Virus record (IMG/VR): IMGVR_UViG_3300032931_001151
Location: 124,001 to 188,000 of that record
DNA length: 64,000 nucleotides
Strand: one strand, 5' to 3'
In this document: one piece after another, positions 1 to 64,000 of the stretch
Layout of the letters: every line of letters begins with the position of its first letter
Numbering within the stretch: position 1 is the stretch's first letter
Program-made: the position numbers and the translations under genes
The notes under the pieces: model-generated
What the model saw: the letters and a program-made list of their open reading frames with translations, nothing else
Databases searched by the model: none
Told to the model about the DNA's origin: nothing

Positions 1-21
1 TATTTCCGTATAATGACATTT

Positions 22-681
22 TTAAACCTTTTTAATAACATATCTATCGGATGGAACTATACCGGAATGCACCCATGTAATTGGTAATATAATCTTATCC
101 GGTTCACTTTCTTTTAGTTGAATTTGGCCTATTGATGCGGGATGTAAATCTTTTATTTCCATTTCAAATACTTTTTCTTGGTGATTATTCAATATAAGTA
201 ATGTGCCATTTACATAGAATCTCTTATAATACTCATATTCTTGAAACTTCATATGTTCTTCGGGATTATGTGCCGCCAATAACCAAAAATACATTAATCT
301 ATATACAAACCAATCTTCATCATTCATTACATTCATTGTTAAATCGCCAAACTCCAATTTACCCATAACATGCTTTACCGTAGCCATTTGAGTTTGCATA
401 GATGCATACCCCACGTTCATTTCTGGCAAGTCTACATTTTGTACAAATAATAAAAAGTTTTTAAGGTCAGTATTTCGTTCTACGAAAACTTCTTGTCTTA
501 TTTTCTCTAACTCTATATTATTCTTTCCAAATTGCAATTGTAAGTTTAATAAATATTCATCTGTAAATTTAGAAAGAAGATAACTAGTTGGAATGGAATC
601 TAATATGAATATATACTTATTAGTATGAGATTCATTAATGAGTAACTCTGAATTAAATACTATTTGATCACAAATGGCCAT
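22..681 (-). CDS. gp3: Tail terminator / tail completion protein (T4 gp3-like, tail-tube fold)
   Basis: Segment 'VQNVDLPEMNVG...KLEFGDLTMNVMNDEDWFVYRLMYFWL' resembles T4-like gp3; tail/baseplate context. Confidence 0.6.
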   Translation of the reverse strand: MAICDQIVFNSELLINESHTNKYIFILDSIPTSYLLSKFTDEYLLNLQLQFGKNNIELEKIRQEVFVERNTDLKNFLLFVQNVDLPEMNVGYASMQTQMATVKHVMGKLEFGDLTMNVMNDEDWFVYRLMYFWLLAAHNPEEHMKFQEYEYYKRFYVNGTLLILNNHQEKVFEMEIKDLHPASIGQIQLKESEPDKIILPITWVHSGIVPSDRYVIKKV

Positions 682-690
682 AAAATATCC

Positions 691-1077
691 TTAATAAAGA
701 TCCATTAGTCTAAAATAAGTAACTTTTACATCACTCATAGTAGTTGAAGGTGCTCCAGAAGTACCAGAAGTGCCGGATGTCCCCGATGTTCCGGGGGTTA
801 AGGTGGTTGTAAGTCTAACTATAACTCGATATACGCCTTTAATCCACGATTCATCAGTTTGGAGTCTATATGAGTACCATCCAGGTCTTGAATATATTTG
901 ATCCATTTGCGTGGAAACTAATAAGTTATCTTCAGTGTCATGAATCTCTATGGTAGCTCCGTCTGCCCAACGATAATCATTGGACTCGGGGGGAATAGAT
1001 TGGTCAACATATGGCTTATTACTCACTTCAATGGTAACACTCTGTCCAATTCGTATTGCGATATCTTTTGCGTACAT
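691..1077 (-). CDS. Hypothetical virion protein, beta-rich, with (GTS)4 loop
   Basis: 128-aa ORF co-oriented in the baseplate operon; GTSGTSGTSGTSG at 754-792. Confidence 0.55.
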   Translation of the reverse strand: MYAKDIAIRIGQSVTIEVSNKPYVDQSIPPESNDYRWADGATIEIHDTEDNLLVSTQMDQIYSRPGWYSYRLQTDESWIKGVYRVIVRLTTTLTPGTSGTSGTSGTSGAPSTTMSDVKVTYFRLMDLY

Positions 1078-1086
1078 ATAAGTCCT

Positions 1087-1293
1087 TTAGGCAATAAAGT
1101 ATATATCTATTTTATTAGTTTCAAAAATTATTAAATCTGATATTAGTGGTTGATATTTTGTTGTATCTTCTATGGGGATAATAGGAGTTACTGGAACTAT
1201 AGGAGTTGGACTAATGCATTCCTCAACCTCATGGGTATTGCCCCAATCGGCCCACCAACTTCTATTATTAGCATTAGGTACTTCGTCCGTCAT
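1087..1293 (-). CDS. Hypothetical protein (Pro/Ile-rich)
   Basis: 68-aa ORF tightly packed between co-oriented genes. Confidence 0.5.
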   Translation of the reverse strand: MTDEVPNANNRSWWADWGNTHEVEECISPTPIVPVTPIIPIEDTTKYQPLISDLIIFETNKIDIYFIA

Positions 1294-1294
1294 A

Positions 1295-2749
1295 TTAACT
1301 ACCTTTAAGTTGTGAATTAGAGGATAAGGTACTTATCCTTGGTATAAAGTTATTTATCCGTTTAGAATCTATTAAGAAGTATGAATCTCTAACTAATTCA
1401 ATCTCGGATACGGCTTTACCACTTGAGGATATCTTATCGGTAATACTCCATATAACCCAATCCCCCGAATTCATTAAGTCTATCCCAACCGATTTATCGG
1501 AACTTGGTAATGTTATATTTACTTTTTCTCCTGGATTTCTAAATTCATTTGCATAGGAATATATAACTATTCTATTTGCTCCAAGCATTATTCTTTTACT
1601 ATATAAATTTCTAAAGTAGTTTTGTACTTGATTTGTATCATATGAGGTAGCACCCATAAATGTATTGTTAATGGAAGACCATTGATTTCCCCAAGATTTC
1701 TTATTTGCTTCCTTTTGATACACACTCCACATGCCCAATCCAGAATATGATTGTAAGAAATTCTCAAATGTGGTTGAGAAATATGAAGTTCCCCCTATTG
1801 CATCTCTACCTACAATAGTTTCCCCATTCATACCAAAGAAAAGCATACTACCATCGAATGATTTTTGCATTCTACCTAAAATAACATCTTGAGGACTATA
1901 ATCTTTGTCTTTTCCATCGGCTGGAGATTTGAATTGTTGTGGAGTTGTATTTTCCGTGCCCGGAGTAGGATCACGGAGCATTTGGTCAGATCTTTGAGAA
2001 GAAAATTGTCTAAATGCCTTTCCCTTCAACAAATTAAATATTGAGTTATAATGAATTGTTTGGTGCTTCATTGAGCTAACGGTGGTAGACATGTCATCTT
2101 GTCTAATAGTAAGAACATAAAACGGCTCATTGTTTGTAGTAACCGCAAACTTTTGTAAGTATTTTAATGTTTTTATTAATGTCCAATTAGGAACCCAAAA
2201 GTCTATTAACCCTTTAGTTGGTTGAGGTTTTGCTATATTGTAGTAATCTTCAATAAAATTAATTCCCTTTAAACTATCATATACTATATCAGAAATTGCG
2301 GCTTGATTATTGGGGTATGTTTTATAAATTGAAGAATTACTAAACATTTCAAATGCTGGAAATTCAACTAAATGAATAACCATAAATTTACTACCAGGAT
2401 TCGCATTAATTAAATTAAAGTTATCTACCATTTGTATGTCAAATACTCTAAAATAAACTATTTTTTCTCCGGTGTTTTGGTCACTTGCTTTATTCTTATA
2501 TCTTACCCCTATAATCTCATTTCCAGTAAACGGAGTTGATTCCGCTAATTGAGTTTGATCGTGTAATACTATTTTACCAATTTTAAAATATTGATCTAGC
2601 GAATCCGTTATTTCTACCCCGATTACGTTTGGCAACATAGTCCCAGTAGAAAATAATTTATGACCATCAAGACCTTTTGCGAAGTCTTGCATTCTAACCA
2701 TGCTCACTCCATATGAGCAACTTTCAACTAGTGTAGAAACTTCATTCAT
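1295..2749 (-). CDS. Baseplate hub protein (gp27-like)
   Basis: 'EITDSLDQYFKIGKIVLHDQTQLAESTPFTGNEII' is typical of T4-like hub N-termini; follows the gp53-like gene. Confidence 0.6.
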   Translation of the reverse strand: MNEVSTLVESCSYGVSMVRMQDFAKGLDGHKLFSTGTMLPNVIGVEITDSLDQYFKIGKIVLHDQTQLAESTPFTGNEIIGVRYKNKASDQNTGEKIVYFRVFDIQMVDNFNLINANPGSKFMVIHLVEFPAFEMFSNSSIYKTYPNNQAAISDIVYDSLKGINFIEDYYNIAKPQPTKGLIDFWVPNWTLIKTLKYLQKFAVTTNNEPFYVLTIRQDDMSTTVSSMKHQTIHYNSIFNLLKGKAFRQFSSQRSDQMLRDPTPGTENTTPQQFKSPADGKDKDYSPQDVILGRMQKSFDGSMLFFGMNGETIVGRDAIGGTSYFSTTFENFLQSYSGLGMWSVYQKEANKKSWGNQWSSINNTFMGATSYDTNQVQNYFRNLYSKRIMLGANRIVIYSYANEFRNPGEKVNITLPSSDKSVGIDLMNSGDWVIWSITDKISSSGKAVSEIELVRDSYFLIDSKRINNFIPRISTLSSNSQLKGS

Positions 2750-3171
2750 TAAATATTTCCGCCCTTTGCGTTTACTTCGTCATTGATAGCCTTTATTCGT
2801 TTCATCTCTGATATTATACTCGAAATATATTGTATTTTTAATATATTAATAACTCCATTATTCAAATTCTTATTTACTACATCGTCAATATATGTAAAAG
2901 GATCTTCTACGTTATTAACTATTAAAGTTATCCACCATAACCTATCGGATTGATAAAATAATTTTGCTAGTCTTTCTAATGTGTCTTCTTGAGTCGGCCT
3001 ATATAAAAAAGTTGGCAATCTATTATTGCTACCACGAGTTATGTTATCAATTTGATATGCGTCCCATATATCTAAACTATTTTGTGCTATTTGAGAAGAG
3101 TCATAAACTATTTCAGAGAATAGATTTACGAAACTTTCTTGTGGTACATTTTTTTTATTATTAACAATCAT
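2749..3171 (-). CDS. gp53: Baseplate wedge protein gp53-like (LysM-like)
   Basis: 'DTLERLAKLFYQSDRLWWITLIVNNVEDPF' motif. Confidence 0.75.
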   Translation of the reverse strand: MIVNNKKNVPQESFVNLFSEIVYDSSQIAQNSLDIWDAYQIDNITRGSNNRLPTFLYRPTQEDTLERLAKLFYQSDRLWWITLIVNNVEDPFTYIDDVVNKNLNNGVINILKIQYISSIISEMKRIKAINDEVNAKGGNI

Positions 3172-3179
3172 AAGAACCT

Positions 3180-4382
3180 TTAAGGATTGTTTTGACGGTT
3201 ATTTGAACCGTATTGATTTTGTAATACAATGAAATCATCAGAGAATAACGGCTCAGAAGTCTTAAGTTGTAATTCACATTCCGCAATAGCTGGATATGCT
3301 ATGTTAGCATTACTTAAAGATGCCTCCGTGATAGTTTGCCCTTGTCCTAAAGAATTCTTTAATGATGGGCCAGATCCGTCAATTGAAACCCTAAACTTAT
3401 ATCTAAATTTAGTTATGTAACAATTCTTATAACTAAATAATCCCCCATTGTGAAATACATTAACATATGCGGGAGGTTTTGAAACGAATACTCTAAATCC
3501 AGGATTAATAGCAGACATTTTAGCTTCTATATCCATATCACTTTGACCTTTAGGCGGTTGTCCTTGTGAATCGGTTCCATTTACACCCGTTGGAGTTTGT
3601 GGAATTATATTCATTGATTTTCCAAAACTATTTAATGCTCCATTAATTCCGGGAGTTGTAGTATTATCTCTTTTAGGATATGAAATTTGGGTAAGTAACA
3701 TTATAGGATCATATATATCTCTAATAAAATTTTCTTCCCCGCCGGCGGTGAATAGTACGAATGGTATAGTTATACTTTGCTTCTCGGTATATTGATATGT
3801 CTCAACAAAATCTCTTCTTCTATTAGGAGTCGCTTCAAATGGCCCAGTAATACCACTAGCACCTTTTGCTAAATTCTCAAATTTAGTTCTAGTATCATCT
3901 ATTCCGCCTATTATTTTAGACGCACCATCTAAAATTTGATCAAATATACTAGGATTTTTGTCCCAGTTGTGAACGTGTTCAATTTCAACTCCAATCGCAC
4001 CGTCGTCTGGTTGAGTTGGAGAGATATGAATCTCATATAGTGGTTCTGGTGGAGAGGTTGATGATCCATCCGCATTAGTCCCATAAGAATACTTACTTAT
4101 TATAGACCCATTAGCTCCCTTTTCAGTAGTTGTCTTAAATGGTTGATTAGTTAATACTTGTATTACTATATCACGGGGATTGAATAAATCATGCGTTTTT
4201 AAATTCATTAATGATTGTGCTTGCGACGTATCACCAAATTTTTTATATTGAACACCTATAGAAGATGATGCTTCTCTATTACTATTAGCAGGAGAACTTC
4301 CCGAATATTTTGTTGGAAATCTCTTTAATCCTACATCAGAACAAGCCTCGGGTGTTGGAAGGAATTTTTTAGTAACAGCCAT
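3180..4382 (-). CDS. Baseplate-tail tube junction protein (gp48/gp54-like)
   Basis: Lies between tape measure and gp53; C-terminal 'CYITKFRYKF...IAECELQLK' tube-like strands. Confidence 0.45.
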   Translation of the reverse strand: MAVTKKFLPTPEACSDVGLKRFPTKYSGSSPANSNREASSSIGVQYKKFGDTSQAQSLMNLKTHDLFNPRDIVIQVLTNQPFKTTTEKGANGSIISKYSYGTNADGSSTSPPEPLYEIHISPTQPDDGAIGVEIEHVHNWDKNPSIFDQILDGASKIIGGIDDTRTKFENLAKGASGITGPFEATPNRRRDFVETYQYTEKQSITIPFVLFTAGGEENFIRDIYDPIMLLTQISYPKRDNTTTPGINGALNSFGKSMNIIPQTPTGVNGTDSQGQPPKGQSDMDIEAKMSAINPGFRVFVSKPPAYVNVFHNGGLFSYKNCYITKFRYKFRVSIDGSGPSLKNSLGQGQTITEASLSNANIAYPAIAECELQLKTSEPLFSDDFIVLQNQYGSNNRQNNP

Positions 4383-4385
4383 AAA

Positions 4386-6491
4386 TTATCTCCTACCCAA
4401 TAAGCCAGTAGCAATCATTTTAGCAATGCTCATTTGATCATCTTGAGTTTGCCCATGTGATTTTGATGTTTGTGGAATATCATCTATTTTTTTAATTATT
4501 TCGGATAATGTTTTCATTATAATATCACTTGGAGACTCTTTTTTATTCGGTTTAGCGGTTGTAGTTCCGCCAGTGTACATACTTGTATAACTTTGAGTTA
4601 TGCTTTCGTAAAATGAAGGGGTTTCCATAGTATCCATCTTATAACTTATATCACTAACAATATCTTTAATTTCAATATTTTGATCTTTGATATCTATAAT
4701 AGCTTTAAATAATTCCGAATTATTTAGCATAGAACTAAAAGAGTTATCATCAATATTAAATGTTTTCTTTAAGAATGCCAACCCTTGCTCATTTAATGGT
4801 ATAGCAGCCTCCGGACCCGCCTCTGCGAATACCGCACGCATAGGTTGTAATGCTATCTTACCTTCAGCGAACCAATTCATGGGATTTATGGTATCTACTA
4901 CACTCTTTCCCCAACTTGCCAATTTATCTGTTACTGCGGAGAATTTCTCAGCTACAATATTGCCAACTTTAGAAGCGGCTTGTGATATCATTTTAGCAGG
5001 ATTAGAAATGAATTCCCAAATACTATTAATTATACCAGAAATGAAATCCCATCCAGATTTAAATGCTTCCCATATCCATGAAATAACGACCATTAAAGTC
5101 TTTGTTATCCAATCAATTACGGGTTGTAGATAAGTATTCCAAAGACCGACTATCTTATCAACCCACGGTTTTATATGCTCTTCATAGAACGCAAAAGCCC
5201 ATTTAAACAGTTTATATAACATATACCCAATTATTAATACTACGGCAATTATAATTATTCCCGCAATTGATGATATTAGACTTAATACGGTTATAAATGC
5301 CAACATTGGTGTTATCACCCCAATTAAATATGCCAATATGCTAAACACTAATGGTACTATGAAAAATAGCGTAGTAAACAATAACACTCCGGTCATTAGT
5401 AAAGTTGCTGCACTAAATAAAACAACTGCCATAAGTAAAGGTATTAAAAAGAATACAACTGCGAATATGGTAGCAACTACTAATAATGCCATTATTGAAG
5501 CTATGAGTAGCAATTCCAAAACAGTAAATATCATAAATGCGAATAAAGTCATTACAACTAAGAATACGGTAGCCATTGTCGTCATTGCAATTATAAACAA
5601 TGAAGCCATAAGAGTGATTGCCGTTATTGCTACCGATGCCATAAATCCAACTATTATACCTACTATAGTCAATAAACCCGTAACTATAGCCGTTGCTAAT
5701 GAAAATAGTAATGTAATTACTGTTGTCGCTAGTGCAAATACTAACGATACTATAGTGGTAGTCAAAGTAAACAAGAATGTTATAACTGATAATGTCAATG
5801 AGAATAAAAAGGATATAACCGTCATTAGTAATTCAAATGCTATTACTACTATCTCCATAATAAATCTAATAACCGTCATTATCATCTCACCAACAAATTT
5901 AATAGCATCTATTAATGGATCAAATAACTTCTTAACATATTCCATTATTTTAGCAACGGGATTGAATGATGCTAACTTAGAAGAAAATGAAGATATAGCA
6001 CCCTTAATGCTCGTAAAAGCACTTGATAGTGCTTTAATTGGTGCAATATTTTGAACTTTAGTTTTTATAGTTTCTGATAATTGCTCAATTACACTTTTGC
6101 TAAATGATATAGCTTTGAGTGGAGCCGACATAACATTACTAACGCTTGTTGCTATATTTTTATATAATATACTTGATGTATTGTTTAATCCTGCTTGAAT
6201 TGACGCCATAGTATCATAATTAGTGCCAACCTTATTATTAATATTCTCTATTATTTTCTTTTGTTCTTTAATAGGAAACTCTTCAAATCCTATTTCTTTT
6301 TTAAATTTATTAACTAATTCATCTCTTTCTTTAATAAATTCATTAGATTTCGGATCTAATCTAGTTGATAGATCGTCCAATGTGCTTTTTAATTTATTAA
6401 ATTTATCATCAATGTCGGCATTAGGCTTAGATGAAGGGATTACTCTCCTCATCAAATCTCCAGCCATTGATGCTGTTATTGTTCCTGCCAT
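4386..6491 (-). CDS. Tape measure protein
   Basis: Long helical protein with 11-residue periodicity, Trp-spaced repeats and the C-terminal 'AEAGPEAAIPL' motif; follows the tube and chaperone genes; has its own late promoter. Confidence 0.75.
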   Translation of the reverse strand: MAGTITASMAGDLMRRVIPSSKPNADIDDKFNKLKSTLDDLSTRLDPKSNEFIKERDELVNKFKKEIGFEEFPIKEQKKIIENINNKVGTNYDTMASIQAGLNNTSSILYKNIATSVSNVMSAPLKAISFSKSVIEQLSETIKTKVQNIAPIKALSSAFTSIKGAISSFSSKLASFNPVAKIMEYVKKLFDPLIDAIKFVGEMIMTVIRFIMEIVVIAFELLMTVISFLFSLTLSVITFLFTLTTTIVSLVFALATTVITLLFSLATAIVTGLLTIVGIIVGFMASVAITAITLMASLFIIAMTTMATVFLVVMTLFAFMIFTVLELLLIASIMALLVVATIFAVVFFLIPLLMAVVLFSAATLLMTGVLLFTTLFFIVPLVFSILAYLIGVITPMLAFITVLSLISSIAGIIIIAVVLIIGYMLYKLFKWAFAFYEEHIKPWVDKIVGLWNTYLQPVIDWITKTLMVVISWIWEAFKSGWDFISGIINSIWEFISNPAKMISQAASKVGNIVAEKFSAVTDKLASWGKSVVDTINPMNWFAEGKIALQPMRAVFAEAGPEAAIPLNEQGLAFLKKTFNIDDNSFSSMLNNSELFKAIIDIKDQNIEIKDIVSDISYKMDTMETPSFYESITQSYTSMYTGGTTTAKPNKKESPSDIIMKTLSEIIKKIDDIPQTSKSHGQTQDDQMSIAKMIATGLLGRR

Positions 6492-6532
6492 TAAATTACC
6501 TTTTTAGTTAATATTCATACATATACAAAGAG

Positions 6533-6540
6533 TATTTATA
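6533..6540 (-). promoter_or_regulatory. T4-type late promoter TATAAATA (tape measure operon)
   Basis: Exact consensus upstream of 6491. Confidence 0.7.
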
Positions 6541-6545
6541 ATAAT

Positions 6546-6833
6546 TTAATGCTTCTTTAGTTCGTTGGCACCAGAATTGGTTCCATATGCCCCGGCGATA
6601 GTCTTACAAATAACTTCGACCGCTTTATTAGCAAATTCAAAGGTGTTTTCTATGAACTTCTTCTTTTGTTCATTATCATCTGTATATTTTTTCTTGAAAA
6701 AGATTCTAAAAAATTCAAACTCAAGGTGATCAAGCTCGTTGATTTGATCTATATTTAATAAACCATTAGACCACACAAGTAACTCAATAATTTGGTTTAT
6801 CGCATTACGATACCCCAAATCAAAGGTCATCAA
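6546..6833 (-). CDS. Tail/baseplate assembly chaperone (gp51-like); possible -1 frameshift extension of the upstream gene
   Basis: Small ORF in the -1 frame directly after the gp26-like gene; TGATG stop/start overlap; no close SD. Confidence 0.55.
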   Translation of the reverse strand: MMTFDLGYRNAINQIIELLVWSNGLLNIDQINELDHLEFEFFRIFFKKKYTDDNEQKKKFIENTFEFANKAVEVICKTIAGAYGTNSGANELKKH

Positions 6834-7627
6834 CTGATAAAAAAAACGGCTACGTTAACCTCCTCTTGAGAAGTATGCTCACAATTAGTACAAGTGAAAC
6901 TAAATGGCAAAGTTACACCAAATTCAAGAGATTCTACATAATCCGTAATAACTTTTAAGTCATTTGAGGTTAAATTGTCCATAAATGACACTTTTTCACC
7001 AATATCCTTGAAGTCAACCTTTTGAGGCTCGCCACCCCCTATTTTAATATATACATTTTTAATAACCGCAGCAAGAATAGCAAATTGCTTATCGGTCATT
7101 GTTTTTAGTTTATTCTTTTTTATATATTCTTCACTTTGGATTTCATCGCTTCTCGTAACAACGCCTAATTCTAATACTAATTGATTATCCCCATTTTTAA
7201 TATTAATTTTAGCATTTTCCCCATCACCCTCATAGAATTTTAAATTTAAACTATCAGTTTTAAATGATATATTCTTATTTACAAATTCACATTTTGGGCA
7301 TTGGTGTGCTATTTTGCATTCCTCTTCACCGTTTGCAACTCTAATGTAGACAAGTATTTGTTGTCTTTCTTGGGTTGTCAACTCTTTTGGATTAAACTCA
7401 CCACCATCTGGTAACTCAACATACTTCATAATTATATCATCAAGTACACTATTGACTATAATCTCATTTTTACTTTCAATAGACTTTAGAAGTTCTTTTT
7501 TATCTTTTACTTTTAGCGGCCTAACTAGAATTGTTTTTCGTGAATAGCACAACTCTATAGACATTTGTGCTGAAATAACGGATTGAGAATAGGCTTTCTT
7601 GAGATCTGTAATAGAAATAGTTGACAT
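6830..7627 (-). CDS. gp26: Baseplate hub assembly / tail chaperone (gp26-like)
   Basis: 'VRPLKVKDKKELL', two CxxC pairs and C-terminal 'FF'; T4 gp26-like architecture. Confidence 0.7.
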   Translation of the reverse strand: MSTISITDLKKAYSQSVISAQMSIELCYSRKTILVRPLKVKDKKELLKSIESKNEIIVNSVLDDIIMKYVELPDGGEFNPKELTTQERQQILVYIRVANGEEECKIAHQCPKCEFVNKNISFKTDSLNLKFYEGDGENAKINIKNGDNQLVLELGVVTRSDEIQSEEYIKKNKLKTMTDKQFAILAAVIKNVYIKIGGGEPQKVDFKDIGEKVSFMDNLTSNDLKVITDYVESLEFGVTLPFSFTCTNCEHTSQEEVNVAVFFIS

Positions 7628-7680
7628 AATAAATCTCCTTTATTATTAATTATAACATAAATTGTATTTTTATTCAATAA

Positions 7681-7709
7681 AATAAGCCAACTTTTTTAGT
7701 TGGCTTATT
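7681..7709 (-). terminator. Intrinsic terminator after the tail tube gene
   Basis: 12-bp stem AATAAGCCAACT/AGTTGGCTTATT. Confidence 0.75.
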
Positions 7710-7734
7710 CTATATAAGCAAATTTTAAATACTT

Positions 7735-8391
7735 TTAGAATACGTTTTGGACTTGTAATCCGAACGTTCCAGCAATTGAGCCAATAGTTCCGCTAACTGT
7801 CGCCGCAACTGATCCAATTCCAGTGTCAACCGATATACCAACGAAGAACGAGTCCGCATTTGCATTGGTTCCAGATCCGGCCATGGTCCAATAATCATAT
7901 GTAAATTCAACTTCAAATTGCTCTGGTTGTTCTCCACCTTCTTGGGCAACTTCAATATTTCCGACTTTTGTGGGGAACATACCAACGAATTGGTATTGAA
8001 CTACCGATTGTGACATTCTATCAAGTTGAACAACTTTAATGTTATCAGCCTTATATTCAATCGGAGCACCATTTCTCATAATTGAGGGGTCGTATTCTCT
8101 TTGCATCCATCCAACCAATTTATTACGGATTGAGTGACCTTCATCACAAAGAAACTTAACTGACCATTTTCCGTCAAATTGAGCAGTATGAGCGATACGC
8201 CACTTTTGAGTTTGGAATGGCACTTCAACGGTCCCAATAGTATACTCGGGAAGTGTAGTAGATCTTGCGAATGCTGTTACTTTTTCGTCAGACGCAAGAT
8301 AGGGAATGCTAATAAGGAATAAGTACGGACGAGAGATATCTCTTATTACATTACCAAATTGTTTAATATTTTGAATTCCATTTAGAGCCAT
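7735..8391 (-). CDS. gp19: Tail tube protein gp19
   Basis: 'RPYLF', 'TTLPEYTIGTVEVPF', 'GMFPTKVGNI', 'EQFEVEFTYDYW'; directly after the sheath gene. Confidence 0.9.
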   Translation of the reverse strand: MALNGIQNIKQFGNVIRDISRPYLFLISIPYLASDEKVTAFARSTTLPEYTIGTVEVPFQTQKWRIAHTAQFDGKWSVKFLCDEGHSIRNKLVGWMQREYDPSIMRNGAPIEYKADNIKVVQLDRMSQSVVQYQFVGMFPTKVGNIEVAQEGGEQPEQFEVEFTYDYWTMAGSGTNANADSFFVGISVDTGIGSVAATVSGTIGSIAGTFGLQVQNVF

Positions 8392-8415
8392 AGTAATTCT
8401 CCTTTAATTTTTAGA

Positions 8416-10362
8416 TTATCCGTTTGATACGACTTCGGAGAAACTAACTCCGGTAGATACCGCAGTGAAAGTTAATGTAATAAATTCTGCAACTCTATTT
8501 GGCTTAACCATGATTTGAGCAACGAATTCGTTATTATCAATAACATCTGGGGTATTATTTGATGTATCGCAAACAACTTTATAGTCTGTTATACCTCTTT
8601 GCGACTTAATTCCGGATAAGAATGAATTGGCTAAACTTGAGAATCTTGCTCTTGTGAAGTCATCATTGAATTCAAAGATAAGGAATCTTGCCATCTTTTC
8701 AATGCTTCTTTCCATATTAAGGAATAGTCTACGAACATTGATACGATCGAATGCGGTTGGAGCAGCCGAAAGTGTCTTTTGACCCCAAATAACAACCCCT
8801 TGTCCAAAGAAATTTGGAATTGGATTGATTCTATTTGAATACATTACGTCTCTTTGGGCTTGATTTGGATTAATAGCAACCGCATTTATTCCACTAATGA
8901 TACCACGATTCAATCCAGCGGGTGCCCACCATTGAGCGTTGTTGAAATCTACATCTGCAATTATTTGACCAACATAACCAGCAACGGGAACCCAACGATT
9001 TACTTGATTATATTTGTCATAAATATTAAAATATTGTCCATATATTGCTGAATATGAAGAATTAATATTTAACGATCCCAATGGATCTCCACCTTGGACA
9101 TATGCTTTCATCAAAGAGTATGCATTTGCATAAGGCTTTGAATTGTTTATATTAAACATTTTTGATGCGGGCATACTTAAAATTGAGAAACAATCTTTAC
9201 GGATTTGACTTGAAATGAAATCAAGAGTTCTCTTAAGATCGTCAACATATCCTGGATCTAAAAGAAGATCTATTTCAAGAGTTTCTTTATTGGTGAAATT
9301 ATTAAACCATTGTTCTGAGATTTCACCCGTTAAGTTTCCAAGACTTGAACTTAATGAGTCCGCACCCATTAGATTGAATTGACCAGTTGATTGAACTATA
9401 ACGCCGTCTGCACCACTCTCTGACCCATCAACGAAGAAGTAGATATAACTACTTGCCCCATTTATAACAAGAGGACCAAAATCTCTATTTCCTTGACTAT
9501 CAACACTATCTGCATTTTTTGAAACTAAGAATTGTTCTACGAGAGATCCGGCAGGACTCCACACATATACGGCAAATTTATCTTGTTGCGCTATACCAAA
9601 TGCCGTAGCTGGAACTACTGAAGTATCCATTTCTATAATTGGACCAGTTTCAAATGAAACGTATTCAGAAAGTAAAGTTGTATTAATAGCATAATCGTTA
9701 TTAACATCAATTAATTCATCTCTTAATAACGGACTATCGGAAAGATAAGGAACAGCGGGGGATGAGGTTGTGGATGGAGTTCCATTGTACCAAGTTTCTC
9801 CAAGTGTTTGTAAATCATCTAGTGAAACAGCTTGAGAAATTTCTTCTTTGAATTGCTTTAGAAGATCATAATCTAAAGCACTTATAATAGATACTTTAAC
9901 TCCATCATAGTAAGGTCCAGCACCAACTGCGTAAACGTGGAACATTTCACTATCAAGAAGTTCTACATTTCCATCAATCGCTTCATGAGCAGAAATATTG
10001 TCATATGAAAGGGGATAATCGGAAACTGGTTTTTGAGTTGGAAGAATTGTTAAGTTTGCACCCGACAATCCAACCGTGGCACCCGCACAAAGGGTATTTG
10101 CATTTTCTGTTCTAACAACATAAAGTTTATTACTTCCACCTAAGAAGGCGGCGGATGTAAAGAAGTGTGGATAATTTACAGCGTCCGGTTGGCCGAATGT
10201 ATTAACATAGTCTTGCTCATCCGAGACAAGAGTTACAACATTAATAGGACCTTTTTCGGCAGCTACAACTATAGCACCGACCGAACTTGTTACGCTTGGA
10301 ATTCTTAGTGTTTCGTTCGTCTCTACTATTGCTACGCCGGGAGATTGAAGTACTATTGCCAT
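8416..10362 (-). CDS. gp18: Tail sheath protein gp18
   Basis: 'SPGVAIVE', 'WWAPAGLNRG', 'WGQKT', 'FDRINVRRLF', 'FEFND' sheath motifs. Confidence 0.95.
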   Translation of the reverse strand: MAIVLQSPGVAIVETNETLRIPSVTSSVGAIVVAAEKGPINVVTLVSDEQDYVNTFGQPDAVNYPHFFTSAAFLGGSNKLYVVRTENANTLCAGATVGLSGANLTILPTQKPVSDYPLSYDNISAHEAIDGNVELLDSEMFHVYAVGAGPYYDGVKVSIISALDYDLLKQFKEEISQAVSLDDLQTLGETWYNGTPSTTSSPAVPYLSDSPLLRDELIDVNNDYAINTTLLSEYVSFETGPIIEMDTSVVPATAFGIAQQDKFAVYVWSPAGSLVEQFLVSKNADSVDSQGNRDFGPLVINGASSYIYFFVDGSESGADGVIVQSTGQFNLMGADSLSSSLGNLTGEISEQWFNNFTNKETLEIDLLLDPGYVDDLKRTLDFISSQIRKDCFSILSMPASKMFNINNSKPYANAYSLMKAYVQGGDPLGSLNINSSYSAIYGQYFNIYDKYNQVNRWVPVAGYVGQIIADVDFNNAQWWAPAGLNRGIISGINAVAINPNQAQRDVMYSNRINPIPNFFGQGVVIWGQKTLSAAPTAFDRINVRRLFLNMERSIEKMARFLIFEFNDDFTRARFSSLANSFLSGIKSQRGITDYKVVCDTSNNTPDVIDNNEFVAQIMVKPNRVAEFITLTFTAVSTGVSFSEVVSNG

Positions 10363-10400
10363 TGTGGATTCTCCTTTAAAGGTAATGTCTCGCTAAATCA

Positions 10401-10445
10401 TATTTATAAGCAAAACAAATACTTTATCGGTTACTAGTATTTATA
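10401..10445 (-). promoter_or_regulatory. Tandem T4-type late promoters (sheath/tube)
   Basis: TATAAATA at 10401-10408 and 10438-10445. Confidence 0.75.
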
Positions 10446-10458
10446 CAAAATGGCTTTT

Positions 10459-12198
10459 TTAATCTTCGGATTGCATCTCTTTTTCAAAATTTTCCATGTC
10501 TTGTTCTGGACTTGTATAGCCATCCATGTTGAATATTTTCTTAAAATCACTCAATACTTCTTCGTCTTGAACTTCTTCGGGTCGAGTAGATTGTTGAACT
10601 ACTATTTTACTATAAAAATCATTTTTATTATCATCCCACCACTTTGACCTTAACATATATGATACCCAGTAACTTGCGGCTACTTGGTCGTCCATATTGC
10701 CATTCCCACGTTTAGCAGCAAACTTGCCCGGCTTATTACCCTCTTCATATATTCTTAATTCAACTAATATTGAATTAGCATATATCTTACATACATCACC
10801 TTCAACGTCTTCTTTGAAATTAGTAGTTGCCAAAGGCTTTGTTTGAGCATTGGCGTTTACGCCTAATGTTTGGTTGTCATAATCGTAATAAACGTTCTCG
10901 TAGCCCTTTTCCATATATATTTCGTTTAATAGAATGACGCCTAATCCGGTTCCATTATTTTCACATATAATAGAAGCATTATTATATCTTTTAGCTATAG
11001 TTTGTGCAATAGAAGCAAAATCAAATACATTTATATCATTTCTCTTGTATAGTGCTGCTAATTCATAGTAACCTTCTGTATAGTAATTAGTTACATCATA
11101 TATCGCAACCACCGAATTATCGCTTCCTGCTCCGGAAGATACGTCAAGACCTGCAATATATACTCTTCCGGGTTGAGGGTTAGACCATATGTTGAACCAT
11201 TGACTTTCTTGCTTAATAGGGGTCTTTATCATCTTACCCAACGAATCAAGAGCCGCACCACTTAATAAGGTCTTTGAAGAACCCTCAAATTTACATTCAT
11301 ACTCTTGCAACCACGACTGTAAGGAGCCGAGAGCCGCTATAGTGTCTTTCTTAAATTGCTCATCTCTACCCGGAACCTCCCACCATTCTACTTTGAATGG
11401 AGCAAACGGATAAGTACCATCTTGTTTATTAGCACTTTGCCAAATCTCGTAAAATAGGCCGGCTGGACCATTTGGAGTAGACACCAATATAACTTGACCT
11501 TTATTTCCAATAATTGGAAAATTTGATTTCCAAAATTTATCCGCAATATTCTTAGGAACGAATGCGAATTCATCACAAAAAAGTATCTTAGCCGAGAAAC
11601 CACGCAAGGCATTTTCGGAAGTCGCTGCGCCAAATATTGCCGACCCATTTTCAAATTCTATCTTTGTGTTATTATATTCCGTAACACCTGGCTTCATAAA
11701 TGCGGGCAATCCCTCGTATGCTTTACGAATATCGTCAAGAATTTCAATGGCATTCTTTTGCTTATTAGCCAAAACTGCTATATTGCAATGCTCGTTGAAT
11801 ATAGCCGACCAAAGTAGATATATACAAGAAGTTGTAGTGTTATGACTCACTAAACCATTAGAATAAAATTCATGCTCTTCCGAATCTACTTCAACGTCAT
11901 ACATATTCTCTTCATATCCAAGATTTGATATGTAATTACATGCATAATACCCAACGTCCGTTTCAATTAAAGTTCCAATTTGAATGTCTTGTAAATATAT
12001 CGGAGTATGATCTATTGTATAAAGAATATGTGTATCGGCGGCTTTTAATTCATCTCCGTTAACCAACTTAATGTGCCATACTTCATATGGTATAGTCTTC
12101 ATTACCTTATTGATATTTTTAAATCCTTGTGGAGTTTTTATAAGATAGTTAGAAGGTACGGTAAATACTTCTTCAAATTTTCGTATCGGTTGTTCCAT
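10459..12198 (-). CDS. gp17: Terminase large subunit, C-terminal part, preceded by split-intein IntC (aa 1-120)
   Basis: Intein block F/G 'MYDVEV...FYSNGLVSHN' followed by Thr+1; then 'LFCDEFAFV' Walker B, 'STPNG', 'QEYEC' and nuclease 'GLDVSSGAGSD'. SD GAGGA. Confidence 0.92.
   Translation of the reverse strand: MEQPIRKFEEVFTVPSNYLIKTPQGFKNINKVMKTIPYEVWHIKLVNGDELKAADTHILYTIDHTPIYLQDIQIGTLIETDVGYYACNYISNLGYEENMYDVEVDSEEHEFYSNGLVSHNTTTSCIYLLWSAIFNEHCNIAVLANKQKNAIEILDDIRKAYEGLPAFMKPGVTEYNNTKIEFENGSAIFGAATSENALRGFSAKILFCDEFAFVPKNIADKFWKSNFPIIGNKGQVILVSTPNGPAGLFYEIWQSANKQDGTYPFAPFKVEWWEVPGRDEQFKKDTIAALGSLQSWLQEYECKFEGSSKTLLSGAALDSLGKMIKTPIKQESQWFNIWSNPQPGRVYIAGLDVSSGAGSDNSVVAIYDVTNYYTEGYYELAALYKRNDINVFDFASIAQTIAKRYNNASIICENNGTGLGVILLNEIYMEKGYENVYYDYDNQTLGVNANAQTKPLATTNFKEDVEGDVCKIYANSILVELRIYEEGNKPGKFAAKRGNGNMDDQVAASYWVSYMLRSKWWDDNKNDFYSKIVVQQSTRPEEVQDEEVLSDFKKIFNMDGYTSPEQDMENFEKEMQSED
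11839..12198 (-). mobile_element. Split intein C-fragment (IntC, 120 aa)
   Basis: Block B-like 'AADTHIL'; terminal His-Asn codons at 11844-11839; +1 residue Thr (ACT, 11838-11836). Confidence 0.9.
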
Positions 12199-13354
12199 TT
12201 AATTCCTCATTTATTAAATTAACACAATAGTTAATTATAGCATGTTTGTCTTTTTTATAGTCCTTTTCTTTAATATGTATTATTTTTAAAGTAGGATTGA
12301 ATTTTATAATGTTTTCTTCTCTAATTCTATCCCTTTCTTGATTTCCCCTCTTTTCCCCGTGCCAATAATCCCCGTCAAATTCAATACATAGGTTAATTGA
12401 GGGAATAAAAAAATCAAGAAACATCATTTTCTTTTCGGGGGTTATTATCATATATTCAAAATTATCTCCAAATGGATTAATTATGTCTTCATTTTTCCGA
12501 GTTGCATAGTACACTTTTAATTCGTAAGGCAAAAATGACATTATGCTATTAAATAAATCTTGGGATATTTGCGAATAACCCTTACCATTATTCATCTTGG
12601 CTCTTGCTATTCTTTCAATTTCCTCGTCTGGTTTATTTAATAATGTTTCTTGCCATTTATTTTGTCTTTCTTTCCATCTTTTAATTCCCTCTTCCTCACC
12701 AAATTTTTCAATCATTATCTTTTTTGAAAATGTTTGTTGTCTCTCATGAACTTTTTGTTTTGCTTCTTGCTCGGAATATCCCTTTAGTACCCAATATCTC
12801 TCTGATGATGTTGACAAATGGTAGTCCGGATTTTCTTCTTTTCTTTTGGTGAGAGTATCCATCGCCCGTTCTATTCTATTGGTGTTTTTTGCATACCATG
12901 CAGTACTACAAGAAAAGCTACAAAAATCATTAAATCCCCTATCAAATCTAAATCCGTTCTTCTTTCCACATTGCTTACAATGGGTAAAATCTATAGGTTT
13001 CATCATATATTTAATATAATACTCTTCTGTTACCATATTATGTTTCTTTAAATGTCTACTTAAATTTTTCAAAGAGTCAAACAATTCCCCACATTCTTCA
13101 CATTTTATGGTTTTAATAGATTCTCTTCTCTCTTGTTCTAATTCTCTTGTAGATTTTATACTATGTACTTTTTTCTTGTGAGTAGCAAGAGAGATTTTAG
13201 TAGTGCATTTCTCTCCACACACATCGCATATAAAAGGAACTATTCCTTCATATTTCTCAAAATATTCTGCTATATTACACTTATGCACATCTCTTAAGTG
13301 TTGATATAAACAAACATAATTTGGGAACTCTTTATTACATAATTTACAAAGCAT
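12173..13354 (-). mobile_element. Free-standing putative homing endonuclease: C2H2 zinc fingers plus Vsr/DUF559-like PD-(D/E)xK domain
   Basis: Three CxxC...HxxxH fingers, a CxxC...CSxxC motif and C-terminal 'LDFFIPSINLCIEFDGDYWHG'; lies between the two terminase halves. Confidence 0.8.
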
Positions 13355-13374
13355 AGTTATTCTCCTTCATAGTA

Positions 13375-13394
13375 TATTTATATTAGTATACCAT
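13375..13394 (-). promoter_or_regulatory. Late promoter plus extended -10-like site upstream of the endonuclease and TerL-C
   Basis: TATAAATA at 13375-13382 with TGGTATACT just upstream. Confidence 0.65.
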
Positions 13395-13408
13395 ATAGGA
13401 AAGAAAGT

Positions 13409-13756
13409 TTAAATACTTTTTATCATATTGAAAAATTCTCCAATTTCTATCTTTTCAATTTTACCACTTATTTTGTCTAATATTTCAACATATTGTTGAG
13501 ATTGAACACATTTTCCACTTTGTCTACCACTCATAACAACTTTGTGACGATTTCCAACGAAATGCTCAAGTAGCCTTTCTTGGAACTCTCTTAAGTTAAT
13601 TACATGTTCTCCCGCATCACTAATAACCTTATAGTAATTGTTAGCAAAATATTTTATGTCTTGTTTACATCTTAAAATTTCGATAACTTGTTCTTCAGTT
13701 AAATTTCTAGTTTGATTTGGCTTTATAACTCCATTTTCATCATATGTAATTGGCAT
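13409..13756 (-). CDS. gp17: Terminase large subunit, N-terminal part (aa 1-82), fused to split-intein IntN (aa 83-115)
   Basis: 'EILRCKQDIKYFANNY', 'LREFQ' Q-motif and Walker A 'GRQSGK', then Cys1 'CVQSQQYVEI...IEIGEFF'. Confidence 0.9.
   Translation of the reverse strand: MPITYDENGVIKPNQTRNLTEEQVIEILRCKQDIKYFANNYYKVISDAGEHVINLREFQERLLEHFVGNRHKVVMSGRQSGKCVQSQQYVEILDKISGKIEKIEIGEFFNMIKSI
13412..13510 (-). mobile_element. Split intein N-fragment (IntN, 33 aa)
   Basis: Begins with Cys (TGT, 13510-13508) immediately after the Walker A Lys; block A-like pattern. Confidence 0.85.
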
Positions 13757-13765
13757 AAATTTATT

Positions 13766-14320
13766 TTATTCCTTTCTAACTTCTGCTTTAACTTCTATTG
13801 TTTTTGGGGAAGACTTTCCTGCTACATTTATTTGTTTCATTAAATCTTGTAATGTTCCTGTAAATGCTATATTTTGTGTTATACTGGCAGGACCGTCTCT
13901 TTTCGCTTCTATCTTTTGTCTCTCTATAGCAAATTCTTTTTCTTTAATATCTATATCTCTATAACTATCGGCGGCAGATACTACCGCATTACTTAAAGTA
14001 GCTATCACTTCAACATATCGAGGTGAAGGATCAATTTCCATTTCGCTTTTAGTCATTTGTAGAAGACCGAATCCCTCAAGAGCCAATTCTTTATACATAT
14101 TTTTTGCGAAGGCATCACCCTCTAAACTTCCCATTTTTTCTAACTTCTCTTTAATTGCTTTTGCTTGTTCTTGACGTTCTTCAATTTTATCAAGAGCATC
14201 TTCACTAGGGGAAGATTCAATAGATCCACTATCTAAATCTGATAGATCGTTAACATTAGATGATATACCTAATGATTTTTCTATCTTTTTTTCGGACAAT
14301 GACTTTATTCTTTCACTCAT
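13766..14320 (-). CDS. gp16: Terminase small subunit gp16
   Basis: 'PSPRYVEVIATL' and 'TQNIAFTGTLQDL' motifs; position between gp15 and gp17. Confidence 0.75.
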   Translation of the reverse strand: MSERIKSLSEKKIEKSLGISSNVNDLSDLDSGSIESSPSEDALDKIEERQEQAKAIKEKLEKMGSLEGDAFAKNMYKELALEGFGLLQMTKSEMEIDPSPRYVEVIATLSNAVVSAADSYRDIDIKEKEFAIERQKIEAKRDGPASITQNIAFTGTLQDLMKQINVAGKSSPKTIEVKAEVRKE

Positions 14321-14328
14321 AAAACCCT

Positions 14329-15435
14329 TTAAATTTGTAAGGGTGGTGGCCCTATTGTATTATTCCAATCCTCATACTCTTGTGGTGCCTTCGGGTCTGG
14401 CATAACCGGAGCCTCCGGATTTAAACTATTATAATAATTATACGACAAATTTCCCGATTCTGGCCACAAATATCTTAGTGGGGGATTATGAGTATCTTGA
14501 AATTGCCCTATTGTTATATCAATTTCACCTTTACCAGAATTGCTAGTAGGAGTAAACACAACCTTATTTTGATTTTGCCAAGTATCTACATTAATAATAT
14601 AATTAGCACCACTTATTTGAGCTGTAGCACTACTTGATTGGTCTAAATCTGCTATTCTTGATAGTAATGTAGCATCAACTCCATACATTAGAGAACCACT
14701 TACTCCAGTAGTTATAACCTCGCCATGTGCTCTTAAACTACTTGATTTACTCATATCCGCAATACTTATACGAGTTACAAAAATCTCTTTATCAAAGTAA
14801 ATTGGCTTATATAAATTACATTCTACGGTAAATGATAGATTCCATTGTAGTAATCTTCTATCCGGCTCATTTAATTCAGAAACGAAATTTGGATTAACAC
14901 TATTCAATCTAACCATACATTTACGTTCAGACTCTACTCCACGCTCTTTCAATGAAATATATAGTTCTGGGGCAAAAAATGGCAATAGATTTTCAAGTAT
15001 CTGCACTCCATCATCCATGTACTTAGTCCACAATACAACTTCCATTTCAAGAGAATATGGGACCGTTTGAAAGTCATAATTTTTAACTCTTGTTTGACCC
15101 GTTGATGTATCTAAATATTCAATAAATAGATTTCTCTTTTGAAGTTGGCCACGCATTCTTTCCGGAACCCACGAAATACCATTCCAAGCAACGCTAATTT
15201 TTGGCAATGTATTATCCACTTCCGCACGATCTTTTCCTAATTGAACCGTTAGTGCTGAAATAACTTTCTCTTTTGGAGAAAGAATAACAGGAACGGTTTT
15301 ATAACCAATTATTTGTCCATATTGAGGGGAATTTCTATCCTTCTCGTATATGTGAAGCCGAATGTCCTCAAATAACTCAGCAAATGCTGCTATATGACTC
15401 CAAATTGTTCTATAGTAATAGACTGTGCGGCTCAT
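14329..15435 (-). CDS. gp15: Tail sheath stabilizer / completion protein gp15
   Basis: 'YYYRTIWSHIAAFAELF', 'VPVILSPKEK', 'QILENLLPFFAP'; probable start at 15435 (ATGA overlap with gp14). Confidence 0.85.
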   Translation of the reverse strand: MSRTVYYYRTIWSHIAAFAELFEDIRLHIYEKDRNSPQYGQIIGYKTVPVILSPKEKVISALTVQLGKDRAEVDNTLPKISVAWNGISWVPERMRGQLQKRNLFIEYLDTSTGQTRVKNYDFQTVPYSLEMEVVLWTKYMDDGVQILENLLPFFAPELYISLKERGVESERKCMVRLNSVNPNFVSELNEPDRRLLQWNLSFTVECNLYKPIYFDKEIFVTRISIADMSKSSSLRAHGEVITTGVSGSLMYGVDATLLSRIADLDQSSSATAQISGANYIINVDTWQNQNKVVFTPTSNSGKGEIDITIGQFQDTHNPPLRYLWPESGNLSYNYYNSLNPEAPVMPDPKAPQEYEDWNNTIGPPPLQI

Positions 15436-16175
15436 AAATCTCCCCATCCATTCCATATTTCTCTATTGTGGACTATCGCAACATCTTTAGCCGCTTTAGT
15501 GATCTCGGAAGCGTCCCCTTTATTTGCATCTTGACTCGGTTGAGGTACTTGATACTTATCTGCAATTCTCCCCGATCCATCGCTTACAAGGGCATCTGCT
15601 GGGGCATTAGGAACAAGATTACCTTGAGAATCCACAACTCCGTATTGTTCCCCTCGACCTTCCGTAGCGGGGGAAATCTCGGCTTCTTTACAAGTTAAAT
15701 CGTAACAAGTTCTACGACCAAATACATTTCCTTTGGTTCCCAATGTAGTTAAAACCACGTTAGTCACTTCAAATTTCAACTTTGAGTTATTCGGAAACAT
15801 AAATAAGTCACCTGGAAGTGGATCTCTATTAAATCCTATAAGACGTTTCCAAGTATTGATATGAAGATACATTGAGAAATCCACCGTATTTAATTGTCCA
15901 AATCCGTTAAAAAGCAATGATTCTTCAACGGTTCCATCTTTTAAAATAGTTGTAAGTTGCCTCTTGTCTTGATATTTCTTAGTATCATCTTCTCCAAATA
16001 TACGATCTTTATTAGGATCGGTTATTTGATGGAAGTAATCAATTGGCAACCCATATATTCCAAAATATTCAGCAATCATATTGTCAAGGTACTCTATCTC
16101 AGTACCTTGATTTATTTCTCCAGTAAACTGGGGAAAATATTCTTTATAACTTAAAGGATGTTGAAGTCCGCTCAT
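15432..16175 (-). CDS. gp14: Neck protein gp14
   Basis: 'DRIFGED', 'PLPGDLFMFP', 'YDLTC'; synteny 13-14-15. Confidence 0.8.
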   Translation of the reverse strand: MSGLQHPLSYKEYFPQFTGEINQGTEIEYLDNMIAEYFGIYGLPIDYFHQITDPNKDRIFGEDDTKKYQDKRQLTTILKDGTVEESLLFNGFGQLNTVDFSMYLHINTWKRLIGFNRDPLPGDLFMFPNNSKLKFEVTNVVLTTLGTKGNVFGRRTCYDLTCKEAEISPATEGRGEQYGVVDSQGNLVPNAPADALVSDGSGRIADKYQVPQPSQDANKGDASEITKAAKDVAIVHNREIWNGWGDL

Positions 16176-16182
16176 AAAAATT

Positions 16183-17184
16183 TTAACCTACGAAGAAATC
16201 GGTCGGAGTGTTGAAGGAATTGTCTCTAATTTGTTCTTCTAAATCTTTAATTTCTTCTTTTGCTTCTGCTAGATAGAAGTCCCAATCAATTGTTACGCCA
16301 CCTGGAAATACCGCATCTTTGTACAACTTGCCATTATAAGCAATTTGTTTCTTCGCTAAAGCGCATGCATACCTTCTAACCCACATATGTTCGTACATCC
16401 ATTCTTCACTAACTCTTGCCCAAACACCAATTACTATAAATCCGTCTCTTGGTGGTGCTGGAGAGAATCTTACTTTTCTTTCTTGCTCTAAAAACTGCAT
16501 TCTCATTTTAACAGTGAACATTTGTTTAACCATTTCAAGATATTGAAGGCTCATCATGTAACTTACTAAATCAACTCCACCACCTGCGCCACGAACACCA
16601 CCACGAGTACCAAACGCATCAAATCCGGGAGTTCCACCTGGAACGAATAATCCCGTAGTAGTTGCAGTTCCCATACCACCACCCAAACCACCGACACCCC
16701 CTAAACCAAAATTACCAAAAGCCGATTGCCAAGCAGATGTATCTAATAAACTCTGGTCGTCATTAGATGCTCCAGCATTGACATTTCCATAATTTTTTGA
16801 ACTACCACCCGAACTTAAAAAATCAGACAATGCTATAACACTTCTAGGCAATTGATACTCTTGCTTGTATCGCATAATCGCACCAGCGGAAGTATTAATT
16901 GACATGCTTGTCGGATTGTTTCTAATATCCGAATTCTTTATTAATCTAGTATCTTTATCTTGTAATAAATTAGTATTCTCAATTTCGCAATCGCCCTTAG
17001 TCCATATAATAGCCATTTGCTCTTCATTACCAATCCCACCCATAAATTCACCACCATACAACACGGCTTCATCAATTACGTCGTCTAATTGCTCTGGAGC
17101 CAAAGGAATCGCTCTAAGTATTGGAGCACCCAATCTTCTTCTAATCCAATCCGCTAATTCCTGCTTTTTGTTGTATATTTGCAT
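16183..17184 (-). CDS. gp13: Neck protein gp13
   Basis: 'ELADWIRRRLGAP', 'WVRRYACALAK', 'PGGVTI', C-terminal 'FFVG'; contains a Gly-rich insertion. Confidence 0.85.
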   Translation of the reverse strand: MQIYNKKQELADWIRRRLGAPILRAIPLAPEQLDDVIDEAVLYGGEFMGGIGNEEQMAIIWTKGDCEIENTNLLQDKDTRLIKNSDIRNNPTSMSINTSAGAIMRYKQEYQLPRSVIALSDFLSSGGSSKNYGNVNAGASNDDQSLLDTSAWQSAFGNFGLGGVGGLGGGMGTATTTGLFVPGGTPGFDAFGTRGGVRGAGGGVDLVSYMMSLQYLEMVKQMFTVKMRMQFLEQERKVRFSPAPPRDGFIVIGVWARVSEEWMYEHMWVRRYACALAKKQIAYNGKLYKDAVFPGGVTIDWDFYLAEAKEEIKDLEEQIRDNSFNTPTDFFVG

Positions 17185-17189
17185 TTAAT

Positions 17190-17723
17190 TTATAAATCCT
17201 TTATAATTCCCTTTATAAACTTTACCAAGTCCCATTTAGTTTTGGGTACATGTGAAAAATCTATATTTGCTTCCGTTAATAATTTGATACTTTGATCTTT
17301 TGTTACAGAAAACCATTCTTTATTTGTTAACTTCTTTAGTTCTTTTAACTTATCAATATTCACTTCAATTGATGGAGTAGGTGGAATTGCTCTATCAATT
17401 TCTTCTTGTCTACTCTTTTCTATTGATTCGTAGAAATTTACAACTTCTTTTATTTGATCATCTTCGGATTTCCCCTCATTCCACGAAGGAGAGTCCATTT
17501 GTATTACTTTTGGTTCATATGAAGGACGTTGTATAGGTTGTGGCATCGGTTTTGGTGCAACAACTCTTTGTTGATTCATAAGAGCTTGTGACGGTTGTTT
17601 GAGATACATCCATCCACCCTCTCGATGTTCCATAATAGCATCATAATCGGCTTTTATTATATCGCCGGTTTTAATGTTACCTATTGGTGGCCCAACTCTT
17701 TTAAAAAAGCCTATTCTTGCCAT
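17190..17723 (-). CDS. Hypothetical late protein with possible C-terminal HeH/LEM-like motif
   Basis: Late promoter upstream; 'TKDQSIKLLTEANIDF...TKWDLVKFI'. Confidence 0.5.
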   Translation of the reverse strand: MARIGFFKRVGPPIGNIKTGDIIKADYDAIMEHREGGWMYLKQPSQALMNQQRVVAPKPMPQPIQRPSYEPKVIQMDSPSWNEGKSEDDQIKEVVNFYESIEKSRQEEIDRAIPPTPSIEVNIDKLKELKKLTNKEWFSVTKDQSIKLLTEANIDFSHVPKTKWDLVKFIKGIIKDL

Positions 17724-17741
17724 AATGGTCCCTTTCTAATG

Positions 17742-17749
17742 TATTTATA
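17742..17749 (-). promoter_or_regulatory. Late promoter (neck/terminase operon)
   Basis: TATAAATA. Confidence 0.7.
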
Positions 17750-17754
17750 AGAAT

Positions 17755-18045
17755 TTAAACGGCGTTCAATTCGGAAATTTCTCGCTTAAGATCCGATATT
17801 TCTTTTTCGGTATCTTCCATAGCCCTTTCGGCTTCCATTCTTTTTGTCGCATGCGATATGTCCAATTTTAAAGTAAATTGTGCCACGTCTTGCTTTGCAT
17901 ACCATAAAGCCTCTTCAAGTTGATCAATATGCTCCTTAAGAGATTGAATCTTCCACTGGCGTTGCTCTTGAGTCATCTCGTGTGGAGTAAGAGGCTTAGG
18001 TTTAATTCTAATAGGACCGGTTAATTTAATAATTCTCTCAGACAT
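17755..18045 (-). CDS. Hypothetical coiled-coil protein
   Basis: Strong SD AAGGAG and extended -10 TGTTATAAT upstream. Confidence 0.6.
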   Translation of the reverse strand: MSERIIKLTGPIRIKPKPLTPHEMTQEQRQWKIQSLKEHIDQLEEALWYAKQDVAQFTLKLDISHATKRMEAERAMEDTEKEISDLKREISELNAV

Positions 18046-18080
18046 ATAATATCTCCTTTAAGGAGTATTATAACATATTA

Positions 18081-19889
18081 TCAACAAATCATATTAAATC
18101 TCATATGTCCACAATCATAAATTCTAAATAATCCATTATCTCTCGCAAGTTGTTCTTCGGTTTTCGTGGGATCCCCTTTAAATATCTCTATTAGTTTTTG
18201 TTTTGTATAAGCAAATCTATGCTTTCTTTCAAATGAAGTCCCCTCTCCAACATAATAGTATCCTGGACGAGTATTATAGTCATATGTAAATCCTAGTTTC
18301 TCGTATACTCCACCATTACCCCATCTCAAGTCACAAAATGTTATTAATCTACTATTTTTATGCCCTTCCTTAAATGCTTTAAGTAACTTATTAGCTCCAC
18401 CCATAACTATTGAATCTAATTTAGAACAAAATCTATTTAATTCCCAGTCGTACACATCAATAGATCCTCTCTTTACGATTGACGGTTTGCTAAAAGTCAT
18501 CACGGCAATTAGATCGTCTTTATTAAATAGACCATAAGCAATGTGGGATTTTCCTTGTCCTTGTATATGATTTTCTTCGCAAAACTTTAATGCTATGATA
18601 TTATCTATTTGTTCACAAGTAGTCTCTCTTGCTCCAATTTTATTTTTTGTTTTACCAAAAATATGTGATAATCTCGATTGACAAATATTCTTCTTGAGTC
18701 CCCATTCATCACTAAATATGGTAACTAATCTAATTCCTTTTTCTTTACATTTCTCAAACTTATCCTTATGATAATTAGGATCTACTTTATATTCCGTAGA
18801 ATGCCAATTCAAGCCACAAAATTCAATAGCCGTTTTTGTTTGCTCGTCGTAAATATCTAACTCTAATGGGCTTATAATACTCCTATTGTCATTAGAAATT
18901 TTTCGTCCTAATAGTCCCTCTAAATAATCTTGAACTTCGGTTTGTTGTTTTCTTTTAGTTCCTTTAAAACATTCTGGACATGATAGGTTGTATCTATTAG
19001 CATTTATTTTCTCCCAACTTTTAGAAAATTCATGTCCACAATTATTACATTTAAAGTCTATTGGGGTTGAAATGTTTGAATAAAATTTTGGATTTTTTGG
19101 AAATATATTGCTTGTTTTAAATACTTCAATTGCATGATCGTATAACTTCTTTCTATTAAAAATTTTAGCACATTGTAAGCATTTTACCCCTTTTATAAAA
19201 AGATTAAACGGCGGCTCTTCTTTCACATATCCACAAGTTTTACATTGAAACACTCCTTTATGTCTTGTACCATTATATTTGACAATATGCCAATTTGATG
19301 TTTTAAATTTTTCAACAAGTGTATCTGTTAATGCTTTATTTAGGGTAGTCGGAAGTAACTCTATAGGTTCTATAATAGGAGTCGAGTTATCTTTAATGTC
19401 TTCAATAAATATTTCTACTTTTTTCATCGGCATTAGACCAAAATTTTCTATTTTACACGATTCGCATACGTGTACTTTTCCTATATTATTCCTCTCCCAA
19501 TGAAACAAGGCTTTTATACTATCCTCTTTCCCACATTTTTTACAAATTATATTTAAAACGTCGTCCCATCTACTATAAAAATCTTTTTTCGGATAATATT
19601 CCAAATTATTAGAGTCGCAATATTTTTGTATTAACTCTTTTGGTATTTGTTTTTCGGCATTTCGCTTTTCAGTATTACAATGCGGACACCCTTTACTTAA
19701 ATCAATATTTTTACCTTCTATATTTGATATACTTTTAACGAATATATGTGATGGATTTTGAGAACATCTTAATTTTAAAAGCATATTCTTATTGAAGTTT
19801 TGAATATCTACTTTCTCTACAATTTCACAACCTTTGTTTATAATATACTTTTTAGTTAATTCTTCAAAACTTGGCTTTGGTCTTGGCAT
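18081..19889 (-). mobile_element. Hef-like free-standing endonuclease (zinc-ribbon repeats, PD-(D/E)xK domain, C-terminal 'NHIQG...YDCG' domain)
   Basis: Multiple CxxC ribbons; 'ELDIY...AIEFCGLNWHS', 'IFSDEW', 'WELNRFCS', 'RIYDCG'; downstream of gp23; start at 19889 inferred from SD. Confidence 0.75.
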
Positions 19890-19935
19890 TAATGTTTTCC
19901 TTTTTTGGTCTATAGATATATTATAAATCCAAAAT

Positions 19936-19967
19936 AAAAAAGGCAAGGGTTTTATCCCCTGCCTTTT
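19936..19967 (-). terminator. Intrinsic terminator after the major capsid gene
   Basis: AAAAGGCAAGGG/CCCCTGCCTTTT stem with U-tract on the minus strand. Confidence 0.75.
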
Positions 19968-19996
19968 CTAACTTACTACTATCTAACTATTTAGAA

Positions 19997-21352
19997 TCAG
20001 TAGAGACTACCGGCCAACGATGAAGCGGTTAAGCCACGAACGTCGATGTAACGATAGTATAATTCTGAACCAAAGAGGTTGTTAGCGATGGCATAACGTG
20101 TCATTACGCCGACTCTTGGTTGGAATTCTTCTTGACCGACTGCACGGCTGAACATGAGGGGGATGTATGGGCAGTAGATTAATCCTGCGTCATTGTCCTT
20201 TGGTCCCTTATATCCAACTACGGCATAATCGTTAACAGCGAACATATCACGGTAGACCGTGAAGCGTCCGATGGTTCCGACTTTAGCAACGCCCGAGGTT
20301 TCGGTTGCAAGGTTGGTGGCAACACTTGAAATTGCGAATTGTGCAAGAGATTCTAGAGCGGCGATAACGCCAGGTGAAGCGAGAATAAAGTTACCAGCGC
20401 CTCTACGGGTTGATTGAGCGATTTCGTTAGAAGCCTTCAAGCAAGTGGTGTAGAGGGTACGGAACTTCTCTTGTTCCCAACGACCATCAGCTGAACCAAC
20501 TTGGTTCGCTTGGTAGTTCCAAACGAGAACGCCGCCAACTTGACCGATGGCGATGAGGTTATTCTTAACTTCAGCGTCAATTTCGGCTGAAACTTCATAA
20601 GCAAGCAAGTCGGTCATCTCTTCTTCGATGTCGACTCCGTGCATATGAGCCAAGTCTTGTTGAGCTTCAAGTGACCAACGAGCTTTGAGCTTACGAGTCT
20701 TAGCTCTGATCTCTTGTTGTTCAACTGAGAGACTCATCTCTCTCATTTGCATTGCACCATTGTATAGTGCGGCATTGGTGTCAACTCCACCTGGGAAGTT
20801 ACCAGTCGCAAGACGTTGCTCAGTGTTGAGTAATTCGCCTTGTTCTGTTGAGTAGCCCCACTTGTTTTGTTGTGCGTTATCTCCACCAACGATATTGGAG
20901 GTTGCTCCAAAGTCGGATGATGTAGGAACGGTTGGGCCAGCGCCAGCGTTTGCTGAGGCGGGATTTGAACCAGAGTACAACGAGTAAACGGTGTTATATC
21001 CAGCTTCGGCTCCGGCAGTTGCGCCGCCGCCGGTTGAGGCGTAGCGATAGCGTAGAGCATAAGCTAGACCAACTGGGGTACTCATGGGCTGAACGCCAAC
21101 GAGGTCATTGGATACTAATTCTGGGAATACACGAGCAACGAGAGGCATAACGATGGGCTTGAATTGAGCCACGCCTTGACTATTGAAGCCAGGTCCGTTA
21201 TTTCCAGCGGTTGAGGATGTACCCGCAGCTTCTGCGAAGTATTTGGTTTGAGCTTCAAGAAGTTTGCTGGTGATTACACGCTTACGCTCGCTCTTGATGT
21301 GCTTGGTCATTGGTGCCCATTTTTCCATGAGCTTTTCGGTTGCTTTCGACAT
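19997..21352 (-). CDS. gp23: Major capsid protein gp23
   Basis: 'LVGVQPMSTPVGL', 'AKTRKLKARWSLEAQQDL', 'YCPYIPL', 'FQPRVGVMTRY'; probable maturation site FAE41|A. Confidence 0.97.
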   Translation of the reverse strand: MSKATEKLMEKWAPMTKHIKSERKRVITSKLLEAQTKYFAEAAGTSSTAGNNGPGFNSQGVAQFKPIVMPLVARVFPELVSNDLVGVQPMSTPVGLAYALRYRYASTGGGATAGAEAGYNTVYSLYSGSNPASANAGAGPTVPTSSDFGATSNIVGGDNAQQNKWGYSTEQGELLNTEQRLATGNFPGGVDTNAALYNGAMQMREMSLSVEQQEIRAKTRKLKARWSLEAQQDLAHMHGVDIEEEMTDLLAYEVSAEIDAEVKNNLIAIGQVGGVLVWNYQANQVGSADGRWEQEKFRTLYTTCLKASNEIAQSTRRGAGNFILASPGVIAALESLAQFAISSVATNLATETSGVAKVGTIGRFTVYRDMFAVNDYAVVGYKGPKDNDAGLIYCPYIPLMFSRAVGQEEFQPRVGVMTRYAIANNLFGSELYYRYIDVRGLTASSLAGSLY

Positions 21353-21394
21353 TTGAAATATCTCCTTTAGAGAGGTTGTTTGTTGTTTATAACT

Positions 21395-22537
21395 TTAGTT
21401 GTCCTTGGACATTCTAATTTGACGATTTAGTGTTCCTGCCCATTCTGCCATTTCTGGATTTTGGGATATTACACCTTCGGAAAGGATCTCAGCTTTAAGT
21501 TTTTCAACTTTCTTTTGAGCGGCCTCGCCTAACACGACCGGTTTTTTCTCAACGGGTTTAGATTCACTTGAGGTTATTGGGCGACTTGGTGCGCTTTCAG
21601 TAAGGATAATATCCTTAATTGCAGCGAACTTGTCTTCCATTTCTTCAGCCTTGTAAGACTCAAGAACCTTTTGTGTTTTTCTTCTTTGGGCAACGGTCAT
21701 GCCCTCAGTTAATTCAAAGAGTTTGGCTTTCTTTTTCAACTCTTGAACTTCCGATGTTAGATGAACAATGTCCTTTGTTTTAGCATTTACGCTTTCGGAC
21801 AACTTTTCATTTGCTACCTGTGCTTCCTTGACAAGTTTATATGAAGCATCATCTAGTTTGATATAATTCTTACCAAATGTTGCTACTATACCCTCAACAA
21901 GTGGCTCATAAGCAGCCAATTTTGTTGCAGACTCCATAATACTTTCAGGAATTGATTTCTTAAGTTCCGATTCCAAGAATGCGGATACTTTTTCAACCAT
22001 TTCTTCCTTAAATGCACCAACCTCTTCTTGCAAGGTCTGCTCTTGCTTACTTGAATGGTTTCCGGCTTCCTCAAGGACTACGGATTCCAAAACTTGTTTG
22101 TAATTTCCAGCTTCTTCCATTACAATAGATTCAAGACTTGATTTGTAAGAAGCGGCTTCTTCCGCAACTATCTTCTCAAGTGATTCTCTATATGTTGAAG
22201 CTTCTGTACGAATAGTATTTTCCACTTCTTCACGATATCCATTTACTTCCTCAAGCATAATGGCTTCTTTAGCTACCATTGCTTCTGCTAACTCTTTAGC
22301 AAAATTTTGTGCTTCGGATTTTAGAATTGCTTCTTTTTCTTCAAATTGATTCTTTAAATCTTGAGCAGCTTCAAGAAGAGTTGCTTCATTTTTAGCACTC
22401 TCCTCTACTATAGCCTTTGCTCTTGCTTCAACCAATTGGTTGATTAAAGATTCAGTATGTGTTCGAACTTCATCCGATTGAAGTTTCTCGGTAATTCCGA
22501 GATTCTCGAATAGTTTTTCTATAACTGTTTTTTCCAT
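21395..22537 (-). CDS. gp22: Prohead core (scaffold) protein gp22
   Basis: Glu-rich coiled coil between gp21 and gp23; 'LTEGMTVAQRRK'. Confidence 0.8.
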   Translation of the reverse strand: MEKTVIEKLFENLGITEKLQSDEVRTHTESLINQLVEARAKAIVEESAKNEATLLEAAQDLKNQFEEKEAILKSEAQNFAKELAEAMVAKEAIMLEEVNGYREEVENTIRTEASTYRESLEKIVAEEAASYKSSLESIVMEEAGNYKQVLESVVLEEAGNHSSKQEQTLQEEVGAFKEEMVEKVSAFLESELKKSIPESIMESATKLAAYEPLVEGIVATFGKNYIKLDDASYKLVKEAQVANEKLSESVNAKTKDIVHLTSEVQELKKKAKLFELTEGMTVAQRRKTQKVLESYKAEEMEDKFAAIKDIILTESAPSRPITSSESKPVEKKPVVLGEAAQKKVEKLKAEILSEGVISQNPEMAEWAGTLNRQIRMSKDN

Positions 22538-22558
22538 ACTAGAGTCTCCTAATAATTA

Positions 22559-22566
22559 TATTTATA
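22559..22566 (-). promoter_or_regulatory. Late promoter (gp22/gp23)
   Basis: TATAAATA; a TATAAACA variant lies at 21384-21391 before gp23. Confidence 0.7.
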
Positions 22567-23269
22567 ATGATTTATTAAAATCTTTAAAGAATTTTGTAAG
22601 TGCCTCGGTTAAATACGCATTAACTTCTTTTTTTGGCAAATAAGATAGGGTTTTATCAAGGTTTTCATATGCTCTCGCTTGAACTTCTTGATATTTTCCA
22701 GAATCAATTATATAATTTCTGCTCTCGCAAATGCCTCTTACCCAACCTTGTGGGGCAGAAGGATCTGCGACTATATCAATAGCAACCAAGTCAAATTCAA
22801 CTACCTTATCGCCGGGTCCATTATATGATTCATCTAATGCACCCATACCACGAGTTGATACTCCTAATTTGCAATTAGAATTTAATATAGTATTTGCTAT
22901 TCTTCCATTTGCGGTATCAAGTAATTGACACTTTCCTAATACATCATTGCCTTCCCATCTCATCTCGGCTACATAATGTGAGACTCTATCTAGATTAATT
23001 TCAACGCCTTCGGGATGTCCTAGTTCACCGTATGATCTATATGCTCCTGGAATAACTCTATCTTTTATATACTTTTCTACTACTGGAACCATAACGGATT
23101 TTGGATAATTTCTACCATTTCTATTTTCTATTTCGGTTTGAATTAGTCTTGCTTCAAATTTAGCAAGCCCCATTTTACCGCCGGCAGTTTCTTCCGTAAA
23201 TACCTTTATGATACCACCATCGGATGATTCATCATAACGATTTTCAACGATGAGTTTGTGATATCTCAT
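22562..23269 (-). CDS. gp21: Prohead protease gp21
   Basis: 'NRNGRNYP', 'GELGHP', 'INLDRVSH', 'GVSTRGMG', 'DIVADPSAP'. Confidence 0.95.
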   Translation of the reverse strand: MRYHKLIVENRYDESSDGGIIKVFTEETAGGKMGLAKFEARLIQTEIENRNGRNYPKSVMVPVVEKYIKDRVIPGAYRSYGELGHPEGVEINLDRVSHYVAEMRWEGNDVLGKCQLLDTANGRIANTILNSNCKLGVSTRGMGALDESYNGPGDKVVEFDLVAIDIVADPSAPQGWVRGICESRNYIIDSGKYQEVQARAYENLDKTLSYLPKKEVNAYLTEALTKFFKDFNKSL

Positions 23270-24324
23270 TACTTAGTCTCTCTTACTTTTTTAGCGATAT
23301 CTTCCGCTAAAGATTTTTGATATTGTACTTTTCTATCGCTAATCATTGAATTGACACAAGAATTGGCCATTTCTTTGATGGTTTCTTTCGCTTCAACATA
23401 TCTATCTTTGGCAATATGCTCAAGGAAAGTTTCAATAGTTGCTCCAAGTTTTTGTCTTTCAGTCATTTTTTTCTTTGCCTCTTGTAAAAATATATCGTTT
23501 ACTTTTCTATCAAAATTAGTTTTAACTTCTAGCCAAAATTTTCTTGAACTACGAACGTGTTGTCCCTTCTCTTGTTCTTCAACGCACTCTTTCCATATTT
23601 TTTCTAATGAATTTACTCCAATATCGCTATTTCTTGAGGTTTTTGAAAGATATAAATTAATAGATTCGTCAAACTTCTTCCAATCTGTGGTTTTTCTATC
23701 ATATTTCTTTTTATCTTTTTCAACTTTTTTAGCGGGAGGCATATGTTTATTTCCTTTGCGGTCTTTTCCCGCACCGGCGGCTTTTACTTGCTTTAGTTCT
23801 TCTTTTTTACTTTTCTTTTCCATTATTGCAACATCTGCGGGTGATTTTTCTACCCCAGTTAAAATTCCATCATCTTTTGGATCTGATGCTCCGGGTAAAT
23901 TTCCTTGTGGTGGAATTTTACTAGTCATAGGAGGTTCATCTAATTTAGTGGAGTTTTCTTCTACTGGAGGAACTACATTAACTCCCGGAACGGTTTCAGG
24001 TAATCCTTGAGGGGTTCCGTGTGAAACTCCACTTGGAGGTAATGGCGATGCCACGATTAGTGAAACGGCGGATGGCTCACCCATTGGGAGTTGTGAAGTT
24101 GGACCATCTAATGGAGTGGGGGTTTCCGGAGCATTTGGATCCGCAACAACTCCATGTATATTTGCCATTTCTTCATCTATAACTTTATCAAGATTGAATT
24201 CCTCTTCTTCCTTTTTGAAAGTCTCGGGATTTCTATCTTGCTTGTTGGCAGTGGCGTAATATATTTGCTTACCTTTTTCTTTACCATATTGGTCTTGAAA
24301 TTTCTTTATAATTTCTTCGGGCAT
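23269..24324 (-). CDS. Prohead core protein with C-terminal gp67-like domain and long disordered N-terminal region
   Basis: Between gp20 and gp21; C-terminal 'FLEHIAKDRYVEAKETIKEMANSCVNSMISDRK' resembles T4 gp67. Confidence 0.5.
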   Translation of the reverse strand: MPEEIIKKFQDQYGKEKGKQIYYATANKQDRNPETFKKEEEEFNLDKVIDEEMANIHGVVADPNAPETPTPLDGPTSQLPMGEPSAVSLIVASPLPPSGVSHGTPQGLPETVPGVNVVPPVEENSTKLDEPPMTSKIPPQGNLPGASDPKDDGILTGVEKSPADVAIMEKKSKKEELKQVKAAGAGKDRKGNKHMPPAKKVEKDKKKYDRKTTDWKKFDESINLYLSKTSRNSDIGVNSLEKIWKECVEEQEKGQHVRSSRKFWLEVKTNFDRKVNDIFLQEAKKKMTERQKLGATIETFLEHIAKDRYVEAKETIKEMANSCVNSMISDRKVQYQKSLAEDIAKKVRETK

Positions 24325-24353
24325 ATATAAAACTCCTTGTGACTATTTAATAT

Positions 24354-24361
24354 TATTTATA
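24354..24361 (-). promoter_or_regulatory. Late promoter
   Basis: TATAAATA upstream of 24324. Confidence 0.7.
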
Positions 24362-24374
24362 TAGATGATATGAA

Positions 24375-25985
24375 TTATGCGGGAGGTTCTGCTTCACTAC
24401 TACCACCTTCTTCTGCTAATGCCGCTTCTTCAGCTATTAATAATTCTTGGTTCTTGTCCCAATCATCATCTGAAACTTCAAGGAACTTCTTAGCAACCCA
24501 TTCACGAGAAAGCATAGGCTTCTCAGTATTAATAAGACTACTATATGTATCGAATCTTTGGTGATTGATTTCATCAATTTTTGCTTGGAAGAACTTATCA
24601 AATAGATTATTACTATGCATATGAACCGCTATATCTTCTTGAGTTATACCAAATTCTTTTGTTATTCCTCTAAGTTCTAAATGATATATAAAGGCTTGTT
24701 TAAATAAATTAGCAAATCTCTTTGAATATTGTTTTACTTGTTTGGAGAAACTTACTTCCTCTCTTGTAATATCCGAAGTATCGCCAATACTAAATCCCGT
24801 ATCGGATTGGTATCTCTTGAGCGGTATAGATAAGCCTCTAAACATTTTATCTCTAAAGTATATTACATCATCCATTTGTCCAAGATTTTCGCCGCCGGCT
24901 AATGTATCTATTTTTGATTGTCTACCACCATTAAATACCGGGAACCAATAATCTTCCGTCATAGCCATAACATCTAATCCGTCAGTAGCCTCTCCGGTTC
25001 TTGGATCAAATAACTTTCTTTGACGATATTTAATAATTAAGTCTTTAATATATTGTTCGGCTTTCCCTTTTGGTAGATTTCCGACATCAATATTAAATAC
25101 TCTTCTTTCTGGAGCACGAACTAGTCTATATATGACCAAAGAGTCTTCAAGTTGCTTAAGGCGCTTATAAGTAGTTTTAGCGGGTTCTAAGAAACTTAAG
25201 ACTACTTTGTCGTCTTCCGTTTGATTGTATTCAAATAATCCAGAATTAGCATAAGCAACCATTCCACTATCTAATGCAAGAATATTCGATTCCGTTTTGT
25301 ACGCAAAGGATGATATCTTATCTATTTCCAAGTCATCCCAAAGAGGATGCAATTTAGTAGTTCTCAACTTCTTCATCTTTTTGATACCATCTTGCGGATT
25401 TTCGTTGTCTATAACATTTTCAAATCCTATTTCTCCATCAACTATAAATTCTCTAAACCATTGAATAACATGCTCATCGGCTTGAATGATATCATATATT
25501 AGTCTATTCCATTCGGAAGTAATAGTTTTTCTAATATTGGCGTTGCTTTTTAAAGCGTCGGACTTGATTATCAAATCCATGAATTTACCTTCATCATCAC
25601 AATTTACGGCTTCTAGAACATATTGATCTACGGCGAATTGTATTTCCGGATATTTAGCCATTTCACGATAGAGTGCTAATCGTTGTTCTTTACTAGCTTC
25701 CACCGAATAAACATAGTTGTTATATACATCTATCATTCCACCAAATGCGCCAGCGGCACTAAATCCTTCAAGATCGGTTACGGCCATTTGTTCTGCGGTT
25801 GGATCCGGCGAACGACTTCTCTTTAAGTGAGCAAATACGTTAAATCTATTTTTATAAACTGCTTCTTTTTGTGCTGGGGATAATTCAAGATTTGCTCTAT
25901 TTTTAGTAGATTGCATACCTTTTCTTCTTCCTCCAAAGAAGAACGAGCCGCCAAATCCGTATCCAAAGAAATTTCGTAAACCCAT
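24375..25985 (-). CDS. gp20: Portal protein gp20
   Basis: 'LEDSLVIYRLVRAPERRVFNIDVGNLPKGKAEQY', 'EDYWFP', 'ITREEVSF'. Confidence 0.97.
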   Translation of the reverse strand: MGLRNFFGYGFGGSFFFGGRRKGMQSTKNRANLELSPAQKEAVYKNRFNVFAHLKRSRSPDPTAEQMAVTDLEGFSAAGAFGGMIDVYNNYVYSVEASKEQRLALYREMAKYPEIQFAVDQYVLEAVNCDDEGKFMDLIIKSDALKSNANIRKTITSEWNRLIYDIIQADEHVIQWFREFIVDGEIGFENVIDNENPQDGIKKMKKLRTTKLHPLWDDLEIDKISSFAYKTESNILALDSGMVAYANSGLFEYNQTEDDKVVLSFLEPAKTTYKRLKQLEDSLVIYRLVRAPERRVFNIDVGNLPKGKAEQYIKDLIIKYRQRKLFDPRTGEATDGLDVMAMTEDYWFPVFNGGRQSKIDTLAGGENLGQMDDVIYFRDKMFRGLSIPLKRYQSDTGFSIGDTSDITREEVSFSKQVKQYSKRFANLFKQAFIYHLELRGITKEFGITQEDIAVHMHSNNLFDKFFQAKIDEINHQRFDTYSSLINTEKPMLSREWVAKKFLEVSDDDWDKNQELLIAEEAALAEEGGSSEAEPPA

Positions 25986-25987
25986 AT

Positions 25988-26596
25988 TTAAACCCTCTCA
26001 TCCGGTAGTTGTTTTTGTAAACTTACATGTTTTGGCGCAACATTAATTATAACATTAGCAGCATCAATATTTAAAGAAATGTTACCATTCGACACTTTAA
26101 GAAAATTATCCATTATAATTTTCATATTCTTAGGAGTATAACCCCTCCAATATTCTCTTAATAAATTAACATTTTTCATTTCATTATTTATTAATTTACG
26201 ACCTTTAACCATACTATACATGTCTAAATTCTCGTAAGTAAAAGCATTAGGACTATTATATGCTATATTTCTTTTAACTTTAGACATTTGATTAGTTTGT
26301 GGGTCTATTTTTTGGTCCCAATATACCTTTTCAAATCTTCTAAGAAACGATACCCCTATAGATGGTTGTTTATCCATGTAGAACATTCTAAGGTTTGGGC
26401 CATATATAAGATTATTAGTAGCATCATATCCAGCAAATACTATTAATGGATTAATAATCTCATCATCTCTATTTGCCCCAGTGTATCCAAAATATAATAT
26501 ATCACCCCTCTCCAAGCCTTCAGCCGAGAAGTTCCCAAATGCCATCTTTTTTATATACGGCTGTAATTTAGCATTTTTCGGTCTATCCCCAAACAT
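25988..26596 (-). CDS. DNA end protector gp2-like
   Basis: 'PLIVF...IYGPNLRMF' resembles gp2; adjacent to gp4; start at 26596 inferred from SD GGAGG and late promoter. Confidence 0.5.
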   Translation of the reverse strand: MFGDRPKNAKLQPYIKKMAFGNFSAEGLERGDILYFGYTGANRDDEIINPLIVFAGYDATNNLIYGPNLRMFYMDKQPSIGVSFLRRFEKVYWDQKIDPQTNQMSKVKRNIAYNSPNAFTYENLDMYSMVKGRKLINNEMKNVNLLREYWRGYTPKNMKIIMDNFLKVSNGNISLNIDAANVIINVAPKHVSLQKQLPDERV

Positions 26597-26613
26597 AGAA
26601 TCCTCCAAATATC

Positions 26614-26621
26614 TATTTATA
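26614..26621 (-). promoter_or_regulatory. Late promoter (gp2/portal)
   Basis: TATAAATA upstream of 26596. Confidence 0.7.
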
Positions 26622-26644
26622 ATAAATAACATTTAGGAGAAATT

Positions 26645-27133
26645 ATGAAAAAACCACACACCCATTTAAATGATAGAAAAGAAGGCTTTAAGCAAGATTA
26701 TTTCATTCCAAAAAATAAAGAAAAATACATAGGAACTTGGCCAATTACTTATCTTAGTTCGTGGGAACATAAATTCATGCGCTTTCTAGATATTAATGAA
26801 AATATACTTCAATGGGGAAGTGAAAGTATACAAATTAGATATATGTACTTTGACCCTATTAAAAAGACTCAAAGCGAGCACACCTACTTTCCAGACTTTA
26901 TTATAAGAATAAAGAAGTCCGAAACCGTCACGAGAACTCAAGTAATAGAAATAAAACCATTTAGAGAGACTAAAGCTCCTAAATTAGCCAAGAATAGAAA
27001 TACCAAGACAATGTTATACGAAGTGAAAACATATGCCAAGAATCAAGCAAAATGGGCCGCCGCTAAAGAATATTGTAGAGTTAGGGGTTGGGACTTTGTA
27101 GTGATAACGGAAAAGGATTTACCGAATTGTTAG
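26645..27133 (+). CDS. gp4: Head completion protein gp4 (TnsA-like nuclease fold)
   Basis: 'KYIG...YLSSWEHKFM', 'WGSE', 'YFPDF', 'IEIKP', 'NQAKWAAA', 'VITE'. Confidence 0.9.
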   Translation: MKKPHTHLNDRKEGFKQDYFIPKNKEKYIGTWPITYLSSWEHKFMRFLDINENILQWGSESIQIRYMYFDPIKKTQSEHTYFPDFIIRIKKSETVTRTQVIEIKPFRETKAPKLAKNRNTKTMLYEVKTYAKNQAKWAAAKEYCRVRGWDFVVITEKDLPNC

Positions 27134-27995
27134 GATTTAATTTTTTGAGTATCTTTTCAATCTTTCCAATCTTATAAAACATATCTCTCATTTTATGTTT
27201 AACTATATAATCATAAAATCCTTTTGACGAGGCTGGATGAGCGTCATCAACAACTTTTTCTAATATATCAATAAGTTGGGCCGGGGTTTTAGTTAAATCT
27301 ATTAATTTTTTATTTCTATTATAATTTTTAACTAACTCGGTTGGTCCACCTTCTGGAGTTGTTTCTTTTAGTAATTCGTCTAATTTCCCAGACTCTATTA
27401 ATTCGGCGCTTCGTACTTTACCCAAACCTACACGAATCGAAGGTATATTATCCGAATTCTTATCACCCATTACAATCTTTCTCTCAAGATGAAATATAGG
27501 ATTGTCGAACTCAATGTATGTTTTCTTTAATGGGCAATATATTTTTGTATTTGGATATCTCAACAATTGAACGAAATCCGAGTCAGATGAAATAATTAAC
27601 TTTTCATCATTGATATTCTTTCTAACTAAATATGAAATAATATCATCTGCCTCAAGCCAATCTACTTGAAGGACATAAAAAGGAAAACTAGATTTAAATC
27701 CCATTTTAACTTCTTCAACTATTTCTTGGAATTGGTTCCAATCAATATCAGTTTTTTCTTTTGCGGCGGCTCTATGTGCCTTGTAAGGCTCATAGAACTT
27801 CTTACGCCAATTTCTTGGAGCATCACAACAAATAAAAACTTTATTAGGTTCAAATTTTTCAACATTATATAAAACGCTTGTTATAATTGCGTGACGTAAA
27901 ATACCGTAACCATTAGACTTTAGATCCGGTCCTAATTGGTGAACATTTCTATAACAAATATTAGATAAGTCTATATATAGATGTTTTTCTGGCAT
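27081..27995 (-). CDS. rnh: T4-type RNase H / 5'-3' exonuclease
   Basis: 'WRKKFYEPYKAHR', 'LEADDII', 'SSDSDFVQL', 'GDKNSDNIP'. Confidence 0.9.
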   Translation of the reverse strand: MPEKHLYIDLSNICYRNVHQLGPDLKSNGYGILRHAIITSVLYNVEKFEPNKVFICCDAPRNWRKKFYEPYKAHRAAAKEKTDIDWNQFQEIVEEVKMGFKSSFPFYVLQVDWLEADDIISYLVRKNINDEKLIISSDSDFVQLLRYPNTKIYCPLKKTYIEFDNPIFHLERKIVMGDKNSDNIPSIRVGLGKVRSAELIESGKLDELLKETTPEGGPTELVKNYNRNKKLIDLTKTPAQLIDILEKVVDDAHPASSKGFYDYIVKHKMRDMFYKIGKIEKILKKLNPNNSVNPFPLSLQSPNP

Positions 27996-28033
27996 TGGAA
28001 TTCCTTTTCAATAGGATATATCCAAAAACAAAA

Positions 28034-28066
28034 AAATAAAGGGAGCCAATTAGGCTCCCTTTATTT
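28034..28066 (-). terminator. Intrinsic terminator
   Basis: AAATAAAGGGAGCC/GGCTCCCTTTATTT stem. Confidence 0.8.
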
Positions 28067-28089
28067 AGAACAACTAACTTATCTTTAGA

Positions 28090-28662
28090 TTACTTACCTT
28101 TATTGAGGCCCTTATTTGGTTCGTTTAGAGGTCCGTTTACTATTTTTTCGTTACCGGCAAGGCCGAGTATATTACGAACTTTGCTACGGAAATCGGCATA
28201 AGGTTCTGCGCCTTCTTTCGTTTCGCCGGTTTCAACTTTGGTTCCTTTTGCTGCTCCACCCTTTGAGGCTTCTTCAGCGCCTTCACCACGTTTAACGCCA
28301 CCATCTTCACCAGCCGCTTTCTTTGAGCCAATATCAGCTTTCTTTGCTTCGGGTTGGGCATCTTTGACGCCTTCGCCACGAGCAACGGGTTTTACTCCGT
28401 CGCCGGTAGCAGACTTGTCGCCATGCTCGGTTTCATTTTTTACTTCTACTTGTTCGCCCGTTTTTGCTTTTGTTCCAGTTGAGCCGGCTACATCAGCGCC
28501 GCCTGCGGCACCAACTTCACGGCTTACTTCGGTTGGCTTTTTATCGCCATATCCTTTTATGGGTTTAATGCCTTGACCGGCGGGGAGAGTATTGTAAGCT
28601 TCACCTTCGGTTAGATTTTTATAGGCTTTTCTGATTTCGCTGAGAGTTACATCTTCTTGCAT
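28090..28662 (-). CDS. Low-complexity Gly/Lys/Glu/Ala late protein (probable abundant internal head protein)
   Basis: Own late promoter, strong SD and terminator; GC-richer codon usage similar to gp23. Confidence 0.55.
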   Translation of the reverse strand: MQEDVTLSEIRKAYKNLTEGEAYNTLPAGQGIKPIKGYGDKKPTEVSREVGAAGGADVAGSTGTKAKTGEQVEVKNETEHGDKSATGDGVKPVARGEGVKDAQPEAKKADIGSKKAAGEDGGVKRGEGAEEASKGGAAKGTKVETGETKEGAEPYADFRSKVRNILGLAGNEKIVNGPLNEPNKGLNKGK

Positions 28663-28700
28663 TTTATTTCTCCTTAAAGAAGTATTGTTGTTCTAAATAT

Positions 28701-28708
28701 TATTTATA
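28701..28708 (-). promoter_or_regulatory. Late promoter
   Basis: TATAAATA; others in this block at 29772, 33175 and 34343. Confidence 0.7.
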
Positions 28709-28717
28709 TGAGATCGG

Positions 28718-29752
28718 TCAAATTTCATTTGACTCTTTTATGGCTCGTAGAAATAATCTTAAATTTGTTTGATAATTTGAATTTTCTTCCATTTTTATAT
28801 ACTCTTTTATTCCAGCCGATTCAACCCCTTGCTCTCTTGGAACTGGATTATCTATGTCCATTTTTGCTTTAGAAGGAGTAAACTCGGATATGTTAGATCC
28901 TTCAACACCTTGCTCTCTTGGAACTGGATTATCCACGTCCATTTTTACTTTAGAAGGGGCGAATTCTTTTATTCCAGACCCTTCAACACCTTGCTCTCTA
29001 GCCACTTCCGTTGGAGCCTTAGAATTTCCATCTTTATACCAAATAAAATCTTTCTTCTCACCTTTTCTATATAAGTTTTTGCCTTCCGGCTTTATTTGTG
29101 CTATTACCGCAACTTCTTCAGCCTTAATAGACGGATTTGTTAAAGGTTGAGTTGACGGTTCATTAGGAGCTGCGCCCAAAGTTTTTCCATCGTTATTAGA
29201 CCCTACACTATGGACAACATCTGGAGATTTTTCTGAAGTACCATTAGTATACGGTTGCTCTGTTTTTTGAGCTTCATCTAAACTATATGTTTTTGATGGT
29301 GTTGGAATTATATTAGAATCTATATGTTTTGTTGAAGTAGATAAAATATCTTTGTTTTCATGCATAAATTTTTGTACCGATTTTATAGTAGATTTTAATA
29401 TACCCTCAGATAATGAATCAACCCAATTTTTTAATTTAGTTTGAATATCTATAAAAATTGCCTCACTTGAGTCTTCCGATTTAAACTCTCTTAGACTTAA
29501 CTCGCTATTTGAATTATCTAACATAGTTGCATTATACACTATTTTATCTTTATTTTGTTCAATTTGCTCTTTAAGCCCATCCACATATGATTTTAAGTCC
29601 TGATCGGAGTCTTTATTTGTCCAAGAATCTAGTCTTTTGTTTATTATTTGTATAGCTTCATCATAAGATTCCACTTCTTTCTCAAATAGAAGACTTTCAT
29701 CTACTTGAGGTGATGTAACTTGACTAAATGATTCCGGATCGGTAAGTGCCAT
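28718..29752 (-). CDS. Hypothetical late protein with three 27-aa repeats
   Basis: 'REQGVE' repeats at 81-bp spacing; late promoter at 29772. Confidence 0.6.
   Translation of the reverse strand: MALTDPESFSQVTSPQVDESLLFEKEVESYDEAIQIINKRLDSWTNKDSDQDLKSYVDGLKEQIEQNKDKIVYNATMLDNSNSELSLREFKSEDSSEAIFIDIQTKLKNWVDSLSEGILKSTIKSVQKFMHENKDILSTSTKHIDSNIIPTPSKTYSLDEAQKTEQPYTNGTSEKSPDVVHSVGSNNDGKTLGAAPNEPSTQPLTNPSIKAEEVAVIAQIKPEGKNLYRKGEKKDFIWYKDGNSKAPTEVAREQGVEGSGIKEFAPSKVKMDVDNPVPREQGVEGSNISEFTPSKAKMDIDNPVPREQGVESAGIKEYIKMEENSNYQTNLRLFLRAIKESNEI
28800..29010 (-). repeat. 81-bp imperfect tandem coding repeat (about 2.5 copies)
   Basis: TCAAC(C/A)CCTTGCTCTCT recurs at 28821, 28902 and 28983. Confidence 0.85.
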
Positions 29753-29760
29753 AAAAACTC

Positions 29761-30252
29761 CTATTTTACATTATTTATAGTAATCGTTCCATAATGACCG
29801 ATACAAATTGAATCGGCTTTTCCGTCGTGTGGAACTTTACATCTTGCCGATTTTAATAAGTTCATAGTCGGGTATGTATCTTTTACGAAATCTATTGCTC
29901 CACTTTTCTCGTCGTGTATGTATTTTTCACCCAATACATTCTTTTTCCATTTTTGTGGAGATATTTCCTTATATTCTATCCCAAGACACTCACATACCCC
30001 CTTAACCACTCCAACTCCTTCTCCGAAATTCCAAATGGACGTTCTTCCCTGGCCGGCAAATGCATGAACATGTTCCAAGTATACTAATTCAACTTTATTG
30101 GTTTTTAGATAATTAGATAGTTCTTTACCGTTTATTTTATTTTTTCCGTTTTCCTTTTCTTCTATTGGCATAATGATACAATCAATAAGATTTGTATCAT
30201 TAAAGATAGAAATTCCACCACTAAAACCAGGATCAATCCCGCATATAATCAT
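29761..30252 (-). CDS. ruvC: RuvC-like Holliday junction resolvase
   Basis: 'ICGIDPGFSGGI', 'YLEHVH', 'NFGEGVG', 'SPQKWKK', 'HDGKADSICI'. Confidence 0.85.
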   Translation of the reverse strand: MIICGIDPGFSGGISIFNDTNLIDCIIMPIEEKENGKNKINGKELSNYLKTNKVELVYLEHVHAFAGQGRTSIWNFGEGVGVVKGVCECLGIEYKEISPQKWKKNVLGEKYIHDEKSGAIDFVKDTYPTMNLLKSARCKVPHDGKADSICIGHYGTITINNVK

Positions 30253-30267
30253 TTGTTCCCCTAAAAG

Positions 30268-30299
30268 AATAAACCTTCCCGATTAAAGGAAGGTTTATT
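30268..30299 (-). terminator. Intrinsic terminator
   Basis: AATAAACCTTCC/GGAAGGTTTATT stem. Confidence 0.7.
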
Positions 30300-30318
30300 G
30301 TAGTACATTATAGTAAAC

Positions 30319-31275
30319 TTATAGTCCTATATTGGTTCCAATATTAGTTAAACCAATTCCACCTTTGCTCCCGCTTCTATCACCCTCTTCTGCACTCTTT
30401 TTTGCAGTTTCTTCTAATTCTTTTTTCATCATTTCTTCATATGCATTGGATAAGTTACCCATTAATTCGCCACTATTCTCATTATACTCACCTTCGCCAA
30501 CATATCCATATGATTCATCAATAGCGGGATTTCCACGACTCGTGCAAGCATCTTCGTAAACTGAATGAATCTCTTCCATTGAATTTCCGCACATTTCGCC
30601 CAATGATTGTAGTGCGGCACCACGATCTCCATTTTCATGTAGACCATTTGATTTTATGTGATTATATAATTCGTTCTTTTCCATTATACGTGATTCTTGT
30701 TTTGGCATCATTTCGGGTTCCAATTCGGCAGGCCCCCCACAACCTTGGGCAGATTCTACTGAATTCATTTCCATAGTCTCATATATTTTTCTCAAGTCGC
30801 TAACACTATCTTCAAATCTTTCACGGTGTATTTCAACTCCCTCGATATGCTCAACAATCATTTCCGTTGGATTTACTATCATTTTTCTTAGACCACAACG
30901 AAGTCCAAATTTAGCAGAATCTTCGTTTAATTTAATTGATTCAATAATCCACTCACGATTCTTTATATTATTAATACAAACCGTATCACCAACTTTAAAT
31001 TCATTATACGATTCTGCTATTGAGTCGCCGTTTCCAGTCATTGAGCCTCCAAATTTTTTCCCGGTAGATCCTTTTACGCTATGTTTTCCTTTTGCTTTCT
31101 CGTCATCTTCGTCGTCTTCGTCATCTTCATTTCGCAAATTATTACCTTTTAATATTTCCGAATCTTTTACCATATCGTCCTTATCACCTTTTAGTAAAGG
31201 ATCTTGAGTAAAAGGGATAGGACCCTTTTTTACTCCGGCTACTAAATATTCACCTTCTTTAAGTTCTGTTTCCAT
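30319..31275 (-). CDS. Acidic hypothetical protein with SH3/KOW-like domain
   Basis: 'FKVGDTVCI...EWIIESI'; very Glu/Asp-rich. Confidence 0.55.
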   Translation of the reverse strand: METELKEGEYLVAGVKKGPIPFTQDPLLKGDKDDMVKDSEILKGNNLRNEDDEDDEDDEKAKGKHSVKGSTGKKFGGSMTGNGDSIAESYNEFKVGDTVCINNIKNREWIIESIKLNEDSAKFGLRCGLRKMIVNPTEMIVEHIEGVEIHRERFEDSVSDLRKIYETMEMNSVESAQGCGGPAELEPEMMPKQESRIMEKNELYNHIKSNGLHENGDRGAALQSLGEMCGNSMEEIHSVYEDACTSRGNPAIDESYGYVGEGEYNENSGELMGNLSNAYEEMMKKELEETAKKSAEEGDRSGSKGGIGLTNIGTNIGL

Positions 31276-31285
31276 ATATTATCCT

Positions 31286-33133
31286 TTAGGGCTGTACATT
31301 TGAATTGGGTAGGGTGTCTTCTATTGGGGAAATTTCAACATTCGGATTAGGTGCATCTTCGTATGCTATTCCGAATCCCTTTCCGCCGATTCTTTCTTCT
31401 GGGTCAAATGATTTATTTTTTTGTTCGGCGGGAGTTCCGCCTTTTGGCAATTGTATGGCACCGGATTTGTTAAAATTCTTTAAACTACTCGGAGTTCTTT
31501 TTGGGGGAGCAAGAGTTGCTTCCGGATCAAAATTTTCTATACCTTTTTGTTTTGCTTTAAATTTAGTAGGATCAAACATTCTATCTACTTGCAAAAGAGG
31601 AGCAGATTCGCCAATGCTCTTTTCTATCTTTTCCCATTCTTTTCTTAAATTGTCAGTACCACGTTCATAATGGTCTTCCATTTCGTCAAATCCTTGCCTA
31701 TCTGATAATTCTATATTTTCCATATTAGTTTCGGCGGTTTCGCCGTTATCAGACTCAAGCAATACCGTATCGCCTTGTATCTCCATTATAACCCAATGTT
31801 CGTTCTCAAATATTACATCTTGTCCTTGTTTATAATTTCCTAGTGGAATATCTTCAATTTCTCCAGGTTCTTCTTTTTCATCTTCAAATCCTGGATCTCC
31901 GAAATATGCACCTGGGGAATGTTGCGTGAAATTATTATTTGTGTTAAATGCCAACTCAGATTCTTCCGATGGTGGAATTGATGTTTCTGGAGTAAGTAAC
32001 TCGGGATCTATTCTGTCAATATTAGACTCGGTAACGGTTGGATTTTCCATATCTCTAGTGTCTACTTGAGAGTCGCCCATTTCTTTAGTAGACGTGCTTA
32101 TTGATTGATCTTTTTGGACATTTACTTCATCATGGGTAACTAATTCTGCATCTTCTTTCATGTTAATTCCACATTCTTGTAACATATTGCACGCCTCGTC
32201 GCATACGGTTTGCATGTCTTGCTTCATAGAAGTGATATCGCCATGTCCAATATTAGCATTAAGTTGTTCAGAGATAGTATCTACCGCTCTTCTAATATCG
32301 GGAGCACTATAATGTGCATTTACTTCATTTTGTAAATAATCATTAAGATTAGATTGTATATCATTTATAGCAGACTTTAATTTTTCAAGTATTTGAGCCT
32401 CTTGCTCTTCATGATCATGTCCTTCATCGGACCCATATTGTCTTTCTTGTTCTTCCGCATTATTAAGTAGATTTAAGGCATTTTTAAGACCTTCTACGTT
32501 ATTTTTGAGGGTAGCAAGGGCTAAATGCTCTATTTTTTCGGCGGCAGGAGCATTTTGATCAACCATGCCCATTGGATCCATCGCTTGAGAGCCATCTTCG
32601 GCATCAAACGTTTCGCTTGGGGTTTTTATTTCTATATCACTACCGACTCCAATTTCATCCTCATCATCATCATTTCCCACCATCATATTATTTTCTTGCT
32701 CTTCTTCTTCTTCTTCGGGATAATCAAAATCGGCATCATTTGGATTCTGTATATTATGGAATTCTATTAATTTTTCTATGCCTTCCATAATTGCAGAAAA
32801 GTCATACTCTTCTCTTAACCCGGCTTTATAATCCATATATAATTCGGTGGCAATGCTACTTAATCTTTCAATAAAGTCTTTAGTATATTCTGGACCGTCA
32901 TTAATATAGCCCTCTTTTATTTCACCAATAGCCGATGAAATAATAGCATCATTAAGATTTGATCTCATTCTCTTGATTATAGTTTCACAAAATAATCTAT
33001 AGTTTGGGGATGTATATGCTTCGTTGGTTACTTCTGAGAATTCGGAGCCGCAATCGTTACAAACATATTCTTCACTCAACATAGTTGGTGTGAATTCATT
33101 TGTATTTCCGCAGCAAGGACATTTTTTATCCAT
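31286..33133 (-). CDS. Acidic hypothetical protein with N-terminal zinc ribbon and SH3/KOW-like domain
   Basis: 'CPCCG...YVCNDCG'; 'YKQGQDVIFENEHWVIMEI'; late promoter at 33175. Confidence 0.55.
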   Translation of the reverse strand: MDKKCPCCGNTNEFTPTMLSEEYVCNDCGSEFSEVTNEAYTSPNYRLFCETIIKRMRSNLNDAIISSAIGEIKEGYINDGPEYTKDFIERLSSIATELYMDYKAGLREEYDFSAIMEGIEKLIEFHNIQNPNDADFDYPEEEEEEQENNMMVGNDDDEDEIGVGSDIEIKTPSETFDAEDGSQAMDPMGMVDQNAPAAEKIEHLALATLKNNVEGLKNALNLLNNAEEQERQYGSDEGHDHEEQEAQILEKLKSAINDIQSNLNDYLQNEVNAHYSAPDIRRAVDTISEQLNANIGHGDITSMKQDMQTVCDEACNMLQECGINMKEDAELVTHDEVNVQKDQSISTSTKEMGDSQVDTRDMENPTVTESNIDRIDPELLTPETSIPPSEESELAFNTNNNFTQHSPGAYFGDPGFEDEKEEPGEIEDIPLGNYKQGQDVIFENEHWVIMEIQGDTVLLESDNGETAETNMENIELSDRQGFDEMEDHYERGTDNLRKEWEKIEKSIGESAPLLQVDRMFDPTKFKAKQKGIENFDPEATLAPPKRTPSSLKNFNKSGAIQLPKGGTPAEQKNKSFDPEERIGGKGFGIAYEDAPNPNVEISPIEDTLPNSNVQP

Positions 33134-33188
33134 TTTTTAAACTCCCTTTAATGAAGCGTAATAATCTATATTCTTATTTATAATGCTT

Positions 33189-34307
33189 TTAAAATCCTTC
33201 TTCGGTGCCACTAGCCCCTTCGGGTGGAGTTTCGGACGCCGTAGATGATTCGCCACCCGAAGCAGATTCCGCACCACTAGTATCTTCCGGATTGGTTGGT
33301 TCTGCACTAGCACCGGATTCGGCTGACGCACTTCCGCCCGCACCACCACTAGTTGAACTACTAATAACCGGTTTCAATCCTATTTCTTCGCTAACTTCTT
33401 TTTGTGCTTCTTGTTGTCTATCCGAAACCCTATTTTGATATAACTCTCTCAAGTACATCTTTTTTAATAATTCCATAATAAAAATATAGTTTATATCTTT
33501 TTCGTCTTCTTCTTCGTCGCCAAATACCGACAAATCCGGAAATAGTGCTCTAAATGCTAGTAGATATTTCTCTCCCATAACTTTGAAATGTATCGTTCTA
33601 ACTAGATCTAAAATGTTTGCCAATTTATACTTATAACAAAAACTTTTTAATTCGTCCGGGTTTGGTCTTTCAAAATCCATAAGACAAATAGCTTTGATTA
33701 TTTGCCCCGACATTTTAGCATTACCTAAGAACTCAACGGGGGTGGTTTCTTTTGGCCTCCATGTAATAAATCCAATATTTAAATCTTGGTCAGAGAATTT
33801 TTTAGTTATTTCGTCTGTAGCATTATTATTCTCGGGAAAATCGTCAACGCTTAAAACTATTAATATATTTGCTCTTTGAAATGATTTTTTCAAATTATTA
33901 ATAGAATCTTTAAAATTTTCTTCTTTATCCGTATAATTTTGCTTTTCGTCGGTGGCTAATATTAAGTCTTTAAAGTCCAAAGGGAACATTCGTAACCCGA
34001 AAATCTTCGCAGTAATGAATTCTTTTTCGTCGTTAGTTAAATTGTATTTAAACTTATCTAATATAGCAGATTGGGAAGTTTTTTCTTCGTTACATATTAG
34101 ACCAAACTCTACTTTAGGTGAAAACTTATCTTTATGTTGTCCAGTTTGAACTACCTCTTTTATAAATTTCTTAATCTTCTCATGTTCATCCCTTGTAATA
34201 GGATCATATGTTCCACTAAATAATACAACATCCCATTGATCATTAGTTTTGGGTGTGTTGTTATTTATTCCACTCGCATTTCCAAAAAAAGTTTTAAATG
34301 TTGACAT
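33189..34307 (-). CDS. Degenerate cytidylyltransferase-like (HIGH-class) protein
   Basis: 'VVLFSGTYDPITRDEH' resembles the G-x-F-D-P-x-x-x-G-H motif; Ser/Gly/Ala tail; late promoter at 34343. Confidence 0.45.
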   Translation of the reverse strand: MSTFKTFFGNASGINNNTPKTNDQWDVVLFSGTYDPITRDEHEKIKKFIKEVVQTGQHKDKFSPKVEFGLICNEEKTSQSAILDKFKYNLTNDEKEFITAKIFGLRMFPLDFKDLILATDEKQNYTDKEENFKDSINNLKKSFQRANILIVLSVDDFPENNNATDEITKKFSDQDLNIGFITWRPKETTPVEFLGNAKMSGQIIKAICLMDFERPNPDELKSFCYKYKLANILDLVRTIHFKVMGEKYLLAFRALFPDLSVFGDEEEDEKDINYIFIMELLKKMYLRELYQNRVSDRQQEAQKEVSEEIGLKPVISSSTSGGAGGSASAESGASAEPTNPEDTSGAESASGGESSTASETPPEGASGTEEGF

Positions 34308-34319
34308 TATTACCCCGTA

Positions 34320-34676
34320 TTATTTTATATTGCTCAACAAAGTATTTATAAGTTCACGGTCTTTTCTTTTTAAAAATGGGGTCTTTACTAGTTCCCCGCC
34401 AACAACTATAAACTTTTGTCTTGTTAGTAATATATCATTATTTTCCCCTAGACCATAGAAATTCAAAAATTTACTAATTAATATAGCATTGTACACGTCA
34501 TCTTTTGAATTCTTTATAGAATAAATTAATATATCTATAAGCGGAGTTAAATCTTTATCAATATTTTTGAATAATTCCAATAACTCGGTTATCTTACTTT
34601 TAGTTAGAGAATACTCCTTTGCTTCTATATCATCTAACTTTAATTTCAGTTTCTCTTTTATTGAAGATTCTTCCAT
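34320..34676 (-). CDS. Hypothetical protein
   Basis: 118-aa ORF with SD GAGGA and TGGTATAAT upstream. Confidence 0.55.
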   Translation of the reverse strand: MEESSIKEKLKLKLDDIEAKEYSLTKSKITELLELFKNIDKDLTPLIDILIYSIKNSKDDVYNAILISKFLNFYGLGENNDILLTRQKFIVVGGELVKTPFLKRKDRELINTLLSNIK

Positions 34677-34693
34677 AATATTTCCTCATAATT

Positions 34694-34721
34694 TGGTATA
34701 ATAGGTAAGTTAATTATACCA
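34694..34721. promoter_or_regulatory. Overlapping divergent extended -10 promoters
   Basis: Inverted repeat TGGTATAAT...ATTATACCA between divergent genes (34676 minus, 34741 plus). Confidence 0.6.
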
Positions 34722-34740
34722 TATACAAGGAATATATTTT

Positions 34741-35211
34741 ATGGCCGAAAATGATAAGACAAATGAAGAAAAAAAGGCAATATTGGACGAACTTGATAAT
34801 AGATACAATGAAAAATATCAAGAAATAAAAAAAGAAATTGACGAAATGTTTAAAATCAATCAATTTGAATTGGCCGAAGAAAGTGTAAAACATGTATCAA
34901 AAATGCACTTCTATAATAGTAGACTTTCAGAAGAGAAAATGATGTTATTTAAGATTAAAAGAAAGATGGATGAAATTCATGGAGAATTATTTGAGAAATA
35001 TAGATTTAATAATAGTTTTAAAATAACTACTAAGGGTGAAGTAGAGGAATGGATAAATAGAGACATAAAATGGCAGAATATTAATACAAGATATGAAAAT
35101 CAAAAAATAATGGTAGATCATTATCAACGAGTAGTTGAAGCTATTAAGGATAAAGGGTATATGATTAAAAACTTAATTGACTTAAAAAAGATTGAACTAG
35201 GTCTTCGATGA
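34741..35211 (+). CDS. uvsY: Recombination mediator UvsY
   Basis: Helical ~150-aa protein upstream of uvsW; C-terminal 'IKDKGYMIKNLIDLKK' matches the UvsY pattern. Confidence 0.75.
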   Translation: MAENDKTNEEKKAILDELDNRYNEKYQEIKKEIDEMFKINQFELAEESVKHVSKMHFYNSRLSEEKMMLFKIKRKMDEIHGELFEKYRFNNSFKITTKGEVEEWINRDIKWQNINTRYENQKIMVDHYQRVVEAIKDKGYMIKNLIDLKKIELGLR

Positions 35212-36728
35212 GTCTAATTAGCAAAGATATATACATCGTAAAACTCAATAACGTTTGGGGTCAAATTTCATGTGAAGACTATGAAGTTATTGAAGGTGCA
35301 TATCAACAATTTGGTTTATTTGCAGATGGATATTTCTTTGATAAAAGATATAAGGCTGGTATATGGGATGGAAAGGTTCGAGGAGTTAGAAGAGATGGAA
35401 CGTTCTATCTTGGATTATATAAAGAAGTTAAAGACTATCTTGAAAAACAATCAGAATATTCATTACAAATAGATCCAAAGTTTATTTCTACCATTGAAGA
35501 TAAAGAAGAGTTAAAAGATGACTTAGTGATAGTTACTAATAAGATGTTAGATTCTGTTAAATGTGATCTCTCTCCTAGATATTATCAATGGCGGGCCGCA
35601 CTTAAGGCATATTATTATAAAAGAATGATAGTAGAGCATTGTACTAGTGCGGGTAAGTCATTAACTATTGCTATTATAATAAATTACATATTACATAAAA
35701 ATCCAAATTTTAAAATATTAATATTAGTCCCAAGGCTTGATCTTGTTGAACAAATGACCGAAGATTATACTAAATATGGAATTGATCCTAGTAAAATGGG
35801 AAAATTTACCGGAGAATTTAAAGATTTTAATGAACAAATAATAGTTAGTACTTGGCAAAGCATGAACTCTCAAAAATTTCTTTTGGGTAAATTTAATGCT
35901 ATTATAGCTGACGAATGTCACTCTTTAAAAGCTTCCGTAGTTAGATCGGTTGCGGAAGATGCTATTAATGCTGAGTATCGGATAGGAATGACTGGTACTA
36001 TGCCTGATCCGCCGGCAGAGCAAATGCTAATTAAAGGAGTTTTAGGTTTCGTCGGTGATATAGTTAAAGTAGCCGAATTGGCCGAACAAAAAATGATTGC
36101 GATACCGAAAATACATATACCTTATTTGAAATACTCTAAAGAAGATGTTAAGTCTATAGTGTCAGCACAAAAGAATCTTGAAGGAAGAGACGCTTATAGG
36201 TTTGAACAAGAGTTTTTATTTAATCACGATAAAAGAAATGAATTAATTTATAAAATAACTAAAAAGTTCATTCAACGAAAGCAAAATATTCTTATATTAG
36301 TTTCTAAACATGACCATTGTGAAAAAATTAAAGAAAAGTTAATGAGTAGGGGTATTATACCACTAGTAGTCACGGGCGAATTAAAAGATATGGGTGAAAG
36401 AAATAGAATTAGAAAATCATTAGAAGATGAAGGCGGGCAAGTCATATTAGCAACGGTTGGCGTTTATTCAACCGGTATTTCAATTAAGAGACTACATGCT
36501 ATAATATTTGCGGCGGCAGGTAAAAGTAAAATCCAAACATTACAATCTGTTGGTAGAGGTCTTAGACTAGATAAGAGGAATGACAAAACTCAATTATACC
36601 TTTACGACTTTGCCGATGATTTGAAATATTCTAATGACGGGTTAACAACCCGAATGGAATATTATGCTAGAAATGAGTTTAATGTTAAAATTAAGGAAAT
36701 AGATCTTTATGCCGAAATTCCAGAATAA
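35208..36728 (+). CDS. uvsW: SF2 helicase UvsW
   Basis: 'WDGK', 'TSAGKS', 'STWQS', 'DECH', 'GMTGT', 'LQSVGRGLR'. Confidence 0.93.
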   Translation: MSLISKDIYIVKLNNVWGQISCEDYEVIEGAYQQFGLFADGYFFDKRYKAGIWDGKVRGVRRDGTFYLGLYKEVKDYLEKQSEYSLQIDPKFISTIEDKEELKDDLVIVTNKMLDSVKCDLSPRYYQWRAALKAYYYKRMIVEHCTSAGKSLTIAIIINYILHKNPNFKILILVPRLDLVEQMTEDYTKYGIDPSKMGKFTGEFKDFNEQIIVSTWQSMNSQKFLLGKFNAIIADECHSLKASVVRSVAEDAINAEYRIGMTGTMPDPPAEQMLIKGVLGFVGDIVKVAELAEQKMIAIPKIHIPYLKYSKEDVKSIVSAQKNLEGRDAYRFEQEFLFNHDKRNELIYKITKKFIQRKQNILILVSKHDHCEKIKEKLMSRGIIPLVVTGELKDMGERNRIRKSLEDEGGQVILATVGVYSTGISIKRLHAIIFAAAGKSKIQTLQSVGRGLRLDKRNDKTQLYLYDFADDLKYSNDGLTTRMEYYARNEFNVKIKEIDLYAEIPE

Positions 36729-38553
36729 TAGTAAAAAAAGGATAGATATTATATATCAAGGAAGAAAGATAGTAATTCCAATTGGCGGATTTATTGAAGG
36801 ACCGCCACATTTAAAATTATATAAGGGACTTGAATTATGTATAGATGCTACTAATAAGGTAGCACTCAACTCCTCCAAAAAAATAGAGTCAACTTTAGAT
36901 ATAAACCAAGAGAATATAAACAACATAAATAAAACAATTCAATATATTAGCGATTATACGACTCTACCATCTATATCTATTTGTATATTAACAAAGAATA
37001 AATTACATTTTATCTCCGATTGCATAAATTCTATTCTTGATAAAGTTAAATATCCTAATACAAAAATATTGTTATTTGATACTGGAACAACCGAGCAAGA
37101 AGTTTTAAATTATTATAAAACACTTTCTAATACAAGAATACCTATTATTATTCATAATATAGGAAAATATCATTTTTCAACAAATTACAACGATGGAATA
37201 TTTAAATGCGTTGATACTGATTATTGTCTAATTCAAAATAATGATACTATTGCGTTGAATGATTACGTTAGTAAATTAATGAAAATTTCTATTATTGAAA
37301 AAGTGGGTGCTTGTGGACCTAGAATGTTATATAAAAATGGCACTATACAACACGACGGTCAATATATGTTTAACCATCAAGTAGGATCCGGATTTGTTAA
37401 TCCAGGCCATTTAGGAATGGGAAAATTACCATCTGAAGTTGGAGGAGGTAGACATCTAGTTGATGGCATAACTGCGGCAGGTCAACTTGTTAGAACTAAA
37501 TTATTTAAGAAATTAGGAGGATTTAATACTAATTTTAAAGACATCTATCAAGATGTCCATTTTAATATGACATTAAGAGGGAATGGATATATTTCTATTT
37601 GTGATAGAGATGCGGTAATTAATCACTATGACAATTCTTCTCGTAAAGATTCGTTTCATATACAGGAAGAAGTTGCAAAGATGTGGAAAGATAGTAACTA
37701 TCTATTCCATGAATTAATCCCTCGTGATGGCACATTACGGAATTTTAAAAGAAAAACGCCAATATTTAGCATTATTACATTAGTAAACGATAAAAAACAA
37801 TATATTGATTTTCTAGAAGATCTAAAAAATCAAAAATTTAATGGAATATTTGAAGTAATAGCCTTGCCAAATTTTAATGACGAATATAAAAGTGCAGCGG
37901 AAGCACTTAATGTTGGTAAAGATATAGCAGAAGGTGACTATGTAATGTATTGTCATCAAGATTTAAAAGTTCCATGTGATTGGCTTCTAAAAATATCAAA
38001 TAATATAAACTCATTAAATATGAAATCTATTGGGTTTCTTGGAATGGCTGGAGTTCTTTACAAAGAAGAAAATAATAAAAAGCAAGATGCTGCCATATTT
38101 CTTTCTAATTTAAATAGCAATAAACAAAAATTGTCGGATTACTATATGAAATTAGTGGGAGACAAACTTGAAGTTCAATGTTTAGACGAATTATGTATTA
38201 TAGGGTCTAGATCTGACCGCTATAGATTTGATGAGATTAATTTTGATCACTATCATTGGTATGGAGCCGACATATGCTTACAAGCATTGGTAGATAGTAG
38301 AAAGAATTATGCCATTAATGCCGAATGCTATCATTTATCCAATGGAGTATCCAATTTCAATAGAAGTGGGCATAGTGAAAAATATATAGAAGGTTCAAAA
38401 AAACTATATATTAAGTGGACACCTAAAATAAGTGAATTTAGAACAACTACCGCAACGTTCATTAAATCTACGAAAACTATTAAATTTTTAGTATATAAAG
38501 TATTACCAAATGAATTAAAAAAGAATTTTATTGAAACAATCTTAATGACTTGA
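36709..38553 (+). CDS. Two-domain GT-A (GT2) glycosyltransferase; first domain WbbL/rhamnosyltransferase-like
   Basis: Domain 1: 'ISICILTKN', 'LIQNNDT', 'VGACGPRML', 'FKKLGGF...YQDV'. Domain 2: 'FSIITLVN', 'ALNVG', 'YCHQDL', 'HWYGADICLQ'. Confidence 0.8.
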   Translation: MPKFQNNSKKRIDIIYQGRKIVIPIGGFIEGPPHLKLYKGLELCIDATNKVALNSSKKIESTLDINQENINNINKTIQYISDYTTLPSISICILTKNKLHFISDCINSILDKVKYPNTKILLFDTGTTEQEVLNYYKTLSNTRIPIIIHNIGKYHFSTNYNDGIFKCVDTDYCLIQNNDTIALNDYVSKLMKISIIEKVGACGPRMLYKNGTIQHDGQYMFNHQVGSGFVNPGHLGMGKLPSEVGGGRHLVDGITAAGQLVRTKLFKKLGGFNTNFKDIYQDVHFNMTLRGNGYISICDRDAVINHYDNSSRKDSFHIQEEVAKMWKDSNYLFHELIPRDGTLRNFKRKTPIFSIITLVNDKKQYIDFLEDLKNQKFNGIFEVIALPNFNDEYKSAAEALNVGKDIAEGDYVMYCHQDLKVPCDWLLKISNNINSLNMKSIGFLGMAGVLYKEENNKKQDAAIFLSNLNSNKQKLSDYYMKLVGDKLEVQCLDELCIIGSRSDRYRFDEINFDHYHWYGADICLQALVDSRKNYAINAECYHLSNGVSNFNRSGHSEKYIEGSKKLYIKWTPKISEFRTTTATFIKSTKTIKFLVYKVLPNELKKNFIETILMT

Positions 38554-38563
38554 AAGAATTATG

Positions 38564-38592
38564 TTGAAGAATATGTTTTTGGATTGTATAAT
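38564..38592 (+). promoter_or_regulatory. Sigma70-type promoter facing a long non-coding region
   Basis: TTGAAG-N17-TATAAT. Confidence 0.65.
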
Positions 38593-38597
38593 GAATA

Positions 38598-39110
38598 GGT
38601 CGCTCTTTAAAACTATCTTATCTAATGGAGATATAAAAGTACATTAGAGATTTTTAGACATCATTTTTATTAAAATGATTCCACGATGCTACATATAAGG
38701 TTATTATTATCCTTATATTCTGGAGAGAAGGGTTGGAGATCCTGTAGTATGGTACGCTAGTGATAGTCTACCCAACAAATTGCTTTGACGGTAATCATAT
38801 AGTTTAATTGATTACTAACACGCAAAAAAAATAAATTATACATAAAACTAATCAAAGTATAACTCCGCAACTTAGGAGTTTATTACCTCTACTTAAGCTA
38901 AAATCTTCTTTAGTGGCTACTAATTAACCAAAGTGGTGGAAGTAACTAAAAAGAAATAAAAGTTCGTGTAACTTGAAATAACTAGTAAAAAGCCTTCTTA
39001 AAAGAAAATGTAAATAAAATAACACGGAAGGATTTTAAGGAAGAATTGTTTTTAATTTTGTTTTATATAATAGATAATAAAAAACCACCATATTGTGTAT
39101 GGTGGTTTAA
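38598..39110 (+). ncRNA. Candidate structured non-coding RNA (or transcription-activated origin)
   Basis: About 510 nt without a credible ORF, downstream of a promoter, with multiple hairpins; family not recognised. Confidence 0.35.
39082..39108. terminator. Terminator hairpin (best U-tract on the minus strand; possibly bidirectional)
   Basis: AAACCACCATA/TATGGTGGTTT stem. Confidence 0.75.
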
Positions 39111-39131
39111 TTTAATAAATATGTTAATGTA

Positions 39132-40952
39132 TTATATAATTTTATCTATTGAAGTAAATTCATTCTTTTTAATTAAATGTATAATACTATCAAATATTTC
39201 TTCACCCAGTTCTTTTTTATGTGAAATAATGTAAATACATTTATCAGGACAATTAGTTTTAAATCCATTCTTTAAATGCTCTAAAAATGATTCGGCTCCT
39301 ACGGTATCCAATGATGTATCAAGTACTTCATCAAGTACTAATATATTTGTATCAATTGAATTTCTCTCTTTTGATACATCCATTAAAGCAAGAAGTAATG
39401 CTAAATCTATTCTTTTCTTTTCTCCACCAGAAAACGACTCGTATGATCTTATATCTTTATTTCTTGCTATTAATTTTTCTTTTAGTTCACTATCAAACGT
39501 AATAGTATAATCGGAACCTAACATTGATAAGTAAAAATTAACTTTTTTGTTCAAAATAGGTAATACTTTCATCGTTACATATTTTCTTACACCATCTTCT
39601 CCAAGTAAACCTCTAATAAATTTATTGTACTTAAAGTCTTTTTGGGCAATATTAAATTTTTCTTCGGCTAATTTAACTAAATTTTCTAATTTATTATATT
39701 CTTGTTGGGATATAATCTCTTTTATTTCAAGTTTTCTTTTAATTTCTCTTTCTAAGTTATCATTAGAATTTTTAATTGACATTTCTAATTCACGAATTTT
39801 ATTTTTAGCCATTCGTAATTTATCAACATTATCTTCAAGTTTTGAAATTTTTTCTGTTATTAATTTTGAATTTGTATAACATTCGTTAATAAATGTAGTA
39901 TATTCATTAATTTTTTTATTTAAGTCGTTAACTTTAAGTTTTAAATTATTAACATATTCGGTAATTAATGGATTATTGGTTGAAGTTTGGCATAGCGGAC
40001 AATGTTCCGTATGTTCAAGTTTAGCCAATACACTATTATTCATTTTTATTTCTGTTTCTAATTTTGATTTATCATTAATATAACCATTTCGTTTAATTGT
40101 AATATCATTAAGTTCTTTCTTCAATGTATGAAGTAAATCATCAAAATTGACATCTTTAATTTTTTCTTCTATCTTATTTTTATTAATTTCAAATGATTGT
40201 ATTTCATCTTTTAAATCTTGAATTCTTTTTTGTTTATCCGTTTCAAACTTCAAAGTTTCAATAAGCAATGACTCTCTTCTATCTTTAGTTAAAGAAAGAG
40301 TATTAACCGCATTCTTTAGATCATTTTCAAGTACTGTTATATCACTTTTGGCATTTAGATGTTTAGTTTTAGCCTTATCACTCATTCTTCCATAGATTGA
40401 AAGAGATAGAATGTCTTCTAACACCGATCTTTTAGATGCAGGATCCATACTTAAAAATGGTACAGAGTGGTTTACATTTAAAATAATCATATTAGTGAAG
40501 CAAGTAAAACTAATTTTTATTTTTTCTTCAAGTAACGATTGGGTGTGTTTAATACTGTCCAATTGAATTTCATTGTCATCTTCCCAAACATCTGGGTTAA
40601 TTTCCCAATCCTTTATATCCTTTTCCCAAATTTTCAATAAATTCGGTTTAATTCCTCTTTCGATTTTATAAGCTTTATCTCCAATTTTGAAAGTTCCACT
40701 TAATAAACATCCATCACCATTTGTAGTATTAATAATTTCATCTTTATTAATATTTCTTAATGTTTTACCATAAAGTAAGTATGTTAACGATTCGGCTAAT
40801 AAAGTAGTTTTACCAATACCATTTCTTATAGTAGTATTTGGGACTAAATTGCCGGTTACAGCATGTATTCCCGGAGTATATTTGAAGGTTGTTGGAATAT
40901 TTCCAAAAGATAGAAAGTTTTGGATAGTTATATCAATGAACTCTAATTTCAT
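39132..40952 (-). CDS. gp46: Recombination endonuclease subunit gp46 (Rad50/SbcC-like)
   Basis: 'QNFLSFGN', Walker A 'NGIGKT', zinc hook 'CPLC', 'FSGGEK', 'LDEVLD'. Confidence 0.95.
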   Translation of the reverse strand: MKLEFIDITIQNFLSFGNIPTTFKYTPGIHAVTGNLVPNTTIRNGIGKTTLLAESLTYLLYGKTLRNINKDEIINTTNGDGCLLSGTFKIGDKAYKIERGIKPNLLKIWEKDIKDWEINPDVWEDDNEIQLDSIKHTQSLLEEKIKISFTCFTNMIILNVNHSVPFLSMDPASKRSVLEDILSLSIYGRMSDKAKTKHLNAKSDITVLENDLKNAVNTLSLTKDRRESLLIETLKFETDKQKRIQDLKDEIQSFEINKNKIEEKIKDVNFDDLLHTLKKELNDITIKRNGYINDKSKLETEIKMNNSVLAKLEHTEHCPLCQTSTNNPLITEYVNNLKLKVNDLNKKINEYTTFINECYTNSKLITEKISKLEDNVDKLRMAKNKIRELEMSIKNSNDNLEREIKRKLEIKEIISQQEYNKLENLVKLAEEKFNIAQKDFKYNKFIRGLLGEDGVRKYVTMKVLPILNKKVNFYLSMLGSDYTITFDSELKEKLIARNKDIRSYESFSGGEKKRIDLALLLALMDVSKERNSIDTNILVLDEVLDTSLDTVGAESFLEHLKNGFKTNCPDKCIYIISHKKELGEEIFDSIIHLIKKNEFTSIDKII

Positions 40953-40953
40953 A

Positions 40954-42033
40954 TTAGTCCCCCTCTTTCAATGATTCGCTATAAATCTCCATAAGATAAC
41001 TCTTTAACTCCGTTTTATCTATTCCATCTTCGTCTATATCAAGATTTTCTACACATTCCATTAGTAAACTAAATGGATCGCTAATTTTAGTAATATCTAT
41101 ATCGGAATCCTCTACTATTGAATCAATAATAGTGTTTTCTACTTCAAAAGTTAAAGATTCCATGCTTTCTAGTTTTGCTCTTGCTTTTATAAGCCACGAC
41201 TCATCAACTTTTTTATCAATCATAAATTTAATATGATTTCCCTTAATCTTCTTTAAAATAGTCATATTTTTAGTTTCAACATCATTAATGAATACCTTAA
41301 CAAATTCTGGGCTTTTGTCATTTTTTATAAAAGTGTGTTTTTCTTCATCTATATCCCAAATATTAATACCTTTGTCGTCACCATAGTCGCCCCAATTTTG
41401 TTGAAATGGGCATCCTAAATAGGTAACATTATCAATAGTATTCCTTATATGGTAATGTCCAGTAAATACTTTTTTAAAGTTCTTAAATGCTGATATTGGT
41501 AAATTTTCAGTGTCATAAGTACCTCTACTTATTTCAAACCCTCTTACTTCAAAGTGACCTAAACAAAGATCATAGAATACATCATTCGATGAAGTTGATA
41601 GAAAATGAGTATGTTCATTGCCACCCGGAACCAACCAAGGATATGTAATTATTTTTTTGCCGTTTATAGTTTCCGTGGTTACTTTATCAATAATTTCAAT
41701 ATTACCTATATGCCTTAAACAATCAATTGAATTAACATCAATTCTATTTTTATAGTAAATATCGTGATTTCCTAATAATATTTTGAATTTTACGTTAGGT
41801 CTATTGGTTTTATACCATCTAAAGGCATCCATAGCCACTGAAAGGGTTCTTACATTAATATTATTGCGACAATCAAATAAATCACCCAATATTCTTACGT
41901 CGGTTATTTTTTGATTATCTAACACATCAAGAAAAGTCTCGGTTAATAACTTTTTAATTATTTCTAGATATGTTTCACTATTATTACGGCACCCGAAGTG
42001 AATGTCGCTTATTAATGCTATTTTATATCCCAT
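40954..42033 (-). CDS. gp47: Recombination endonuclease subunit gp47 (Mre11/SbcD-like)
   Basis: 'SDIHFG', 'GDLFD', 'GNHD', 'GHFE', 'GHYH'. Confidence 0.95.
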   Translation of the reverse strand: MGYKIALISDIHFGCRNNSETYLEIIKKLLTETFLDVLDNQKITDVRILGDLFDCRNNINVRTLSVAMDAFRWYKTNRPNVKFKILLGNHDIYYKNRIDVNSIDCLRHIGNIEIIDKVTTETINGKKIITYPWLVPGGNEHTHFLSTSSNDVFYDLCLGHFEVRGFEISRGTYDTENLPISAFKNFKKVFTGHYHIRNTIDNVTYLGCPFQQNWGDYGDDKGINIWDIDEEKHTFIKNDKSPEFVKVFINDVETKNMTILKKIKGNHIKFMIDKKVDESWLIKARAKLESMESLTFEVENTIIDSIVEDSDIDITKISDPFSLLMECVENLDIDEDGIDKTELKSYLMEIYSESLKEGD

Positions 42034-42102
42034 ATCCTATCCCCTTATCTATAGTTCCATTTGTTAATTATAGGTCCAAGAAACGGGGATAAAAATGAAA
42101 TA

Positions 42103-42558
42103 TTAAAGGTCTTCGGCAATAGAAAATGATAATTTTTGAAGAGATACTTTATCTTGATTTTTAATTAAGGCGTCTTTAACCTTACTTTGATGTTTCTCTT
42201 TGTACATAACTTGAATAAATGCTCTTACTATTATAGTAGTACAGTAGCTAAAAGCATCGGTTGGTTTTCCCTCTCTCGTTTTTCTAGTTGGATCGTAATT
42301 ATGACTATATTTTAGAAGATGTAATAGAGCCGTCCCTTCCATATCAGATTTATACGTATAGTCTTTAAAATTATGGGCACTTGATACTCTAGATACATGT
42401 AACATGAATAATTCACCAAGTCTATCGGTGGCTTTACCAGTTTTAGTATATTTTATCAATTCATTAGAATATTCGTCTTTATCAATATAATACCGTGATT
42501 CGTCAGAGAACGTTCTTCTTTTTCTTAGAATAATTCTCTTCTTTTCTTTTTTGGACAT
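42103..42558 (-). CDS. gp55: Late transcription sigma factor gp55
   Basis: 'NFKDYTYKSDM', 'KYSHNYDP', 'AFSYCTTIIVRAF...KEK'; synteny 55-47-46. Confidence 0.88.
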   Translation of the reverse strand: MSKKEKKRIILRKRRTFSDESRYYIDKDEYSNELIKYTKTGKATDRLGELFMLHVSRVSSAHNFKDYTYKSDMEGTALLHLLKYSHNYDPTRKTREGKPTDAFSYCTTIIVRAFIQVMYKEKHQSKVKDALIKNQDKVSLQKLSFSIAEDL

Positions 42559-42585
42559 ATAATATCTCCTTATAGATTTAACTAT

Positions 42586-42654
42586 ATTATAACATTAAGA
42601 TACAATATATTGTAAATTATTTAGTTATAAAATTTACGAACTATGTGTTATAAT
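42586..42654. promoter_or_regulatory. Divergent extended -10 promoters (TGTTATAAT on both strands)
   Basis: Minus-strand site at 42594-42586 before gp55; plus-strand site at 42646-42654 before the glycosyltransferase. Confidence 0.6.
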
Positions 42655-42682
42655 ATTTTTATTAATACCTTGAAAGGAATTT

Positions 42683-43726
42683 ATGACTACTCAAAATCAA
42701 CCTGATAAAAATATTGTTAACTTTCCATCAGACAAGAATGGGTGTGGATATTATAGAACATTTATACCCTATGGCTATTTAGCTTGTAAATATAATTATA
42801 ATGTTACGAACCTAATGGAATTCGTATTTGATTTAAATTTTATAGCAAGATCGCAATCTATAAGATTTCAACGTCAAGTAACAGAAGCACAAAAGAAAGT
42901 AGTTTTTGAGTATAAAAAAGTAATTCAACGAGTTGGCGCAAAAACTAAGTTAATTTACGAGATTGACGATAATGTACATGAAATTATGCCGTCCAATATA
43001 GTAGCATATCAATTCTACACCGAGACGAAAAAGAATAATATGCTTCAGATTATGAGGAATGTTGATAAAGTAACCTTTAGTACACAATTCCTTAAAGATT
43101 ATTACAAAGAGAGATTTGGCATTGAAAATTCTATAGTTGTTCCAAATTATCTACCAAAATTCCTTTGGGGTGGAGCCGGTAAGAGAGATAAGTACAAAAA
43201 AGGATCAAAGCCAAGAATTTTATGGGCAGGTTCCGCCTCGCACGTAGGAAAAGGGGGAGATTTAGAATTCTTATTACCTTTAATTAAGAAGACGAAGGAT
43301 GAGTTTGAATGGGTATTCTTTGGTGTAATTCCCCCAGAATTAACTGGTCAATTTGAATTCCACAATTGGTCGGATTTTTATTCTTATCCCGCCGCACTAG
43401 ACGCTATTAATGCGGATATAGCTTTAGCTCCAATTTGTGATAATGCTTTCAATTATGGAAAATCCGATTTGAAATTGCTTGAATATGCGGCATTAGGTCT
43501 TCCCGGAGTATACTCATCAATAGGTGATGGTCTAGGCCCATACGATCTAGTTGAAGGTATTCCATGTGTTAAAAATAATATGGATGAGTGGTATCAAGCT
43601 ATTAAAGGGCTAACTAGCGATCAAGCAAAATGGGATGCGGCACTTCAAGCATCACAAAGAGAATTATCAAAGCGTTGGTTAGAGGATGAGAGTAATATAA
43701 AAGTTTACCACGATGTACATTCTTGA
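42683..43726 (+). CDS. GT-B fold (GT4-like) glycosyltransferase
   Basis: 'GCGYYR', 'YEIDD', 'VVPNYLP', 'ILWAGSASH', 'DIALAP...FNYGKSDLKLLEYAALGLP'. Confidence 0.8.
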   Translation: MTTQNQPDKNIVNFPSDKNGCGYYRTFIPYGYLACKYNYNVTNLMEFVFDLNFIARSQSIRFQRQVTEAQKKVVFEYKKVIQRVGAKTKLIYEIDDNVHEIMPSNIVAYQFYTETKKNNMLQIMRNVDKVTFSTQFLKDYYKERFGIENSIVVPNYLPKFLWGGAGKRDKYKKGSKPRILWAGSASHVGKGGDLEFLLPLIKKTKDEFEWVFFGVIPPELTGQFEFHNWSDFYSYPAALDAINADIALAPICDNAFNYGKSDLKLLEYAALGLPGVYSSIGDGLGPYDLVEGIPCVKNNMDEWYQAIKGLTSDQAKWDAALQASQRELSKRWLEDESNIKVYHDVHS

Positions 43727-43741
43727 TAAAAGGAATATAAA

Positions 43742-44143
43742 ATGGATGACCCAACGAATGTATTAGTTGACCAAGAAGTATCCGATGCCATATCAAAAAG
43801 ATGTGCTGAAGAAAAAAGAAAAGAAGAAATTCGTCAAGAAATGAAGATGGCAGACGCAAGAGCGAAAATGAAAAATAAAAATGTTGTAAATGATGCAAAA
43901 GTAATAGCTCAACCATCGGAAATTGTCCAACCAACAAAAAAAGAAGAAATTTCCGAGCCGATTAAGGTAGAAAACGGAGAAGAGTTGGTAACTAAACAAA
44001 AATTAGTGGAAGTTGTTGGCGGAATAAACAAAAGTTTTGCATGGTTAGAGAAGTTTATACAAGCACAAAATACGCAAAATGCAAAAGTTAATAAATTTAT
44101 TTCAGATATTTCAAAGGCAATTGAAGAATATAATAAAAAGTAA
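43742..44143 (+). CDS. Hypothetical protein
   Basis: SD AAGGA; coiled-coil-like. Confidence 0.6.
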   Translation: MDDPTNVLVDQEVSDAISKRCAEEKRKEEIRQEMKMADARAKMKNKNVVNDAKVIAQPSEIVQPTKKEEISEPIKVENGEELVTKQKLVEVVGGINKSFAWLEKFIQAQNTQNAKVNKFISDISKAIEEYNKK

Positions 44144-44203
44144 TTTCTATTTTTGATTTTGGATTTATATTATGGTCATCACCTAATGAAAAGGAGTATA
44201 TGT

Positions 44204-44593
44204 ATGGGTAAAAAACCTAACGACGTTGAAGAAGATAAGAAACCACCAAAACCAAAGAAAATTTTTATGTTAACATATGAATTTTGGGACGATGGCGAAG
44301 TGACTTGTTCTAGAATAGAAAAGGTCCCTCAAGAAAGAGGTGCTCCAAAAAATCTTCCTTATTTTGAAGAGAATAAATTAGATTTTGTTACTTCTCTTAA
44401 GTCAAGGTTGGCCAAGGATAAATATGAAATTTTCCAAGAGGTTATAAAAGCAATTTCAATAACGGAAGATGAAATTAAGCATTTTTATGCTCCAACTACA
44501 AAAAAAGTAATGACCAAAGAGGACGCTGATATAGTTAGCGAAGTTAACAAAAAAGATTCTAAAGTAGATGGGTTTGATTTTGAAGAAAAATGA
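44204..44593 (+). CDS. Hypothetical protein
   Basis: Start at 44204 after SD AAGGAG. Confidence 0.6.
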   Translation: MGKKPNDVEEDKKPPKPKKIFMLTYEFWDDGEVTCSRIEKVPQERGAPKNLPYFEENKLDFVTSLKSRLAKDKYEIFQEVIKAISITEDEIKHFYAPTTKKVMTKEDADIVSEVNKKDSKVDGFDFEEK

Positions 44594-44600
44594 AATAATT

Positions 44601-44670
44601 TAAAATTATTTAAAATTATTTAAAATTATTTAAAATTATTTAAAATTATTTAAAATTATTTAAAATTATT
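44601..44670. repeat. Perfect tandem repeat (TAAAATTATT)x7
   Basis: Seven exact 10-bp copies read directly from the sequence. Confidence 0.95.
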
Positions 44671-44671
44671 T

Positions 44672-44708
44672 AAATAAAGGGGAAGTAAATCTTCCCCTTT
44701 ATTTTTTT
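44672..44708 (+). terminator. Intrinsic terminator upstream of the DNA polymerase gene
   Basis: AAATAAAGGGGAAG/CTTCCCCTTTATTT stem followed by a T-run. Confidence 0.85.
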
Positions 44709-44773
44709 GTTCTTGGATGTTAAATAGGTAATACATCAAGACGAAACCCCGTCTTACTCAATAGGATATAAAA

Positions 44774-47650
44774 ATGTATTCATCTATCTACTTTAATAGG
44801 TCTAAATCTATAATCCATCTATGGGAATATATTGATGGAGTAAAAACCCATAATACATTTGAGGCTCCACTCTATTTTTACAAACAAGATAAAGATGGTC
44901 CTTTTACTTCAATATATGGCGAAAAACTAAAAAAAGTTGAATGTAAAACATATAACGAATATCAAGAGAAGATTGAAAATCTCAAAAAGATGGGTAAAAA
45001 GTTATATGAATCCGACGTTTCAATAGATTCTAAATTTATTATTGATCATTACATAGGACAAGATTTACAACCACCAAAATTCAATATACACTTTATTGAT
45101 ATTGAGGTTCATTCTGAGGATGGATTTCCTTCACCCGACGAAGCAAAACATCCTATTACGGTTATAACCGTGTGGTCAACAAAGCACGAAAAATTTTTCA
45201 TTTTTGCTGAAAAAGATTTTGAAGTTAATTTTCTTCGTGAAGGTGAGAGTTGTCAAAAAATAATTTGCTCCGATGAGGCTGGCAGATTAAGGGAATTCGT
45301 TAATTTTATCAATGAAGAGCATCCGGATGTGATTTCCGGGTGGAACTCGGATGGATTTGATATACCATATATTATTCGTAGAACAGAACAATTATGTGGA
45401 GAACGATGGGTAAAAAAGTTAAGTCCTATTGGGGTAGTTAGAGAAGTGGAAATGACCGTAGGAAAAGGTGCAAACAAAAAGAAAGAAAAAAGATTCATAA
45501 TTGGGGGAATTAATTGTCTTGATCTATTATGGGTTTATAGAAATTATACTTTCTCGGATAGAGAAAACTATAGATTGGGATATATAGCCGAACTTGAGAT
45601 AGGGGAAACGAAGCTTGAGTATGACGGATCTTTGTCGGATCTATATAAAGACTGGCAAAAGTATATGGAATATAACGTTCAAGATACTCGTCTTTTAAAA
45701 TTAATTGAACAAAAACTTGGATATCTTGGTTTATTATTTACCTTTTGTTATGGATGCCGTGTTCCATTTGATCAATATAGTAAAACTACAAGAGTCCTTG
45801 ATGGGGCTTTTATCTCGGAACTATCAAGAGAAGGCATAATTCTCCCCGATGTAAATAGAGACATCACGGACGTTCAATATCCTGGTGGGTTCGTGAAGGA
45901 TCCGGATAGAGGTGTTCACGATTGGATTATGTCGTTTGACGCAACCTCGCTTTATCCATCAATTATGATGAATTGGAATATAAGCCCCGAAACTAAATAT
46001 GCCGTATTAAATAAGAAATTTATTGATGCTACCGTTGAAGCATATCGTGGGGTTTCGCTTAACGATGATTTAAAATTTAATCTTCCGGGAAAAGCACAAA
46101 ATAAAACAATTTATGAAATAGTATCATATGTAAGACAAAAAGGATTGAAAGAGGTAAACAAAGAAGACGGTGGAATACATGGTTTATTTAATGACGAACC
46201 TATAAAGCACATAACAAATGCTTTAGCTAATCTTCCATATGAAAACATTGAGGTATATTTTAATAATGAATTAACTAACATAGTTAATGTCGTAAAGATT
46301 ATAAAAGATAAGAACTTATGTCTATCTGGAAATGGGATTTTATATACTCAAGATAAGATCGGGGTTATTCCAAGATTCGTTAAAATATGGTTTGATAAGA
46401 GAAAAGAATATAAAAAGAAAATGCTTGAAGCCGAAACTCTAGGTGATAAAGATAAGAAGAAATACTACGATTTACTCCAATTAAATTTTAAGATTCTAAT
46501 TAATAGCGTATATGGTTATTTAGGTACTTGCCATTCAAGGTTCTACGATTTTGATAATGCTGTGGCGGTTACGATAAATGGTCAAAATATTATTAAAGAT
46601 GCATCATATTCTATTGAAAACTTCTTTCTTAATAAATGGTCAACCCATTTCATGGGAGAAAAGTTAAAAGCAAGTAACTTTGAAGGTGTTATTACATATA
46701 ACGATACGGATAGCGTATATGTAAATGGTGGAAGAATTATTAATAGTATTAAAGCAATAGACATGAACTCTTATGACATGAATAAAATAAAGAACTTTAT
46801 AATATTTGGAAAGCCATATTCCAATGAAGATTTGTACGATATCCACGAAGAAAAAGGTAAGAAGAATCTAAAAATAAAAGAACAATTTAAAAAATTAGAA
46901 GATAACGCTAAAAGTATTCAAAATATTATTCAAAAACTTATAACGGACTCCATGATACATTTAACGACTATAAAATTTAATTGTAAAGAAAATAAAATCT
47001 TCTTCAAGAGAGAGGCGGTTGCAAGGCGAGCTGGGTTCTTACAACGAAAGAGATATGTTGCATGGGTTCTTAATAATGAAGGAGTTGAATGTGATAAGAT
47101 GAAATGTGTTGGGGTTGAAATGGTTAGATCTTCAACCCCATTATTCATTCAAGATGTTCTTGAAGATGTTGTTTTTGATATGTTGAAGTATAAATCTCTT
47201 GAAAAAAGCGATGAAAAGGTAAAAGATATTAGAGATAAATTTCTTAAGGCTCCTATAGAACAAATCTCATTTCCAAGAGGTATTCATGGGATGGACAAAT
47301 ATGAAGAAGGCGGTGAAAGTGAAAATAAATCCCAACCCATTCATGTTAGAGCGTCTATGTTATATAATGATATGATAAGTTCAAATCCTATACTTAAAAA
47401 TAAATATAATTTAATTAAGAATGATTCAAAGTTAAAATTCATATATATGAAACCATCGGCTATCTTTAGATCAAATGTTATTGCTTTCGTCGATAAATGG
47501 CCTAAAGAGTTTAATCTTGAAGCCAATATTGATAAAGATTTACAATTTGAAAAGACTTTTATTATGCCTATGACACAGTTTTATGAGTTGTTTGGCTGGA
47601 CTATGCCAAATTTAAAAAATGTAGATGTTTCTGATCTATTCGTTTTTTAA
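44774..47650 (+). CDS. gp43: Family B DNA polymerase gp43
   Basis: Exo 'DIEV', 'GWNSDGFDIPY', 'YNVQD'; pol 'DATSLYPS', 'KILINSVYG', 'YNDTDS'; C-terminal clamp-binding-like 'VSDLF'. Confidence 0.97.
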   Translation: MYSSIYFNRSKSIIHLWEYIDGVKTHNTFEAPLYFYKQDKDGPFTSIYGEKLKKVECKTYNEYQEKIENLKKMGKKLYESDVSIDSKFIIDHYIGQDLQPPKFNIHFIDIEVHSEDGFPSPDEAKHPITVITVWSTKHEKFFIFAEKDFEVNFLREGESCQKIICSDEAGRLREFVNFINEEHPDVISGWNSDGFDIPYIIRRTEQLCGERWVKKLSPIGVVREVEMTVGKGANKKKEKRFIIGGINCLDLLWVYRNYTFSDRENYRLGYIAELEIGETKLEYDGSLSDLYKDWQKYMEYNVQDTRLLKLIEQKLGYLGLLFTFCYGCRVPFDQYSKTTRVLDGAFISELSREGIILPDVNRDITDVQYPGGFVKDPDRGVHDWIMSFDATSLYPSIMMNWNISPETKYAVLNKKFIDATVEAYRGVSLNDDLKFNLPGKAQNKTIYEIVSYVRQKGLKEVNKEDGGIHGLFNDEPIKHITNALANLPYENIEVYFNNELTNIVNVVKIIKDKNLCLSGNGILYTQDKIGVIPRFVKIWFDKRKEYKKKMLEAETLGDKDKKKYYDLLQLNFKILINSVYGYLGTCHSRFYDFDNAVAVTINGQNIIKDASYSIENFFLNKWSTHFMGEKLKASNFEGVITYNDTDSVYVNGGRIINSIKAIDMNSYDMNKIKNFIIFGKPYSNEDLYDIHEEKGKKNLKIKEQFKKLEDNAKSIQNIIQKLITDSMIHLTTIKFNCKENKIFFKREAVARRAGFLQRKRYVAWVLNNEGVECDKMKCVGVEMVRSSTPLFIQDVLEDVVFDMLKYKSLEKSDEKVKDIRDKFLKAPIEQISFPRGIHGMDKYEEGGESENKSQPIHVRASMLYNDMISSNPILKNKYNLIKNDSKLKFIYMKPSAIFRSNVIAFVDKWPKEFNLEANIDKDLQFEKTFIMPMTQFYELFGWTMPNLKNVDVSDLFVF

Positions 47651-47651
47651 A

Positions 47652-49094
47652 TTATTTTATATCCGGGGTGGATCCTCCCATTTTACTCCAAGTATCACCC
47701 GCTTGTTGGAGATAATCATTTAATCCCCCTAATATATTCTTAACAAATCTACCAGATAAAATGCCATCGACTACTTTAAATGAAGCTCCGACAGCTTTAA
47801 GCCAAGCAAACCCTTTAGCATAGTTTACTTTAGATACAAGTTTAGATTCAACGTCTTTAAATTTATTTTGTGGCTTTCCTTTACTAATAACAAATGCTTT
47901 AGTTAAAGGTTTGTTATTAATAGAGTTATCAATAATTTTTGCTTTTGTATTTCCATCAAAATTAACCAATTGAATATGCATCATCTTCGTTCCCGAAGAT
48001 TTAGCTTCTTTAGTATCTTCAATTTGCGCTTTAATATCAACTATTTCTTTAATTGCTTCTTCAAATTGCGGACTACTAGCTTTTTCTTCCAAAGCTTTTC
48101 TTAAAGCGGTATTTCCCATAACTTTTGTATACATAACATCGGTTTTTTCTTTTTGTATAGCATCCGCATTAACTTTAGTATTTAAAGGCGATCCACTTTT
48201 TAGATTAGAACATATTTGTGCTATTTTATTCTCATATATAGTTGTAGCCTTTTCAACATTTCTATCTGCTTGATAATATCCGAATTGAATACATTCCGTA
48301 ATAGTCGCCCTATCTAATATTAAATCAACTAATTTTACTACCACTTCTTTTCCCTTTTCTGGTCCGTCAGTATATACTACTTTAGCCGTTCCATTTTTTT
48401 CGTCAATATATTTAGGTGGAAGTTTATTATCTTTAGTATCAATTGGGGGTTTCGGGTCTTCAATTTGTTTGGGGTCTTCCGAGGTGGAATCAGGAGTAGA
48501 GGTCGGAGCATTGAGATCTTCCGCCGCTTCGTAAAACAAAGACGATATATGTTCTTTTAACTCTTTGATATTATTATCTTTAGGCGCATTCATATCAACG
48601 AACTTCACATGATACTTATCAATTTTAATCTTTCCTTCTAATTGTTCTGGTTTTTTGAGTTTATTTAATAGCGTTTCGGTGTCAACGTACCATACCATAT
48701 CTCCGGGAGTAGCATCTTTTGATGTTGACATAGTTTCAGAATCTTCCGCTTCTTTCATATAAAAAGATTCGCTCACTACTTTTTTAATTTTACTTTTTAT
48801 TTTTTTCTTTTTTGTTTTCTTATCAACCATAGATTTAGGTCCAATTACTTTTGTAATCTCGTCATGAGTCGGAGACTGGCTAATGGGTGTATCATCTATT
48901 TTTCCGCCAACTTGAGTTACTTTTTTATCCATACTAATTTTGTTCAATGCGTCTCCTACTACTAAAGAGGGATTATCAAATCCAGATTTTATATCACTTA
49001 CGGCACCTTTAAATTTACTCCAAATTCCTTCCTTTTTATTAGAATCCGCCTCATTTTTTTGTTCTTCTAATAATGTCTTGAAAAAGTCTTCCAT
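47652..49094 (-). CDS. Hypothetical late protein (possible internal head protein)
   Basis: Antisense gene between gp43 and uvsX; late promoter at 49168; N-terminus 'MEDFFKTLLEE'. Confidence 0.55.
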   Translation of the reverse strand: MEDFFKTLLEEQKNEADSNKKEGIWSKFKGAVSDIKSGFDNPSLVVGDALNKISMDKKVTQVGGKIDDTPISQSPTHDEITKVIGPKSMVDKKTKKKKIKSKIKKVVSESFYMKEAEDSETMSTSKDATPGDMVWYVDTETLLNKLKKPEQLEGKIKIDKYHVKFVDMNAPKDNNIKELKEHISSLFYEAAEDLNAPTSTPDSTSEDPKQIEDPKPPIDTKDNKLPPKYIDEKNGTAKVVYTDGPEKGKEVVVKLVDLILDRATITECIQFGYYQADRNVEKATTIYENKIAQICSNLKSGSPLNTKVNADAIQKEKTDVMYTKVMGNTALRKALEEKASSPQFEEAIKEIVDIKAQIEDTKEAKSSGTKMMHIQLVNFDGNTKAKIIDNSINNKPLTKAFVISKGKPQNKFKDVESKLVSKVNYAKGFAWLKAVGASFKVVDGILSGRFVKNILGGLNDYLQQAGDTWSKMGGSTPDIK

Positions 49095-49167
49095 TTTATC
49101 CTCATTTTAGTGATACCAAGTTTGTATTGGTTTTTGGATTTATGTGCGATATAATAACTACAATTCA

Positions 49168-49175
49168 TATTTATA
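49168..49175 (-). promoter_or_regulatory. Late promoter for the antisense gene 47652-49094
   Basis: TATAAATA within the uvsX leader. Confidence 0.6.
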
Positions 49176-49192
49176 CAAAAGGAGAAATTGAT

Positions 49193-50350
49193 ATGGCTAG
49201 AAAATCATCCACCCCAGAAGATGGCGAAGCAAAACAAAGTAAGTCTTTAATTGCAGATTTCTTAAAGAAATCACAAATAAAAGGACTTGAAATGGCGAGT
49301 GTGTTAAGCACTAGTCTTCTTTCAAACGTGTCGGAATGGGTTAGTACCGGTAGTCTATCTCTTAATAAGATAATATCTGGTGATATCTATAAAGGTTTAC
49401 CAAGAGGTAGAATTATGGCCTTTGCTGGACCTTCTGGTGTCGGTAAAACCTATTTACTTATGTCTTCAGCAAGAGAAGCTCAAAAACAAGGATATACTAT
49501 ATTAGTATTAGATTCGGAAAACGCTTTTGACGCTGACTCTTTTCGAAGACTCGGCGGAAATCCTGACGAGGTTCTGCATTTCCCGGTTATAACTGTTACG
49601 GAGTGCCGTAATAAATGTGTTCAAATAATGGACGAATGGATGAAACTTCATCCCGAGTCAAAGTTGTTTATTATAGTGGACTCATTAGGTGGACTAACTA
49701 CGGAAAAGGTATTTGAAGATATAGAAAAGGATGAAGGTAAGGCCGACATGGGTAATAGAGCCAAACAACTTCGTGAGATGGCTAAAGTATTCACTAATTA
49801 TATTGCCAAGCATCAAGCTATCATGATCGTTTCCAATCACACGTATGAGCAACCACCCCCAAATCCAAAAATGCCACCCGTTGTTAAATTTGGTGGCGGT
49901 GAGGGATTTGTATATGCTACTTCTGGCATAGTATTCTTAAAAAAGAGTCAAATCCGTGAAGAAGAAGTTGACGCTCAAGGCAATTCCGTTAAGGTTAAAA
50001 AGGGAAATATTCTCAAAGCAACCGCTGAAAAAAATAGATTCGTCCCAGAAGGCATGGTTGGGGAGATTTATCTTTCGTTTGAAACCGGACTTAATAAGTG
50101 GTATGGATTACTTAATGATGCGCTTGAAGCACAATTAATAACTGAGCCGTCTCAAGGTTGGTATCACTTTGCACACCAAGAAGGCAATGTTAGAAAGAAA
50201 GAATTATATAAAACGGCAAATTGGGTTGGATTAATTGATAAGTTGGCTGAACATATTAGAAATAAATACAAATATACCAAATTTACTACCGATGAAGAGA
50301 TTGAGGCTACCTTGGGGTCAGTAGAAAAAGAAGAAGATAAAGGCGATTGA
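49193..50350 (+). CDS. uvsX: RecA-like recombinase UvsX
   Basis: 'STGSLSLN', 'GLPRGRI', 'GPSGVGKT', 'LDSENA', 'VDSLG', 'ADMG', 'SNHTY'; start at 49193 by SD. Confidence 0.93.
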   Translation: MARKSSTPEDGEAKQSKSLIADFLKKSQIKGLEMASVLSTSLLSNVSEWVSTGSLSLNKIISGDIYKGLPRGRIMAFAGPSGVGKTYLLMSSAREAQKQGYTILVLDSENAFDADSFRRLGGNPDEVLHFPVITVTECRNKCVQIMDEWMKLHPESKLFIIVDSLGGLTTEKVFEDIEKDEGKADMGNRAKQLREMAKVFTNYIAKHQAIMIVSNHTYEQPPPNPKMPPVVKFGGGEGFVYATSGIVFLKKSQIREEEVDAQGNSVKVKKGNILKATAEKNRFVPEGMVGEIYLSFETGLNKWYGLLNDALEAQLITEPSQGWYHFAHQEGNVRKKELYKTANWVGLIDKLAEHIRNKYKYTKFTTDEEIEATLGSVEKEEDKGD

Positions 50351-50375
50351 CATATAGTTATTTTGGAACTATAGT
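50347..50375 (+). promoter_or_regulatory. Sigma70-type promoter for the helicase gene
   Basis: TTGACA-N17-TATAGT. Confidence 0.75.
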
Positions 50376-50405
50376 TAGAATTATCAACCAAGGAGGTAGC
50401 GGCGA

Positions 50406-51833
50406 GTGTCGGACAACAATATTCAATATTATATTTTAAACGGGCTTCTATCAATAGAAGATTATGCGTCTAAATATATTGATAAAATAGATGCCTCGCA
50501 TTTTGCAATAGAAATGCGACCAATTATAAAGGGGATTCAGAAGTTCCATTTAAAGAACTTGAAAATCCCCTCAATTGGCATCCTTATTGATAGAGTTATT
50601 CCAGTAATTACGAAAAATGATCCAGAGCAACAACAAAAATGTGAAGATATAATTCAATCCGCAATGGCTATTGAGTTTAAGAAAAATGACTTTTATGATT
50701 GGTTAAAAACGGAAACTAATGAGTTTATCAAGAAACAACGAGTTATTGATGCTTTGATGAAAGCCGTAGATATTGTAAATAACGGTGACGTGGACGAAGC
50801 CAAAAAACTAATGGATGAGGCTTATCAAATTACATTTGATGATAATCTCGGATTAGATTATTTTGGAAATTTAGAAGATAGAATGAAAAGACTTAAAACT
50901 GGAGCAAACATAATTAATACTGGATTAGAAATACTTAATAATATGATTGGTGGTGGTTGGAGAAATAAGTCATTAATAGTGTTTGGTGCTGGAACTAACG
51001 TAGGTAAAACTCTAATTTTAAGTGATATATCATTTAAGTTAATAAAGCAAGGTCTTAACGGATTATATGTAACTCTTGAAATTTATGAAGATAGTTTGGC
51101 GAATAGAATAGATGCTAATTTATCTAATATTGAATTAAGTGAGTTACCTTCAAATGTTGATTATTTAATGCAAAAAATATTAGAAGAAAAGAAAAACGCC
51201 GAAGCTTCGGGTAATCCGTTTGGAAGATTTATTATCAAAGAATTCCCACCTGGCATTAATTGTAATACTATTCTTTCTACCATTAGAGAATTAAATCTTA
51301 AACAAGGATTTAAACCGGATTTCCTTGTGATAGATTATATTGGATTATTGGCTCCAAATGGAAAAACTGCCGATAATTCTTTTACGGATTTAAAGAAAGT
51401 ATCGGAACAAGTTAGAACTCTATCGTCAATGTTGAATATTCCCGTATTTACCGCCCAACAAACAAATCGTGATAGTTACGGGTTGAGTGAAATCGGACTT
51501 GAATCCACCTCGGAATCAATGGGTATACCTTTTACCGCCGATATTATGATTATGTGTTCACGGACGAAAGATATGGAAGAAGAAAATCAAATGTATTGGT
51601 ATATAGCCAAGAGTAGATTTAGTAAAAATAACGTTGGATTCTTTGTAAATGTTGAATATCCATATATGAGAATATCTGAAACTAACGTATCTATCCAAAA
51701 TATATCCCAAAATGTATCTACAAAACCCAAGGCTGAAAAAAGAAAAGTTGAAGTAAACTTTTCTTCTCATTCCCCAAATATTAGCGGAGGCATAGATGAA
51801 ACCGAAGAATGGACAAAGACAATTAACTTATGA
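50406..51833 (+). CDS. gp41: Replicative DnaB-like helicase gp41
   Basis: 'AGTNVGKT', 'YVTLE', 'IIKEFP', 'VIDYIGL', 'TAQQTNR', 'SESMG', 'KSRF'. Confidence 0.93.
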   Translation: MSDNNIQYYILNGLLSIEDYASKYIDKIDASHFAIEMRPIIKGIQKFHLKNLKIPSIGILIDRVIPVITKNDPEQQQKCEDIIQSAMAIEFKKNDFYDWLKTETNEFIKKQRVIDALMKAVDIVNNGDVDEAKKLMDEAYQITFDDNLGLDYFGNLEDRMKRLKTGANIINTGLEILNNMIGGGWRNKSLIVFGAGTNVGKTLILSDISFKLIKQGLNGLYVTLEIYEDSLANRIDANLSNIELSELPSNVDYLMQKILEEKKNAEASGNPFGRFIIKEFPPGINCNTILSTIRELNLKQGFKPDFLVIDYIGLLAPNGKTADNSFTDLKKVSEQVRTLSSMLNIPVFTAQQTNRDSYGLSEIGLESTSESMGIPFTADIMIMCSRTKDMEEENQMYWYIAKSRFSKNNVGFFVNVEYPYMRISETNVSIQNISQNVSTKPKAEKRKVEVNFSSHSPNISGGIDETEEWTKTINL

Positions 51834-52086
51834 CGAAATAGCTCGTAAGTACGATATGACCCCCGCCAAAGCACATTCGGTGGTCAAACAAGCATACAAT
51901 AAAATGGTCAAAGCATTGATAGAAAGAGAAAAAATAAATATTTTTGATGCAATTTTAGCACTTCGAGAATATTTTAATATGTCAGAGCAAGAAGCATATG
52001 ATAAACTAACCGACGAACATAAAGAATTATTAAAAGAATATGCTATAAAAGAGTTTGATATAAGATCAAAGAAAGGCAAGGCGTAA
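51796..52086 (+). CDS. Late transcription co-activator gp33-like with N-terminal sigma4-like HTH
   Basis: C-terminal half 'INIFDAILALREYFNMSEQEAYDKLTDEHKELLKEYA' is gp33-like; T4 synteny 33-59-32; SD GGAGG. Confidence 0.55.
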   Translation: MKPKNGQRQLTYDEIARKYDMTPAKAHSVVKQAYNKMVKALIEREKINIFDAILALREYFNMSEQEAYDKLTDEHKELLKEYAIKEFDIRSKKGKA

Positions 52087-52087
52087 A

Positions 52088-52678
52088 GTGATTCCGCACG
52101 ATCTATTTAAATTATGCATGGGGTGTTTACATAGATCGTGTGGCACTACTATACAAGATTTTAACGAGTCTAAACATTATAATTTTTTTAATATGCTACT
52201 TAAATATTTTAAAAATGAATTGAAGTTTAATAGTATACAAATAAGACAATATGTAACGGTATTAGCCAAAATACATGAAAATAGTTTTGACCCTTGGAAG
52301 TTAGATTCTCAAGAATACTTTAATGATTTTAAGGCTTGGTATAAAGTCAACTCCTCTAAAGATGCTTACTTAAATAATGTTAAAGAAAGCGTTAAGACCA
52401 TAATAAAATTTTGTAAAACGAAAAAAATAAAAAAGTTAGAAGACTATGTAAAGAATTGGGGTGTAACACATTATATCTCCGGAGTGCTTAACGAAAACGT
52501 CGCATATGCAATAGGTTTACATGAACTTACTCTATCTAAACCTGAAAAATTTATGGTAAAAAGATTTTTGAAGAATGTTCCAATGATAAAAGAGAGACTT
52601 GAGAGAGAAGGTCGCTTAAAAGTATTATTAGAAGATGAAATAAAACAAGCCAAAGAAATGTTGATTTGGATTTCTTGA
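52088..52678 (+). CDS. Helicase loader gp59-like
   Basis: Size and position between the gp33-like gene and gp32; weak sequence support. Confidence 0.45.
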   Translation: MIPHDLFKLCMGCLHRSCGTTIQDFNESKHYNFFNMLLKYFKNELKFNSIQIRQYVTVLAKIHENSFDPWKLDSQEYFNDFKAWYKVNSSKDAYLNNVKESVKTIIKFCKTKKIKKLEDYVKNWGVTHYISGVLNENVAYAIGLHELTLSKPEKFMVKRFLKNVPMIKERLEREGRLKVLLEDEIKQAKEMLIWIS

Positions 52679-52689
52679 CTTGCTATAAT
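52661..52689 (+). promoter_or_regulatory. Promoter for gp32
   Basis: TTGATT-N17-TATAAT with extended TG. Confidence 0.7.
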
Positions 52690-52778
52690 AAATAAAGAAT
52701 GAGTTGGGAATGTTTCCCGATTTCTATATCTAGTTAGAAGTATCTAACGTATCCAATATATCCCAAAAGGAAATATCC

Positions 52779-53756
52779 ATGTCAAAATTCGACACATTAT
52801 CCCAAAACACTAAATTTGAAGAACTTCGCCAGAAACTTCAAAAGCAACGCACCGATGCTGAAAATAAAAAGAACGGTGGGACTACCCGAGATGATACTTG
52901 GAAGTTTCTTCCCGAGCTTCCAGCCGATAAGCCAAGTGCAAAATACACACTAAGAATTCTACCAAATCGCCACGATATGGAATCGTCATATCCTTGGATT
53001 GATGGTTATTTCCATATGTTCCGTAGAAGCGATGGTAAGTTCATCTATACTATGTGTCCTACTACGGTGGACGAAAAAGCCCCATGTCCAATTTGTGAAA
53101 AAGCTAAAAAACTATTCGCAACTAAAGATAAAGCAGACGAGGATGCCGCTTTTAAACTCTATAGAAAACAACGCTTCTTCGTTAACGTTTACGTAAAAGC
53201 GGATCCGAGAGTTGGCGAAACCAATCAAGCAGGTAAAGTCGTTGTATACGAATTTGGTAAGAAATTATTTGATAAGTTCTCGGATGCTATTCTTGAGCAA
53301 CAACTTGAAATTGTTAATACTTTAAACGGACACGATTTCATGCTTGTACTTAAGAAACAAGGCGAATATACAAACTATGATAGTTCGCTATTCGTTGCTA
53401 AAGAAAGTGTAGTCCATGAAGAGGAAGAAGAGTTGAATAAGATTTATGATTCGATAATTAATCTTAAAGAGAAAGTTATAGGTCGTGGACCGCAAACTTA
53501 CGAGAAACTTCAAGAGATGCTTACTGGTCAACCCGCTAATGGGGCTTCAGTATCAAATGCTCCTAAAGTTTCAATTACGAGTGATTCGGCTAAAGGTGGA
53601 GCAAAGGTAATTGAAAAGCCATCAGAAGGGGTAGTTCCCGACGAAGCCGCATTCAATGAAGGTCTTGGTGCTAAACCAAAGGTAGAAACGAAAGTAAAAG
53701 CCGATGTCGCTAAAAAGAGCGACGATGACTTTGACTTTGATTTTGATGAAAAGTGA
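52779..53756 (+). CDS. gp32: Single-stranded DNA-binding protein gp32
   Basis: 'LRILP', 'CPTT...CPIC', 'GKVVVYEFGKKLFDK', 'NYDSS'; acidic/aromatic C-terminal tail. Confidence 0.93.
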   Translation: MSKFDTLSQNTKFEELRQKLQKQRTDAENKKNGGTTRDDTWKFLPELPADKPSAKYTLRILPNRHDMESSYPWIDGYFHMFRRSDGKFIYTMCPTTVDEKAPCPICEKAKKLFATKDKADEDAAFKLYRKQRFFVNVYVKADPRVGETNQAGKVVVYEFGKKLFDKFSDAILEQQLEIVNTLNGHDFMLVLKKQGEYTNYDSSLFVAKESVVHEEEEELNKIYDSIINLKEKVIGRGPQTYEKLQEMLTGQPANGASVSNAPKVSITSDSAKGGAKVIEKPSEGVVPDEAAFNEGLGAKPKVETKVKADVAKKSDDDFDFDFDEK

Positions 53757-53777
53757 TAATCTTATAAAATAGGATAT

Positions 53778-53814
53778 AATAAAGGGGTGCTCAATTGAGT
53801 GCCCCTTTATTTTT
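53778..53814 (+). terminator. Intrinsic terminator after gp32
   Basis: AATAAAGGGGTGCTC-AATT-GAGTGCCCCTTTATTTT. Confidence 0.8.
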
Positions 53815-53826
53815 GAAAGGAACTAA

Positions 53827-54852
53827 ATGGATAAAGTTTTAATATTGACTGGAATGGCCGGATTTATAGGAATGAATGTATTAAAAGAAATGGCAAAAGA
53901 TGAAAATTTTATAAAATCATATAAAGATGTAATTTCTATAGATAAAATGGGATATGCTACCAAATATAACGATGCCGAATATAAAAAAATATGCGATTTG
54001 CATTGTATTAATATAATTAACATAAATATTAACGATTTACCTAAATCTAAATATAAATTAGAATATAAAGACGTTAAATATGATATTTTAGATATGGCTT
54101 CAGAATCGCATGTTGACAATAGCATACTAGATCCCTTTTCAATATATAATCAAAATACATCAATACCAGCAAAGTTACTTGAGTGGATTGGAAAAGAAAA
54201 TTGGAAAAATATTGGAACATATTACCATATTAGCACTGACGAAATATACTCAGAAATACCTTTAAATAAAGTAAATGATGATAAAAATTGGTTTAAAATC
54301 GATGACTCATTTAAGCCGAACAACCCATATTCAGCGTCAAAGGCGGCACAAGATTGTTTCTTAATAGCAATGAGACATACCTTTGGGTTAAATGTCAAAT
54401 TTATTAGGATGGCGAATCAAGTTGGCACATTCCAACATATAGAAAAAATGGTTCCCGCAAGCACATTAAGAATTTTAAAAGGCGAGGCTATAAAGATTTA
54501 TGGAGAGGGATTAAATGTCCGTCAATGGACCCCTGTTAATGTGACGGCTAAAATAATAGTTGATATATTAAGAGAAAAAGTTATCTTTAATGATATATTA
54601 CACATTGCTTATAGATACGGGATATATAACAATAATGAAATTTCAAATTTGATATCGGAATGCATGTTAGACTTTGGGTATAATGCTAAAATAGAATATA
54701 TTGAAGATAGATTGGGGCATGATTCCGCATACGCATTGGATACAACTCCAATAGTTGATGAATATTTTGAAGAAATAATAAACTTCAAAGACTACTTAAA
54801 ATCAACTATTGAGTTCTATGTTAAAAATAAAGAATTATATTTAGGAAAATAA
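53827..54852 (+). CDS. rmlB: dTDP-glucose 4,6-dehydratase
   Basis: 'GMAGFIG', 'DKMGYA', 'ASESHVDNSI', 'ISTDE', 'YSASK', 'GEGLNVRQW', 'DRLGHD'. Confidence 0.9.
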   Translation: MDKVLILTGMAGFIGMNVLKEMAKDENFIKSYKDVISIDKMGYATKYNDAEYKKICDLHCINIINININDLPKSKYKLEYKDVKYDILDMASESHVDNSILDPFSIYNQNTSIPAKLLEWIGKENWKNIGTYYHISTDEIYSEIPLNKVNDDKNWFKIDDSFKPNNPYSASKAAQDCFLIAMRHTFGLNVKFIRMANQVGTFQHIEKMVPASTLRILKGEAIKIYGEGLNVRQWTPVNVTAKIIVDILREKVIFNDILHIAYRYGIYNNNEISNLISECMLDFGYNAKIEYIEDRLGHDSAYALDTTPIVDEYFEEIINFKDYLKSTIEFYVKNKELYLGK

Positions 54853-54853
54853 A

Positions 54854-56152
54854 ATGAAAACCGTAGCACATAAAAATATACATAATTGGTGGGATGGAAA
54901 AGTTATTATTGATGAAGTTAGGGAATATATAGACGATCGAGGATCGTTGACGGAATTGTGGAGAACTGATGACGAGGTAATGTGCGAAGACCCATATTGC
55001 CCGCAAATGTCATATTGGTCAATAACAAAGCCATATGTAATGCGTGGAATGCATCAGCATTCAATGGCTCAATGTGACTGGTTCTATACTTTCAAAAGTA
55101 AAATGGTGTATCAATTATATAACGAAGAAACTAAAGAGATGCGATGCTATTTCACCAATCCTAATGCTATAACAAGAGTTAAAGTGTCGCCCCCTATAAT
55201 TCACGGATATAGATCCCTAGAAAATAGAGATATAGTTACCGCAAATTTCCCATCTTCGCTATTCATGGGGGAGAATAAAAAAGAACCGATTGATGAAATT
55301 AGATGGGAAGATAAATTTAAGGATGTACCCGTAGTCTTCATTTTTGGCGCTAATGGTAGATTGGGTAAAGCTTTAACAAAATCTTTTTTTGATAATATGG
55401 GGTTTTGTACTTATGAGGTAGTTCCATGCTATGAGAAACTTAATAGTGTTGAAGAAGTTTCAAAATTGTTTAAGACACTTGAGGCATTGTTTAAAGGTAG
55501 AAAACTATATTTCTTTAATTGTGCTGCGCTAACAAATGTTCAAGATAAAAATACACTTTTTGATATTTGGGAATGGGCTAATGCTAAAATGCCATCATAT
55601 ATGGCAAACTATTGCGTTGCCAATGATTGGAAATTTATAGGGTTTAGCACGGATTATATATATCAAAATAGCGAAGAAACTAAAAATAATTATACGTTAT
55701 CAAAGAAGTTATTTGAGAAATTAATTGAGACTAATTCAAGAAATGATGGGATATCTATATTAAGAGTAGCAAATCTCTATTCAAAAGACCCTAATGATGT
55801 TCATAATGCCATTATTAAGTTTTGTAATGTTATAAAATCGTGTAAAGAAGCAACTATAGACCCAAAATTAAGTATATTCCCAACAAACGTAGAAATATTA
55901 TCTTTTAAAATTGTTGGATTATTTAAAAATTCATCATTTGATCATATGGATTGCAAGTATTTCAATATAATACCGAAAAAATATAAACTTGATAATTTTA
56001 TATCCACGTTCTTTCCTAACACTCCGATTAAAACTATTGACTCTAAATTAACTCCGTGGGATATAAAATTTGAAACCGATAAAGAGCCAATTAAATTAAA
56101 TATAGGTCAATCGGAAAATGCCATCCAAAATATAATTTCATTAAATAGTTAG
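54854..56152 (+). CDS. rmlCD: Fused dTDP-4-dehydrorhamnose 3,5-epimerase / reductase (RmlC-RmlD)
   Basis: RmlC cupin: 'DDRGSLTELW', 'VMRGMHQH', 'IHGY'. RmlD: 'GANGRLG', 'NCAALTNV', 'STDYIY', 'YTLSK'. Confidence 0.85.
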   Translation: MKTVAHKNIHNWWDGKVIIDEVREYIDDRGSLTELWRTDDEVMCEDPYCPQMSYWSITKPYVMRGMHQHSMAQCDWFYTFKSKMVYQLYNEETKEMRCYFTNPNAITRVKVSPPIIHGYRSLENRDIVTANFPSSLFMGENKKEPIDEIRWEDKFKDVPVVFIFGANGRLGKALTKSFFDNMGFCTYEVVPCYEKLNSVEEVSKLFKTLEALFKGRKLYFFNCAALTNVQDKNTLFDIWEWANAKMPSYMANYCVANDWKFIGFSTDYIYQNSEETKNNYTLSKKLFEKLIETNSRNDGISILRVANLYSKDPNDVHNAIIKFCNVIKSCKEATIDPKLSIFPTNVEILSFKIVGLFKNSSFDHMDCKYFNIIPKKYKLDNFISTFFPNTPIKTIDSKLTPWDIKFETDKEPIKLNIGQSENAIQNIISLNS

Positions 56153-56165
56153 AATGTCATATTAG

Positions 56166-56173
56166 TATAAATA
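56166..56173 (+). promoter_or_regulatory. Late promoter for the lipoprotein gene
   Basis: TATAAATA 22 nt upstream of the ATG. Confidence 0.7.
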
Positions 56174-56194
56174 CTAGTAAAAGGAATTACTATT

Positions 56195-57037
56195 ATGAAA
56201 AATATTAAATATATAGCAATGGGATATTTATTAGCAACAATAACCTTTGTTTTACTTAGTTGTGCTGATAATAGACCCATACAACAACCAGAAACTAAAC
56301 CGGAACAACAAATAGCGACCAATGTTCCGCAAGCACCAAAGGAAACTAAAACTCCATTGGAGCAGAAAATAGATGCTTTACAAAAGCAACTTGATGTATT
56401 AAATACAAAAGCGGATACGGCAGCGTCATCCGGAAATAAAGTAGATCAATTAACTGCCGAAAAAGATGCATTGTTAATAAAAACTCAATTAGCAGAAGCA
56501 TATGCCACGGAATGGAAGAATAACGCTGCCGCCTATAGTAGTCAAGGAAAAGAAAAAGAAAAAGAGTTAGCACAAGCAAAACTTGATGCTTGGAAGGTAA
56601 AACTTTGGTGGATGGCTGGGATTTGTGGGTTTTTAGCTATAGTTAGTGCGGGATTGGCTTGGGGAATGCCATTACTTAGACCTATAGCAAAAAAGGCAGC
56701 AATTATATTTGCGGCTATAGCTGGATTGATGTTATTTGTAGCGGAAAGTATATCAACAATTGCTTGGCTATTAGGATTAGTTCCATATATTATAGGTATT
56801 GCGGTTGTGATAGCAATGATATACATAGTAGTTGGCCTCTATCATTGGTGGTTAGATCACCATAGTTTATCTCAAGTCATACAAGCAATTGATCCTATTA
56901 AAACTCAAGTTTCCAACTTTGGAGAACATATGGAAAAGAATCTTGATTCGTCTTTAATAAAAAATATAGATAAGTATAGAGTTGGATTGGGAATAAAAAA
57001 AGTAAAATCTAAAATTCTAGATATACCGCAAAAGTGA
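56195..57037 (+). CDS. Late lipoprotein with coiled coil and three C-terminal TM helices (spanin/lysis candidate)
   Basis: Signal peptide II 'MKNIKY...FVLLS|C'; coiled coil; three hydrophobic segments; TATAAATA at 56166. Confidence 0.55.
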   Translation: MKNIKYIAMGYLLATITFVLLSCADNRPIQQPETKPEQQIATNVPQAPKETKTPLEQKIDALQKQLDVLNTKADTAASSGNKVDQLTAEKDALLIKTQLAEAYATEWKNNAAAYSSQGKEKEKELAQAKLDAWKVKLWWMAGICGFLAIVSAGLAWGMPLLRPIAKKAAIIFAAIAGLMLFVAESISTIAWLLGLVPYIIGIAVVIAMIYIVVGLYHWWLDHHSLSQVIQAIDPIKTQVSNFGEHMEKNLDSSLIKNIDKYRVGLGIKKVKSKILDIPQK

Positions 57038-57059
57038 AAAATAAATAATTTTATTTATT

Positions 57060-57097
57060 AAAACTCTAGTTAGAAATAACTAGAGTTTTTCTTTTTT
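57060..57097 (+). terminator. Intrinsic terminator
   Basis: AAAACTCTAGTTA/TAACTAGAGTTTT stem plus T-run. Confidence 0.75.
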
Positions 57098-57128
57098 GGA
57101 TATAGTATAGAGGTATATAGGAGATATT

Positions 57129-59009
57129 ATGACTAATGTGAATGATGTAAAGATACTCACCGATAATGACCATGTGTTATTACGAAGTGAAATGTACATT
57201 GGAACTGTTAGTTTAGAAAAACAACCTTTTTTCGTTCCAATAAATGATAAATTTAAAATTAAAGAAATTAATAATATTCCCGGACTATATAAAATAGTAA
57301 ATGAGATAATTGATAATGCTATCGATGAACATCAGAGAGGATTTTGTAGTGAGATTTGGATTTCGGCTGATACCGAAGAAGGAATTTATTCAGTAAAAGA
57401 CAACGGAAGAGGAATAAGCCCGGATAAACATGAGTGTGGCAAACATGTGCCCGAAGTTCTATTCACAATGTTAAGATCTGGTACTAATTTTGATGATAGT
57501 AAAAGAAATACACTGGGAATGAATGGAGTTGGAGCGGCACTAACTAATATATTTTCCACTAAATTTACGGTTGAAATACACCGTGATAACAAAATTTATA
57601 TTCAAACATATTCAAATAATAATAAAGATATCTCGTCGCCCCAAATATTAAAAGAAAAAACGAAACAAACTGGAACAAAAGTAACATTTATCCCCGATCA
57701 AAACATATTCAAAACCACTCTTAACCCGTTATTATTAAAAAAGAGATGTTTAGAGTTGGCCTACATGTTCCCCGAATTAACTATTAATCTTAGAGTTAAT
57801 GGGGAGACGGAAACATATAAAGGAAAAGACTTTGAAGAATTAGTAAAAATGTTTGGTGAAGAATACTATATATTAGATGAAAAGAAACTTGGGGTTAGAT
57901 TAGCCATAGTAAAAGGTGATGGTGAATCGTTCTCACACTTTTCAATAGTAAATGGAGCAGATACTATTAGAGGCGGAACCCACGTTGATTACATAAAAGA
58001 TTGCATAATTGATAAATTAAAAGAAGTCATAAAAAAAGAATATAAATTAGAAGCCACTTCAATTGACCTAGCTAAACATTTACATATTGTTAATTTTCTA
58101 AAAATGAATGCCCCTAGATTTGATAGTCAAACAAAAGAAAAATTGTCATCTTCTAAGGAGGATATTGCTAAGATATACGATCCTTTATTTACGACACGTA
58201 GAATTAATATGATACTTGATTCTATGAAGGGTTTAATAAATCAAATACACGAATCATTAATGTCAAAAAATGAAGCAAGGGAATTAGCGGATCTTAAAAA
58301 AGCACAAAAAGATATAAAATCAAAAAAAGTCGCAAAATTAATTGATTGTTCATCAAAAGATAGAAAAAATTGCACAATATTTCTAACTGAAGGAGATTCG
58401 GCTGTTGCAGGGTTATCGGCTATTAGAGACACTAAACATCATGCGGGTCTACCCTTGAGAGGTAAAGTGCTAAATGTGTCTGGAATGACACCTAAAGATA
58501 TTATAGAAAATAAAGAAATACAAACCCTTATGGGGGTTATTGGATTGGAATTTGGAAAATCTCCTATAACAATATCAAGAGGCAAACCAGATTTGAATGG
58601 TCTGAGATATGGTAATATTTCCATATTGACCGACGCTGACCATGATGGTAGTGCCATTAGGTGTTTATTGATTAATTTTTTCTTTAGATTTTGGCCAGAA
58701 TTATTTGAACATGGGTTTATAACCATTTCAGAGGCTCCGCTATATGAGGTCATAGAAAAGAAATCTGGAAAACAAGAATTTTTTTATGATAAGATAGAAT
58801 TTACTAGTTTCTTAAAAGGAAAGAATTCTTTAGATTATGAAATAAGTTATTTTAAAGGTCTTGGTTCATGTGATAAGAACGGATGGGATTTTTTCATAAA
58901 CAAAAAACCTAAAATGTATAAGGTTGATAAAGACGAGCAATCAAAATCAAAATTATTAATGGCATTTGGAGATGATGCGGATTTAAGAAAGCAATGGCTC
59001 CGTAAATAA
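57129..59009 (+). CDS. gp39: DNA topoisomerase II large subunit (gp39+gp60 equivalent, GyrB/ParE-like)
   Basis: 'EIIDNAIDE', 'DNGRGI', 'GMNGVG', 'TEGDSA', 'PLRGK', 'TDADHDG', 'YFKGLG'. Confidence 0.95.
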   Translation: MTNVNDVKILTDNDHVLLRSEMYIGTVSLEKQPFFVPINDKFKIKEINNIPGLYKIVNEIIDNAIDEHQRGFCSEIWISADTEEGIYSVKDNGRGISPDKHECGKHVPEVLFTMLRSGTNFDDSKRNTLGMNGVGAALTNIFSTKFTVEIHRDNKIYIQTYSNNNKDISSPQILKEKTKQTGTKVTFIPDQNIFKTTLNPLLLKKRCLELAYMFPELTINLRVNGETETYKGKDFEELVKMFGEEYYILDEKKLGVRLAIVKGDGESFSHFSIVNGADTIRGGTHVDYIKDCIIDKLKEVIKKEYKLEATSIDLAKHLHIVNFLKMNAPRFDSQTKEKLSSSKEDIAKIYDPLFTTRRINMILDSMKGLINQIHESLMSKNEARELADLKKAQKDIKSKKVAKLIDCSSKDRKNCTIFLTEGDSAVAGLSAIRDTKHHAGLPLRGKVLNVSGMTPKDIIENKEIQTLMGVIGLEFGKSPITISRGKPDLNGLRYGNISILTDADHDGSAIRCLLINFFFRFWPELFEHGFITISEAPLYEVIEKKSGKQEFFYDKIEFTSFLKGKNSLDYEISYFKGLGSCDKNGWDFFINKKPKMYKVDKDEQSKSKLLMAFGDDADLRKQWLRK

Positions 59010-59064
59010 ACTACTTTTATTCTATGATTTTGGACTTACGATGTGGGTATAAGGAGTTTATAAA

Positions 59065-59838
59065 ATGAGTGAATTTAATATACAAGCGACTCTTACGGAT
59101 AAACAAGCAAAGGACTTTTTTACTCCATTAAACGATATTTTGAGAAATTGTGGCCAAAAAGTTGTAATTAGATTTTTCAAAGAGAAGAAAATAATTATTA
59201 AGACTATTACTGAGCAACGAGATTTAATTCAATTTGTTAACTATAATGATAGTATTTCTTCTCTTTTCAATATAGAGAATGATTATAGAACTGGAATTTA
59301 TGACTTAAGTGAATTTGTTAATCTTTTCAAGATATTTGACACGGGATTAGATTTTAAGTATCACGCAAATGAGAAAAAAATAGAGTTAAGCAATAATGTT
59401 AACGGTGAGGATCAATCCCTTCAATACTATATTTGCGACGAAACTGTAGTCCCAAAGCCACCCGAAGGCATTGATTTTTCGAAGATTACATGGTCCACTT
59501 CATTTGTTTGGAATATCTCTAAATACGATACTCTTTTTAATGCAATGAAGAGTCTTAAATATCCCAATATAATTATAGTAGGAAAGAAGGACGAAAAGCA
59601 TCTAACGGTTTCAATTACCGAAAGTGATATCAAAACTACTACTTTTAAATCAAAGATAAATCTTGATGCTCCTATAGTATCAAGCTTCAATATAATTGTT
59701 GATAAGGCTAAATTCATCAACATAGTATCAAGTAGTATAAAAGAGTTTAATATTAATATATGTGAAAGATTGCTACATTTCAAGGGGAAGTCTGACATTT
59801 GTGATGTAGAATATATGCTTTCACCTTTGAAGAAATGA
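59065..59838 (+). CDS. gp45: Sliding clamp gp45
   Basis: 'GIYDLSEFVNL' motif; immediately upstream of the clamp loader. Confidence 0.75.
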   Translation: MSEFNIQATLTDKQAKDFFTPLNDILRNCGQKVVIRFFKEKKIIIKTITEQRDLIQFVNYNDSISSLFNIENDYRTGIYDLSEFVNLFKIFDTGLDFKYHANEKKIELSNNVNGEDQSLQYYICDETVVPKPPEGIDFSKITWSTSFVWNISKYDTLFNAMKSLKYPNIIIVGKKDEKHLTVSITESDIKTTTFKSKINLDAPIVSSFNIIVDKAKFINIVSSSIKEFNINICERLLHFKGKSDICDVEYMLSPLKK

Positions 59839-59848
59839 GAAATATAAT

Positions 59849-60748
59849 ATGTCCGATTTACTTGTAGAAAAATATAGACCTACTACTTTATCCGATATTA
59901 TTCTATCGGAACAACTTAAAGAGAAGTTTAAAGAATATATTGACCAAAAGTATATTCCTCACATACTTTTAAATGGGCCACCGGGAATAGGGAAAACTAC
60001 GATAGCTAAAATACTAGCTAAAAGTATAACCGAAGATTATTTATTTGTATGTGCGAGCGATCACAATTCGGTTGAGGATATTCGTGGTAAAGTAAAAGGG
60101 TTTTGTATTACGATGGGATTCTCAAAATTTAAAATAGTTATTCTAGATGAATGTGATGCCATATCATTAAATGGCCAAATGATGTTGAGAAATCTAATGG
60201 AAGAGTTTCATGAAACTTGTAGGTTTATATTGACTTGTAATCTTGGAGAGAAAGTTTTAGATGCCGTGAAATCTAGATGTCAATCTTTTGATTTAGTTGC
60301 CCCGGATATGAAAAGTGTTGCTATGAGATGCATGGAGATATTAAAGAGTGAAAATATAAAATGTGATAATAAAGAAGATATTAAATCATTAGTAAAGAGA
60401 TTTTACCCAGATATTAGAAGAGTAATTAATAACTTACAAAAGATGACTACTAACGGGGAGTTTAAATATACAGAATCAAAATCGTTGGAAGACCAAGATA
60501 TACTAATAGAATCTTTAAAAAATGGAGATTTAAAAAAGATATACAAAGAAATTCTCGGCCCTGGTTGCGATTATATATCATTATATAGAATTCTTTTTGA
60601 TAGATGCGACGAGATATCGGAGAGCCAAAAGATAGAAATTATGTTAATTGTTGGCGATTTTCATAAATATCACGGATTGGTAATTGATCCACAGATACAT
60701 TTTAAGACTTGTTTACTAACTATCGCTAAATTAATATTCAAAAAGTAA
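59849..60748 (+). CDS. gp44: Clamp loader large subunit gp44
   Basis: 'VEKYRP', 'GPPGIGKTT', 'ILDECD', 'FILTCN', 'SRC', 'PDIRRVIN'. Confidence 0.95.
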   Translation: MSDLLVEKYRPTTLSDIILSEQLKEKFKEYIDQKYIPHILLNGPPGIGKTTIAKILAKSITEDYLFVCASDHNSVEDIRGKVKGFCITMGFSKFKIVILDECDAISLNGQMMLRNLMEEFHETCRFILTCNLGEKVLDAVKSRCQSFDLVAPDMKSVAMRCMEILKSENIKCDNKEDIKSLVKRFYPDIRRVINNLQKMTTNGEFKYTESKSLEDQDILIESLKNGDLKKIYKEILGPGCDYISLYRILFDRCDEISESQKIEIMLIVGDFHKYHGLVIDPQIHFKTCLLTIAKLIFKK

Positions 60749-60818
60749 TAGTTTTGTGGTAGAATATACAATGGAATTTCTAAAAACTATAAAAAACTTC
60801 TTTAAAAGGACTTTAAAC

Positions 60819-61520
60819 ATGGAATTATATCTTGTTACTATTGATACAACTTTCTCTCAAAAATTAGGGAAGTCTTTGCAAAATTACGGCATTTGCTTGG
60901 CTAGTGATCCCAACAATGCACGAGAAAGATTTATACAACCTCTTCGTACAAGAGTTCCACCCAACGTTCTTGCAGATATATATCCATATGTATATGCCTA
61001 TAAATTGAGTGACATAACAGAAACAATTAATGACCAACATCCTATGTGGGCATATGTTTCTAATTCTCAAAATAGAAGCGTTGGACAACAAACAAAATAT
61101 CCATTTTTTGTACCAGTTCCTAATACAATAGAATCCCCGCCTCCAATTCAAGAAGTCCAACCTACCGCACCCCCAATTCCTATCGTTGAAGAGTTTAAAG
61201 CCCCCGATGGAGTAACGGATCCGGTCCAATTAGCTATGTTGAAGACTATGTATGATATGGCCAAAGAAATAAAGAGCTTAAAATCCGCTCCTTCCAACCC
61301 TCAAACAGGCTCAAAAGTATCAATACTTGATTTGGAGTCCCAATTTCGTGCACCACCTCCAGCATCTATTATGCCGGGGTCTTCACCTCTTAATGTTAAT
61401 TCTATACCCGTTCCACAAGTTCCACATGTTACTTCATTTCCTAAAGGAAAAATTGACCGTGAAACGAAAGCAAGGTTAGAACAAAATATGCGACCAAGTA
61501 ACTTTGAAGTTATAGATTGA
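60819..61520 (+). CDS. Hypothetical Pro-rich protein inserted between gp44 and gp62
   Basis: SD AAGGA before ATG at 60819; TGGTAGAAT upstream. Confidence 0.6.
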   Translation: MELYLVTIDTTFSQKLGKSLQNYGICLASDPNNARERFIQPLRTRVPPNVLADIYPYVYAYKLSDITETINDQHPMWAYVSNSQNRSVGQQTKYPFFVPVPNTIESPPPIQEVQPTAPPIPIVEEFKAPDGVTDPVQLAMLKTMYDMAKEIKSLKSAPSNPQTGSKVSILDLESQFRAPPPASIMPGSSPLNVNSIPVPQVPHVTSFPKGKIDRETKARLEQNMRPSNFEVID

Positions 61521-61531
61521 TATAATAAATT

Positions 61532-61966
61532 ATGGCAAAGCGTGAAGGACTATCAAAGCAAATAAAAGAGAAGCCAACAAATTATCTTTTTGAAATTTTA
61601 AATGATATTAAAGTTTATAAAAAAGGTAATTTGTTGGATATTTCGGAGTATGAAAGAGCATTTGATAAGTTTATAATTATGAAGTTTCTTTCTATGAATG
61701 ACGAAATTTGTGAAATAATTAATTATGTTAATGATTTTCATGATATTTTATCTAAAAAACAACTTTATAAATTACTAATTGAAATAGTTCCTATCACAAA
61801 ATCATATGACCCGTATATAAAGTCGGATGTTGAGGTTATTGAAGATGGGGCAAAGAAAGTTGCGGAATATTACGAATGTTCTCTTAAAGATGCTAATGAA
61901 TATATAAAAATTATGGGGTCAGATTGGTTAGTGCTTTTAAATGGAAAATTTGGACGTACAATATAA
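61532..61966 (+). CDS. gp62: Clamp loader small subunit gp62
   Basis: 'FDKFIIMKFLSM', 'VAEYYECSLKDANEYI'. Confidence 0.8.
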   Translation: MAKREGLSKQIKEKPTNYLFEILNDIKVYKKGNLLDISEYERAFDKFIIMKFLSMNDEICEIINYVNDFHDILSKKQLYKLLIEIVPITKSYDPYIKSDVEVIEDGAKKVAEYYECSLKDANEYIKIMGSDWLVLLNGKFGRTI

Positions 61967-62005
61967 ATAATGATTGATATAAAACCTTATAAGGATTGAA
62001 ATTAT

Positions 62006-62410
62006 ATGAATGATTTAGATATTATTAATAAGATTGGAATAAAAGTTCTTTTAAAGGCCGACTATCCGATAGTGTGTGAAACTCTTGAAAGAATTGGCAT
62101 AGTTAATAAAATCGAAAAAAAGATATTCCCAAGTTGCTATTGTATAAAATATCAAGACCAAGAAGGTAGTGAATGTTATAGAATATGCCACTTCAAGGAG
62201 ATGTTTTTGCTCCAAAATAAAGAATCAACTTTCAATGATCTTGACAAGGTTCGTAGAAATACAATTGGATATTTGCTTCAATCATGGAATCTAATTGAAG
62301 CACTTAATCCGGATGATATTGCAGATATTCTAAATAGAAAAATACCAGTTGTTCCTTACAAAGAAAAGAAAGACTATAGAATAATACATAAATTTAGAAA
62401 TATTCATTAA
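62006..62410 (+). CDS. regA: Translational repressor RegA
   Basis: 'VCETLERIGI', 'ICHFKEMFLL', 'RRNTIGYLLQSWNLI'. Confidence 0.9.
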   Translation: MNDLDIINKIGIKVLLKADYPIVCETLERIGIVNKIEKKIFPSCYCIKYQDQEGSECYRICHFKEMFLLQNKESTFNDLDKVRRNTIGYLLQSWNLIEALNPDDIADILNRKIPVVPYKEKKDYRIIHKFRNIH

Positions 62411-62449
62411 TTCCGTTTTTCCAACAATTTAGTTGGATGTGAAAATATT

Positions 62450-63577
62450 ATGTCATATGTGAAATTACCAAGTTATGCTATTAAAACTTCATTTTTTAGG
62501 GTGATGCATACGCAATCGCCGGTAGAATCCCGTCACTCTTTCTTATTATTAAGTTGTAAATGTCCTCTATGTGGGGACTATAAGAGAAGAATGTACCTAA
62601 GAGAATATCCGGGCGATTATCTTCTATTTTGCCATAATTGTGGATACTCAAGGCCATATGGTCTATATTTAAAAGACGAGAAACCCGATGAAATAGAGAA
62701 TTTAAAAGAATATTTTCTTAAGTCTATTAGCGACGGTTCGGCATTTAAACCTAAATCAAATATAATTGAAAAAGAACCTAAAAGTAAATTTGATGAAGTA
62801 AATTATAAATTAAGAAAGTATTTATCTTTTAGATCATTCCCTATATTTGATGAACAACCTAATGAGAAAAAAGAGAAATTTAGGCAACTATGTCTAAATG
62901 AGATGAAAAGACGAAAAATATCCGAAGAAATCTATTCCGATTTTTATTGCATTACTAAAGGTCCATTAAAGGGATATCTAGGCATTCCATTTTTTGATAG
63001 AGAACAAAAGAATCTTATTCATATTCAAGGTAGAAGAATGTTTAAGCCTAAAGATGAGTATGAGGAAAGTTGTTGTCCAAAGTACCTATTCTTAAAAGAT
63101 TCCGAAGAAGACATTATGCTTGATAAAAAATATATATGGGGACAATGGAACGTTGATAGAAGTAAAGAGGTAATCGTAAATGAGGGAACTCTAAATGCTG
63201 GATTTTACGATAATGGTATAGCAACGTGTGGCGCAAGAGTATCTTCTTCTTTTATATCAAAGTTAAAAACTGAATATCCTAAAAGAATTTGGGCATTTGA
63301 TAATATATGGAACGACGAAACAGGTAGAGAATTAACCATATCATTATTACATTCCGATGAAACGTGTTTTATTATACCAAAGGAATTTAAGGCTAAAGAT
63401 GGAAATGACTTGGCTTTGGAAATGAATGTTGATAAAATTCCTATGGACTTCGTTATGAAGAATACCTATAAAGGAAAGTCGGGACTTATAAAATTGAGCC
63501 TAATGGATGAAAGAATATCTCAAATAATTAAATATCAAATTAAAAATATTGAAAGAAAGAGTAATTATGCAAATTAG
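62450..63577 (+). CDS. gp61: DNA primase gp61
   Basis: 'CPLCGD', 'FCHNCG', 'IPFF...IQGR', 'VNEG', 'FDN', 'KDGND'. Confidence 0.88.
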   Translation: MSYVKLPSYAIKTSFFRVMHTQSPVESRHSFLLLSCKCPLCGDYKRRMYLREYPGDYLLFCHNCGYSRPYGLYLKDEKPDEIENLKEYFLKSISDGSAFKPKSNIIEKEPKSKFDEVNYKLRKYLSFRSFPIFDEQPNEKKEKFRQLCLNEMKRRKISEEIYSDFYCITKGPLKGYLGIPFFDREQKNLIHIQGRRMFKPKDEYEESCCPKYLFLKDSEEDIMLDKKYIWGQWNVDRSKEVIVNEGTLNAGFYDNGIATCGARVSSSFISKLKTEYPKRIWAFDNIWNDETGRELTISLLHSDETCFIIPKEFKAKDGNDLALEMNVDKIPMDFVMKNTYKGKSGLIKLSLMDERISQIIKYQIKNIERKSNYAN

Positions 63578-64000
63578 TGATATCATAGAAGGCCAATATA
63601 AGCCATTTAGTCATTATGTGATTGAATCTCGTGCCATTCCAAAAATAGCGGATGGCCTAAAGCCAGTAGAAAGAAGATCACTTTGGGCAGCTAAAAAAGT
63701 AGCGGCGAAAGAGTGGTGCAAAGTTAGTAAGTTGGCAGGCGCAACTATGAGCAATCACCCCCACGGAAATATGTCAATTGAAGCCACTATATCTTCTATG
63801 GCTCAAGACTTTGCCGGAGCCAACAACGTCCCGTTCTTTGACGGAAAAGGAACCTTTGGGTCGAGATTAACCGGATCGGGAGATGGATATGCATCGGCAC
63901 GTTATGTTGCCGTCAAACTATCCGACAACTTTTATAAGTACTTTGATGTTGATTCGGATTTGGTTCCATTTGTGCCTAATTATGACGAGACGGATAAAGA
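63567..64000 (+). CDS. gp52: DNA topoisomerase II medium subunit gp52 (GyrA/ParC-like), truncated by the window edge
   Basis: ATG at 63567 reads MQISDII...SRAIPKIADGLKPVERR...HPHG...ASARY (catalytic Tyr motif); not in the supplied ORF track. Confidence 0.9.
   Translation, partial: MQISDIIEGQYKPFSHYVIESRAIPKIADGLKPVERRSLWAAKKVAAKEWCKVSKLAGATMSNHPHGNMSIEATISSMAQDFAGANNVPFFDGKGTFGSRLTGSGDGYASARYVAVKLSDNFYKYFDVDSDLVPFVPNYDETDK

What the first reader, a model, noticed from the sequence alone, without database searches (positions are those of the whole stretch)
19920..61962. Recurring TTGGA-N2-TAnnnT promoter-like motif before non-late genes
Seen just upstream of eight gene starts: TTTGGAttTATAAT (19933-19920, Hef), TTTGGAtaTATCCT (28026-28013, rnh), CTTGGAccTATAAT (42080-42067, gp47), TTTGGAttTATATT (44158-44171), TTTGGAacTATAGT (50362-50375, gp41), TTTGGAtaTAGTAT (57095-57108, topoisomerase), TTTGGActTACGAT (59029-59042, gp45), TTTGGAcgTACAAT (61949-61962, regA). 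A 3-nt-spacer variant precedes the non-coding region (38578-38592). It is distinct from the TGnTATAAT class and the TATAAATA late class, and unlike the T4 MotA box. Inference: an undescribed middle-promoter element or an unusual host sigma specificity, which could also help identify the host.
Basis: partly seen in the sequence, partly recalled or inferred. Interest (0 to 1): 0.6.

Follow-up and report, generated by a model that had tools for sequence, protein, structure and literature searches.

The report
Novel promoter box in T4-like phage
An uncultured, deep-branching T4-like phage places a conserved TTTGGA box two bases ahead of an ordinary -10 element in front of its DNA-replication genes; this looks like a previously undescribed substitute for T4's "middle" promoters, but it rests on sequence evidence only.

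Summary
All eight listed sites and the 3-nt-spacer variant are at the stated coordinates.

- **Enrichment.** In the upstream regions of the 214-kb genome, TTGGA-N2-TAnnnT occurs 14 times on the sense strand, against 1.1 expected from shuffles.
- **Spacing.** The spacing histogram has one sharp peak, at 2.
- **Conservation.** The motif is kept at the same sites before topoisomerase II, gp45 and regA in six related metagenomic phages. It is also kept before gp41 in three of the four genomes that cover that region. The flanks there are almost randomised.
- **Downstream genes.** These are replication, recombination and nucleotide-metabolism genes, plus a homing endonuclease and RNase H embedded in late clusters. 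Two of these sites and the topoisomerase site follow a terminator.
- **Other promoter classes.** Canonical TTGAC-N17-TATAAT promoters fill the early region. TATAAATA marks late genes, and gp55 and a gp33 analog are present.
- **What was not found.** No MotA, AsiA, extra sigma or RNA polymerase gene was detected.
- **Sister clade.** It uses TTTGGC, mostly 12 bp from the -10. uvsX in this clade has TTGGA-N11.

Best reading: a clade-specific, -35-independent promoter class with a sigma70-type -10, probably read with help from an unidentified phage factor. Timing, transcription start sites, factor and host are all untested.

The parts
19920..19933 (-). TTTGGAttTATAAT, 30 nt before the start (19889) of the homing endonuclease gene, which lies directly after the major head protein gene. 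A terminator-like hairpin at 19942-19963 and a T-run sit immediately upstream.
28013..28026 (-). TTTGGAtaTATCCT, 17 nt before the RNase H-type exonuclease gene (start 27995). A hairpin at 28041-28059 and a T-run sit immediately upstream.
42067..42080 (-). cTTGGAccTATAAT, 33 nt before gp47 (SbcD-like; start 42033), followed by the next ORF (39132-40952; gp46 by position, not annotated here). It lies just after the gp55 gene.
44158..44171 (+). TTTGGAttTATATT, 32 nt before a 129-aa ORF of unknown function (44204-44593).
50347..50375 (+). gp41 helicase promoter. TTTGGAacTATAGT (50362-50375) lies inside the spacer of a full TTGACA-17-TATAGT promoter. The arrangement is conserved in L010 and L017; L009 has TTGGAacGATAGT.
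57095..57108 (+). TTTGGAtaTAGTAT, 20 nt before the topoisomerase II large subunit gene (57129), directly after the terminator at 57060-57089. The motif is kept at this site in all six close relatives.
59029..59042 (+). TTTGGActTACGAT, 22 nt before the gp45 sliding clamp gene (59065). The motif is kept at this site in all six close relatives.
61949..61969 (+). TTTGGAcgTACAAT (61949-61962), 43 nt before regA (62006). It lies in the last codons of the gp62-like gene and overlaps a late-type TATAAATA (61962-61969). The tandem pair is kept in the six relatives, with ATATAAATA adjoining in five.
49134..49155 (+). Distal variant TTGGA-N11-TATAAT before uvsX (start 49193). TTGGA-N11-TAnAAT is conserved in L009, L010 and L017.
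38578..38592 (+). TTTGGA-TTG-TATAAT, the 3-nt-spacer variant, at the head of a 580-nt stretch (38554-39131) with no convincing ORF.
42551..42563 (+). Possible extra site TTGGACATATAAT, 119 nt before the glycosyltransferase gene (42683). It overlaps the start codon of gp55 on the other strand. Not checked in relatives; may be chance.
44713..44725 (+). Degenerate variant TTGGAtgTTAAAT after the strong terminator at 44672-44704 and before the DNA polymerase gene (44774). The -10 is imperfect.
42103..42558 (-). gp55-like late sigma, the only copy in the genome. Context: the late machinery that reads TATAAATA.
51796..52086 (+). 96-aa gp33 analog. It has a sigma region 3.1/4.2-like helix-turn-helix, and its fold matches T4 gp33 on the RNA polymerase beta-flap. 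Context: it was considered and rejected as the box reader.

Best explanation
TTTGGA-N2-TAnnnT is a functional promoter class of this phage clade. The TAnnnT part is an ordinary -10 element read by the host's primary sigma factor. Only T-12, A-11 and T-7 are fixed, as in T4 middle promoters. There is no -35 element. Instead a TTTGGA box lies at about -20 to -15.

The class drives genes that T4 expresses before late transcription: the helicase, topoisomerase, clamp and clamp loader, regA, gp46/47, RNase H and a dUTPase. It also gives a homing endonuclease and the RNase H gene, both embedded in late clusters, their own transcription units after terminators.

Inferred, not shown: the box is read by an unidentified factor, most likely phage-encoded, or by a phage-modified host polymerase. 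This would give a middle-mode switch analogous to, but not homologous with, T4 MotA/AsiA. The same box can also act from about one helical turn further upstream (N11-12), which is roughly the position of the MotA box.
For: Shown:
- Enrichment and fixed spacing: 14 against 1.1 expected, with a single peak at spacer 2.
- Orientation: 14 sense against 3 antisense.
- Distance to the start codon: 17-43 nt at the eight listed sites.
- No information at the -35 position, apart from the gp41 site.
- The motif is found at the same sites before topoL, gp45 and regA in all six relatives with 68-82% topoisomerase identity, and before gp41 in two of the three relatives that cover it. The two spacer bases and the three inner -10 bases vary, and flank identity is 0.34-0.46 against 0.28 for random sequence.
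- At the regA site the T of TA is a wobble base. It is kept although the residue changes (R, T, S, I, C).

Class map:
- 28 TTGAC-N17-TATAAT sites, 24 of them in the 1.9-68 kb region of small ORFs, and 23 of the 28 with a perfect TATAAT.
- The TTGGA class is concentrated at 118-186 kb in the replication module, with a degenerate -10 (5 of 14 are TATAAT).
- 28 late TATAAATA sites.

Three sites directly follow terminator hairpins.

For a separate factor:
- The sister clade L011/L013/L014 uses TTTGGC, with spacing peaks at 12 (7 on the gene strand, 1 on the other) and at 2 (5 against 1). These sites precede gp45, gp32 and regA.
- This clade keeps TTGGA-N11 before uvsX in four genomes.
- The motif is absent from 2.7 Mb of other T4-like loci: 89 matches against 82 for the control.
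Against: - There is no transcript evidence at all: no run was listed, so transcription start sites and timing are unknown.
- No candidate reader was found. MotA_activ, MotCF, AsiA, Sigma70_r2 and Sigma70_r4 are all absent at E<=1. Thirty early proteins gave no transcription-factor domain. The one sigma-like HTH protein turned out to be a gp33 analog.
- A TGnTATAAT class also serves middle-type genes (gp55, uvsY). The box could therefore simply be a second kind of extended -10 that needs no factor.
- The sister-clade and N11 evidence rests on few sites, in about 20 kb per genome.
- The regA box overlaps conserved Phe-Gly codons.
- Gene starts in the full genome come from a home-made caller.
Confidence: 0.55

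Rival explanations
1. The host holoenzyme reads the promoter unaided. TTTGGA is an unusual proximal element of the extended -10 kind, contacted by the host's primary sigma (region 3) or by core polymerase. No phage factor and no temporal switch are needed.
For: - The box occupies the spacer segment next to the -10, where extended -10 contacts are made (established knowledge).
- The -10 has the primary-sigma signature TAnnnT.
- No phage factor was found.
- A parallel TGnTATAAT class serves similar genes.
- A few box sites lie in or next to the early region, at genome positions 10717, 61988 and 70545.
Against: - The box letter differs between sister clades, A against C.
- The box also occurs 11-12 bp from the -10. 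That distance does not fit a sigma region 3 contact.
- The early region relies on canonical -35/-10 promoters and hardly uses the box.
- The motif shows no enrichment in other T4-like loci, though their hosts may differ.
Confidence: 0.3
2. A phage-encoded sigma-like protein, not detectable by current profiles, replaces the host sigma and reads the whole 13-14 bp composite.
For: - T4-like phages do encode highly diverged sigma-like proteins. The gp55 here is not seen by Sigma70_r2.
- The composite has a rigid internal spacing.
Against: - Only one gp55-like gene was found, and it fits the late TATAAATA class.
- The T-12/A-11/T-7 pattern is that of primary sigma factors.
- The N11-12 variants argue against one rigid composite site.
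- No RNA polymerase genes were found.
Confidence: 0.07
3. The motif acts at the RNA level, as a processing site or translational operator in the 5' leader, and is not a promoter.
For: - It lies close to the start codons.
- The phage encodes RegA, a translational repressor.
Against: - Three sites sit directly after terminators, so they are outside the upstream transcripts.
- The distance to the Shine-Dalgarno sequence and the start codon varies from 17 to 43 nt, while the internal spacing is fixed.
- The conserved letters are exactly those of a -10 hexamer.
Confidence: 0.04
4. The pattern is a chance or compositional artefact of AT-rich intergenic DNA or of coding constraints.
For: - About 35 of the 52 genome-wide matches lie in coding sequence.
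- The regA box overlaps Phe-Gly codons.
Against: - 14 observed against 1.1 expected in composition-matched shuffles, and none of 500 shuffles exceeds 4.
- The spacing is sharp.
- The motif is retained at the same intergenic sites in seven genomes although the flanks are near random.
Confidence: 0.03

Closest known systems
T4 MotA/AsiA-dependent middle promoters, consensus (a/t)(a/t)(a/t)TGCTTtA-N11-13-TAnnnT (PMC1524935)
   Same: - A -10 of the TAnnnT type read by the host's primary sigma, and no -35 element.
- An extra upstream box.
- Placement before replication, recombination and nucleotide-metabolism genes.
- It coexists with canonical early and TATAAATA late classes.
- The distal variant (N11-12) puts the box at about the MotA-box position.
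   Different: - The box sequence is TTTGGA (TTTGGC in the sister clade), not TGCTT.
- In this clade the box usually sits 2 bp from the -10 (about -20 to -15), not at -30.
- No motA or asiA homolog is detectable.
- Middle timing is not shown.
Extended -10 (TGnTATAAT) promoters. From my own knowledge, this includes the -35-independent middle and late promoters of phages such as T5 and Thermus phage P23-45.
   Same: The extra element directly adjoins the -10 and stands in for a -35. The class could stay active if a phage protein disabled -35 recognition.
   Different: - The letters and register differ: G at -17/-16 and A at -15, instead of TG at -15/-14.
- This genome has a separate genuine TGnTATAAT class.
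- A distal placement of the same box exists.
T4 late promoters TATAAATA, read by gp55, gp33 and gp45
   Same: They are present in the same genome, with gp55 and a gp33 analog. At regA a late promoter overlaps the box promoter.
   Different: The sequence differs, and the gene set is different (structural genes).

Membership tests
T4 MotA-dependent middle promoter | MotA box (a/t)3TGCTTtA centred near -30, 11-13 bp upstream of the -10 | tested here: not met
   The box is TTTGGA and lies 2 bp from the -10 at 14 sites. Only uvsX and one other gene have it at N11.
T4 MotA-dependent middle promoter | Sigma70-type -10 of the form TAnnnT with weakly conserved inner positions | tested here: met
   T, A and the final T are invariant. 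The inner positions vary, and only 5 of 14 sites are TATAAT.
T4 MotA-dependent middle promoter | Phage encodes MotA and AsiA | tested here: not met
   PF09114, PF09158 and PF09010 give no match at E<=1 in the six-frame genome. Very diverged or analogous proteins are not excluded.
T4 MotA-dependent middle promoter | Activity after early and before or alongside late transcription | not testable with these tools
   No sequencing run was listed.
Extended -10 promoter | TG at -15/-14, one base upstream of the -10 hexamer | tested here: not met
   Position -15 is always A, and the two spacer bases are never in TGn register.
Extended -10 promoter | No requirement for a -35 hexamer | tested here: inconclusive
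   No sequence information at the -35 position, apart from the gp41 site. The functional requirement was not assayed.
Canonical sigma70 -35/-10 promoter | TTGACA-like hexamer 16-18 bp upstream of the -10 | tested here: not met
   Only the gp41 site has one (TTGACA-17-TATAGT). The generic scan finds none at the other sites.
T4-type late promoter | TATAAATA at -13 to -6 | tested here: not met
   The -10s of the box class are TAnnnT and not TATAAATA. The late motif is a separate class of 28 sites.
Sigma54 promoter | GG and GC separated by 10 bp (TGGCAC-N5-TTGC) | tested here: not met
   By inspection, no GC lies at the required distance, either in the TTGGA sites or in the sister-clade TTGGC sites.

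The most novel reading that the evidence does not exclude
A new, non-homologous counterpart of T4 sigma appropriation. An unidentified phage protein reads a TTTGG(A/C) box and recruits host polymerase, with the primary sigma on the -10. It acts from either of two positions about one helical turn apart (around -17 or -27). The box letter and preferred position have co-evolved with the factor between sister clades of an uncultured T4-like lineage.
Probability: 0.35. Interest if true: 0.75.

Novelty: new variant of a known kind. Interest (0 to 1): 0.55.

Why it matters
Outside T4, RB69 and 44RR, middle-mode transcription of T4-like phages is an open question. Most T4-like phages lack MotA and have no recognisable middle promoters (PMC1524935; PMC5780444).

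This lineage has less than 30% DNA polymerase identity to any phage in the searched collection of deposited phage genomes. Here it shows a clean, conserved, -35-less promoter class in front of exactly the genes that T4 drives from middle promoters. That makes the question testable:
- The box gives a bait for finding the reader protein.
- It gives a marker for annotating transcription units in related metagenomic phages.
- It allows comparison of two natural box variants and two box positions.

Tried and rejected
**Searches for relatives**
- DNA similarity to the collection of deposited phage genomes: no match.
- DNA polymerase by tblastn: best hits are cyanophages at 29.7% identity.
- Single-protein search of IMG/VR: nothing.
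- Profile searches of IMG/VR and of species genomes: only relatives at 37% identity or less, and no host clue.
- Metagenome scan: five short contigs at 55-64% identity.
Relatives could therefore be studied only over about 13-22 kb each.
- Cluster look-up gave no taxon names.

**Transcript evidence**
- Sequencing-run search: none was listed. Read laying was therefore not used, and there is no transcript evidence.

**Candidate readers**
- The 96-aa HTH protein next to gp41 looked promising. It has weak Sigma70_r4 hits, and its profile hits SigA regions 3.1 and 4.2. Its model best fits T4 gp33 on the beta-flap: 3tbi_A, TM 0.75 normalised to the target, rmsd 1.8 Å. It is also conserved in relatives that lack the motif. 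I rejected it as the likely reader.
- Pfam scan of 30 early-region proteins: no transcription factor.
- MotA, AsiA, sigma and RNA polymerase Pfam families: absent. The control for single-subunit polymerase was uninformative.

**Other**
- Sigma54 reading of TTGGC: the spacing does not fit.
- Literature searches for the motif found nothing relevant.
Full report
**What the window is.** The window is bases 124001-188000 of a 214.2-kb virus record with 33% G+C.
- It has no DNA match in the collection of deposited phage genomes.
- Its DNA polymerase is at most 29.7% identical to any phage polymerase there; the best hits are cyanophages.
- The gene content is T4-like: major head protein, portal, gp55, gp46/47-type nuclease, DNA polymerase, UvsX, gp41, gp32, topoisomerase II, gp45, gp44/62, RegA and UvsY.
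- It is therefore a deep-branching, uncultured T4-like phage. Its host is unknown.

**Checking the observation.**
- The pattern TTGGANNTANNNT occurs 15 times in the window, against 6.25 in shuffles.
- It occurs 52 times in the genome, against 11 for the reversed pattern.
- I called 251 genes with a simple caller based on codon usage and Shine-Dalgarno sequences. I then asked about the 90 nt before the starts. There are 14 sense-strand matches, against 1.10 +/- 0.99 in 500 dinucleotide shuffles (maximum 4). The antisense strand has 3.
- The spacing is sharp. Spacers of 0, 1, 2, 3 and 4 give 2, 5, 14, 0 and 3, and no other peak appears up to 25.
- Without any prior, TTGGA is the commonest 5-mer two bases before TAnnnT in upstream regions. 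ATTTTGGA also appears among the enriched upstream 8-mers.
- The site alignment shows T at the two positions before TTGGA in 80% of sites. A T-rich tract lies further upstream. There is no information where a -35 would lie.
- The generic sigma70 scan finds a -35 only at the gp41 site (TTGACA-17-TATAGT). There the box lies inside the spacer.

**Four promoter classes.** Upstream k-mer enrichment and inspection separate four classes.
- TTGAC(ttt)-N17-TATAAT: 28 sites. Twenty-four lie in the 1.9-68 kb region of small ORFs, and 23 have a perfect TATAAT.
- TGnTATAAT: before gp55, uvsY and others.
- TTTGGA-N2-TAnnnT: concentrated at 118-186 kb, with a degenerate -10.
- TATAAATA: 23 occurrences in the -70..-8 upstream windows against 0.3 expected, before structural genes.

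The late machinery is present. There is a single gp55-like sigma. There is also a 96-aa protein whose model matches T4 gp33 bound to the polymerase beta-flap.

**Which genes carry the box.**
- In the window: the homing endonuclease placed right after the major head protein gene, an RNase H-type exonuclease, gp47 followed by the next ORF (39132-40952; gp46 by position, not annotated here), a 129-aa ORF, gp41, topoisomerase II large subunit, gp45 (followed by gp44 and gp62), and regA.
- Elsewhere in the genome: a dUTPase/dCTP deaminase-like gene and several small ORFs.
- There is also an intergenic site at genome 210839 in the tRNA region. A match at 211910 there falls inside a called ORF.
- The endonuclease, RNase H and topoisomerase sites directly follow terminator hairpins with T-runs. 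They therefore head independent transcription units, the first two inside late gene clusters.
- At regA a late TATAAATA overlaps the last T of the motif.

**Conservation.** Close relatives are absent from the collection of deposited phage genomes, from IMG/VR and from the species genomes. The large protein collection did hold topoisomerase homologs at 57-82% identity, and I fetched their contigs.
- In the six relatives at 68-82% identity (L009, L010, L017-L020), TTGGA-NN-TAnnnT is present at the same place before topoisomerase, gp45 and regA in every genome.
- Before gp41 it is present in two of the three relatives that cover that region. The third, L009, has a near match.
- The two spacer bases and the three inner -10 bases vary freely.
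- Pairwise identity of the flanks is 0.34-0.46, against 0.28 expected at random.
- At regA the box lies in the last codons of the upstream gene. The T of TA is a wobble base, and it is kept while the residue changes.
- Because I located the sites by pattern, invariance of the eight fixed letters is by construction. The evidence is that the pattern is found at all 18 orthologous upstream regions. By chance it would be found in about 0.5% of such regions (derived).

**A sister variant and a second position.**
- In L011, L013 and L014 (57-67% identity) the strict motif is missing at these sites. TTTGGC appears instead.
- On the gene strand, the spacing to TAnnnT peaks at 12 (7 sites against 1 on the other strand). 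These lie before gp45 or its upstream neighbour in three genomes, before gp32 in two and before regA in two.
- A second peak is at 2 (5 against 1), including the L011 gp41 site.
- Two short marine or aquatic contigs have aTGGC-N12-TATAAT before the gp45 ortholog.
- In the window's own clade, uvsX carries TTGGA-N11-TAnAAT in all four genomes that cover it. One more intergenic N11 site exists.
- More distant relatives (L012, L015, L016) use other promoters at these positions.
- The pattern is not enriched in 2.7 Mb of other T4-like topoisomerase loci: 89 matches against 82 for the control.

**How it most likely works.** Shown: a conserved, oriented, fixed-spacing element with the letters of a primary-sigma -10 and an extra box, just upstream of non-late genes.

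Inferred: the -10 is read by the host's primary sigma. That sigma evidently reads ordinary -35/-10 promoters, because the phage's early region is full of them. The TTTGGA box replaces the -35.

Three facts fit a separate, fast-evolving reader better than a direct contact by the conserved host sigma:
- The box letter differs between sister clades.
- The box acts from 2 bp or from 11-12 bp, about one helical turn apart.
- The distal position roughly matches that of the T4 MotA box (GCTT at -30 to -27; PMC1524935).

- MotA, AsiA, further sigma domains and RNA polymerase genes are not detectable.
- Thirty early proteins gave no transcription-factor domain.
- The only sigma-like HTH protein is the gp33 analog. 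It is also present in relatives that lack the motif.

I put about 0.85 on 'functional promoter class'. Within that, I give a slight preference to factor dependence over unaided host holoenzyme.

**Comparison with what is known.**
- The class works like T4 middle promoters. It is not a member of that family: the box sequence and its usual position differ, and motA and asiA are absent.
- It also resembles extended -10 promoters in having its extra element next to the -10. The defining TG at -15/-14 is missing, however, and a true TGn class coexists.
- Published work states that MotA and middle promoters are confined to T4, RB69 and 44RR among the phages studied (PMC1524935). It also states that T4-like cyanophages lack middle promoters and motA/asiA (PMC5780444).
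- Literature searches for this motif found nothing.

**Limits.**
- There are no RNA data, no host, and only partial contigs of the relatives.
- The gene calls for the whole genome are my own.
- The evidence for the distal and sister-clade variants rests on about ten sites.

Noticed in passing
window 44598-44667, with terminator 44672-44704: A perfect 10-bp tandem repeat (ATTTAAAATT, seven full copies with a partial copy at each end). It lies between the 129-aa ORF and a strong bidirectional terminator, just upstream of the DNA polymerase gene. The helical phasing suggests bent DNA. The function is unknown.
   Followed up: partly
window 38554-39131: A 580-nt stretch without a convincing ORF. 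It is headed by TTTGGA-TTG-TATAAT and ends at a terminator-like hairpin near 39085-39108. The RNA fold has z = -2.36, and no Rfam family passes threshold. It may be a non-coding RNA.
   Followed up: partly
window 51796-52086: A 96-aa gp33 analog. Its N-terminal helix-turn-helix aligns to SigA regions 3.1 and 4.2, and the fold matches T4 gp33 on the beta-flap. Orthologs in L012, L013 and L015 end in an F..LF-type tail (clamp-binding-like). The proteins of this clade end in a basic tail instead.
   Followed up: yes
window 44738-44757: A small hairpin (AAGACG...CGTCTT) in the DNA polymerase leader, between the degenerate box site and the start codon. It may be a translational operator, as for T4 gp43. 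Not checked in relatives.
   Followed up: no
window 52690-52778; L009, L010: The gp32 leader is conserved between the window, L009 and L010, with repeated tatcc/atatcc words and no box promoter. It may be an autoregulatory operator.
   Followed up: no
window 60819-61520 and orthologs in L009-L020: A conserved ORF of 232-297 aa with no family match lies between the gp44 and gp62 clamp-loader genes in every relative. From my own knowledge, T4 has no gene there.
   Followed up: partly
window 53827-56152, and past the window's right end (seen in L009-L019): Sugar-nucleotide genes (epimerase/dehydratase, RmlD-like, DegT aminotransferase, NodZ-like, glycosyltransferases) are interleaved with replication genes and conserved across relatives. 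They may serve DNA or surface glycosylation.
   Followed up: no
genome 208273-214085 (outside the window; L030): A cluster of 18 tRNA genes. One has anticodon CUA (reported as tRNA-Pyl), that is, an amber-suppressor-like tRNA. An intergenic TTGGA-N2-TAnnnT site at 210839 lies in this region; a second match at 211910 is inside a called ORF.
   Followed up: partly
genome 1-20000 (L022): The early region encodes an Acb1 anti-CBASS homolog (11614-12156), a Macro domain protein (17169-17624), a nucleoside 2-deoxyribosyltransferase-like protein (16664-17158), a papain-like protease and a class 3 lipase.
   Followed up: partly
relatives P0008, P0010, P0016, P0021, P0030: Several related topoisomerases sit on contigs of 380-415 kb, about twice this genome's length. 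These may be concatemer assemblies or much larger relatives.
   Followed up: no
L016:2400-2480 and 6120-6196: In a distant relative the uvsX and gp32 leaders carry repeated AAGTA(A/C)A words instead of any box promoter.
   Followed up: no

What the first reader, a model, noticed from the sequence alone, without database searches (positions are those of the whole stretch)
36709..56152. Phage-encoded rhamnosylation system: rmlB, rmlC-rmlD fusion and three glycosyltransferase domains dispersed among core replication genes
Seen: rmlB and fused rmlCD directly after gp32; a two-domain GT2 overlapping uvsW, with a WbbL/rhamnosyltransferase-like first domain; a GT-B enzyme beside gp55, near where T4 keeps alpha-glucosyltransferase. 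Neither glycosyltransferase has an obvious TM segment or late promoter. Known: RmlB/C/D convert dTDP-glucose to dTDP-L-rhamnose; rmlA and a dCMP hydroxymethylase are not in this window. Inference: the phage makes a 6-deoxyhexose donor and builds a short glycan on its DNA (a novel hypermodification against restriction/CRISPR), on virion proteins (Ser/Thr/Gly motifs), or on the host surface. The acceptor cannot be determined from sequence.
Basis: partly seen in the sequence, partly recalled or inferred. Interest (0 to 1): 0.78.

Follow-up and report, generated by a model that had tools for sequence, protein, structure and literature searches.

The report
Phage-encoded deoxy-sugar and glycan-building gene set
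An uncultured T4-like phage, and every relative of it that I could find, carries its own enzymes for making a rhamnose-type sugar and three sugar-adding enzyme domains among its DNA-replication genes, as the fixed core of a larger glycan-building kit whose target (virion, host envelope or DNA) cannot be read from sequence.

Summary
The genes sit at the stated coordinates:
- a two-domain GT2 that overlaps uvsW
- a GT-B beside gp55
- an RmlB-like dehydratase and a cupin+RmlD-like fusion directly after gp32

None has a TM segment or a T4-type late promoter.

Three corrections or additions:
1. The "RmlC" half is a CapF-type metal cupin, not a canonical RmlC. The product is therefore a 6-deoxyhexose: L-rhamnose is likely but unproven.
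2. These four genes are clade core. In every syntenic relative they keep the same positions, and the GT-B is as conserved as the major capsid protein.
3. The window shows only part of the system. Just past its 3' end lie Gmd, Fcl, an RfbH-like enzyme, an amidotransferase and nine more GT genes.

The 214-kb record has no RmlA, thymidylate-synthase homologue, TET/JBP, T4 AGT/BGT family match or polytopic membrane protein. Relatives carry canonical-looking ThyA, and some carry RmlA.

The acceptor is unresolved. My estimates are virion proteins 0.4, host lipid-linked envelope glycan 0.3 and DNA 0.15. I call this a new variant of known virus-encoded glycosylation.

The parts
35208..36728 (+). UvsW helicase gene (context). 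Its 3' end overlaps the GT2 gene by 20 nt. Tight uvsW-GT2 junctions (overlap or 1-nt gap) recur in L005, L007, G002, G003 and G004.
   Evidence: Pfam UvsW_N, ResIII, Helicase_C; junction coordinates
36709..38553 (+). 614-aa soluble protein. It has a small N-terminal beta domain (about 1-45), GT-A domain 1 (about 85-340, WbbL-like) and GT-A domain 2 (about 348-590, Glyco_tranf_2_5, like Rhodobacter ORF6 2nxv).
   Evidence: Pfam. About 60 full-length homologues at 35-72% identity, all metagenomic or viral. Model pLDDT 90.7. Fold matches to K4CP, PmHS2, pmHAS, WbbL, RfbF and 2nxv.
42103..42558 (-). gp55-like late sigma factor (context), transcribed divergently from the GT-B gene
   Evidence: phrog_234 late sigma transcription factor, E 2.7e-21
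42683..43726 (+). 347-aa soluble GT-B (GT4-like) glycosyltransferase. It is the most conserved protein of the region.
   Evidence: phrog_7162. 477 homologues, the best 120 at 47% identity or more. Identity of 92/66/58% against 87/55/49% for the polymerase in L005/L002/L007. 51-57% in G002-G004, about equal to gp23. Model pLDDT 93.8. GT4 fold matches.
52779..53756 (+). gp32 single-stranded-DNA-binding protein (context). The RmlB-like gene follows it in every syntenic relative.
   Evidence: Pfam gp32, E 5e-25; gp32-seeded search
53827..54852 (+). RmlB-like NDP-glucose 4,6-dehydratase, 341 aa. Read directly from the translation: GxxGxxG, TDE and YxxxK motifs.
   Evidence: TIGR01181 at 197 bits, under cut-off. 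PDB RmlB 6bi4, 2hun and 1kep at E 1e-35 to 1e-37, against mimivirus R141 6vlo at 1e-16. Translation. Present in 8 of 8 clade genomes.
54854..56152 (+). 432-aa fusion. N-terminal CapF-type cupin (about 15-150; invariant H67, H69, D75, H117) and C-terminal RmlD-like SDR reductase (about 158-400; invariant S265, D267, Y268, Y280, K284).
   Evidence: Pfam RmlD_sub_bind and PF14667. 74 homologues. Profile against PDB: RmlD 1vl0 at E 5e-23, Cap5F matched in two stretches. Cupin profile: Cap5F E 4e-6 against RmlC about 0.1. Invariant columns.
56166..57089 (+). Possibly linked, function unknown. A TATAAATA late-promoter motif (56166-56173), a 280-aa lipoprotein-like membrane protein (56195-57037; lipobox, coiled coil, 3 TM) and a terminator hairpin (57060-57089). 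In G004, L160 and L162 the homologue (51-53% identity) lies between RmlB and RmlCD.

Best explanation
Shown:
- The window holds the conserved core of a phage-encoded cytoplasmic glycan-assembly system.
- It lies in an uncultured clade of large T4-like phages. This record is a 217-kb contig at 33% GC.

Inferred from homology and motifs:
- The RmlB-like enzyme makes an NDP-4-keto-6-deoxyglucose, most likely from dTDP-glucose. This phage would take dTDP-glucose from the host; several relatives carry their own RmlA.
- The cupin/SDR fusion epimerises and reduces it to a 6-deoxyhexose donor. dTDP-L-rhamnose is the likeliest product. 6-deoxy-L-talose or a 6-deoxy-D-hexose is not excluded.

Inferred from folds:
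- The WbbL-like first GT-A domain transfers that sugar.
- The fused second GT-A domain and the GT4-type GT-B add further residues. They build either a short conserved core glycan or, given the tandem-GT-A polymerase-like architecture, a repeat polymer.

Shown as gene content:
- Just past the window's 3' end, after the gp52 topoisomerase gene, lies a strain-variable island with GDP-fucose synthesis, an RfbH-like enzyme, an amidotransferase and nine more GT genes. That it decorates the core glycan is inference.

Inferred, about 0.4 on its own:
- The acceptor is a phage-made macromolecule, most likely virion protein(s). Precedents are the capsid glycans of chloroviruses, the fibril glycans of mimiviruses, and the capsid and tail-tube glycans of mycobacteriophages.
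- The reason is that the enzymes are soluble, no export machinery is encoded, and the GT-B is held as constant as the capsid protein across hosts that must differ widely.
For: Gene identities:
-.

Clade-wide conservation and synteny:
- L005 (385-kb contig) and L007 (NCBI CACVDL010000001.1, 325 kb).
- IMG/VR relatives G002, G003 and G004 at 35, 28 and 40% GC.
- All five syntenic loci in the gp32-seeded search carry RmlB and GT-B. Four carry RmlCD; the fifth, a 12.7-kb contig, ends before that position.
- RmlB-like is present in 8 of 8 genomes, while Gmd/Fcl is in only 3 of 8.
- The GT21-like and GT7C-like island genes are shared with G002 and G003. The rest of the island is not.

Island content:
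-.

Solubility and lack of export genes:
- No TM segment in any GT, and no ORF with more than 4 TM in this genome.
- At most 6 TM in any ORF across 708 kb of relatives.

Expression class:
- No late-promoter motif precedes the GT or Rml genes.

Donor pathway:
- RmlA-like genes occur in 4 of 7 relatives, and rmlA is the best NCBIfam model for the two I scanned.

Folds:
- Domain 1 resembles WbbL and RfbF. The whole chain resembles tandem-GT-A polymerases.

Candidate acceptor tracts in large or late-region ORFs:
- A poly-Ser run of about 25 residues, G-T-S repeats and a Ser/Gly/Ala-rich C-terminus.

Precedents:
- Mycobacteriophage virion glycosylation is cited in PMC12619734.
- The chlorovirus and mimivirus examples rest on my own knowledge.
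Against: - No acceptor is identified, and nothing computed here ties the GTs to a virion protein.
- The Ser/Thr-rich proteins are not conserved in G002-G004, whereas the GTs are.
- WbbL-like and GT4 enzymes usually act on undecaprenyl-PP-linked acceptors. Und-PP-GlcNAc is near-universal, so a constant acceptor need not be phage-made.
- The genes lack late-promoter motifs and sit with replication genes rather than with structural genes.
- A membrane lipoprotein gene travels with the rml genes in some relatives.
- The sugar's identity and nucleotide carrier are inferred. RmlB and RmlD score under the NCBIfam equivalog cut-offs.
- The record is about 90% complete by CheckV, so absences are not absolute.
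Confidence: 0.4

Rival explanations
1. Host-envelope remodelling. The soluble GTs work at the inner face of the membrane on host undecaprenyl-PP-linked intermediates. The WbbL-like domain would add the deoxyhexose to Und-PP-GlcNAc. The host's own flippase or ABC transporter and ligase would then put the new glycan on LPS, capsule or glycoproteins. Alternatively the pathway simply ties up Und-P. The effect would be receptor masking, superinfection exclusion or less loss of progeny on debris.
For: - Fold relatives of domain 1 (WbbL, RfbF) and of the GT-B (PimA, PglA, WclY, WbnH) act on lipid-linked acceptors.
- The tandem GT-A architecture is that of capsule polymerases K4CP, PmHS2 and pmHAS.
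- The island's content (Gmd, Fcl, RfbH-like, GT10, NodZ-like, GT2) is typical of O-antigen and capsule loci, and it varies between relatives as serotype loci do.
- A lipoprotein-like membrane protein is linked to the rml genes.
- A cyanophage paper files comparable phage GT sets under cell-wall synthesis and modification (PMC12801897).
Against: - No initiating transferase, flippase, polymerase, ligase or Gtr-type membrane protein is seen. This genome has no ORF above 4 TM, and 708 kb of relatives have none above 6 TM.
- Genes that alter host surfaces are usually accessory. Here the GT-B is among the five most conserved proteins, equal to gp23, across relatives with 28-40% GC.
- Every syntenic relative found keeps the genes in place.
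Confidence: 0.3
2. DNA hypermodification. The GT-B, which sits where T4 keeps alpha-GT, and the GT2 translationally coupled to uvsW would put a deoxyhexose-containing glycan on phage DNA to block restriction and CRISPR. The base would have to be activated by a route not yet described.
For: - The genes are embedded in the replication and recombination module. Junctions with uvsW, gp55 and gp32 are conserved, and no late-promoter motif precedes them.
- Very strong conservation fits a genome-wide protective function.
- T4 alpha-GT bound to DNA (1y8z, 1y6f) aligns to the GT-B model over about 309 residues at Z 21.7.
- A highly conserved radical-SAM protein of unknown role exists elsewhere in the genome.
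Against: - Published glycosylated DNA bases start from a thymidylate-synthase homologue or from C5-MT plus a TET-like 5mYOX (PMC13326640; bioRxiv 10.1101/2023.12.21.572611).
- This record has no PF00303, no PF12851 and no ThyX. TET is absent from all 8 genomes.
- G003 and G004 keep the whole module with only a ThyA that has canonical motifs.
- No Pfam AGT or BGT match.
- Ordinary GT4 enzymes fit the GT-B model better than alpha-GT does (Z up to 25.4), and beta-GT is not among the 50 entries shown.
- Thirteen GT genes, including fucosyl-, sialyl- and galactosyl-transferase-like families, exceed anything reported for DNA glycans.
- No deoxyhexose or fucose appears in the DNA-GT survey.
Confidence: 0.15
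3. Another cytoplasmic acceptor. The conserved GT-B would glycosylate a conserved host protein as a takeover step, in the manner of EarP or toxin glycosyltransferases, or a small molecule or nucleotide. The deoxy-sugar pathway would supply the donor.
For: - A soluble, extremely conserved enzyme whose gene lacks a late-promoter motif.
- The nearest folds include small-molecule GT4 enzymes: MshA, BshA, SenB and LmbT.
Against: - This does not explain three to five conserved GT domains plus a variable island of nine more GT genes.
- The Pfam scan of the GT-B at E up to 0.01 returned only a weak Glyco_trans_1_4 match and no EarP family.
Confidence: 0.1

Closest known systems
Bacterial dTDP-L-rhamnose pathway (RmlA, RmlB, RmlC, RmlD)
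   Same: - RmlB-like dehydratase with the catalytic motifs.
- RmlD-like reductase with the S/T-Y-K triad.
- Cupin epimerase placed directly upstream of the reductase.
- RmlA-like genes in 4 of 7 relatives.
   Different: - No RmlA in this genome.
- The epimerase is fused to the reductase. It is a CapF-type metal-site cupin, not a canonical metal-free RmlC: PF00908 scores only 12.7 bits, and the position aligned by eye to RmlC Lys73 is Asp.
- All scores lie under the NCBIfam equivalog cut-offs.
S. aureus CapF (Cap5F): bifunctional cupin 3-epimerase plus SDR 4-reductase of UDP-L-FucNAc synthesis
   Same: - Two-domain logic, cupin epimerase plus SDR reductase in one chain.
- Its cupin is the best solved relative of the N-domain (E 4e-6).
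- The HxH..acid..H residues are conserved.
   Different: - The domain order is reversed: cupin first here.
- The SDR half is closer to RmlD than to the CapF SDR.
- The upstream dehydratase is RmlB-like, not CapE-like. The substrate is therefore probably a dTDP-4-keto-6-deoxyhexose, not a UDP-2-acetamido sugar.
Virus-encoded glycosylation machineries: chlorovirus capsid glycans (for example the multi-domain rhamnosyltransferase A064R), mimivirus fibril glycans, mycobacteriophage capsid and tail-tube glycans
   Same: - The virus makes its own nucleotide sugars, including a rhamnose-type sugar.
- Many soluble GTs.
- A multi-domain GT.
- A conserved core plus strain-variable GT genes.
   Different: - No glycan or acceptor has been shown here.
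- This is a T4-like phage clade.
- The core genes lie inside the replication module and look early or middle rather than late.
- There is no detectable sequence relationship to those viral GTs beyond the shared fold class.
T4 alpha- and beta-glucosyltransferases, and TET- or TS-linked phage DNA glycosyltransferases
   Same: - A GT-B enzyme next to gp55, as alpha-gt is in T4.
- A fold that superposes on alpha-GT at Z 21.7.
- No late-promoter motif.
- A replication-module setting.
   Different: - No hydroxymethylase, 5hoC synthase, C5-MT/TET pair, AGT family match or BGT family match.
- Generic GT4 enzymes fit better.
- The donor pathway makes a deoxyhexose, which is not reported on DNA.
Tandem GT-A polysaccharide polymerases (E. 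coli K4CP, Pasteurella PmHS2 and pmHAS) and WbbL-type rhamnosyltransferases
   Same: - Two GT-A domains in one soluble chain.
- Best whole-chain Foldseek E-values of 7e-18.
- Domain 1 superposes on WbbL at TM 0.64-0.69.
   Different: - Whole-chain TM is only about 0.3, so the domain arrangement differs.
- There is an extra N-terminal beta domain.
- Domain 2 is closest to an uncharacterised Rhodobacter protein (2nxv).
- No transporter partner is encoded.
'Moraphages' (PMC12619734): freshwater jumbo phages with a T4-like core and four core glycosyltransferase orthogroups
   Same: - A large uncultured phage with T4-like structural and replication genes.
- Several GTs among the core genes.
- The function of those GTs is unknown.
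   Different: This genome lacks their hallmark genes: lysyl-tRNA ligase, PhoH and HSP70/DnaK. It is therefore not a member by those markers. That paper does not mention rhamnose.

Membership tests
dTDP-L-rhamnose pathway | RmlA glucose-1-phosphate thymidylyltransferase present | tested here: not met
   PF00483 has no match in the 214-kb record. It is present in 4 of 7 relatives, and rmlA is the best NCBIfam model for the two I scanned, at 172-200 bits.
dTDP-L-rhamnose pathway | RmlB dTDP-glucose 4,6-dehydratase | tested here: met
   TIGR01181 is the best model (197 bits, under the 365 cut-off). PDB RmlB chains match at E 1e-35 to 1e-37. GxxGxxG, TDE and YxxxK are visible in the translation. 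Nucleotide specificity was not tested.
dTDP-L-rhamnose pathway | Canonical RmlC 3,5-epimerase (PF00908; His63, Lys73, Tyr133) | tested here: not met
   PF00908 scores 12.7 bits, E 0.009. The family profile hits RmlC chains only at E about 0.1, against Cap5F at 4e-6. The RGxH motif is kept, but the invariant residue I aligned by eye to Lys73 is Asp75.
dTDP-L-rhamnose pathway | RmlD 4-reductase with the S/T-Y-K triad | tested here: met
   TIGR01214 at 41 bits as a single sequence. The family profile matches 1vl0 and 3sc6 at E 5e-23 and 1e-22. S265, Y280 and K284 are invariant.
CapF-like bifunctional epimerase/reductase | Cupin with an HxH..acid..H metal site, plus an SDR in one chain | tested here: met
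   Cap5F is matched in two stretches. The cupin alignment places H67, H69, D75 and H117 on CapF's H, H, E and H. The domain order is reversed, and metal binding was not tested.
T4-type DNA glucosyltransferases (AGT, BGT) | Sequence membership of Pfam AGT (PF11440) or T4-Gluco-transf (PF09198) | tested here: not met
   No match at E up to 1 in the record.
T4-type DNA glucosyltransferases (AGT, BGT) | Fold specifically closest to AGT or BGT | tested here: inconclusive
   AGT 1y8z and 1y6f reach Z 21.7 and 21.3 at ranks 41 and 48. GT4 enzymes reach up to Z 25.4. BGT is not among the 50 entries shown.
Glycosylated-base DNA hypermodification systems | A partner enzyme that creates the hydroxyl acceptor: TS-family hydroxymethylase or 5hoC synthase, or C5-MT plus TET/5mYOX | tested here: not met
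   PF00303 and PF12851 are absent from the record. TET is absent from all 8 genomes. The ThyA of G003 and G004 has canonical motifs. C5-MT was not searched. The record is about 90% complete.
WbbL-type GT2 rhamnosyltransferase | GT-A fold of the GT2 family that superposes on WbbL | tested here: met
   PF00535, E 7e-14. P9WMY3, P36667 and P37782 cover residues 85-339 at TM by hit 0.57-0.69.
WbbL-type GT2 rhamnosyltransferase | Uses dTDP-beta-L-rhamnose and a GlcNAc-PP-lipid acceptor | not testable with these tools
   Needs enzyme assays.
Tandem GT-A polysaccharide polymerases (K4CP, PmHS2) | Two active GT-A domains in one chain, each with its own acidic motif | tested here: inconclusive
   Best Foldseek E is 7e-18, but TM is about 0.3. 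Invariant D124, N177-N178-D179 and H416-Q417-D418 suggest two sites. Processivity is not testable.
Seroconversion and O-antigen modification modules (GtrABC, Wzx/Wzy type) | Polytopic membrane flippase or transferase encoded by the phage | tested here: not met
   A hydropathy scan finds no ORF with more than 4 TM segments here. The maximum is 6 in 708 kb of relatives.
Moraphages (PMC12619734) | Hallmark core genes: lysyl-tRNA ligase, PhoH, heat-shock DnaK | tested here: not met
   PF00152, PF02562 and PF00012 have no match in the record.

The most novel reading that the evidence does not exclude
The GT-B occupies the position of T4 alpha-GT and shares its fold class. Together with the uvsW-coupled WbbL-like GT, it may decorate the phage's own DNA with a 6-deoxyhexose-containing glycan. 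The base or backbone would be activated by a route that needs neither a thymidylate-synthase homologue nor a TET-like dioxygenase. That would be a new chemistry of DNA hypermodification, fixed in a whole clade of T4-like phages.
Probability: 0.12. Interest if true: 0.95.

Novelty: new variant of a known kind. Interest (0 to 1): 0.62.

Why it matters
If the glycan ends up on virions, this would extend self-encoded virion glycosylation to a widespread, uncultured lineage of T4-like phages. So far that trait is known from giant eukaryotic viruses and a few actinophages. It would bear on adsorption, particle stability and recognition by grazers or host defences.

If the glycan ends up on the host envelope, it would be an unusual case of a surface-remodelling pathway that is core rather than accessory in a lytic phage.

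If it ends up on DNA, it would be a new kind of hypermodification.

In every case the GT-B family (hundreds of metagenomic members, no solved relative detectable by sequence) and the reversed CapF-like fusion are well-defined, expressible targets. Assays on them would settle the question.

Tried and rejected
1. Close cultured relatives. tblastn against 50,697 phage records found none. The polymerase reaches at most 30% identity. The GT-B hits only Streptomyces phage KimJongPhill at 27%. The fusion hits only Citrobacter phage Tr1 RmlD at 24%.
2. Moraphage membership. Rejected, because the hallmark genes are absent.
3. Host inference from the host-like Gmd. The nearest genomes are only 52-61% identical and are spread over many phyla, so this is uninformative.
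4. Public sequencing runs holding the locus, sought for nanopore error signatures or expression data. None was listed.
5. GT2x2 plus GT-B complex prediction. The tool's verdict was 'no answer' (score 0.00), so it is not evidence either way.
6. Sigma-70-type promoter scan. Counts were at shuffle level in the first stretch (68 against 68.4) and only modestly above it in the second (40 against 31.1, sd 5.6). In this AT-rich DNA I take neither as informative. Only the terminators were used.
7. Sequence profile of the GT-B against the PDB. No hit even at E 10. Only fold comparison places the protein.
8. ESM Atlas look-alikes. These confirm a mainly viral GT-B family but add no function.
9. Weak GmaR (flagellin GT) hit to domain 1. 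At 21 bits over 46 residues it is too weak to use.
10. Second GT-B at genome 31.8-32.8 kb and the poly-Ser protein as parts of the core. Rejected, because neither is conserved in G002-G004.
11. Rfam and tRNA scans of the 578-bp ORF-free gap after the GT2 gene. Nothing found.
12. L005 and L007 whole contigs. They are not held for genome-wide searches, so IMG/VR relatives were used instead.

Full report
**What the sequence is**

The window is bases 124001-188000 of a 214.2-kb IMG/VR record. The record was cut from a 217,484-bp JGI metagenome contig (sample 3300032931). It has 32.8% GC and CheckV puts it at about 90% complete.

It is a T4-like myovirus only distantly related to anything cultured. 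Its family-B polymerase is at most 30% identical to any of 50,697 phage records. The sugar genes have no nucleotide match there and almost no protein match.

Window 1-34.3 kb (minus strand) holds gp23 and other ORFs, most without a Pfam match. I read these as late and structural. From 34.7 kb onward (plus strand mostly) lies the replication and recombination module.

**Check of the observation**

| Gene | Coordinates | Main evidence |
|---|---|---|
| uvsW | 35208-36728 | |
| Two-domain GT2, 614 aa | 36709-38553, overlaps uvsW by 20 nt | Glycos_transf_2 at residues 90-214; Glyco_tranf_2_5 at 355-527 |
| gp46 and gp47 | 39132-42033 (-) | |
| gp55 | 42103-42558 (-) | |
| GT-B, 347 aa | 42683-43726 | phrog_7162, E 6e-32 |
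| Polymerase, UvsX, gp41, gp32 | 44774-53756 | |
| RmlB-like | 53827-54852 | TIGR01181 at 197 bits; PDB RmlB E 2e-37 |
| Cupin+RmlD-like fusion, 432 aa | 54854-56152 | |

- No GT or Rml protein has a predicted TM segment. The whole record has no ORF with more than four.
- Twelve of the 15 TATAAATA motifs lie on the minus strand between 6.5 and 34.3 kb, all but two in intergenic spacers upstream of those ORFs.
- In the finding's region there are only two such motifs. One precedes orf480 (49168, minus strand). The other precedes the 280-aa membrane protein (56166).
- Reading TATAAATA as the gp55-dependent late promoter is an inference from T4. The distribution of the motif supports it.

**Correction to the 'rmlC-rmlD fusion'**

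- With a profile of 43 family members, the C-terminal domain is clearly RmlD-like (1vl0 at E 5e-23). S. aureus Cap5F is matched in two stretches.
- A profile of the N-terminal domain alone finds the Cap5F cupin best (E 4e-6). RmlC structures reach only E about 0.1. Pfam's RmlC family scores 12.7 bits.
- Invariant H67, H69, D75 and H117 align with CapF's H-x-H...E...H.
- The position I aligned by eye to the catalytic Lys73 of RmlC is Asp.
- The protein is thus a CapF-like cupin epimerase plus RmlD-like reductase with the domain order reversed.
- Together with an RmlB-type dehydratase, this predicts an NDP-6-deoxyhexose. dTDP-L-rhamnose is the most likely product, but the stereochemistry is not established.
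- The RmlB-like enzyme is much closer to bacterial and archaeal dTDP-glucose dehydratases than to the mimivirus R141 dehydratase, which by my recollection uses UDP-glucose (E 1e-37 against 1e-16).
- Four of seven relatives encode an RmlA-like nucleotidyltransferase. Both points favour a dTDP carrier.
- This genome has no RmlA and would depend on host dTDP-glucose.

**The genes are clade core**

- The GT-B has 477 homologues in the 5.8-billion-protein collection. The best 120 are at least 47% identical, and many sit on contigs of 100-400 kb.
- The GT2x2 has about 60 full-length homologues and the fusion has 74. They come from the same kinds of contigs.
- Neighbourhoods of a close relative (L005, 385-kb contig) and a distant one (L007, NCBI CACVDL010000001.1, 325 kb) show the same order: uvsY, uvsW, GT2, gp46, gp47, gp55, GT-B, pol, uvsX, gp41, gp32, RmlB, RmlCD.
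- I fetched three IMG/VR relatives in full: G002 (332 kb, 35% GC), G003 (198 kb, 28% GC) and G004 (178 kb, 40% GC). All keep these adjacencies, including the tight uvsW-GT2 junction.
- In G004 and L007 the GT2 gene is shorter (480 and 493 aa). Only about 250 residues align, and Pfam sees only the second-domain family in L007.

Identity of the GT-B and the polymerase to this phage's proteins:

| Relative | GT-B | Polymerase |
|---|---|---|
| L005 | 92% | 87% |
| L002 | 66% | 55% |
| L007 | 58% | 49% |
| G002-G004 | 51-57% | 45-51% |

- The 51-57% seen in G002-G004 puts the GT-B among the five best-conserved ORFs of the genome, level with gp23 (57%).
- To avoid ascertainment through the GT itself, I seeded a search with gp32. 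All five loci with syntenic gp32 carry RmlB downstream and the GT-B upstream.
- Four of those five also carry RmlCD. The fifth is a 12.7-kb contig that ends just past the membrane-protein gene, before the RmlCD position.
- More distant gp32 loci lack the GT-B and RmlCD.

**The system is larger than the window**

About 0.9 kb past the window's end, directly after the gp52 topoisomerase gene, the genome encodes the following:
- Gmd (TIGR01472 at 493 bits, over its cut-off)
- an Fcl-like GDP-fucose synthase (420 bits)
- an RfbH/DegT-family PLP enzyme
- eleven minus-strand genes, nine of them GT-like: NodZ-like, GT2, TOD1/MUCI70-like, GT2, GT10 fucosyltransferase-like, two GT7C-like, GT29 sialyltransferase-like and GT21-like
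- the other two minus-strand genes: an AsnB-like amidotransferase and one unknown

A further GT-B lies at genome 31.8-32.8 kb. In all there are about 13 GT genes with 14 GT domains.

In G002 and G003 the GT21-like and GT7C-like genes recur at the same place after gp52. The rest of the island differs. Gmd and Fcl occur in only 3 of 8 genomes, whereas the RmlB-like gene occurs in all 8. The picture is a conserved core plus a variable set of decorating enzymes.

**Folds**

GT-B model (pLDDT 93.8):
- It matches retaining GT4-type enzymes such as MshA, BshA, PimA, PglA and a methylmannose-polysaccharide mannosyltransferase. Foldseek TM is 0.65-0.70 and VIA-align Z reaches 25.4.
- T4 alpha-GT bound to DNA also aligns well (Z 21.7, rank 41), but not better than the generic GT4 enzymes.
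- T4 beta-GT is not among the 50 entries shown.
- The nearest viral models are GTs of uncultured Caudovirales, followed by giant-virus GTs.
- The family profile has no PDB hit by sequence.

GT2x2 model (pLDDT 90.7):
- It has a small N-terminal beta domain and two GT-A domains.
- Whole-chain matches are tandem-GT-A polymerases (K4CP, PmHS2, pmHAS) and M. xanthus RfbC.
- Domain 1 superposes on M. tuberculosis and E. coli WbbL and on Shigella RfbF.
- Domain 2 superposes on the uncharacterised Rhodobacter ORF6 protein.

**What the acceptor might be**

Evidence bearing on DNA:
- All glycosylated DNA bases in the papers I read start from a thymidylate-synthase homologue (hmC, hmU, 5hoC) or from a C5-methyltransferase plus a TET-like dioxygenase (PMC13326640; bioRxiv 10.1101/2023.12.21.572611).
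- This record has no TS-family gene, no ThyX, no TET/JBP and no AGT or BGT family match.
- TET is absent from all eight genomes.
- Six of seven relatives have a TS-family gene. The two highest-scoring ones that I read have canonical ThyA motifs: G003 with LPPCH and PFNIASY, G004 with PANVMSY. G002's main copy is divergent, and G002 also has a second weak homologue.
- Since G003 and G004 keep the whole glyco module with only an ordinary-looking ThyA, the module does not depend on a known base-hydroxylating partner.

Evidence bearing on the host envelope:
- Neither this genome nor 708 kb of relatives encodes a Wzx-, Wzy-, WecA-, WaaL- or Gtr-like polytopic membrane protein.
- The pathway would therefore have to use host machinery.
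- The enzymes' closest functional analogues do act on Und-PP-linked acceptors, and Und-PP-GlcNAc is near-universal. A constant acceptor need not be phage-made.
- A lipoprotein-like membrane protein with its own late-promoter motif follows the fusion gene. In G004, L160 and L162 it lies between RmlB and RmlCD.

Evidence bearing on virions:
- The arguments are indirect. They are capsid-level conservation across hosts that must differ widely, soluble enzymes, the pattern of a conserved core plus variable decoration, and the precedents in giant viruses and mycobacteriophages.
- Ser/Thr-rich tracts exist in large or late-region ORFs.
- Those proteins are not conserved in the distant relatives.

**Judgement**

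I am confident (about 0.85) of three things. The locus is a real 6-deoxyhexose-synthesis and glycan-assembly core, it is conserved across the clade, and it is part of a larger glycosylation apparatus.

The acceptor remains open. My estimates are:
- virion protein(s): 0.4
- host lipid-linked envelope glycan: 0.3
- DNA: 0.15
- another cytoplasmic acceptor: 0.1

**Relation to the literature**

- A 2025 paper on 'moraphages' reports four core GT orthogroups of unknown function in freshwater jumbo phages with a T4-like core (PMC12619734).
- This genome lacks that group's hallmark genes: lysyl-tRNA ligase, PhoH and DnaK. It is a different lineage, and that paper does not mention rhamnose.
- A cyanophage with 13 GTs was described as possibly having the highest number in a marine phage (PMC12801897). 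The count here is similar.
- In the papers I searched I found no description of this conserved uvsW-GT2, gp55-GT-B and gp32-RmlB-fusion arrangement.

**Limits**

- All functions are inferred from homology and predicted folds.
- Absences hold for a record that is about 90% complete.
- Relatives were found in IMG/VR and in protein collections of metagenomes only.
- The complex prediction gave no answer, and no sequencing runs were listed.

Noticed in passing
outside the window: genome 188,895-201,789 (L008:2895-15789): A large glycan island lies right after the gp52 topoisomerase gene. It holds Gmd, Fcl-like, an unknown 300-aa ORF and an RfbH/DegT-like PLP enzyme, then 11 minus-strand genes. Those include NodZ-like, GT10-, GT29-, GT7C-, GT21- and TOD1/MUCI70-like GTs, which are families better known from eukaryotes, and an AsnB-like amidotransferase.
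   Followed up: partly
window 56166-57089: A 280-aa protein with a lipobox signal peptide, a coiled coil and three TM segments has its own TATAAATA motif 22 nt upstream and a terminator after it. Homologues (51-53% identity) lie between RmlB and RmlCD in G004, L160 and L162. Its function is unknown; it could be a lysis, spanin-like or envelope-linked partner.
   Followed up: partly
window 44593-44774: A 10-bp tandem repeat, AAATTATTTA x 8.2 (98% matches), is followed by a strong bidirectional terminator hairpin at 44672-44704. Then comes a small hairpin (AGACGAAACCCCGTCT) just 5' of the polymerase ribosome-binding site. L005 keeps both hairpins but lacks the repeat. The small hairpin may be a gp43-type translational operator.
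   Followed up: partly
window 47652-49175 (-): A 480-aa ORF with no family match and its own TATAAATA motif is inserted on the opposite strand between the polymerase and uvsX. L005 has it at 61% identity. It was not found in L002, L007 or G002-G004.
   Followed up: partly
window 38554-39131: A 578-bp stretch lies between the convergent GT2 and gp46 genes. Its only listed ORFs of 60 aa or more just clip its 3' end. It has no tRNA and no Rfam match at E up to 0.1. A terminator for gp46 lies at 39082-39108.
   Followed up: yes
outside the window: genome 28.2-33.7 kb (L010:6190-11695, minus strand): A radical-SAM protein (323 aa, 57% identical in G002 and G003, among the most conserved ORFs) sits next to a second, non-conserved GT-B. 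A SPASM-domain protein lies nearby. The role is unknown.
   Followed up: partly
genome 121,881-124,019 (-), ending at window base 19; window 691-1077 (-); window 33189-34307 (-): A 712-aa ORF has a run of about 25 serines. A 128-aa ORF has GTSGTSGTSGTSG (collagen-like G-X-Y) repeats. A 372-aa ORF with a late-promoter motif has a Ser/Gly/Ala-rich C-terminus. All are possible glycan acceptor sites, but the 712-aa ORF is not conserved in distant relatives.
   Followed up: partly
window 19997-21352 (-): The 2-kb bin that holds the gp23 major capsid gene has 45.6% GC, against about 33% for the genome. It is the only GC-rich bin in the window.
   Followed up: partly
L007:1174-3866: In the distant relative (NCBI CACVDL010000001.1), uvsW is interrupted by an intein (Hint and Intein_splicing domains), and two small ORFs lie between its two called pieces.
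   Followed up: no
whole record (G000): IMG/VR classes the record as a 'provirus', cut from a 217,484-bp contig to 214,200 bp. The gene content is that of a lytic T4-like phage, so the label is probably an artefact of host-like sugar genes near the contig end.
   Followed up: partly
L172-L177 and L180 (more distant gp32 loci): A different T4-like lineage also carries an RmlB-like gene (31-34% identity) about 5 kb downstream of gp32, but has no GT-B or fusion gene. A dehydratase near gp32 may be older than this clade.
   Followed up: no

What the first reader, a model, noticed from the sequence alone, without database searches (positions are those of the whole stretch)
38554..39131. About 580-bp gene-free island with its own promoter and many hairpins: candidate large structured ncRNA or R-loop origin
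Seen: by far the largest intergenic gap in an otherwise dense window. It opens with TTGAAG-N17-TATAAT (38564-38592) and closes with a terminator hairpin (39082-39108). Internal stems include TCTAATG/CATTAGA, ATCATTTT/AAAATGAT, ATATAAGG/CCTTATAT, GTTGG/CCAAC, GTAATCA/TGATTAC, AACTCC/GGAGTT, TTCGTGT/ACACGGA and TTCTTAAAA/TTTTAAGGA. There is no ORF with a convincing SD. It does not match tRNA, tmRNA, RNase P or CRISPR features I can recognise. Inference: an undescribed phage ncRNA of ~500 nt, or a T4-style promoter-dependent replication origin. Short stems can arise by chance in AT-rich DNA.
Basis: partly seen in the sequence, partly recalled or inferred. Interest (0 to 1): 0.68.

Follow-up and report, generated by a model that had tools for sequence, protein, structure and literature searches.

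The report
Novel structured RNA gene in phage
The gap holds a real, highly folded non-coding RNA gene, with a conserved promoter-like site and a terminator hairpin but no expression data, that is conserved in uncultured T4-like phages, matches no catalogued RNA family, and always sits just behind a glycosyltransferase gene; its function is unknown.

Summary
Window 38554-39131 is the only long ORF-free stretch in the window. It lies between a convergent glycosyltransferase (GT) gene and gp46.

It encodes a plus-strand RNA:
- a conserved sigma-70-type promoter (38564-38592);
- a folded core of about 270 nt (38614-38879);
- an unconserved A-rich tail of about 200 nt;
- a conserved terminator hairpin (39082-39108).

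In 10 homologues from metagenomic phage contigs, the core keeps nine helices. These include a 5' H-type pseudoknot, a three-way junction and a GNRA-capped hairpin.
- 96-98% of pair cells are paired, against 27-50% when partners are slid.
- 24-26 pairs show compensatory double changes (0 of 500 shuffles reach this).
- Conserved G-U pairs fix the strand.

No ORF is conserved. Rfam 15 and ARAGORN find nothing.

The core is about 74% identical between phages whose gp46 and GT proteins are only about 40% identical. Sister lineages carry a second, differently folded RNA ("family 2", also starting with a pseudoknot) at the same place after the GT gene.

Function is unknown. My best guess is a trans-acting structured RNA made early in infection. 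The replication-origin reading is not supported, though it is not excluded. No expression data could be obtained.

The parts
38564..38592 (+). Sigma-70-type promoter: -35 TTGAAG, 17-nt spacer, -10 TATAAT. The inferred transcription start is near 38599.
   Evidence: Found by the consensus scan. In 6 relatives the -10 is invariant and a TTGNNN element sits at the -35 position. More distant lineages have an extended -10 (TGnTATAAT or TATACT) at the same place after the GT stop codon. The transcription start is inferred, not measured.
38614..38648 (+). 5' H-type pseudoknot. Stem A is 38614-38619 with 38628-38633. Stem B is 38621-38627 with 38642-38648. The A-rich loop 3, UAAAAGUA, is 38634-38641.
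   Evidence: On a plain MAFFT alignment of 9 members, 95.7% of pair cells are paired, against 45-50% when partners are slid. Nine of 13 pairs show compensatory changes, and 0 of 500 shuffles reach this.
38661..38678 (+). P3, an A-U-rich hairpin (38661-38666 with 38673-38678).
   Evidence: Paired in 100% of cells. One pair changes C-G to A-U in 2 of 7 sequences.
38686..38750 (+). Three-way junction domain. P4 is 38686-38693 with 38743-38750. P5 is 38694-38700 with 38711-38717. P6 is 38718-38721 with 38726-38729, with loop GGAG at 38722-38725. The single-stranded J6/4 segment carries the nearly invariant UGGAG.
   Evidence: In the 10-member alignment, P4 has 6 of 8 pairs compensatory, P5 has 3 of 7, and P6 has 4 of 4. 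The single-sequence minimum-free-energy fold reproduces this domain.
38751..38772 (+). P7 hairpin capped by a GNRA tetraloop. The loop is GUGA at 38760-38763 here and GUAA in the 9 other members.
   Evidence: Paired in 100% of cells, with 5 of 8 pairs compensatory. The sequence is shown.
38780..38825 (+). P8, a long hairpin with two conserved internal loops (UUGC-UU-UG-AC-GGUAAUCA ... UGAUUACU-AA-CA-C-GCAA).
   Evidence: Of 14 pairs, 6 are compensatory and 97% of cells are paired.
38862..38879 (+). P9 hairpin CUCC-GCAACUUA-GGAG. The 13-nt stretch CUCCGCAACUUAG is invariant in the 7 members of the window clade.
   Evidence: There is no covariation. GGAG is GAAG in L004, L016 and L037, which gives a C-A mismatch. 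The helix is therefore tentative; the loop may be a contact site.
38883..39081 (+). A-rich tail. Its sequence is poorly conserved, its length varies (about 140-210 nt in relatives), and it has no consensus structure.
   Evidence: Pairwise nucleotide identity is 56% here, against 77% in the core and 71% in the flanking genes. RNAalifold finds no helix before the terminator. The 200-bp window with the second-lowest GC content in the genome (0.17) overlaps its 3' end.
39082..39108 (.). Terminator hairpin shared by the RNA (+) and gp46 (-).
   Evidence: Terminator scan. Ten pairs, 4 of them compensatory across 7 sequences.
36709..38553 (+). Upstream two-domain glycosyltransferase gene (614 aa). 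The RNA gene follows its stop codon in every lineage examined but one.
   Evidence: Pfam hits Glycos_transf_2 and Glyco_tranf_2_5. Synteny is shown.
39132..40952 (-). Convergent gp46 (SbcC/Rad50-like) gene. It was used as the anchor for finding relatives.

Best explanation
The gap is a stand-alone gene for a previously uncatalogued structured non-coding RNA.

Shown:
- The plus strand carries a conserved sigma-70-type promoter, a folded core of about 270 nt, an unconstrained A-rich tail and a conserved terminator hairpin.
- The core consists of a 5' H-type pseudoknot, hairpin P3, a three-way junction P4/P5/P6, a GNRA-capped P7, a long P8 and hairpin P9.
- The fold is maintained by compensatory substitutions in 10 phages.
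- The core sequence is kept at about 70-75% identity between phages whose replication and GT proteins have drifted to about 40% identity.
- The gene always sits directly 3' of a glycosyltransferase gene. In sister lineages the same slot holds a second structured RNA family, which also starts with a pseudoknot.

Inferred:
- Host RNA polymerase transcribes it early in infection.
- Its compact tertiary fold presents invariant single-stranded motifs: UUCCACG, UGGAG, CCAAC, ACGCARAAA and the GCAACUUA loop.
- It acts in trans by binding a conserved partner, either a host machine or a phage protein, as a decoy, scaffold or cofactor. It does not act through its DNA or as an mRNA leader.
- The tail is only a spacer that reaches the terminator shared with gp46.

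I put about 0.9 on the claim that this is a genuine, novel structured RNA gene. I put about 0.45 on the trans-acting binding mechanism.
For: Structure and covariation:
- RNAalifold on 7 sequences gives 59 pairs, 22 of them compensatory.
- For a named structure that includes the pseudoknot, 96.4% of cells are paired against 38-49% when slid. Twenty-six pairs show double changes, and 0 of 500 shuffles reach this.
- In the 10-member alignment, 98.5% of cells are paired and 24 of 41 pairs are compensatory. That alignment was fitted to the model, which favours the structure.
- The pseudoknot holds on an unfitted MAFFT alignment: 95.7% paired, 9 of 13 pairs compensatory.

Strand:
- G-U pairs are conserved in P4, P7 and P8.
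- The core folds better on plus (z = -2.85) than on minus (z = -1.62).
- The minimum-free-energy fold of the window sequence alone reproduces the consensus.

Not coding:
- The only recurrent frame (33 aa, VLHI...) is broken by a 1-nt indel in the window.
- It lacks a start codon in L013 and is cut short in L004.
- Reading TAG through gives no long ORF.

Selection:
- Nucleotide identity is 77% in the core, 71% in GT and gp46, and 56% in the tail.
- The window and L037 cores are 74% identical, while GT is 40% identical and gp46 about 40%.

Own transcription unit:
- The promoter and terminator are conserved.

Not a known family:
- Rfam at gathering thresholds gives 0 hits in the window and in 10 loci.
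- Rfam at E up to 10 gives only chance-level hits.
- ARAGORN gives 0.
- There is no blastn match in 50,697 phage records.

Single copy:
- There is one copy per genome.

Conserved slot:
- A gap of 390-740 nt follows GT in all clade loci.
- Family 2 has its own covarying pseudoknot and GNRA hairpin.
- Four of 5 still more distant records have a non-coding stretch after GT, three of them with a promoter-like site by eye.
Against: - There is no transcript evidence. No sequencing run could be listed, so the promoter, the RNA ends and the timing are all inferred.
- There are only 10 members, all from metagenomes, with no cultured phage or known host.
- The covariation shuffles ignore phylogeny, and one alignment (A9) was fitted to the model.
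- In L034, L037 and L038 the RNA starts 8-10 nt after the GT stop codon, with only a weak -10-like element. There it could be a processed 3' UTR rather than a separate transcript.
- The proposed trans-acting mode has no direct support. No partner was identified. The phage encodes no Hfq, CsrA, Ro or reverse transcriptase. Complements of the conserved loops are not enriched in the genome.
- Homology between families 1 and 2 is only suggested, by the shared pseudoknot layout and the UAGUC word. Covariance models R1 and R2 do not cross-detect them.
Confidence: 0.72

Rival explanations
1. Replication-origin primer RNA, in the style of T4 oriF/oriG or ColE1 RNA II. The promoter fires into an AT-rich DNA-unwinding element (the tail), the transcript forms an R-loop there and primes leading-strand synthesis, and the folded 5' domain controls hybrid formation.
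For: - A promoter is followed by DNA with very low GC content. The 200-bp window with the second-lowest GC in the genome overlaps the tail's 3' end and the 3' end of gp46.
- The tail is A-rich on the RNA strand.
- The locus lies in the recombination and replication module uvsY-uvsW-GT-[RNA]-gp46-gp47. In T4, oriF lies in uvsY and UvsW removes origin R-loops (established knowledge, not tested here).
- One relative, L014, has repeats spaced 80 nt apart in its tail.
Against: - The selected part is the RNA fold, not the AT-rich DNA. The tail is absent in L034 and L037, where the core is followed about 75 nt later by an ORF, while the core is kept at about 74% identity.
- There are no iterons in the window or its 5 closest relatives.
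- The cumulative skew minimum lies at window position ~34,690, a switch in transcription direction, not here.
- The genes converge on this site, which is not the usual arrangement for an origin.
- A GNRA loop, a pseudoknot and invariant unpaired motifs are not needed for R-loop priming.
Confidence: 0.08
2. Cis-acting 3' UTR element of the glycosyltransferase mRNA. The structured RNA is co-transcribed with GT. It either stabilises that mRNA against 3' exonucleases or regulates GT, and it may be released by processing.
For: - It is always immediately 3' of GT and runs in the same direction.
- In L034, L037 and L038 only 8-10 nt separate the GT stop codon from the pseudoknot.
- No terminator lies between GT and the RNA in the window.
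Against: - A promoter-like -10 element, often of the extended TGn type, is conserved just upstream of the pseudoknot in most lineages, including the window.
- A multi-domain fold of 270 nt with invariant unpaired motifs is far more than mRNA stabilisation needs.
- The core is conserved more strongly than GT itself.
Confidence: 0.12
3. Leader or riboswitch for a downstream gene. The fold senses a ligand or protein and controls the ORF that follows it on the same strand.
For: - In L017, L027, L029, L032, L034, L037 and L038 an ORF of 210-762 aa on the same strand follows the RNA.
- P9 pairs an AGGAG (Shine-Dalgarno-like) sequence with CUCC. The phage uses AAGGA-type Shine-Dalgarno sequences.
Against: - In the window clade, and in L009, L011, L024 and L025, no ORF follows on that strand. 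The RNA runs into a terminator and the convergent gp46.
- Where an ORF follows, a TATAAATA late-promoter word lies between the RNA and the ORF.
- No start codon is conserved after P9.
Confidence: 0.04
4. Missed small protein gene or genes, or chance hairpins in AT-rich spacer DNA.
For: - Short ORFs of 24-37 aa exist.
- The folding z-score of the whole gap is only -1.85, similar on both strands.
- Promoter-like hits are no more frequent than in shuffles.
Against: - No ORF is conserved in frame. The 33-aa frame is broken by a 1-nt loop indel in the window and by start-codon loss in L013, and it is cut short in L004.
- Compensatory changes in 9 helices, 96-98% pairing against 27-50% when slid, and 0 of 500 shuffles rule out chance.
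Confidence: 0.02

Closest known systems
ROOL and GOLLD (large ornate structured ncRNAs, often phage- or prophage-borne; Rfam RF03087, RF01998)
   Same: These are phage-associated, stand-alone, multi-helix RNAs with pseudoknots and GNRA-type tertiary motifs. They were discovered by covariation and their function is unknown. This is a resemblance of kind only.
   Different: There is no sequence or structure match, even at E up to 10. The core here is smaller (about 270 nt, against about 580 and 800 nt). It is not next to the tRNA cluster, which lies about 45 kb away. It is tied to a glycosyltransferase gene. Whether it forms multimers is unknown.
T4 oriF/oriG R-loop origins and ColE1 RNA II primer
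   Same: There is a promoter-driven transcript over AT-rich DNA, inside the replication and recombination gene module near uvsY and uvsW.
   Different: The promoter is of the sigma-70 early type, and no MotA-box middle promoter could be assessed. Selection acts on the RNA fold. The AT-rich tail is dispensable in distant members. There are no iterons.
T4 gene 32 mRNA 5' pseudoknot (autoregulatory operator)
   Same: An H-type pseudoknot sits at the very 5' end of a T4-like phage transcript. In the window clade it comes with an unstructured A/U-rich stretch further downstream.
   Different: Here the pseudoknot is followed by a structured domain of 230 nt, and no gene 32 or any other ORF lies downstream. 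This resemblance is recalled from the literature and was not tested.
3'-UTR-derived bacterial sRNAs with their own internal promoter (type I, for example DapZ or MicL)
   Same: The RNA is encoded directly behind a protein gene on the same strand. It has its own promoter near the stop codon and ends at a terminator.
   Different: It is several times longer. It has a complex tertiary-type fold rather than a seed region plus an Hfq-binding terminator. No target complementarity was found.
Candidate structured RNAs catalogued from IMG/VR (PMC10690425)
   Same: That catalogue draws on the same kind of data (viral metagenome contigs) and uses the same logic (intergenic conservation plus covariation).
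   Different: Its motifs are 29-151 nt long, with a mean of 67 nt. At most it could hold single hairpins of this RNA. Its alignments are not held here, so overlap could not be checked.

Membership tests
Any Rfam 15 family (including ROOL, GOLLD, OLE, raiA, HEARO, RNase P, tmRNA, 6S, SRP, group I/II introns, riboswitches) | The covariance-model score reaches the family's gathering threshold. | tested here: not met
   There are 0 matches in the whole window and in 10 related loci. At E up to 10 the best hit is pntA, at 24.9 bits against a threshold of 54, on the wrong strand. Nothing lies in the gaps of L009, L014 or L017.
tRNA / tmRNA | A cloverleaf or tRNA-like domain with a tag reading frame, detectable by ARAGORN. 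| tested here: not met
   ARAGORN finds 0 genes in the window. It does find 18 tRNAs elsewhere in the genome.
T4-type R-loop replication origin | A promoter immediately upstream of a DNA-unwinding element, with the DNA element conserved rather than the RNA fold. | tested here: not met
   A promoter and a low-GC tail are present in the window. However, the tail is missing in L034 and L037 while the fold is conserved, and the conservation is in the folded RNA.
T4-type R-loop replication origin | Origin activity: initiation of DNA synthesis and a persistent RNA-DNA hybrid. | not testable with these tools
   This needs replication-intermediate or R-loop mapping in an infected host. The phage is uncultured.
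Iteron-type origin (T4 oriE, lambda-like) | An array of direct repeats (iterons). | tested here: not met
   There is no repeat family beyond chance two-copy matches in the window or its 5 closest relatives.
CsrB/RsmZ-type protein sponge | Many GGA motifs presented in the loops of short hairpins. | tested here: not met
   Only one hairpin loop (P6, GGAG or GAAG) carries the motif. The other GGAG sites are helical or in a junction. The phage encodes no CsrA.
Riboswitch / cis-regulatory leader | An aptamer directly upstream of the regulated ORF on the same strand. | tested here: not met
   In the window clade no ORF follows on the plus strand before the terminator and the convergent gp46.
New family proposed here (family 1, the GT-3' RNA) | The window sequence matches a covariance model built from the other members, and it keeps every helix. 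| tested here: met
   With model R1 the window scores 171 bits. That model was trained on the window itself along with 6 relatives. The independent members L037, L034 and L038 score 145, 123 and 45 bits. All helices are paired in the window.

The most novel reading that the evidence does not exclude
The RNA and the second RNA family in the same slot would be versions of an ancient RNA partner of the adjacent glycosyltransferase. It could be a cofactor, a scaffold, a guide or even a substrate of the enzyme. Alternatively it could be a new kind of phage RNA machine, conserved for as long as the replication core of this T4-like clade. Either reading would explain three findings:
- an RNA gene is found directly behind GT in every lineage examined but one;
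- the core is kept at about 74% identity while GT and gp46 fall to about 40%;
- two RNA families alternate on the gp46 tree as if they were interchangeable cassettes.
Probability: 0.1. Interest if true: 0.88.

Novelty: new variant of a known kind. Interest (0 to 1): 0.66.

Why it matters
Few large, tertiary-structured RNAs are known in phages: tRNAs, tmRNA, introns, phi29 pRNA, GOLLD and ROOL. Each has opened a new question.

This is a compact RNA of about 270 nt. It has a pseudoknot, a three-way junction and a GNRA loop. It is under stronger constraint than the neighbouring replication and GT genes. It is fixed at one place in the genome throughout a deep, entirely uncultured branch of T4-like phages. 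In sister lineages a second structured RNA family occupies the same place.

That pattern suggests an RNA-based function that this clade cannot do without. No annotation pipeline would report it. The tight linkage to a glycosyltransferase gene gives a concrete, testable lead. The covariance models (R1, R2) built here allow the family to be searched for in other data.

Tried and rejected
**Known families**
- Rfam at gathering and permissive thresholds, on the window and on relatives, gave nothing. ARAGORN gave nothing.

**Similar DNA**
- blastn of the gap, and of the L017 and L037 RNAs, against 50,697 phage records gave no match.
- Exact-pattern scans of IMG/VR, JGI metagenome contigs and GTDB genomes found nothing, or only contigs already in hand.
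- One hit, L021, was a high-GC chance match that the covariance model rejected.

**Expression**
- The look-up of sequencing runs listed no run.

**Coding**
- No ORF is conserved.
- TAG=Q was tried once, only because the genome carries a tRNA with a CUA anticodon. It gave nothing.

**Homology to distant gaps**
- R1 with filters off, and R2, found no family-1 core in L009, L011, L014, L017 or in the other gp46-anchored loci searched; one search covered 85 loci and matched only L034, L037 and L038.
- One weak hit in G003 (20.9 bits, E = 0.006) was not followed up.

**Target search**
- Complements of the conserved loops occur at chance frequency in the genome.

**Partner search**
- No reverse transcriptase, TROVE/Ro, Hfq or CsrA is encoded in the phage.

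**Ideas dropped**
- Coupled GGAG-to-GAAG change in the P6 loop and P9 (seen in L004 and L016): broken by L037.
- T-box-like UGGUAC: not conserved.
- 10-nt identity to a 16S rRNA word: recalled from memory, within chance, and not kept in L037.
- RNase P-like conserved regions: absent.

**Other**
- The last contig look-up (P0011) ended 75 nt after gp46 and gave no gap sequence.
- P0019's contig had no DNA available.
- Searches of the literature by sample or accession found nothing.
Full report
**1. What is at the coordinates**

The window is part of a 214.2-kb IMG/VR virus record (33% GC; window = record 124001-188000).
- The gap 38554-39131 lies between two convergent genes.
- On the plus strand is a 614-aa two-domain family-2 glycosyltransferase, GT (36709-38553). 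It is preceded by uvsY and uvsW.
- On the minus strand is gp46, an SbcC/Rad50-like protein (39132-40952). It is followed by gp47.
- In a crude coverage scan, this is the only stretch of 300 bp or more within the window that no ORF of 90 aa or more covers.
- The phage is a deep-branching T4-like virus. Its gp46 and DNA polymerase are only about 30% identical to the best cultured-phage hits, which are cyanomyoviruses.

**2.

- The promoter TTGAAG-N17-TATAAT (38564-38592) and the hairpin at 39082-39108 are present.
- Taken alone they prove little. Promoter-like hits are as frequent in shuffled sequence. The folding energy of the whole gap is marginal and similar on both strands (z = -1.85 and -1.83).
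- Rfam and ARAGORN find nothing.

**3. Relatives show that the gap is a gene**

- A word-index protein search with gp46 gave a graded series of relatives from metagenome assemblies.
- Fetching their contigs showed the same gene order, with a gene-free gap of 530-740 bp after GT in every case.
- In the six full-length close relatives plus one partial (gp46 65-80% identical), three parts of the gap align:
  - the promoter, with an invariant TATAAT and TTGNNN at -35;
  - a core of about 270 nt;
  - the terminator.
- The roughly 200 nt in between do not align.
- Nucleotide identity is 77% in the core, 71% in both flanking genes and 56% in the tail.

**4. The core is a folded RNA on the plus strand**

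- RNAalifold predicts 59 pairs, 22 of them with compensatory double changes.
- I wrote out a structure that adds a second 5' stem, which makes an H-type pseudoknot.
  - 96.4% of pair cells are paired, against 38-49% when the 3' partners are slid by 1-3 columns.
  - 26 of 65 pairs show double changes, against 2-6 when slid.
  - 0 of 500 column shuffles reach these values.
- The minimum-free-energy fold of the window sequence alone reproduces the consensus. It is better than shuffles on the plus strand (z = -2.85) but not on the minus strand (z = -1.62).
- Conserved G-U pairs in P4, P7 and P8 would be C-A mismatches on the other strand.
- The elements in the window are:
  - pseudoknot stem A, 38614-19 with 38628-33;
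  - pseudoknot stem B, 38621-27 with 38642-48, with an A-rich loop 3;
  - P3, 38661-78;
  - a three-way junction of P4 (38686-93 with 38743-50), P5 (38694-717) and P6 (38718-29, loop GGAG);
  - P7, 38751-72, capped by the GNRA loop GUGA (GUAA in the 9 other members);
  - P8, 38780-825, with two conserved internal loops;
  - P9, 38862-79, with an invariant 8-nt loop GCAACUUA.
- P9 never covaries and has a C-A mismatch in three members, so that helix is tentative.
- The tail has no consensus structure. The terminator has 4 compensatory pairs.

**5. The gap is not coding**

- One 33-aa frame recurs in three relatives.
- In the window it is shifted by a 1-nt indel in the P5 loop.
- In L013 it has no start codon, and in L004 it stops after 11 codons.
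- The genome has a tRNA with a CUA anticodon, so I also read TAG through once. No long frame appears.

**6. The family reaches much further than the close relatives**

- A covariance model of the most conserved 149 positions (R1) finds one copy in the genome.
- An alignment of 25 gp46 proteins retrieved 80 IMG/VR loci.
- R1 hits three of them: L037 (145 bits), L034 (123 bits) and L038 (45 bits). Their gp46 is only about 40% identical to the window's.
- In those three loci the RNA starts 8-10 nt after the stop codon of a 363-aa GT (Glyco_tranf_2_5). About 75 nt after the RNA comes a same-strand ORF of 745-762 aa with no Pfam family. A TATAAATA word, the T4 late-promoter motif, precedes that ORF. 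There is no A-rich tail.
- With 10 members, 98.5% of cells are paired and 24 of 41 pairs are compensatory (this alignment was fitted to the model).
- An unfitted MAFFT alignment of the 5' ends of 9 members confirms both pseudoknot stems: 95.7% paired, 9 of 13 pairs compensatory, 45-50% when slid.
- The core identity between the window and L037 (74%) is as high as within the window's own clade (71-85%). Yet GT is only 40% identical. So roughly two thirds of the core positions are fixed and the rest have saturated.

**7. The slot is conserved even where the sequence is not**

- In L017, L024, L025, L027, L029, L032 and L099, the stretch after GT holds a different RNA ("family 2"). L009 and L011 carry a more divergent form of it.
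- Family 2 also begins with an H-type pseudoknot. Stem A covaries. Its loop carries CUAAGUUAGUCC, and GUCC pairs with a downstream GGAC across an A-rich linker.
- After the pseudoknot come a long hairpin and a GNRA-capped hairpin with many compensatory pairs.
- Family 1 members L034, L037 and L038 share the word UAGUC in the pseudoknot loop with family 2. The covariance models do not cross-detect the two families, so homology between them is open.
- L014 and L023 have other sequences again.
- On a gp46 tree, family 1 occupies two separate well-supported clades, interleaved with family 2 lineages. This fits either repeated exchange of an RNA cassette or very uneven divergence. L038, at 52% core identity, shows that fast divergence does happen.
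- Five still more distant records all have a GT of about 600-636 aa. In four of them a non-coding, hairpin-rich stretch follows it, preceded in three by a promoter-like site seen by eye. In one, an ORF follows at once.
- Most lineages have a -10 element, often of the extended TGnTAtAaT type, just before the pseudoknot.

**8. What it is and how it may work**

- Shown: this is a genuine structured RNA gene with no match in Rfam 15 or in cultured phage genomes. It has a conserved promoter-like site and a terminator hairpin, lies on the plus strand, occurs once per genome, is under strong purifying selection, and is linked to GT.
- Inferred: host RNA polymerase transcribes it early. This rests on the sigma-70-type promoter and on its place in the early replication and recombination module.
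- Inferred: it acts in trans through a compact tertiary fold that displays invariant unpaired motifs.
- I could not identify a partner.
  - The phage encodes no Hfq, CsrA, Ro or reverse transcriptase.
  - Complements of the conserved loops are not enriched in the genome.
  - The phage uses AAGGA-type Shine-Dalgarno sequences. The several GGAG motifs could therefore touch the translation apparatus, but that is speculation.
- The constant position behind GT is the best lead to function.

**9. Rivals**

- Replication origin. In favour are the low-GC, A-rich tail and the uvsY/uvsW neighbourhood. Against it:
  - selection acts on the RNA fold;
  - the tail is absent in L034 and L037;
  - there are no iterons;
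  - the skew minimum lies at window position ~34,690, where gene direction switches.
- A cis-acting GT 3' UTR element remains possible, mainly because of L034, L037 and L038.
- A leader for a downstream ORF is excluded in the window clade.
- Small proteins and chance hairpins are excluded by the covariation.

**10. Limits**

- No sequencing run could be listed, so there is no expression evidence and read laying was not used.
- All members are metagenomic. The host is unknown.
- The shuffle controls ignore phylogeny.
- A published catalogue of short candidate structured RNAs from IMG/VR (PMC10690425; motifs of 29-151 nt) may contain pieces of this RNA. Its alignments are not held here.

Noticed in passing
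G000:C1:208273-214085 (outside the window; the CUA tRNA is at 210415-210487): There is a cluster of 18 tRNA genes. One has anticodon CUA (ARAGORN labels it tRNA-Pyl), so it is a candidate amber suppressor. ORFs in the window look intact under code 11.
   Followed up: partly
L017:7640-7925 (-), L025:6000-6262 (-), L027:6670-6925 (-), L029:6560-6805 (-), L024:6010-6232 (-), L032:6960-7195 (-); divergent forms in L009 and L011: A second structured RNA family occupies the same slot after the GT gene. It has an H-type pseudoknot whose loop carries CUAAGUUAGUCC, and a GNRA (CGAAAG) hairpin with compensatory changes. It has no Rfam match.
   Followed up: partly
L038:7896-8060, L029:6436-6470, L032:6795-6875, L017:7503-7530, L116 (tandem repeats downstream of GT): GTAACT words spaced about 10 nt apart (GTAGCT in L025) lie just upstream of the late-type ORF that follows the RNA. 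L116 has four tandem repeats of about 52 nt carrying the same word. These may be protein-binding sites; their role is unknown.
   Followed up: no
L037:8060-8075, L034, L017, L027, L029, L032 (between the RNA and the next ORF): The word TATAAATA, the T4 late-promoter consensus, precedes the ORFs downstream of the RNA. This suggests that the clade uses gp55-type late promoters.
   Followed up: no
window ~34,676-34,741 (G000 158,687-158,697): The global minimum of both cumulative GC skew and AT skew of the 214-kb record falls in the 65-bp divergent junction between the long minus-strand gene block and uvsY.
   Followed up: no
L014:2874-3051: The gap of the gp46-60% relative does not hold the family-1 core. 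It holds a GC-richer hairpin region, followed by repeats spaced 80 nt apart (TCTTAATATTTTAT).
   Followed up: no
L017:11095-11788: In this relative, uvsW carries Hint and intein-splicing domains, so it is an intein-containing helicase gene.
   Followed up: no
contigs of P0002 (385,866 bp), P0014 (406,072 bp) and P0016 (longest contig on record 400,319 bp; the fetched locus L011 is from a 177,305-bp contig): Close gp46 relatives sit on contigs about twice as long as the 214-kb record of the window. These could be concatemer assemblies or truly larger genomes.
   Followed up: no
L037:5763-8039 (-), L034:5772-8060 (-), L038:5658-7895 (-): An ORF of 745-762 aa with no Pfam family is inserted between the RNA and gp46 in the distant family-1 phages. 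Its 3' end overlaps the end of gp46.
   Followed up: no
window 42683-43726 (+): This 347-aa ORF has a weak, sub-threshold Glyco_trans_1_4 hit. It may be a second glycosyltransferase-like gene, 3.5 kb from the RNA.
   Followed up: no
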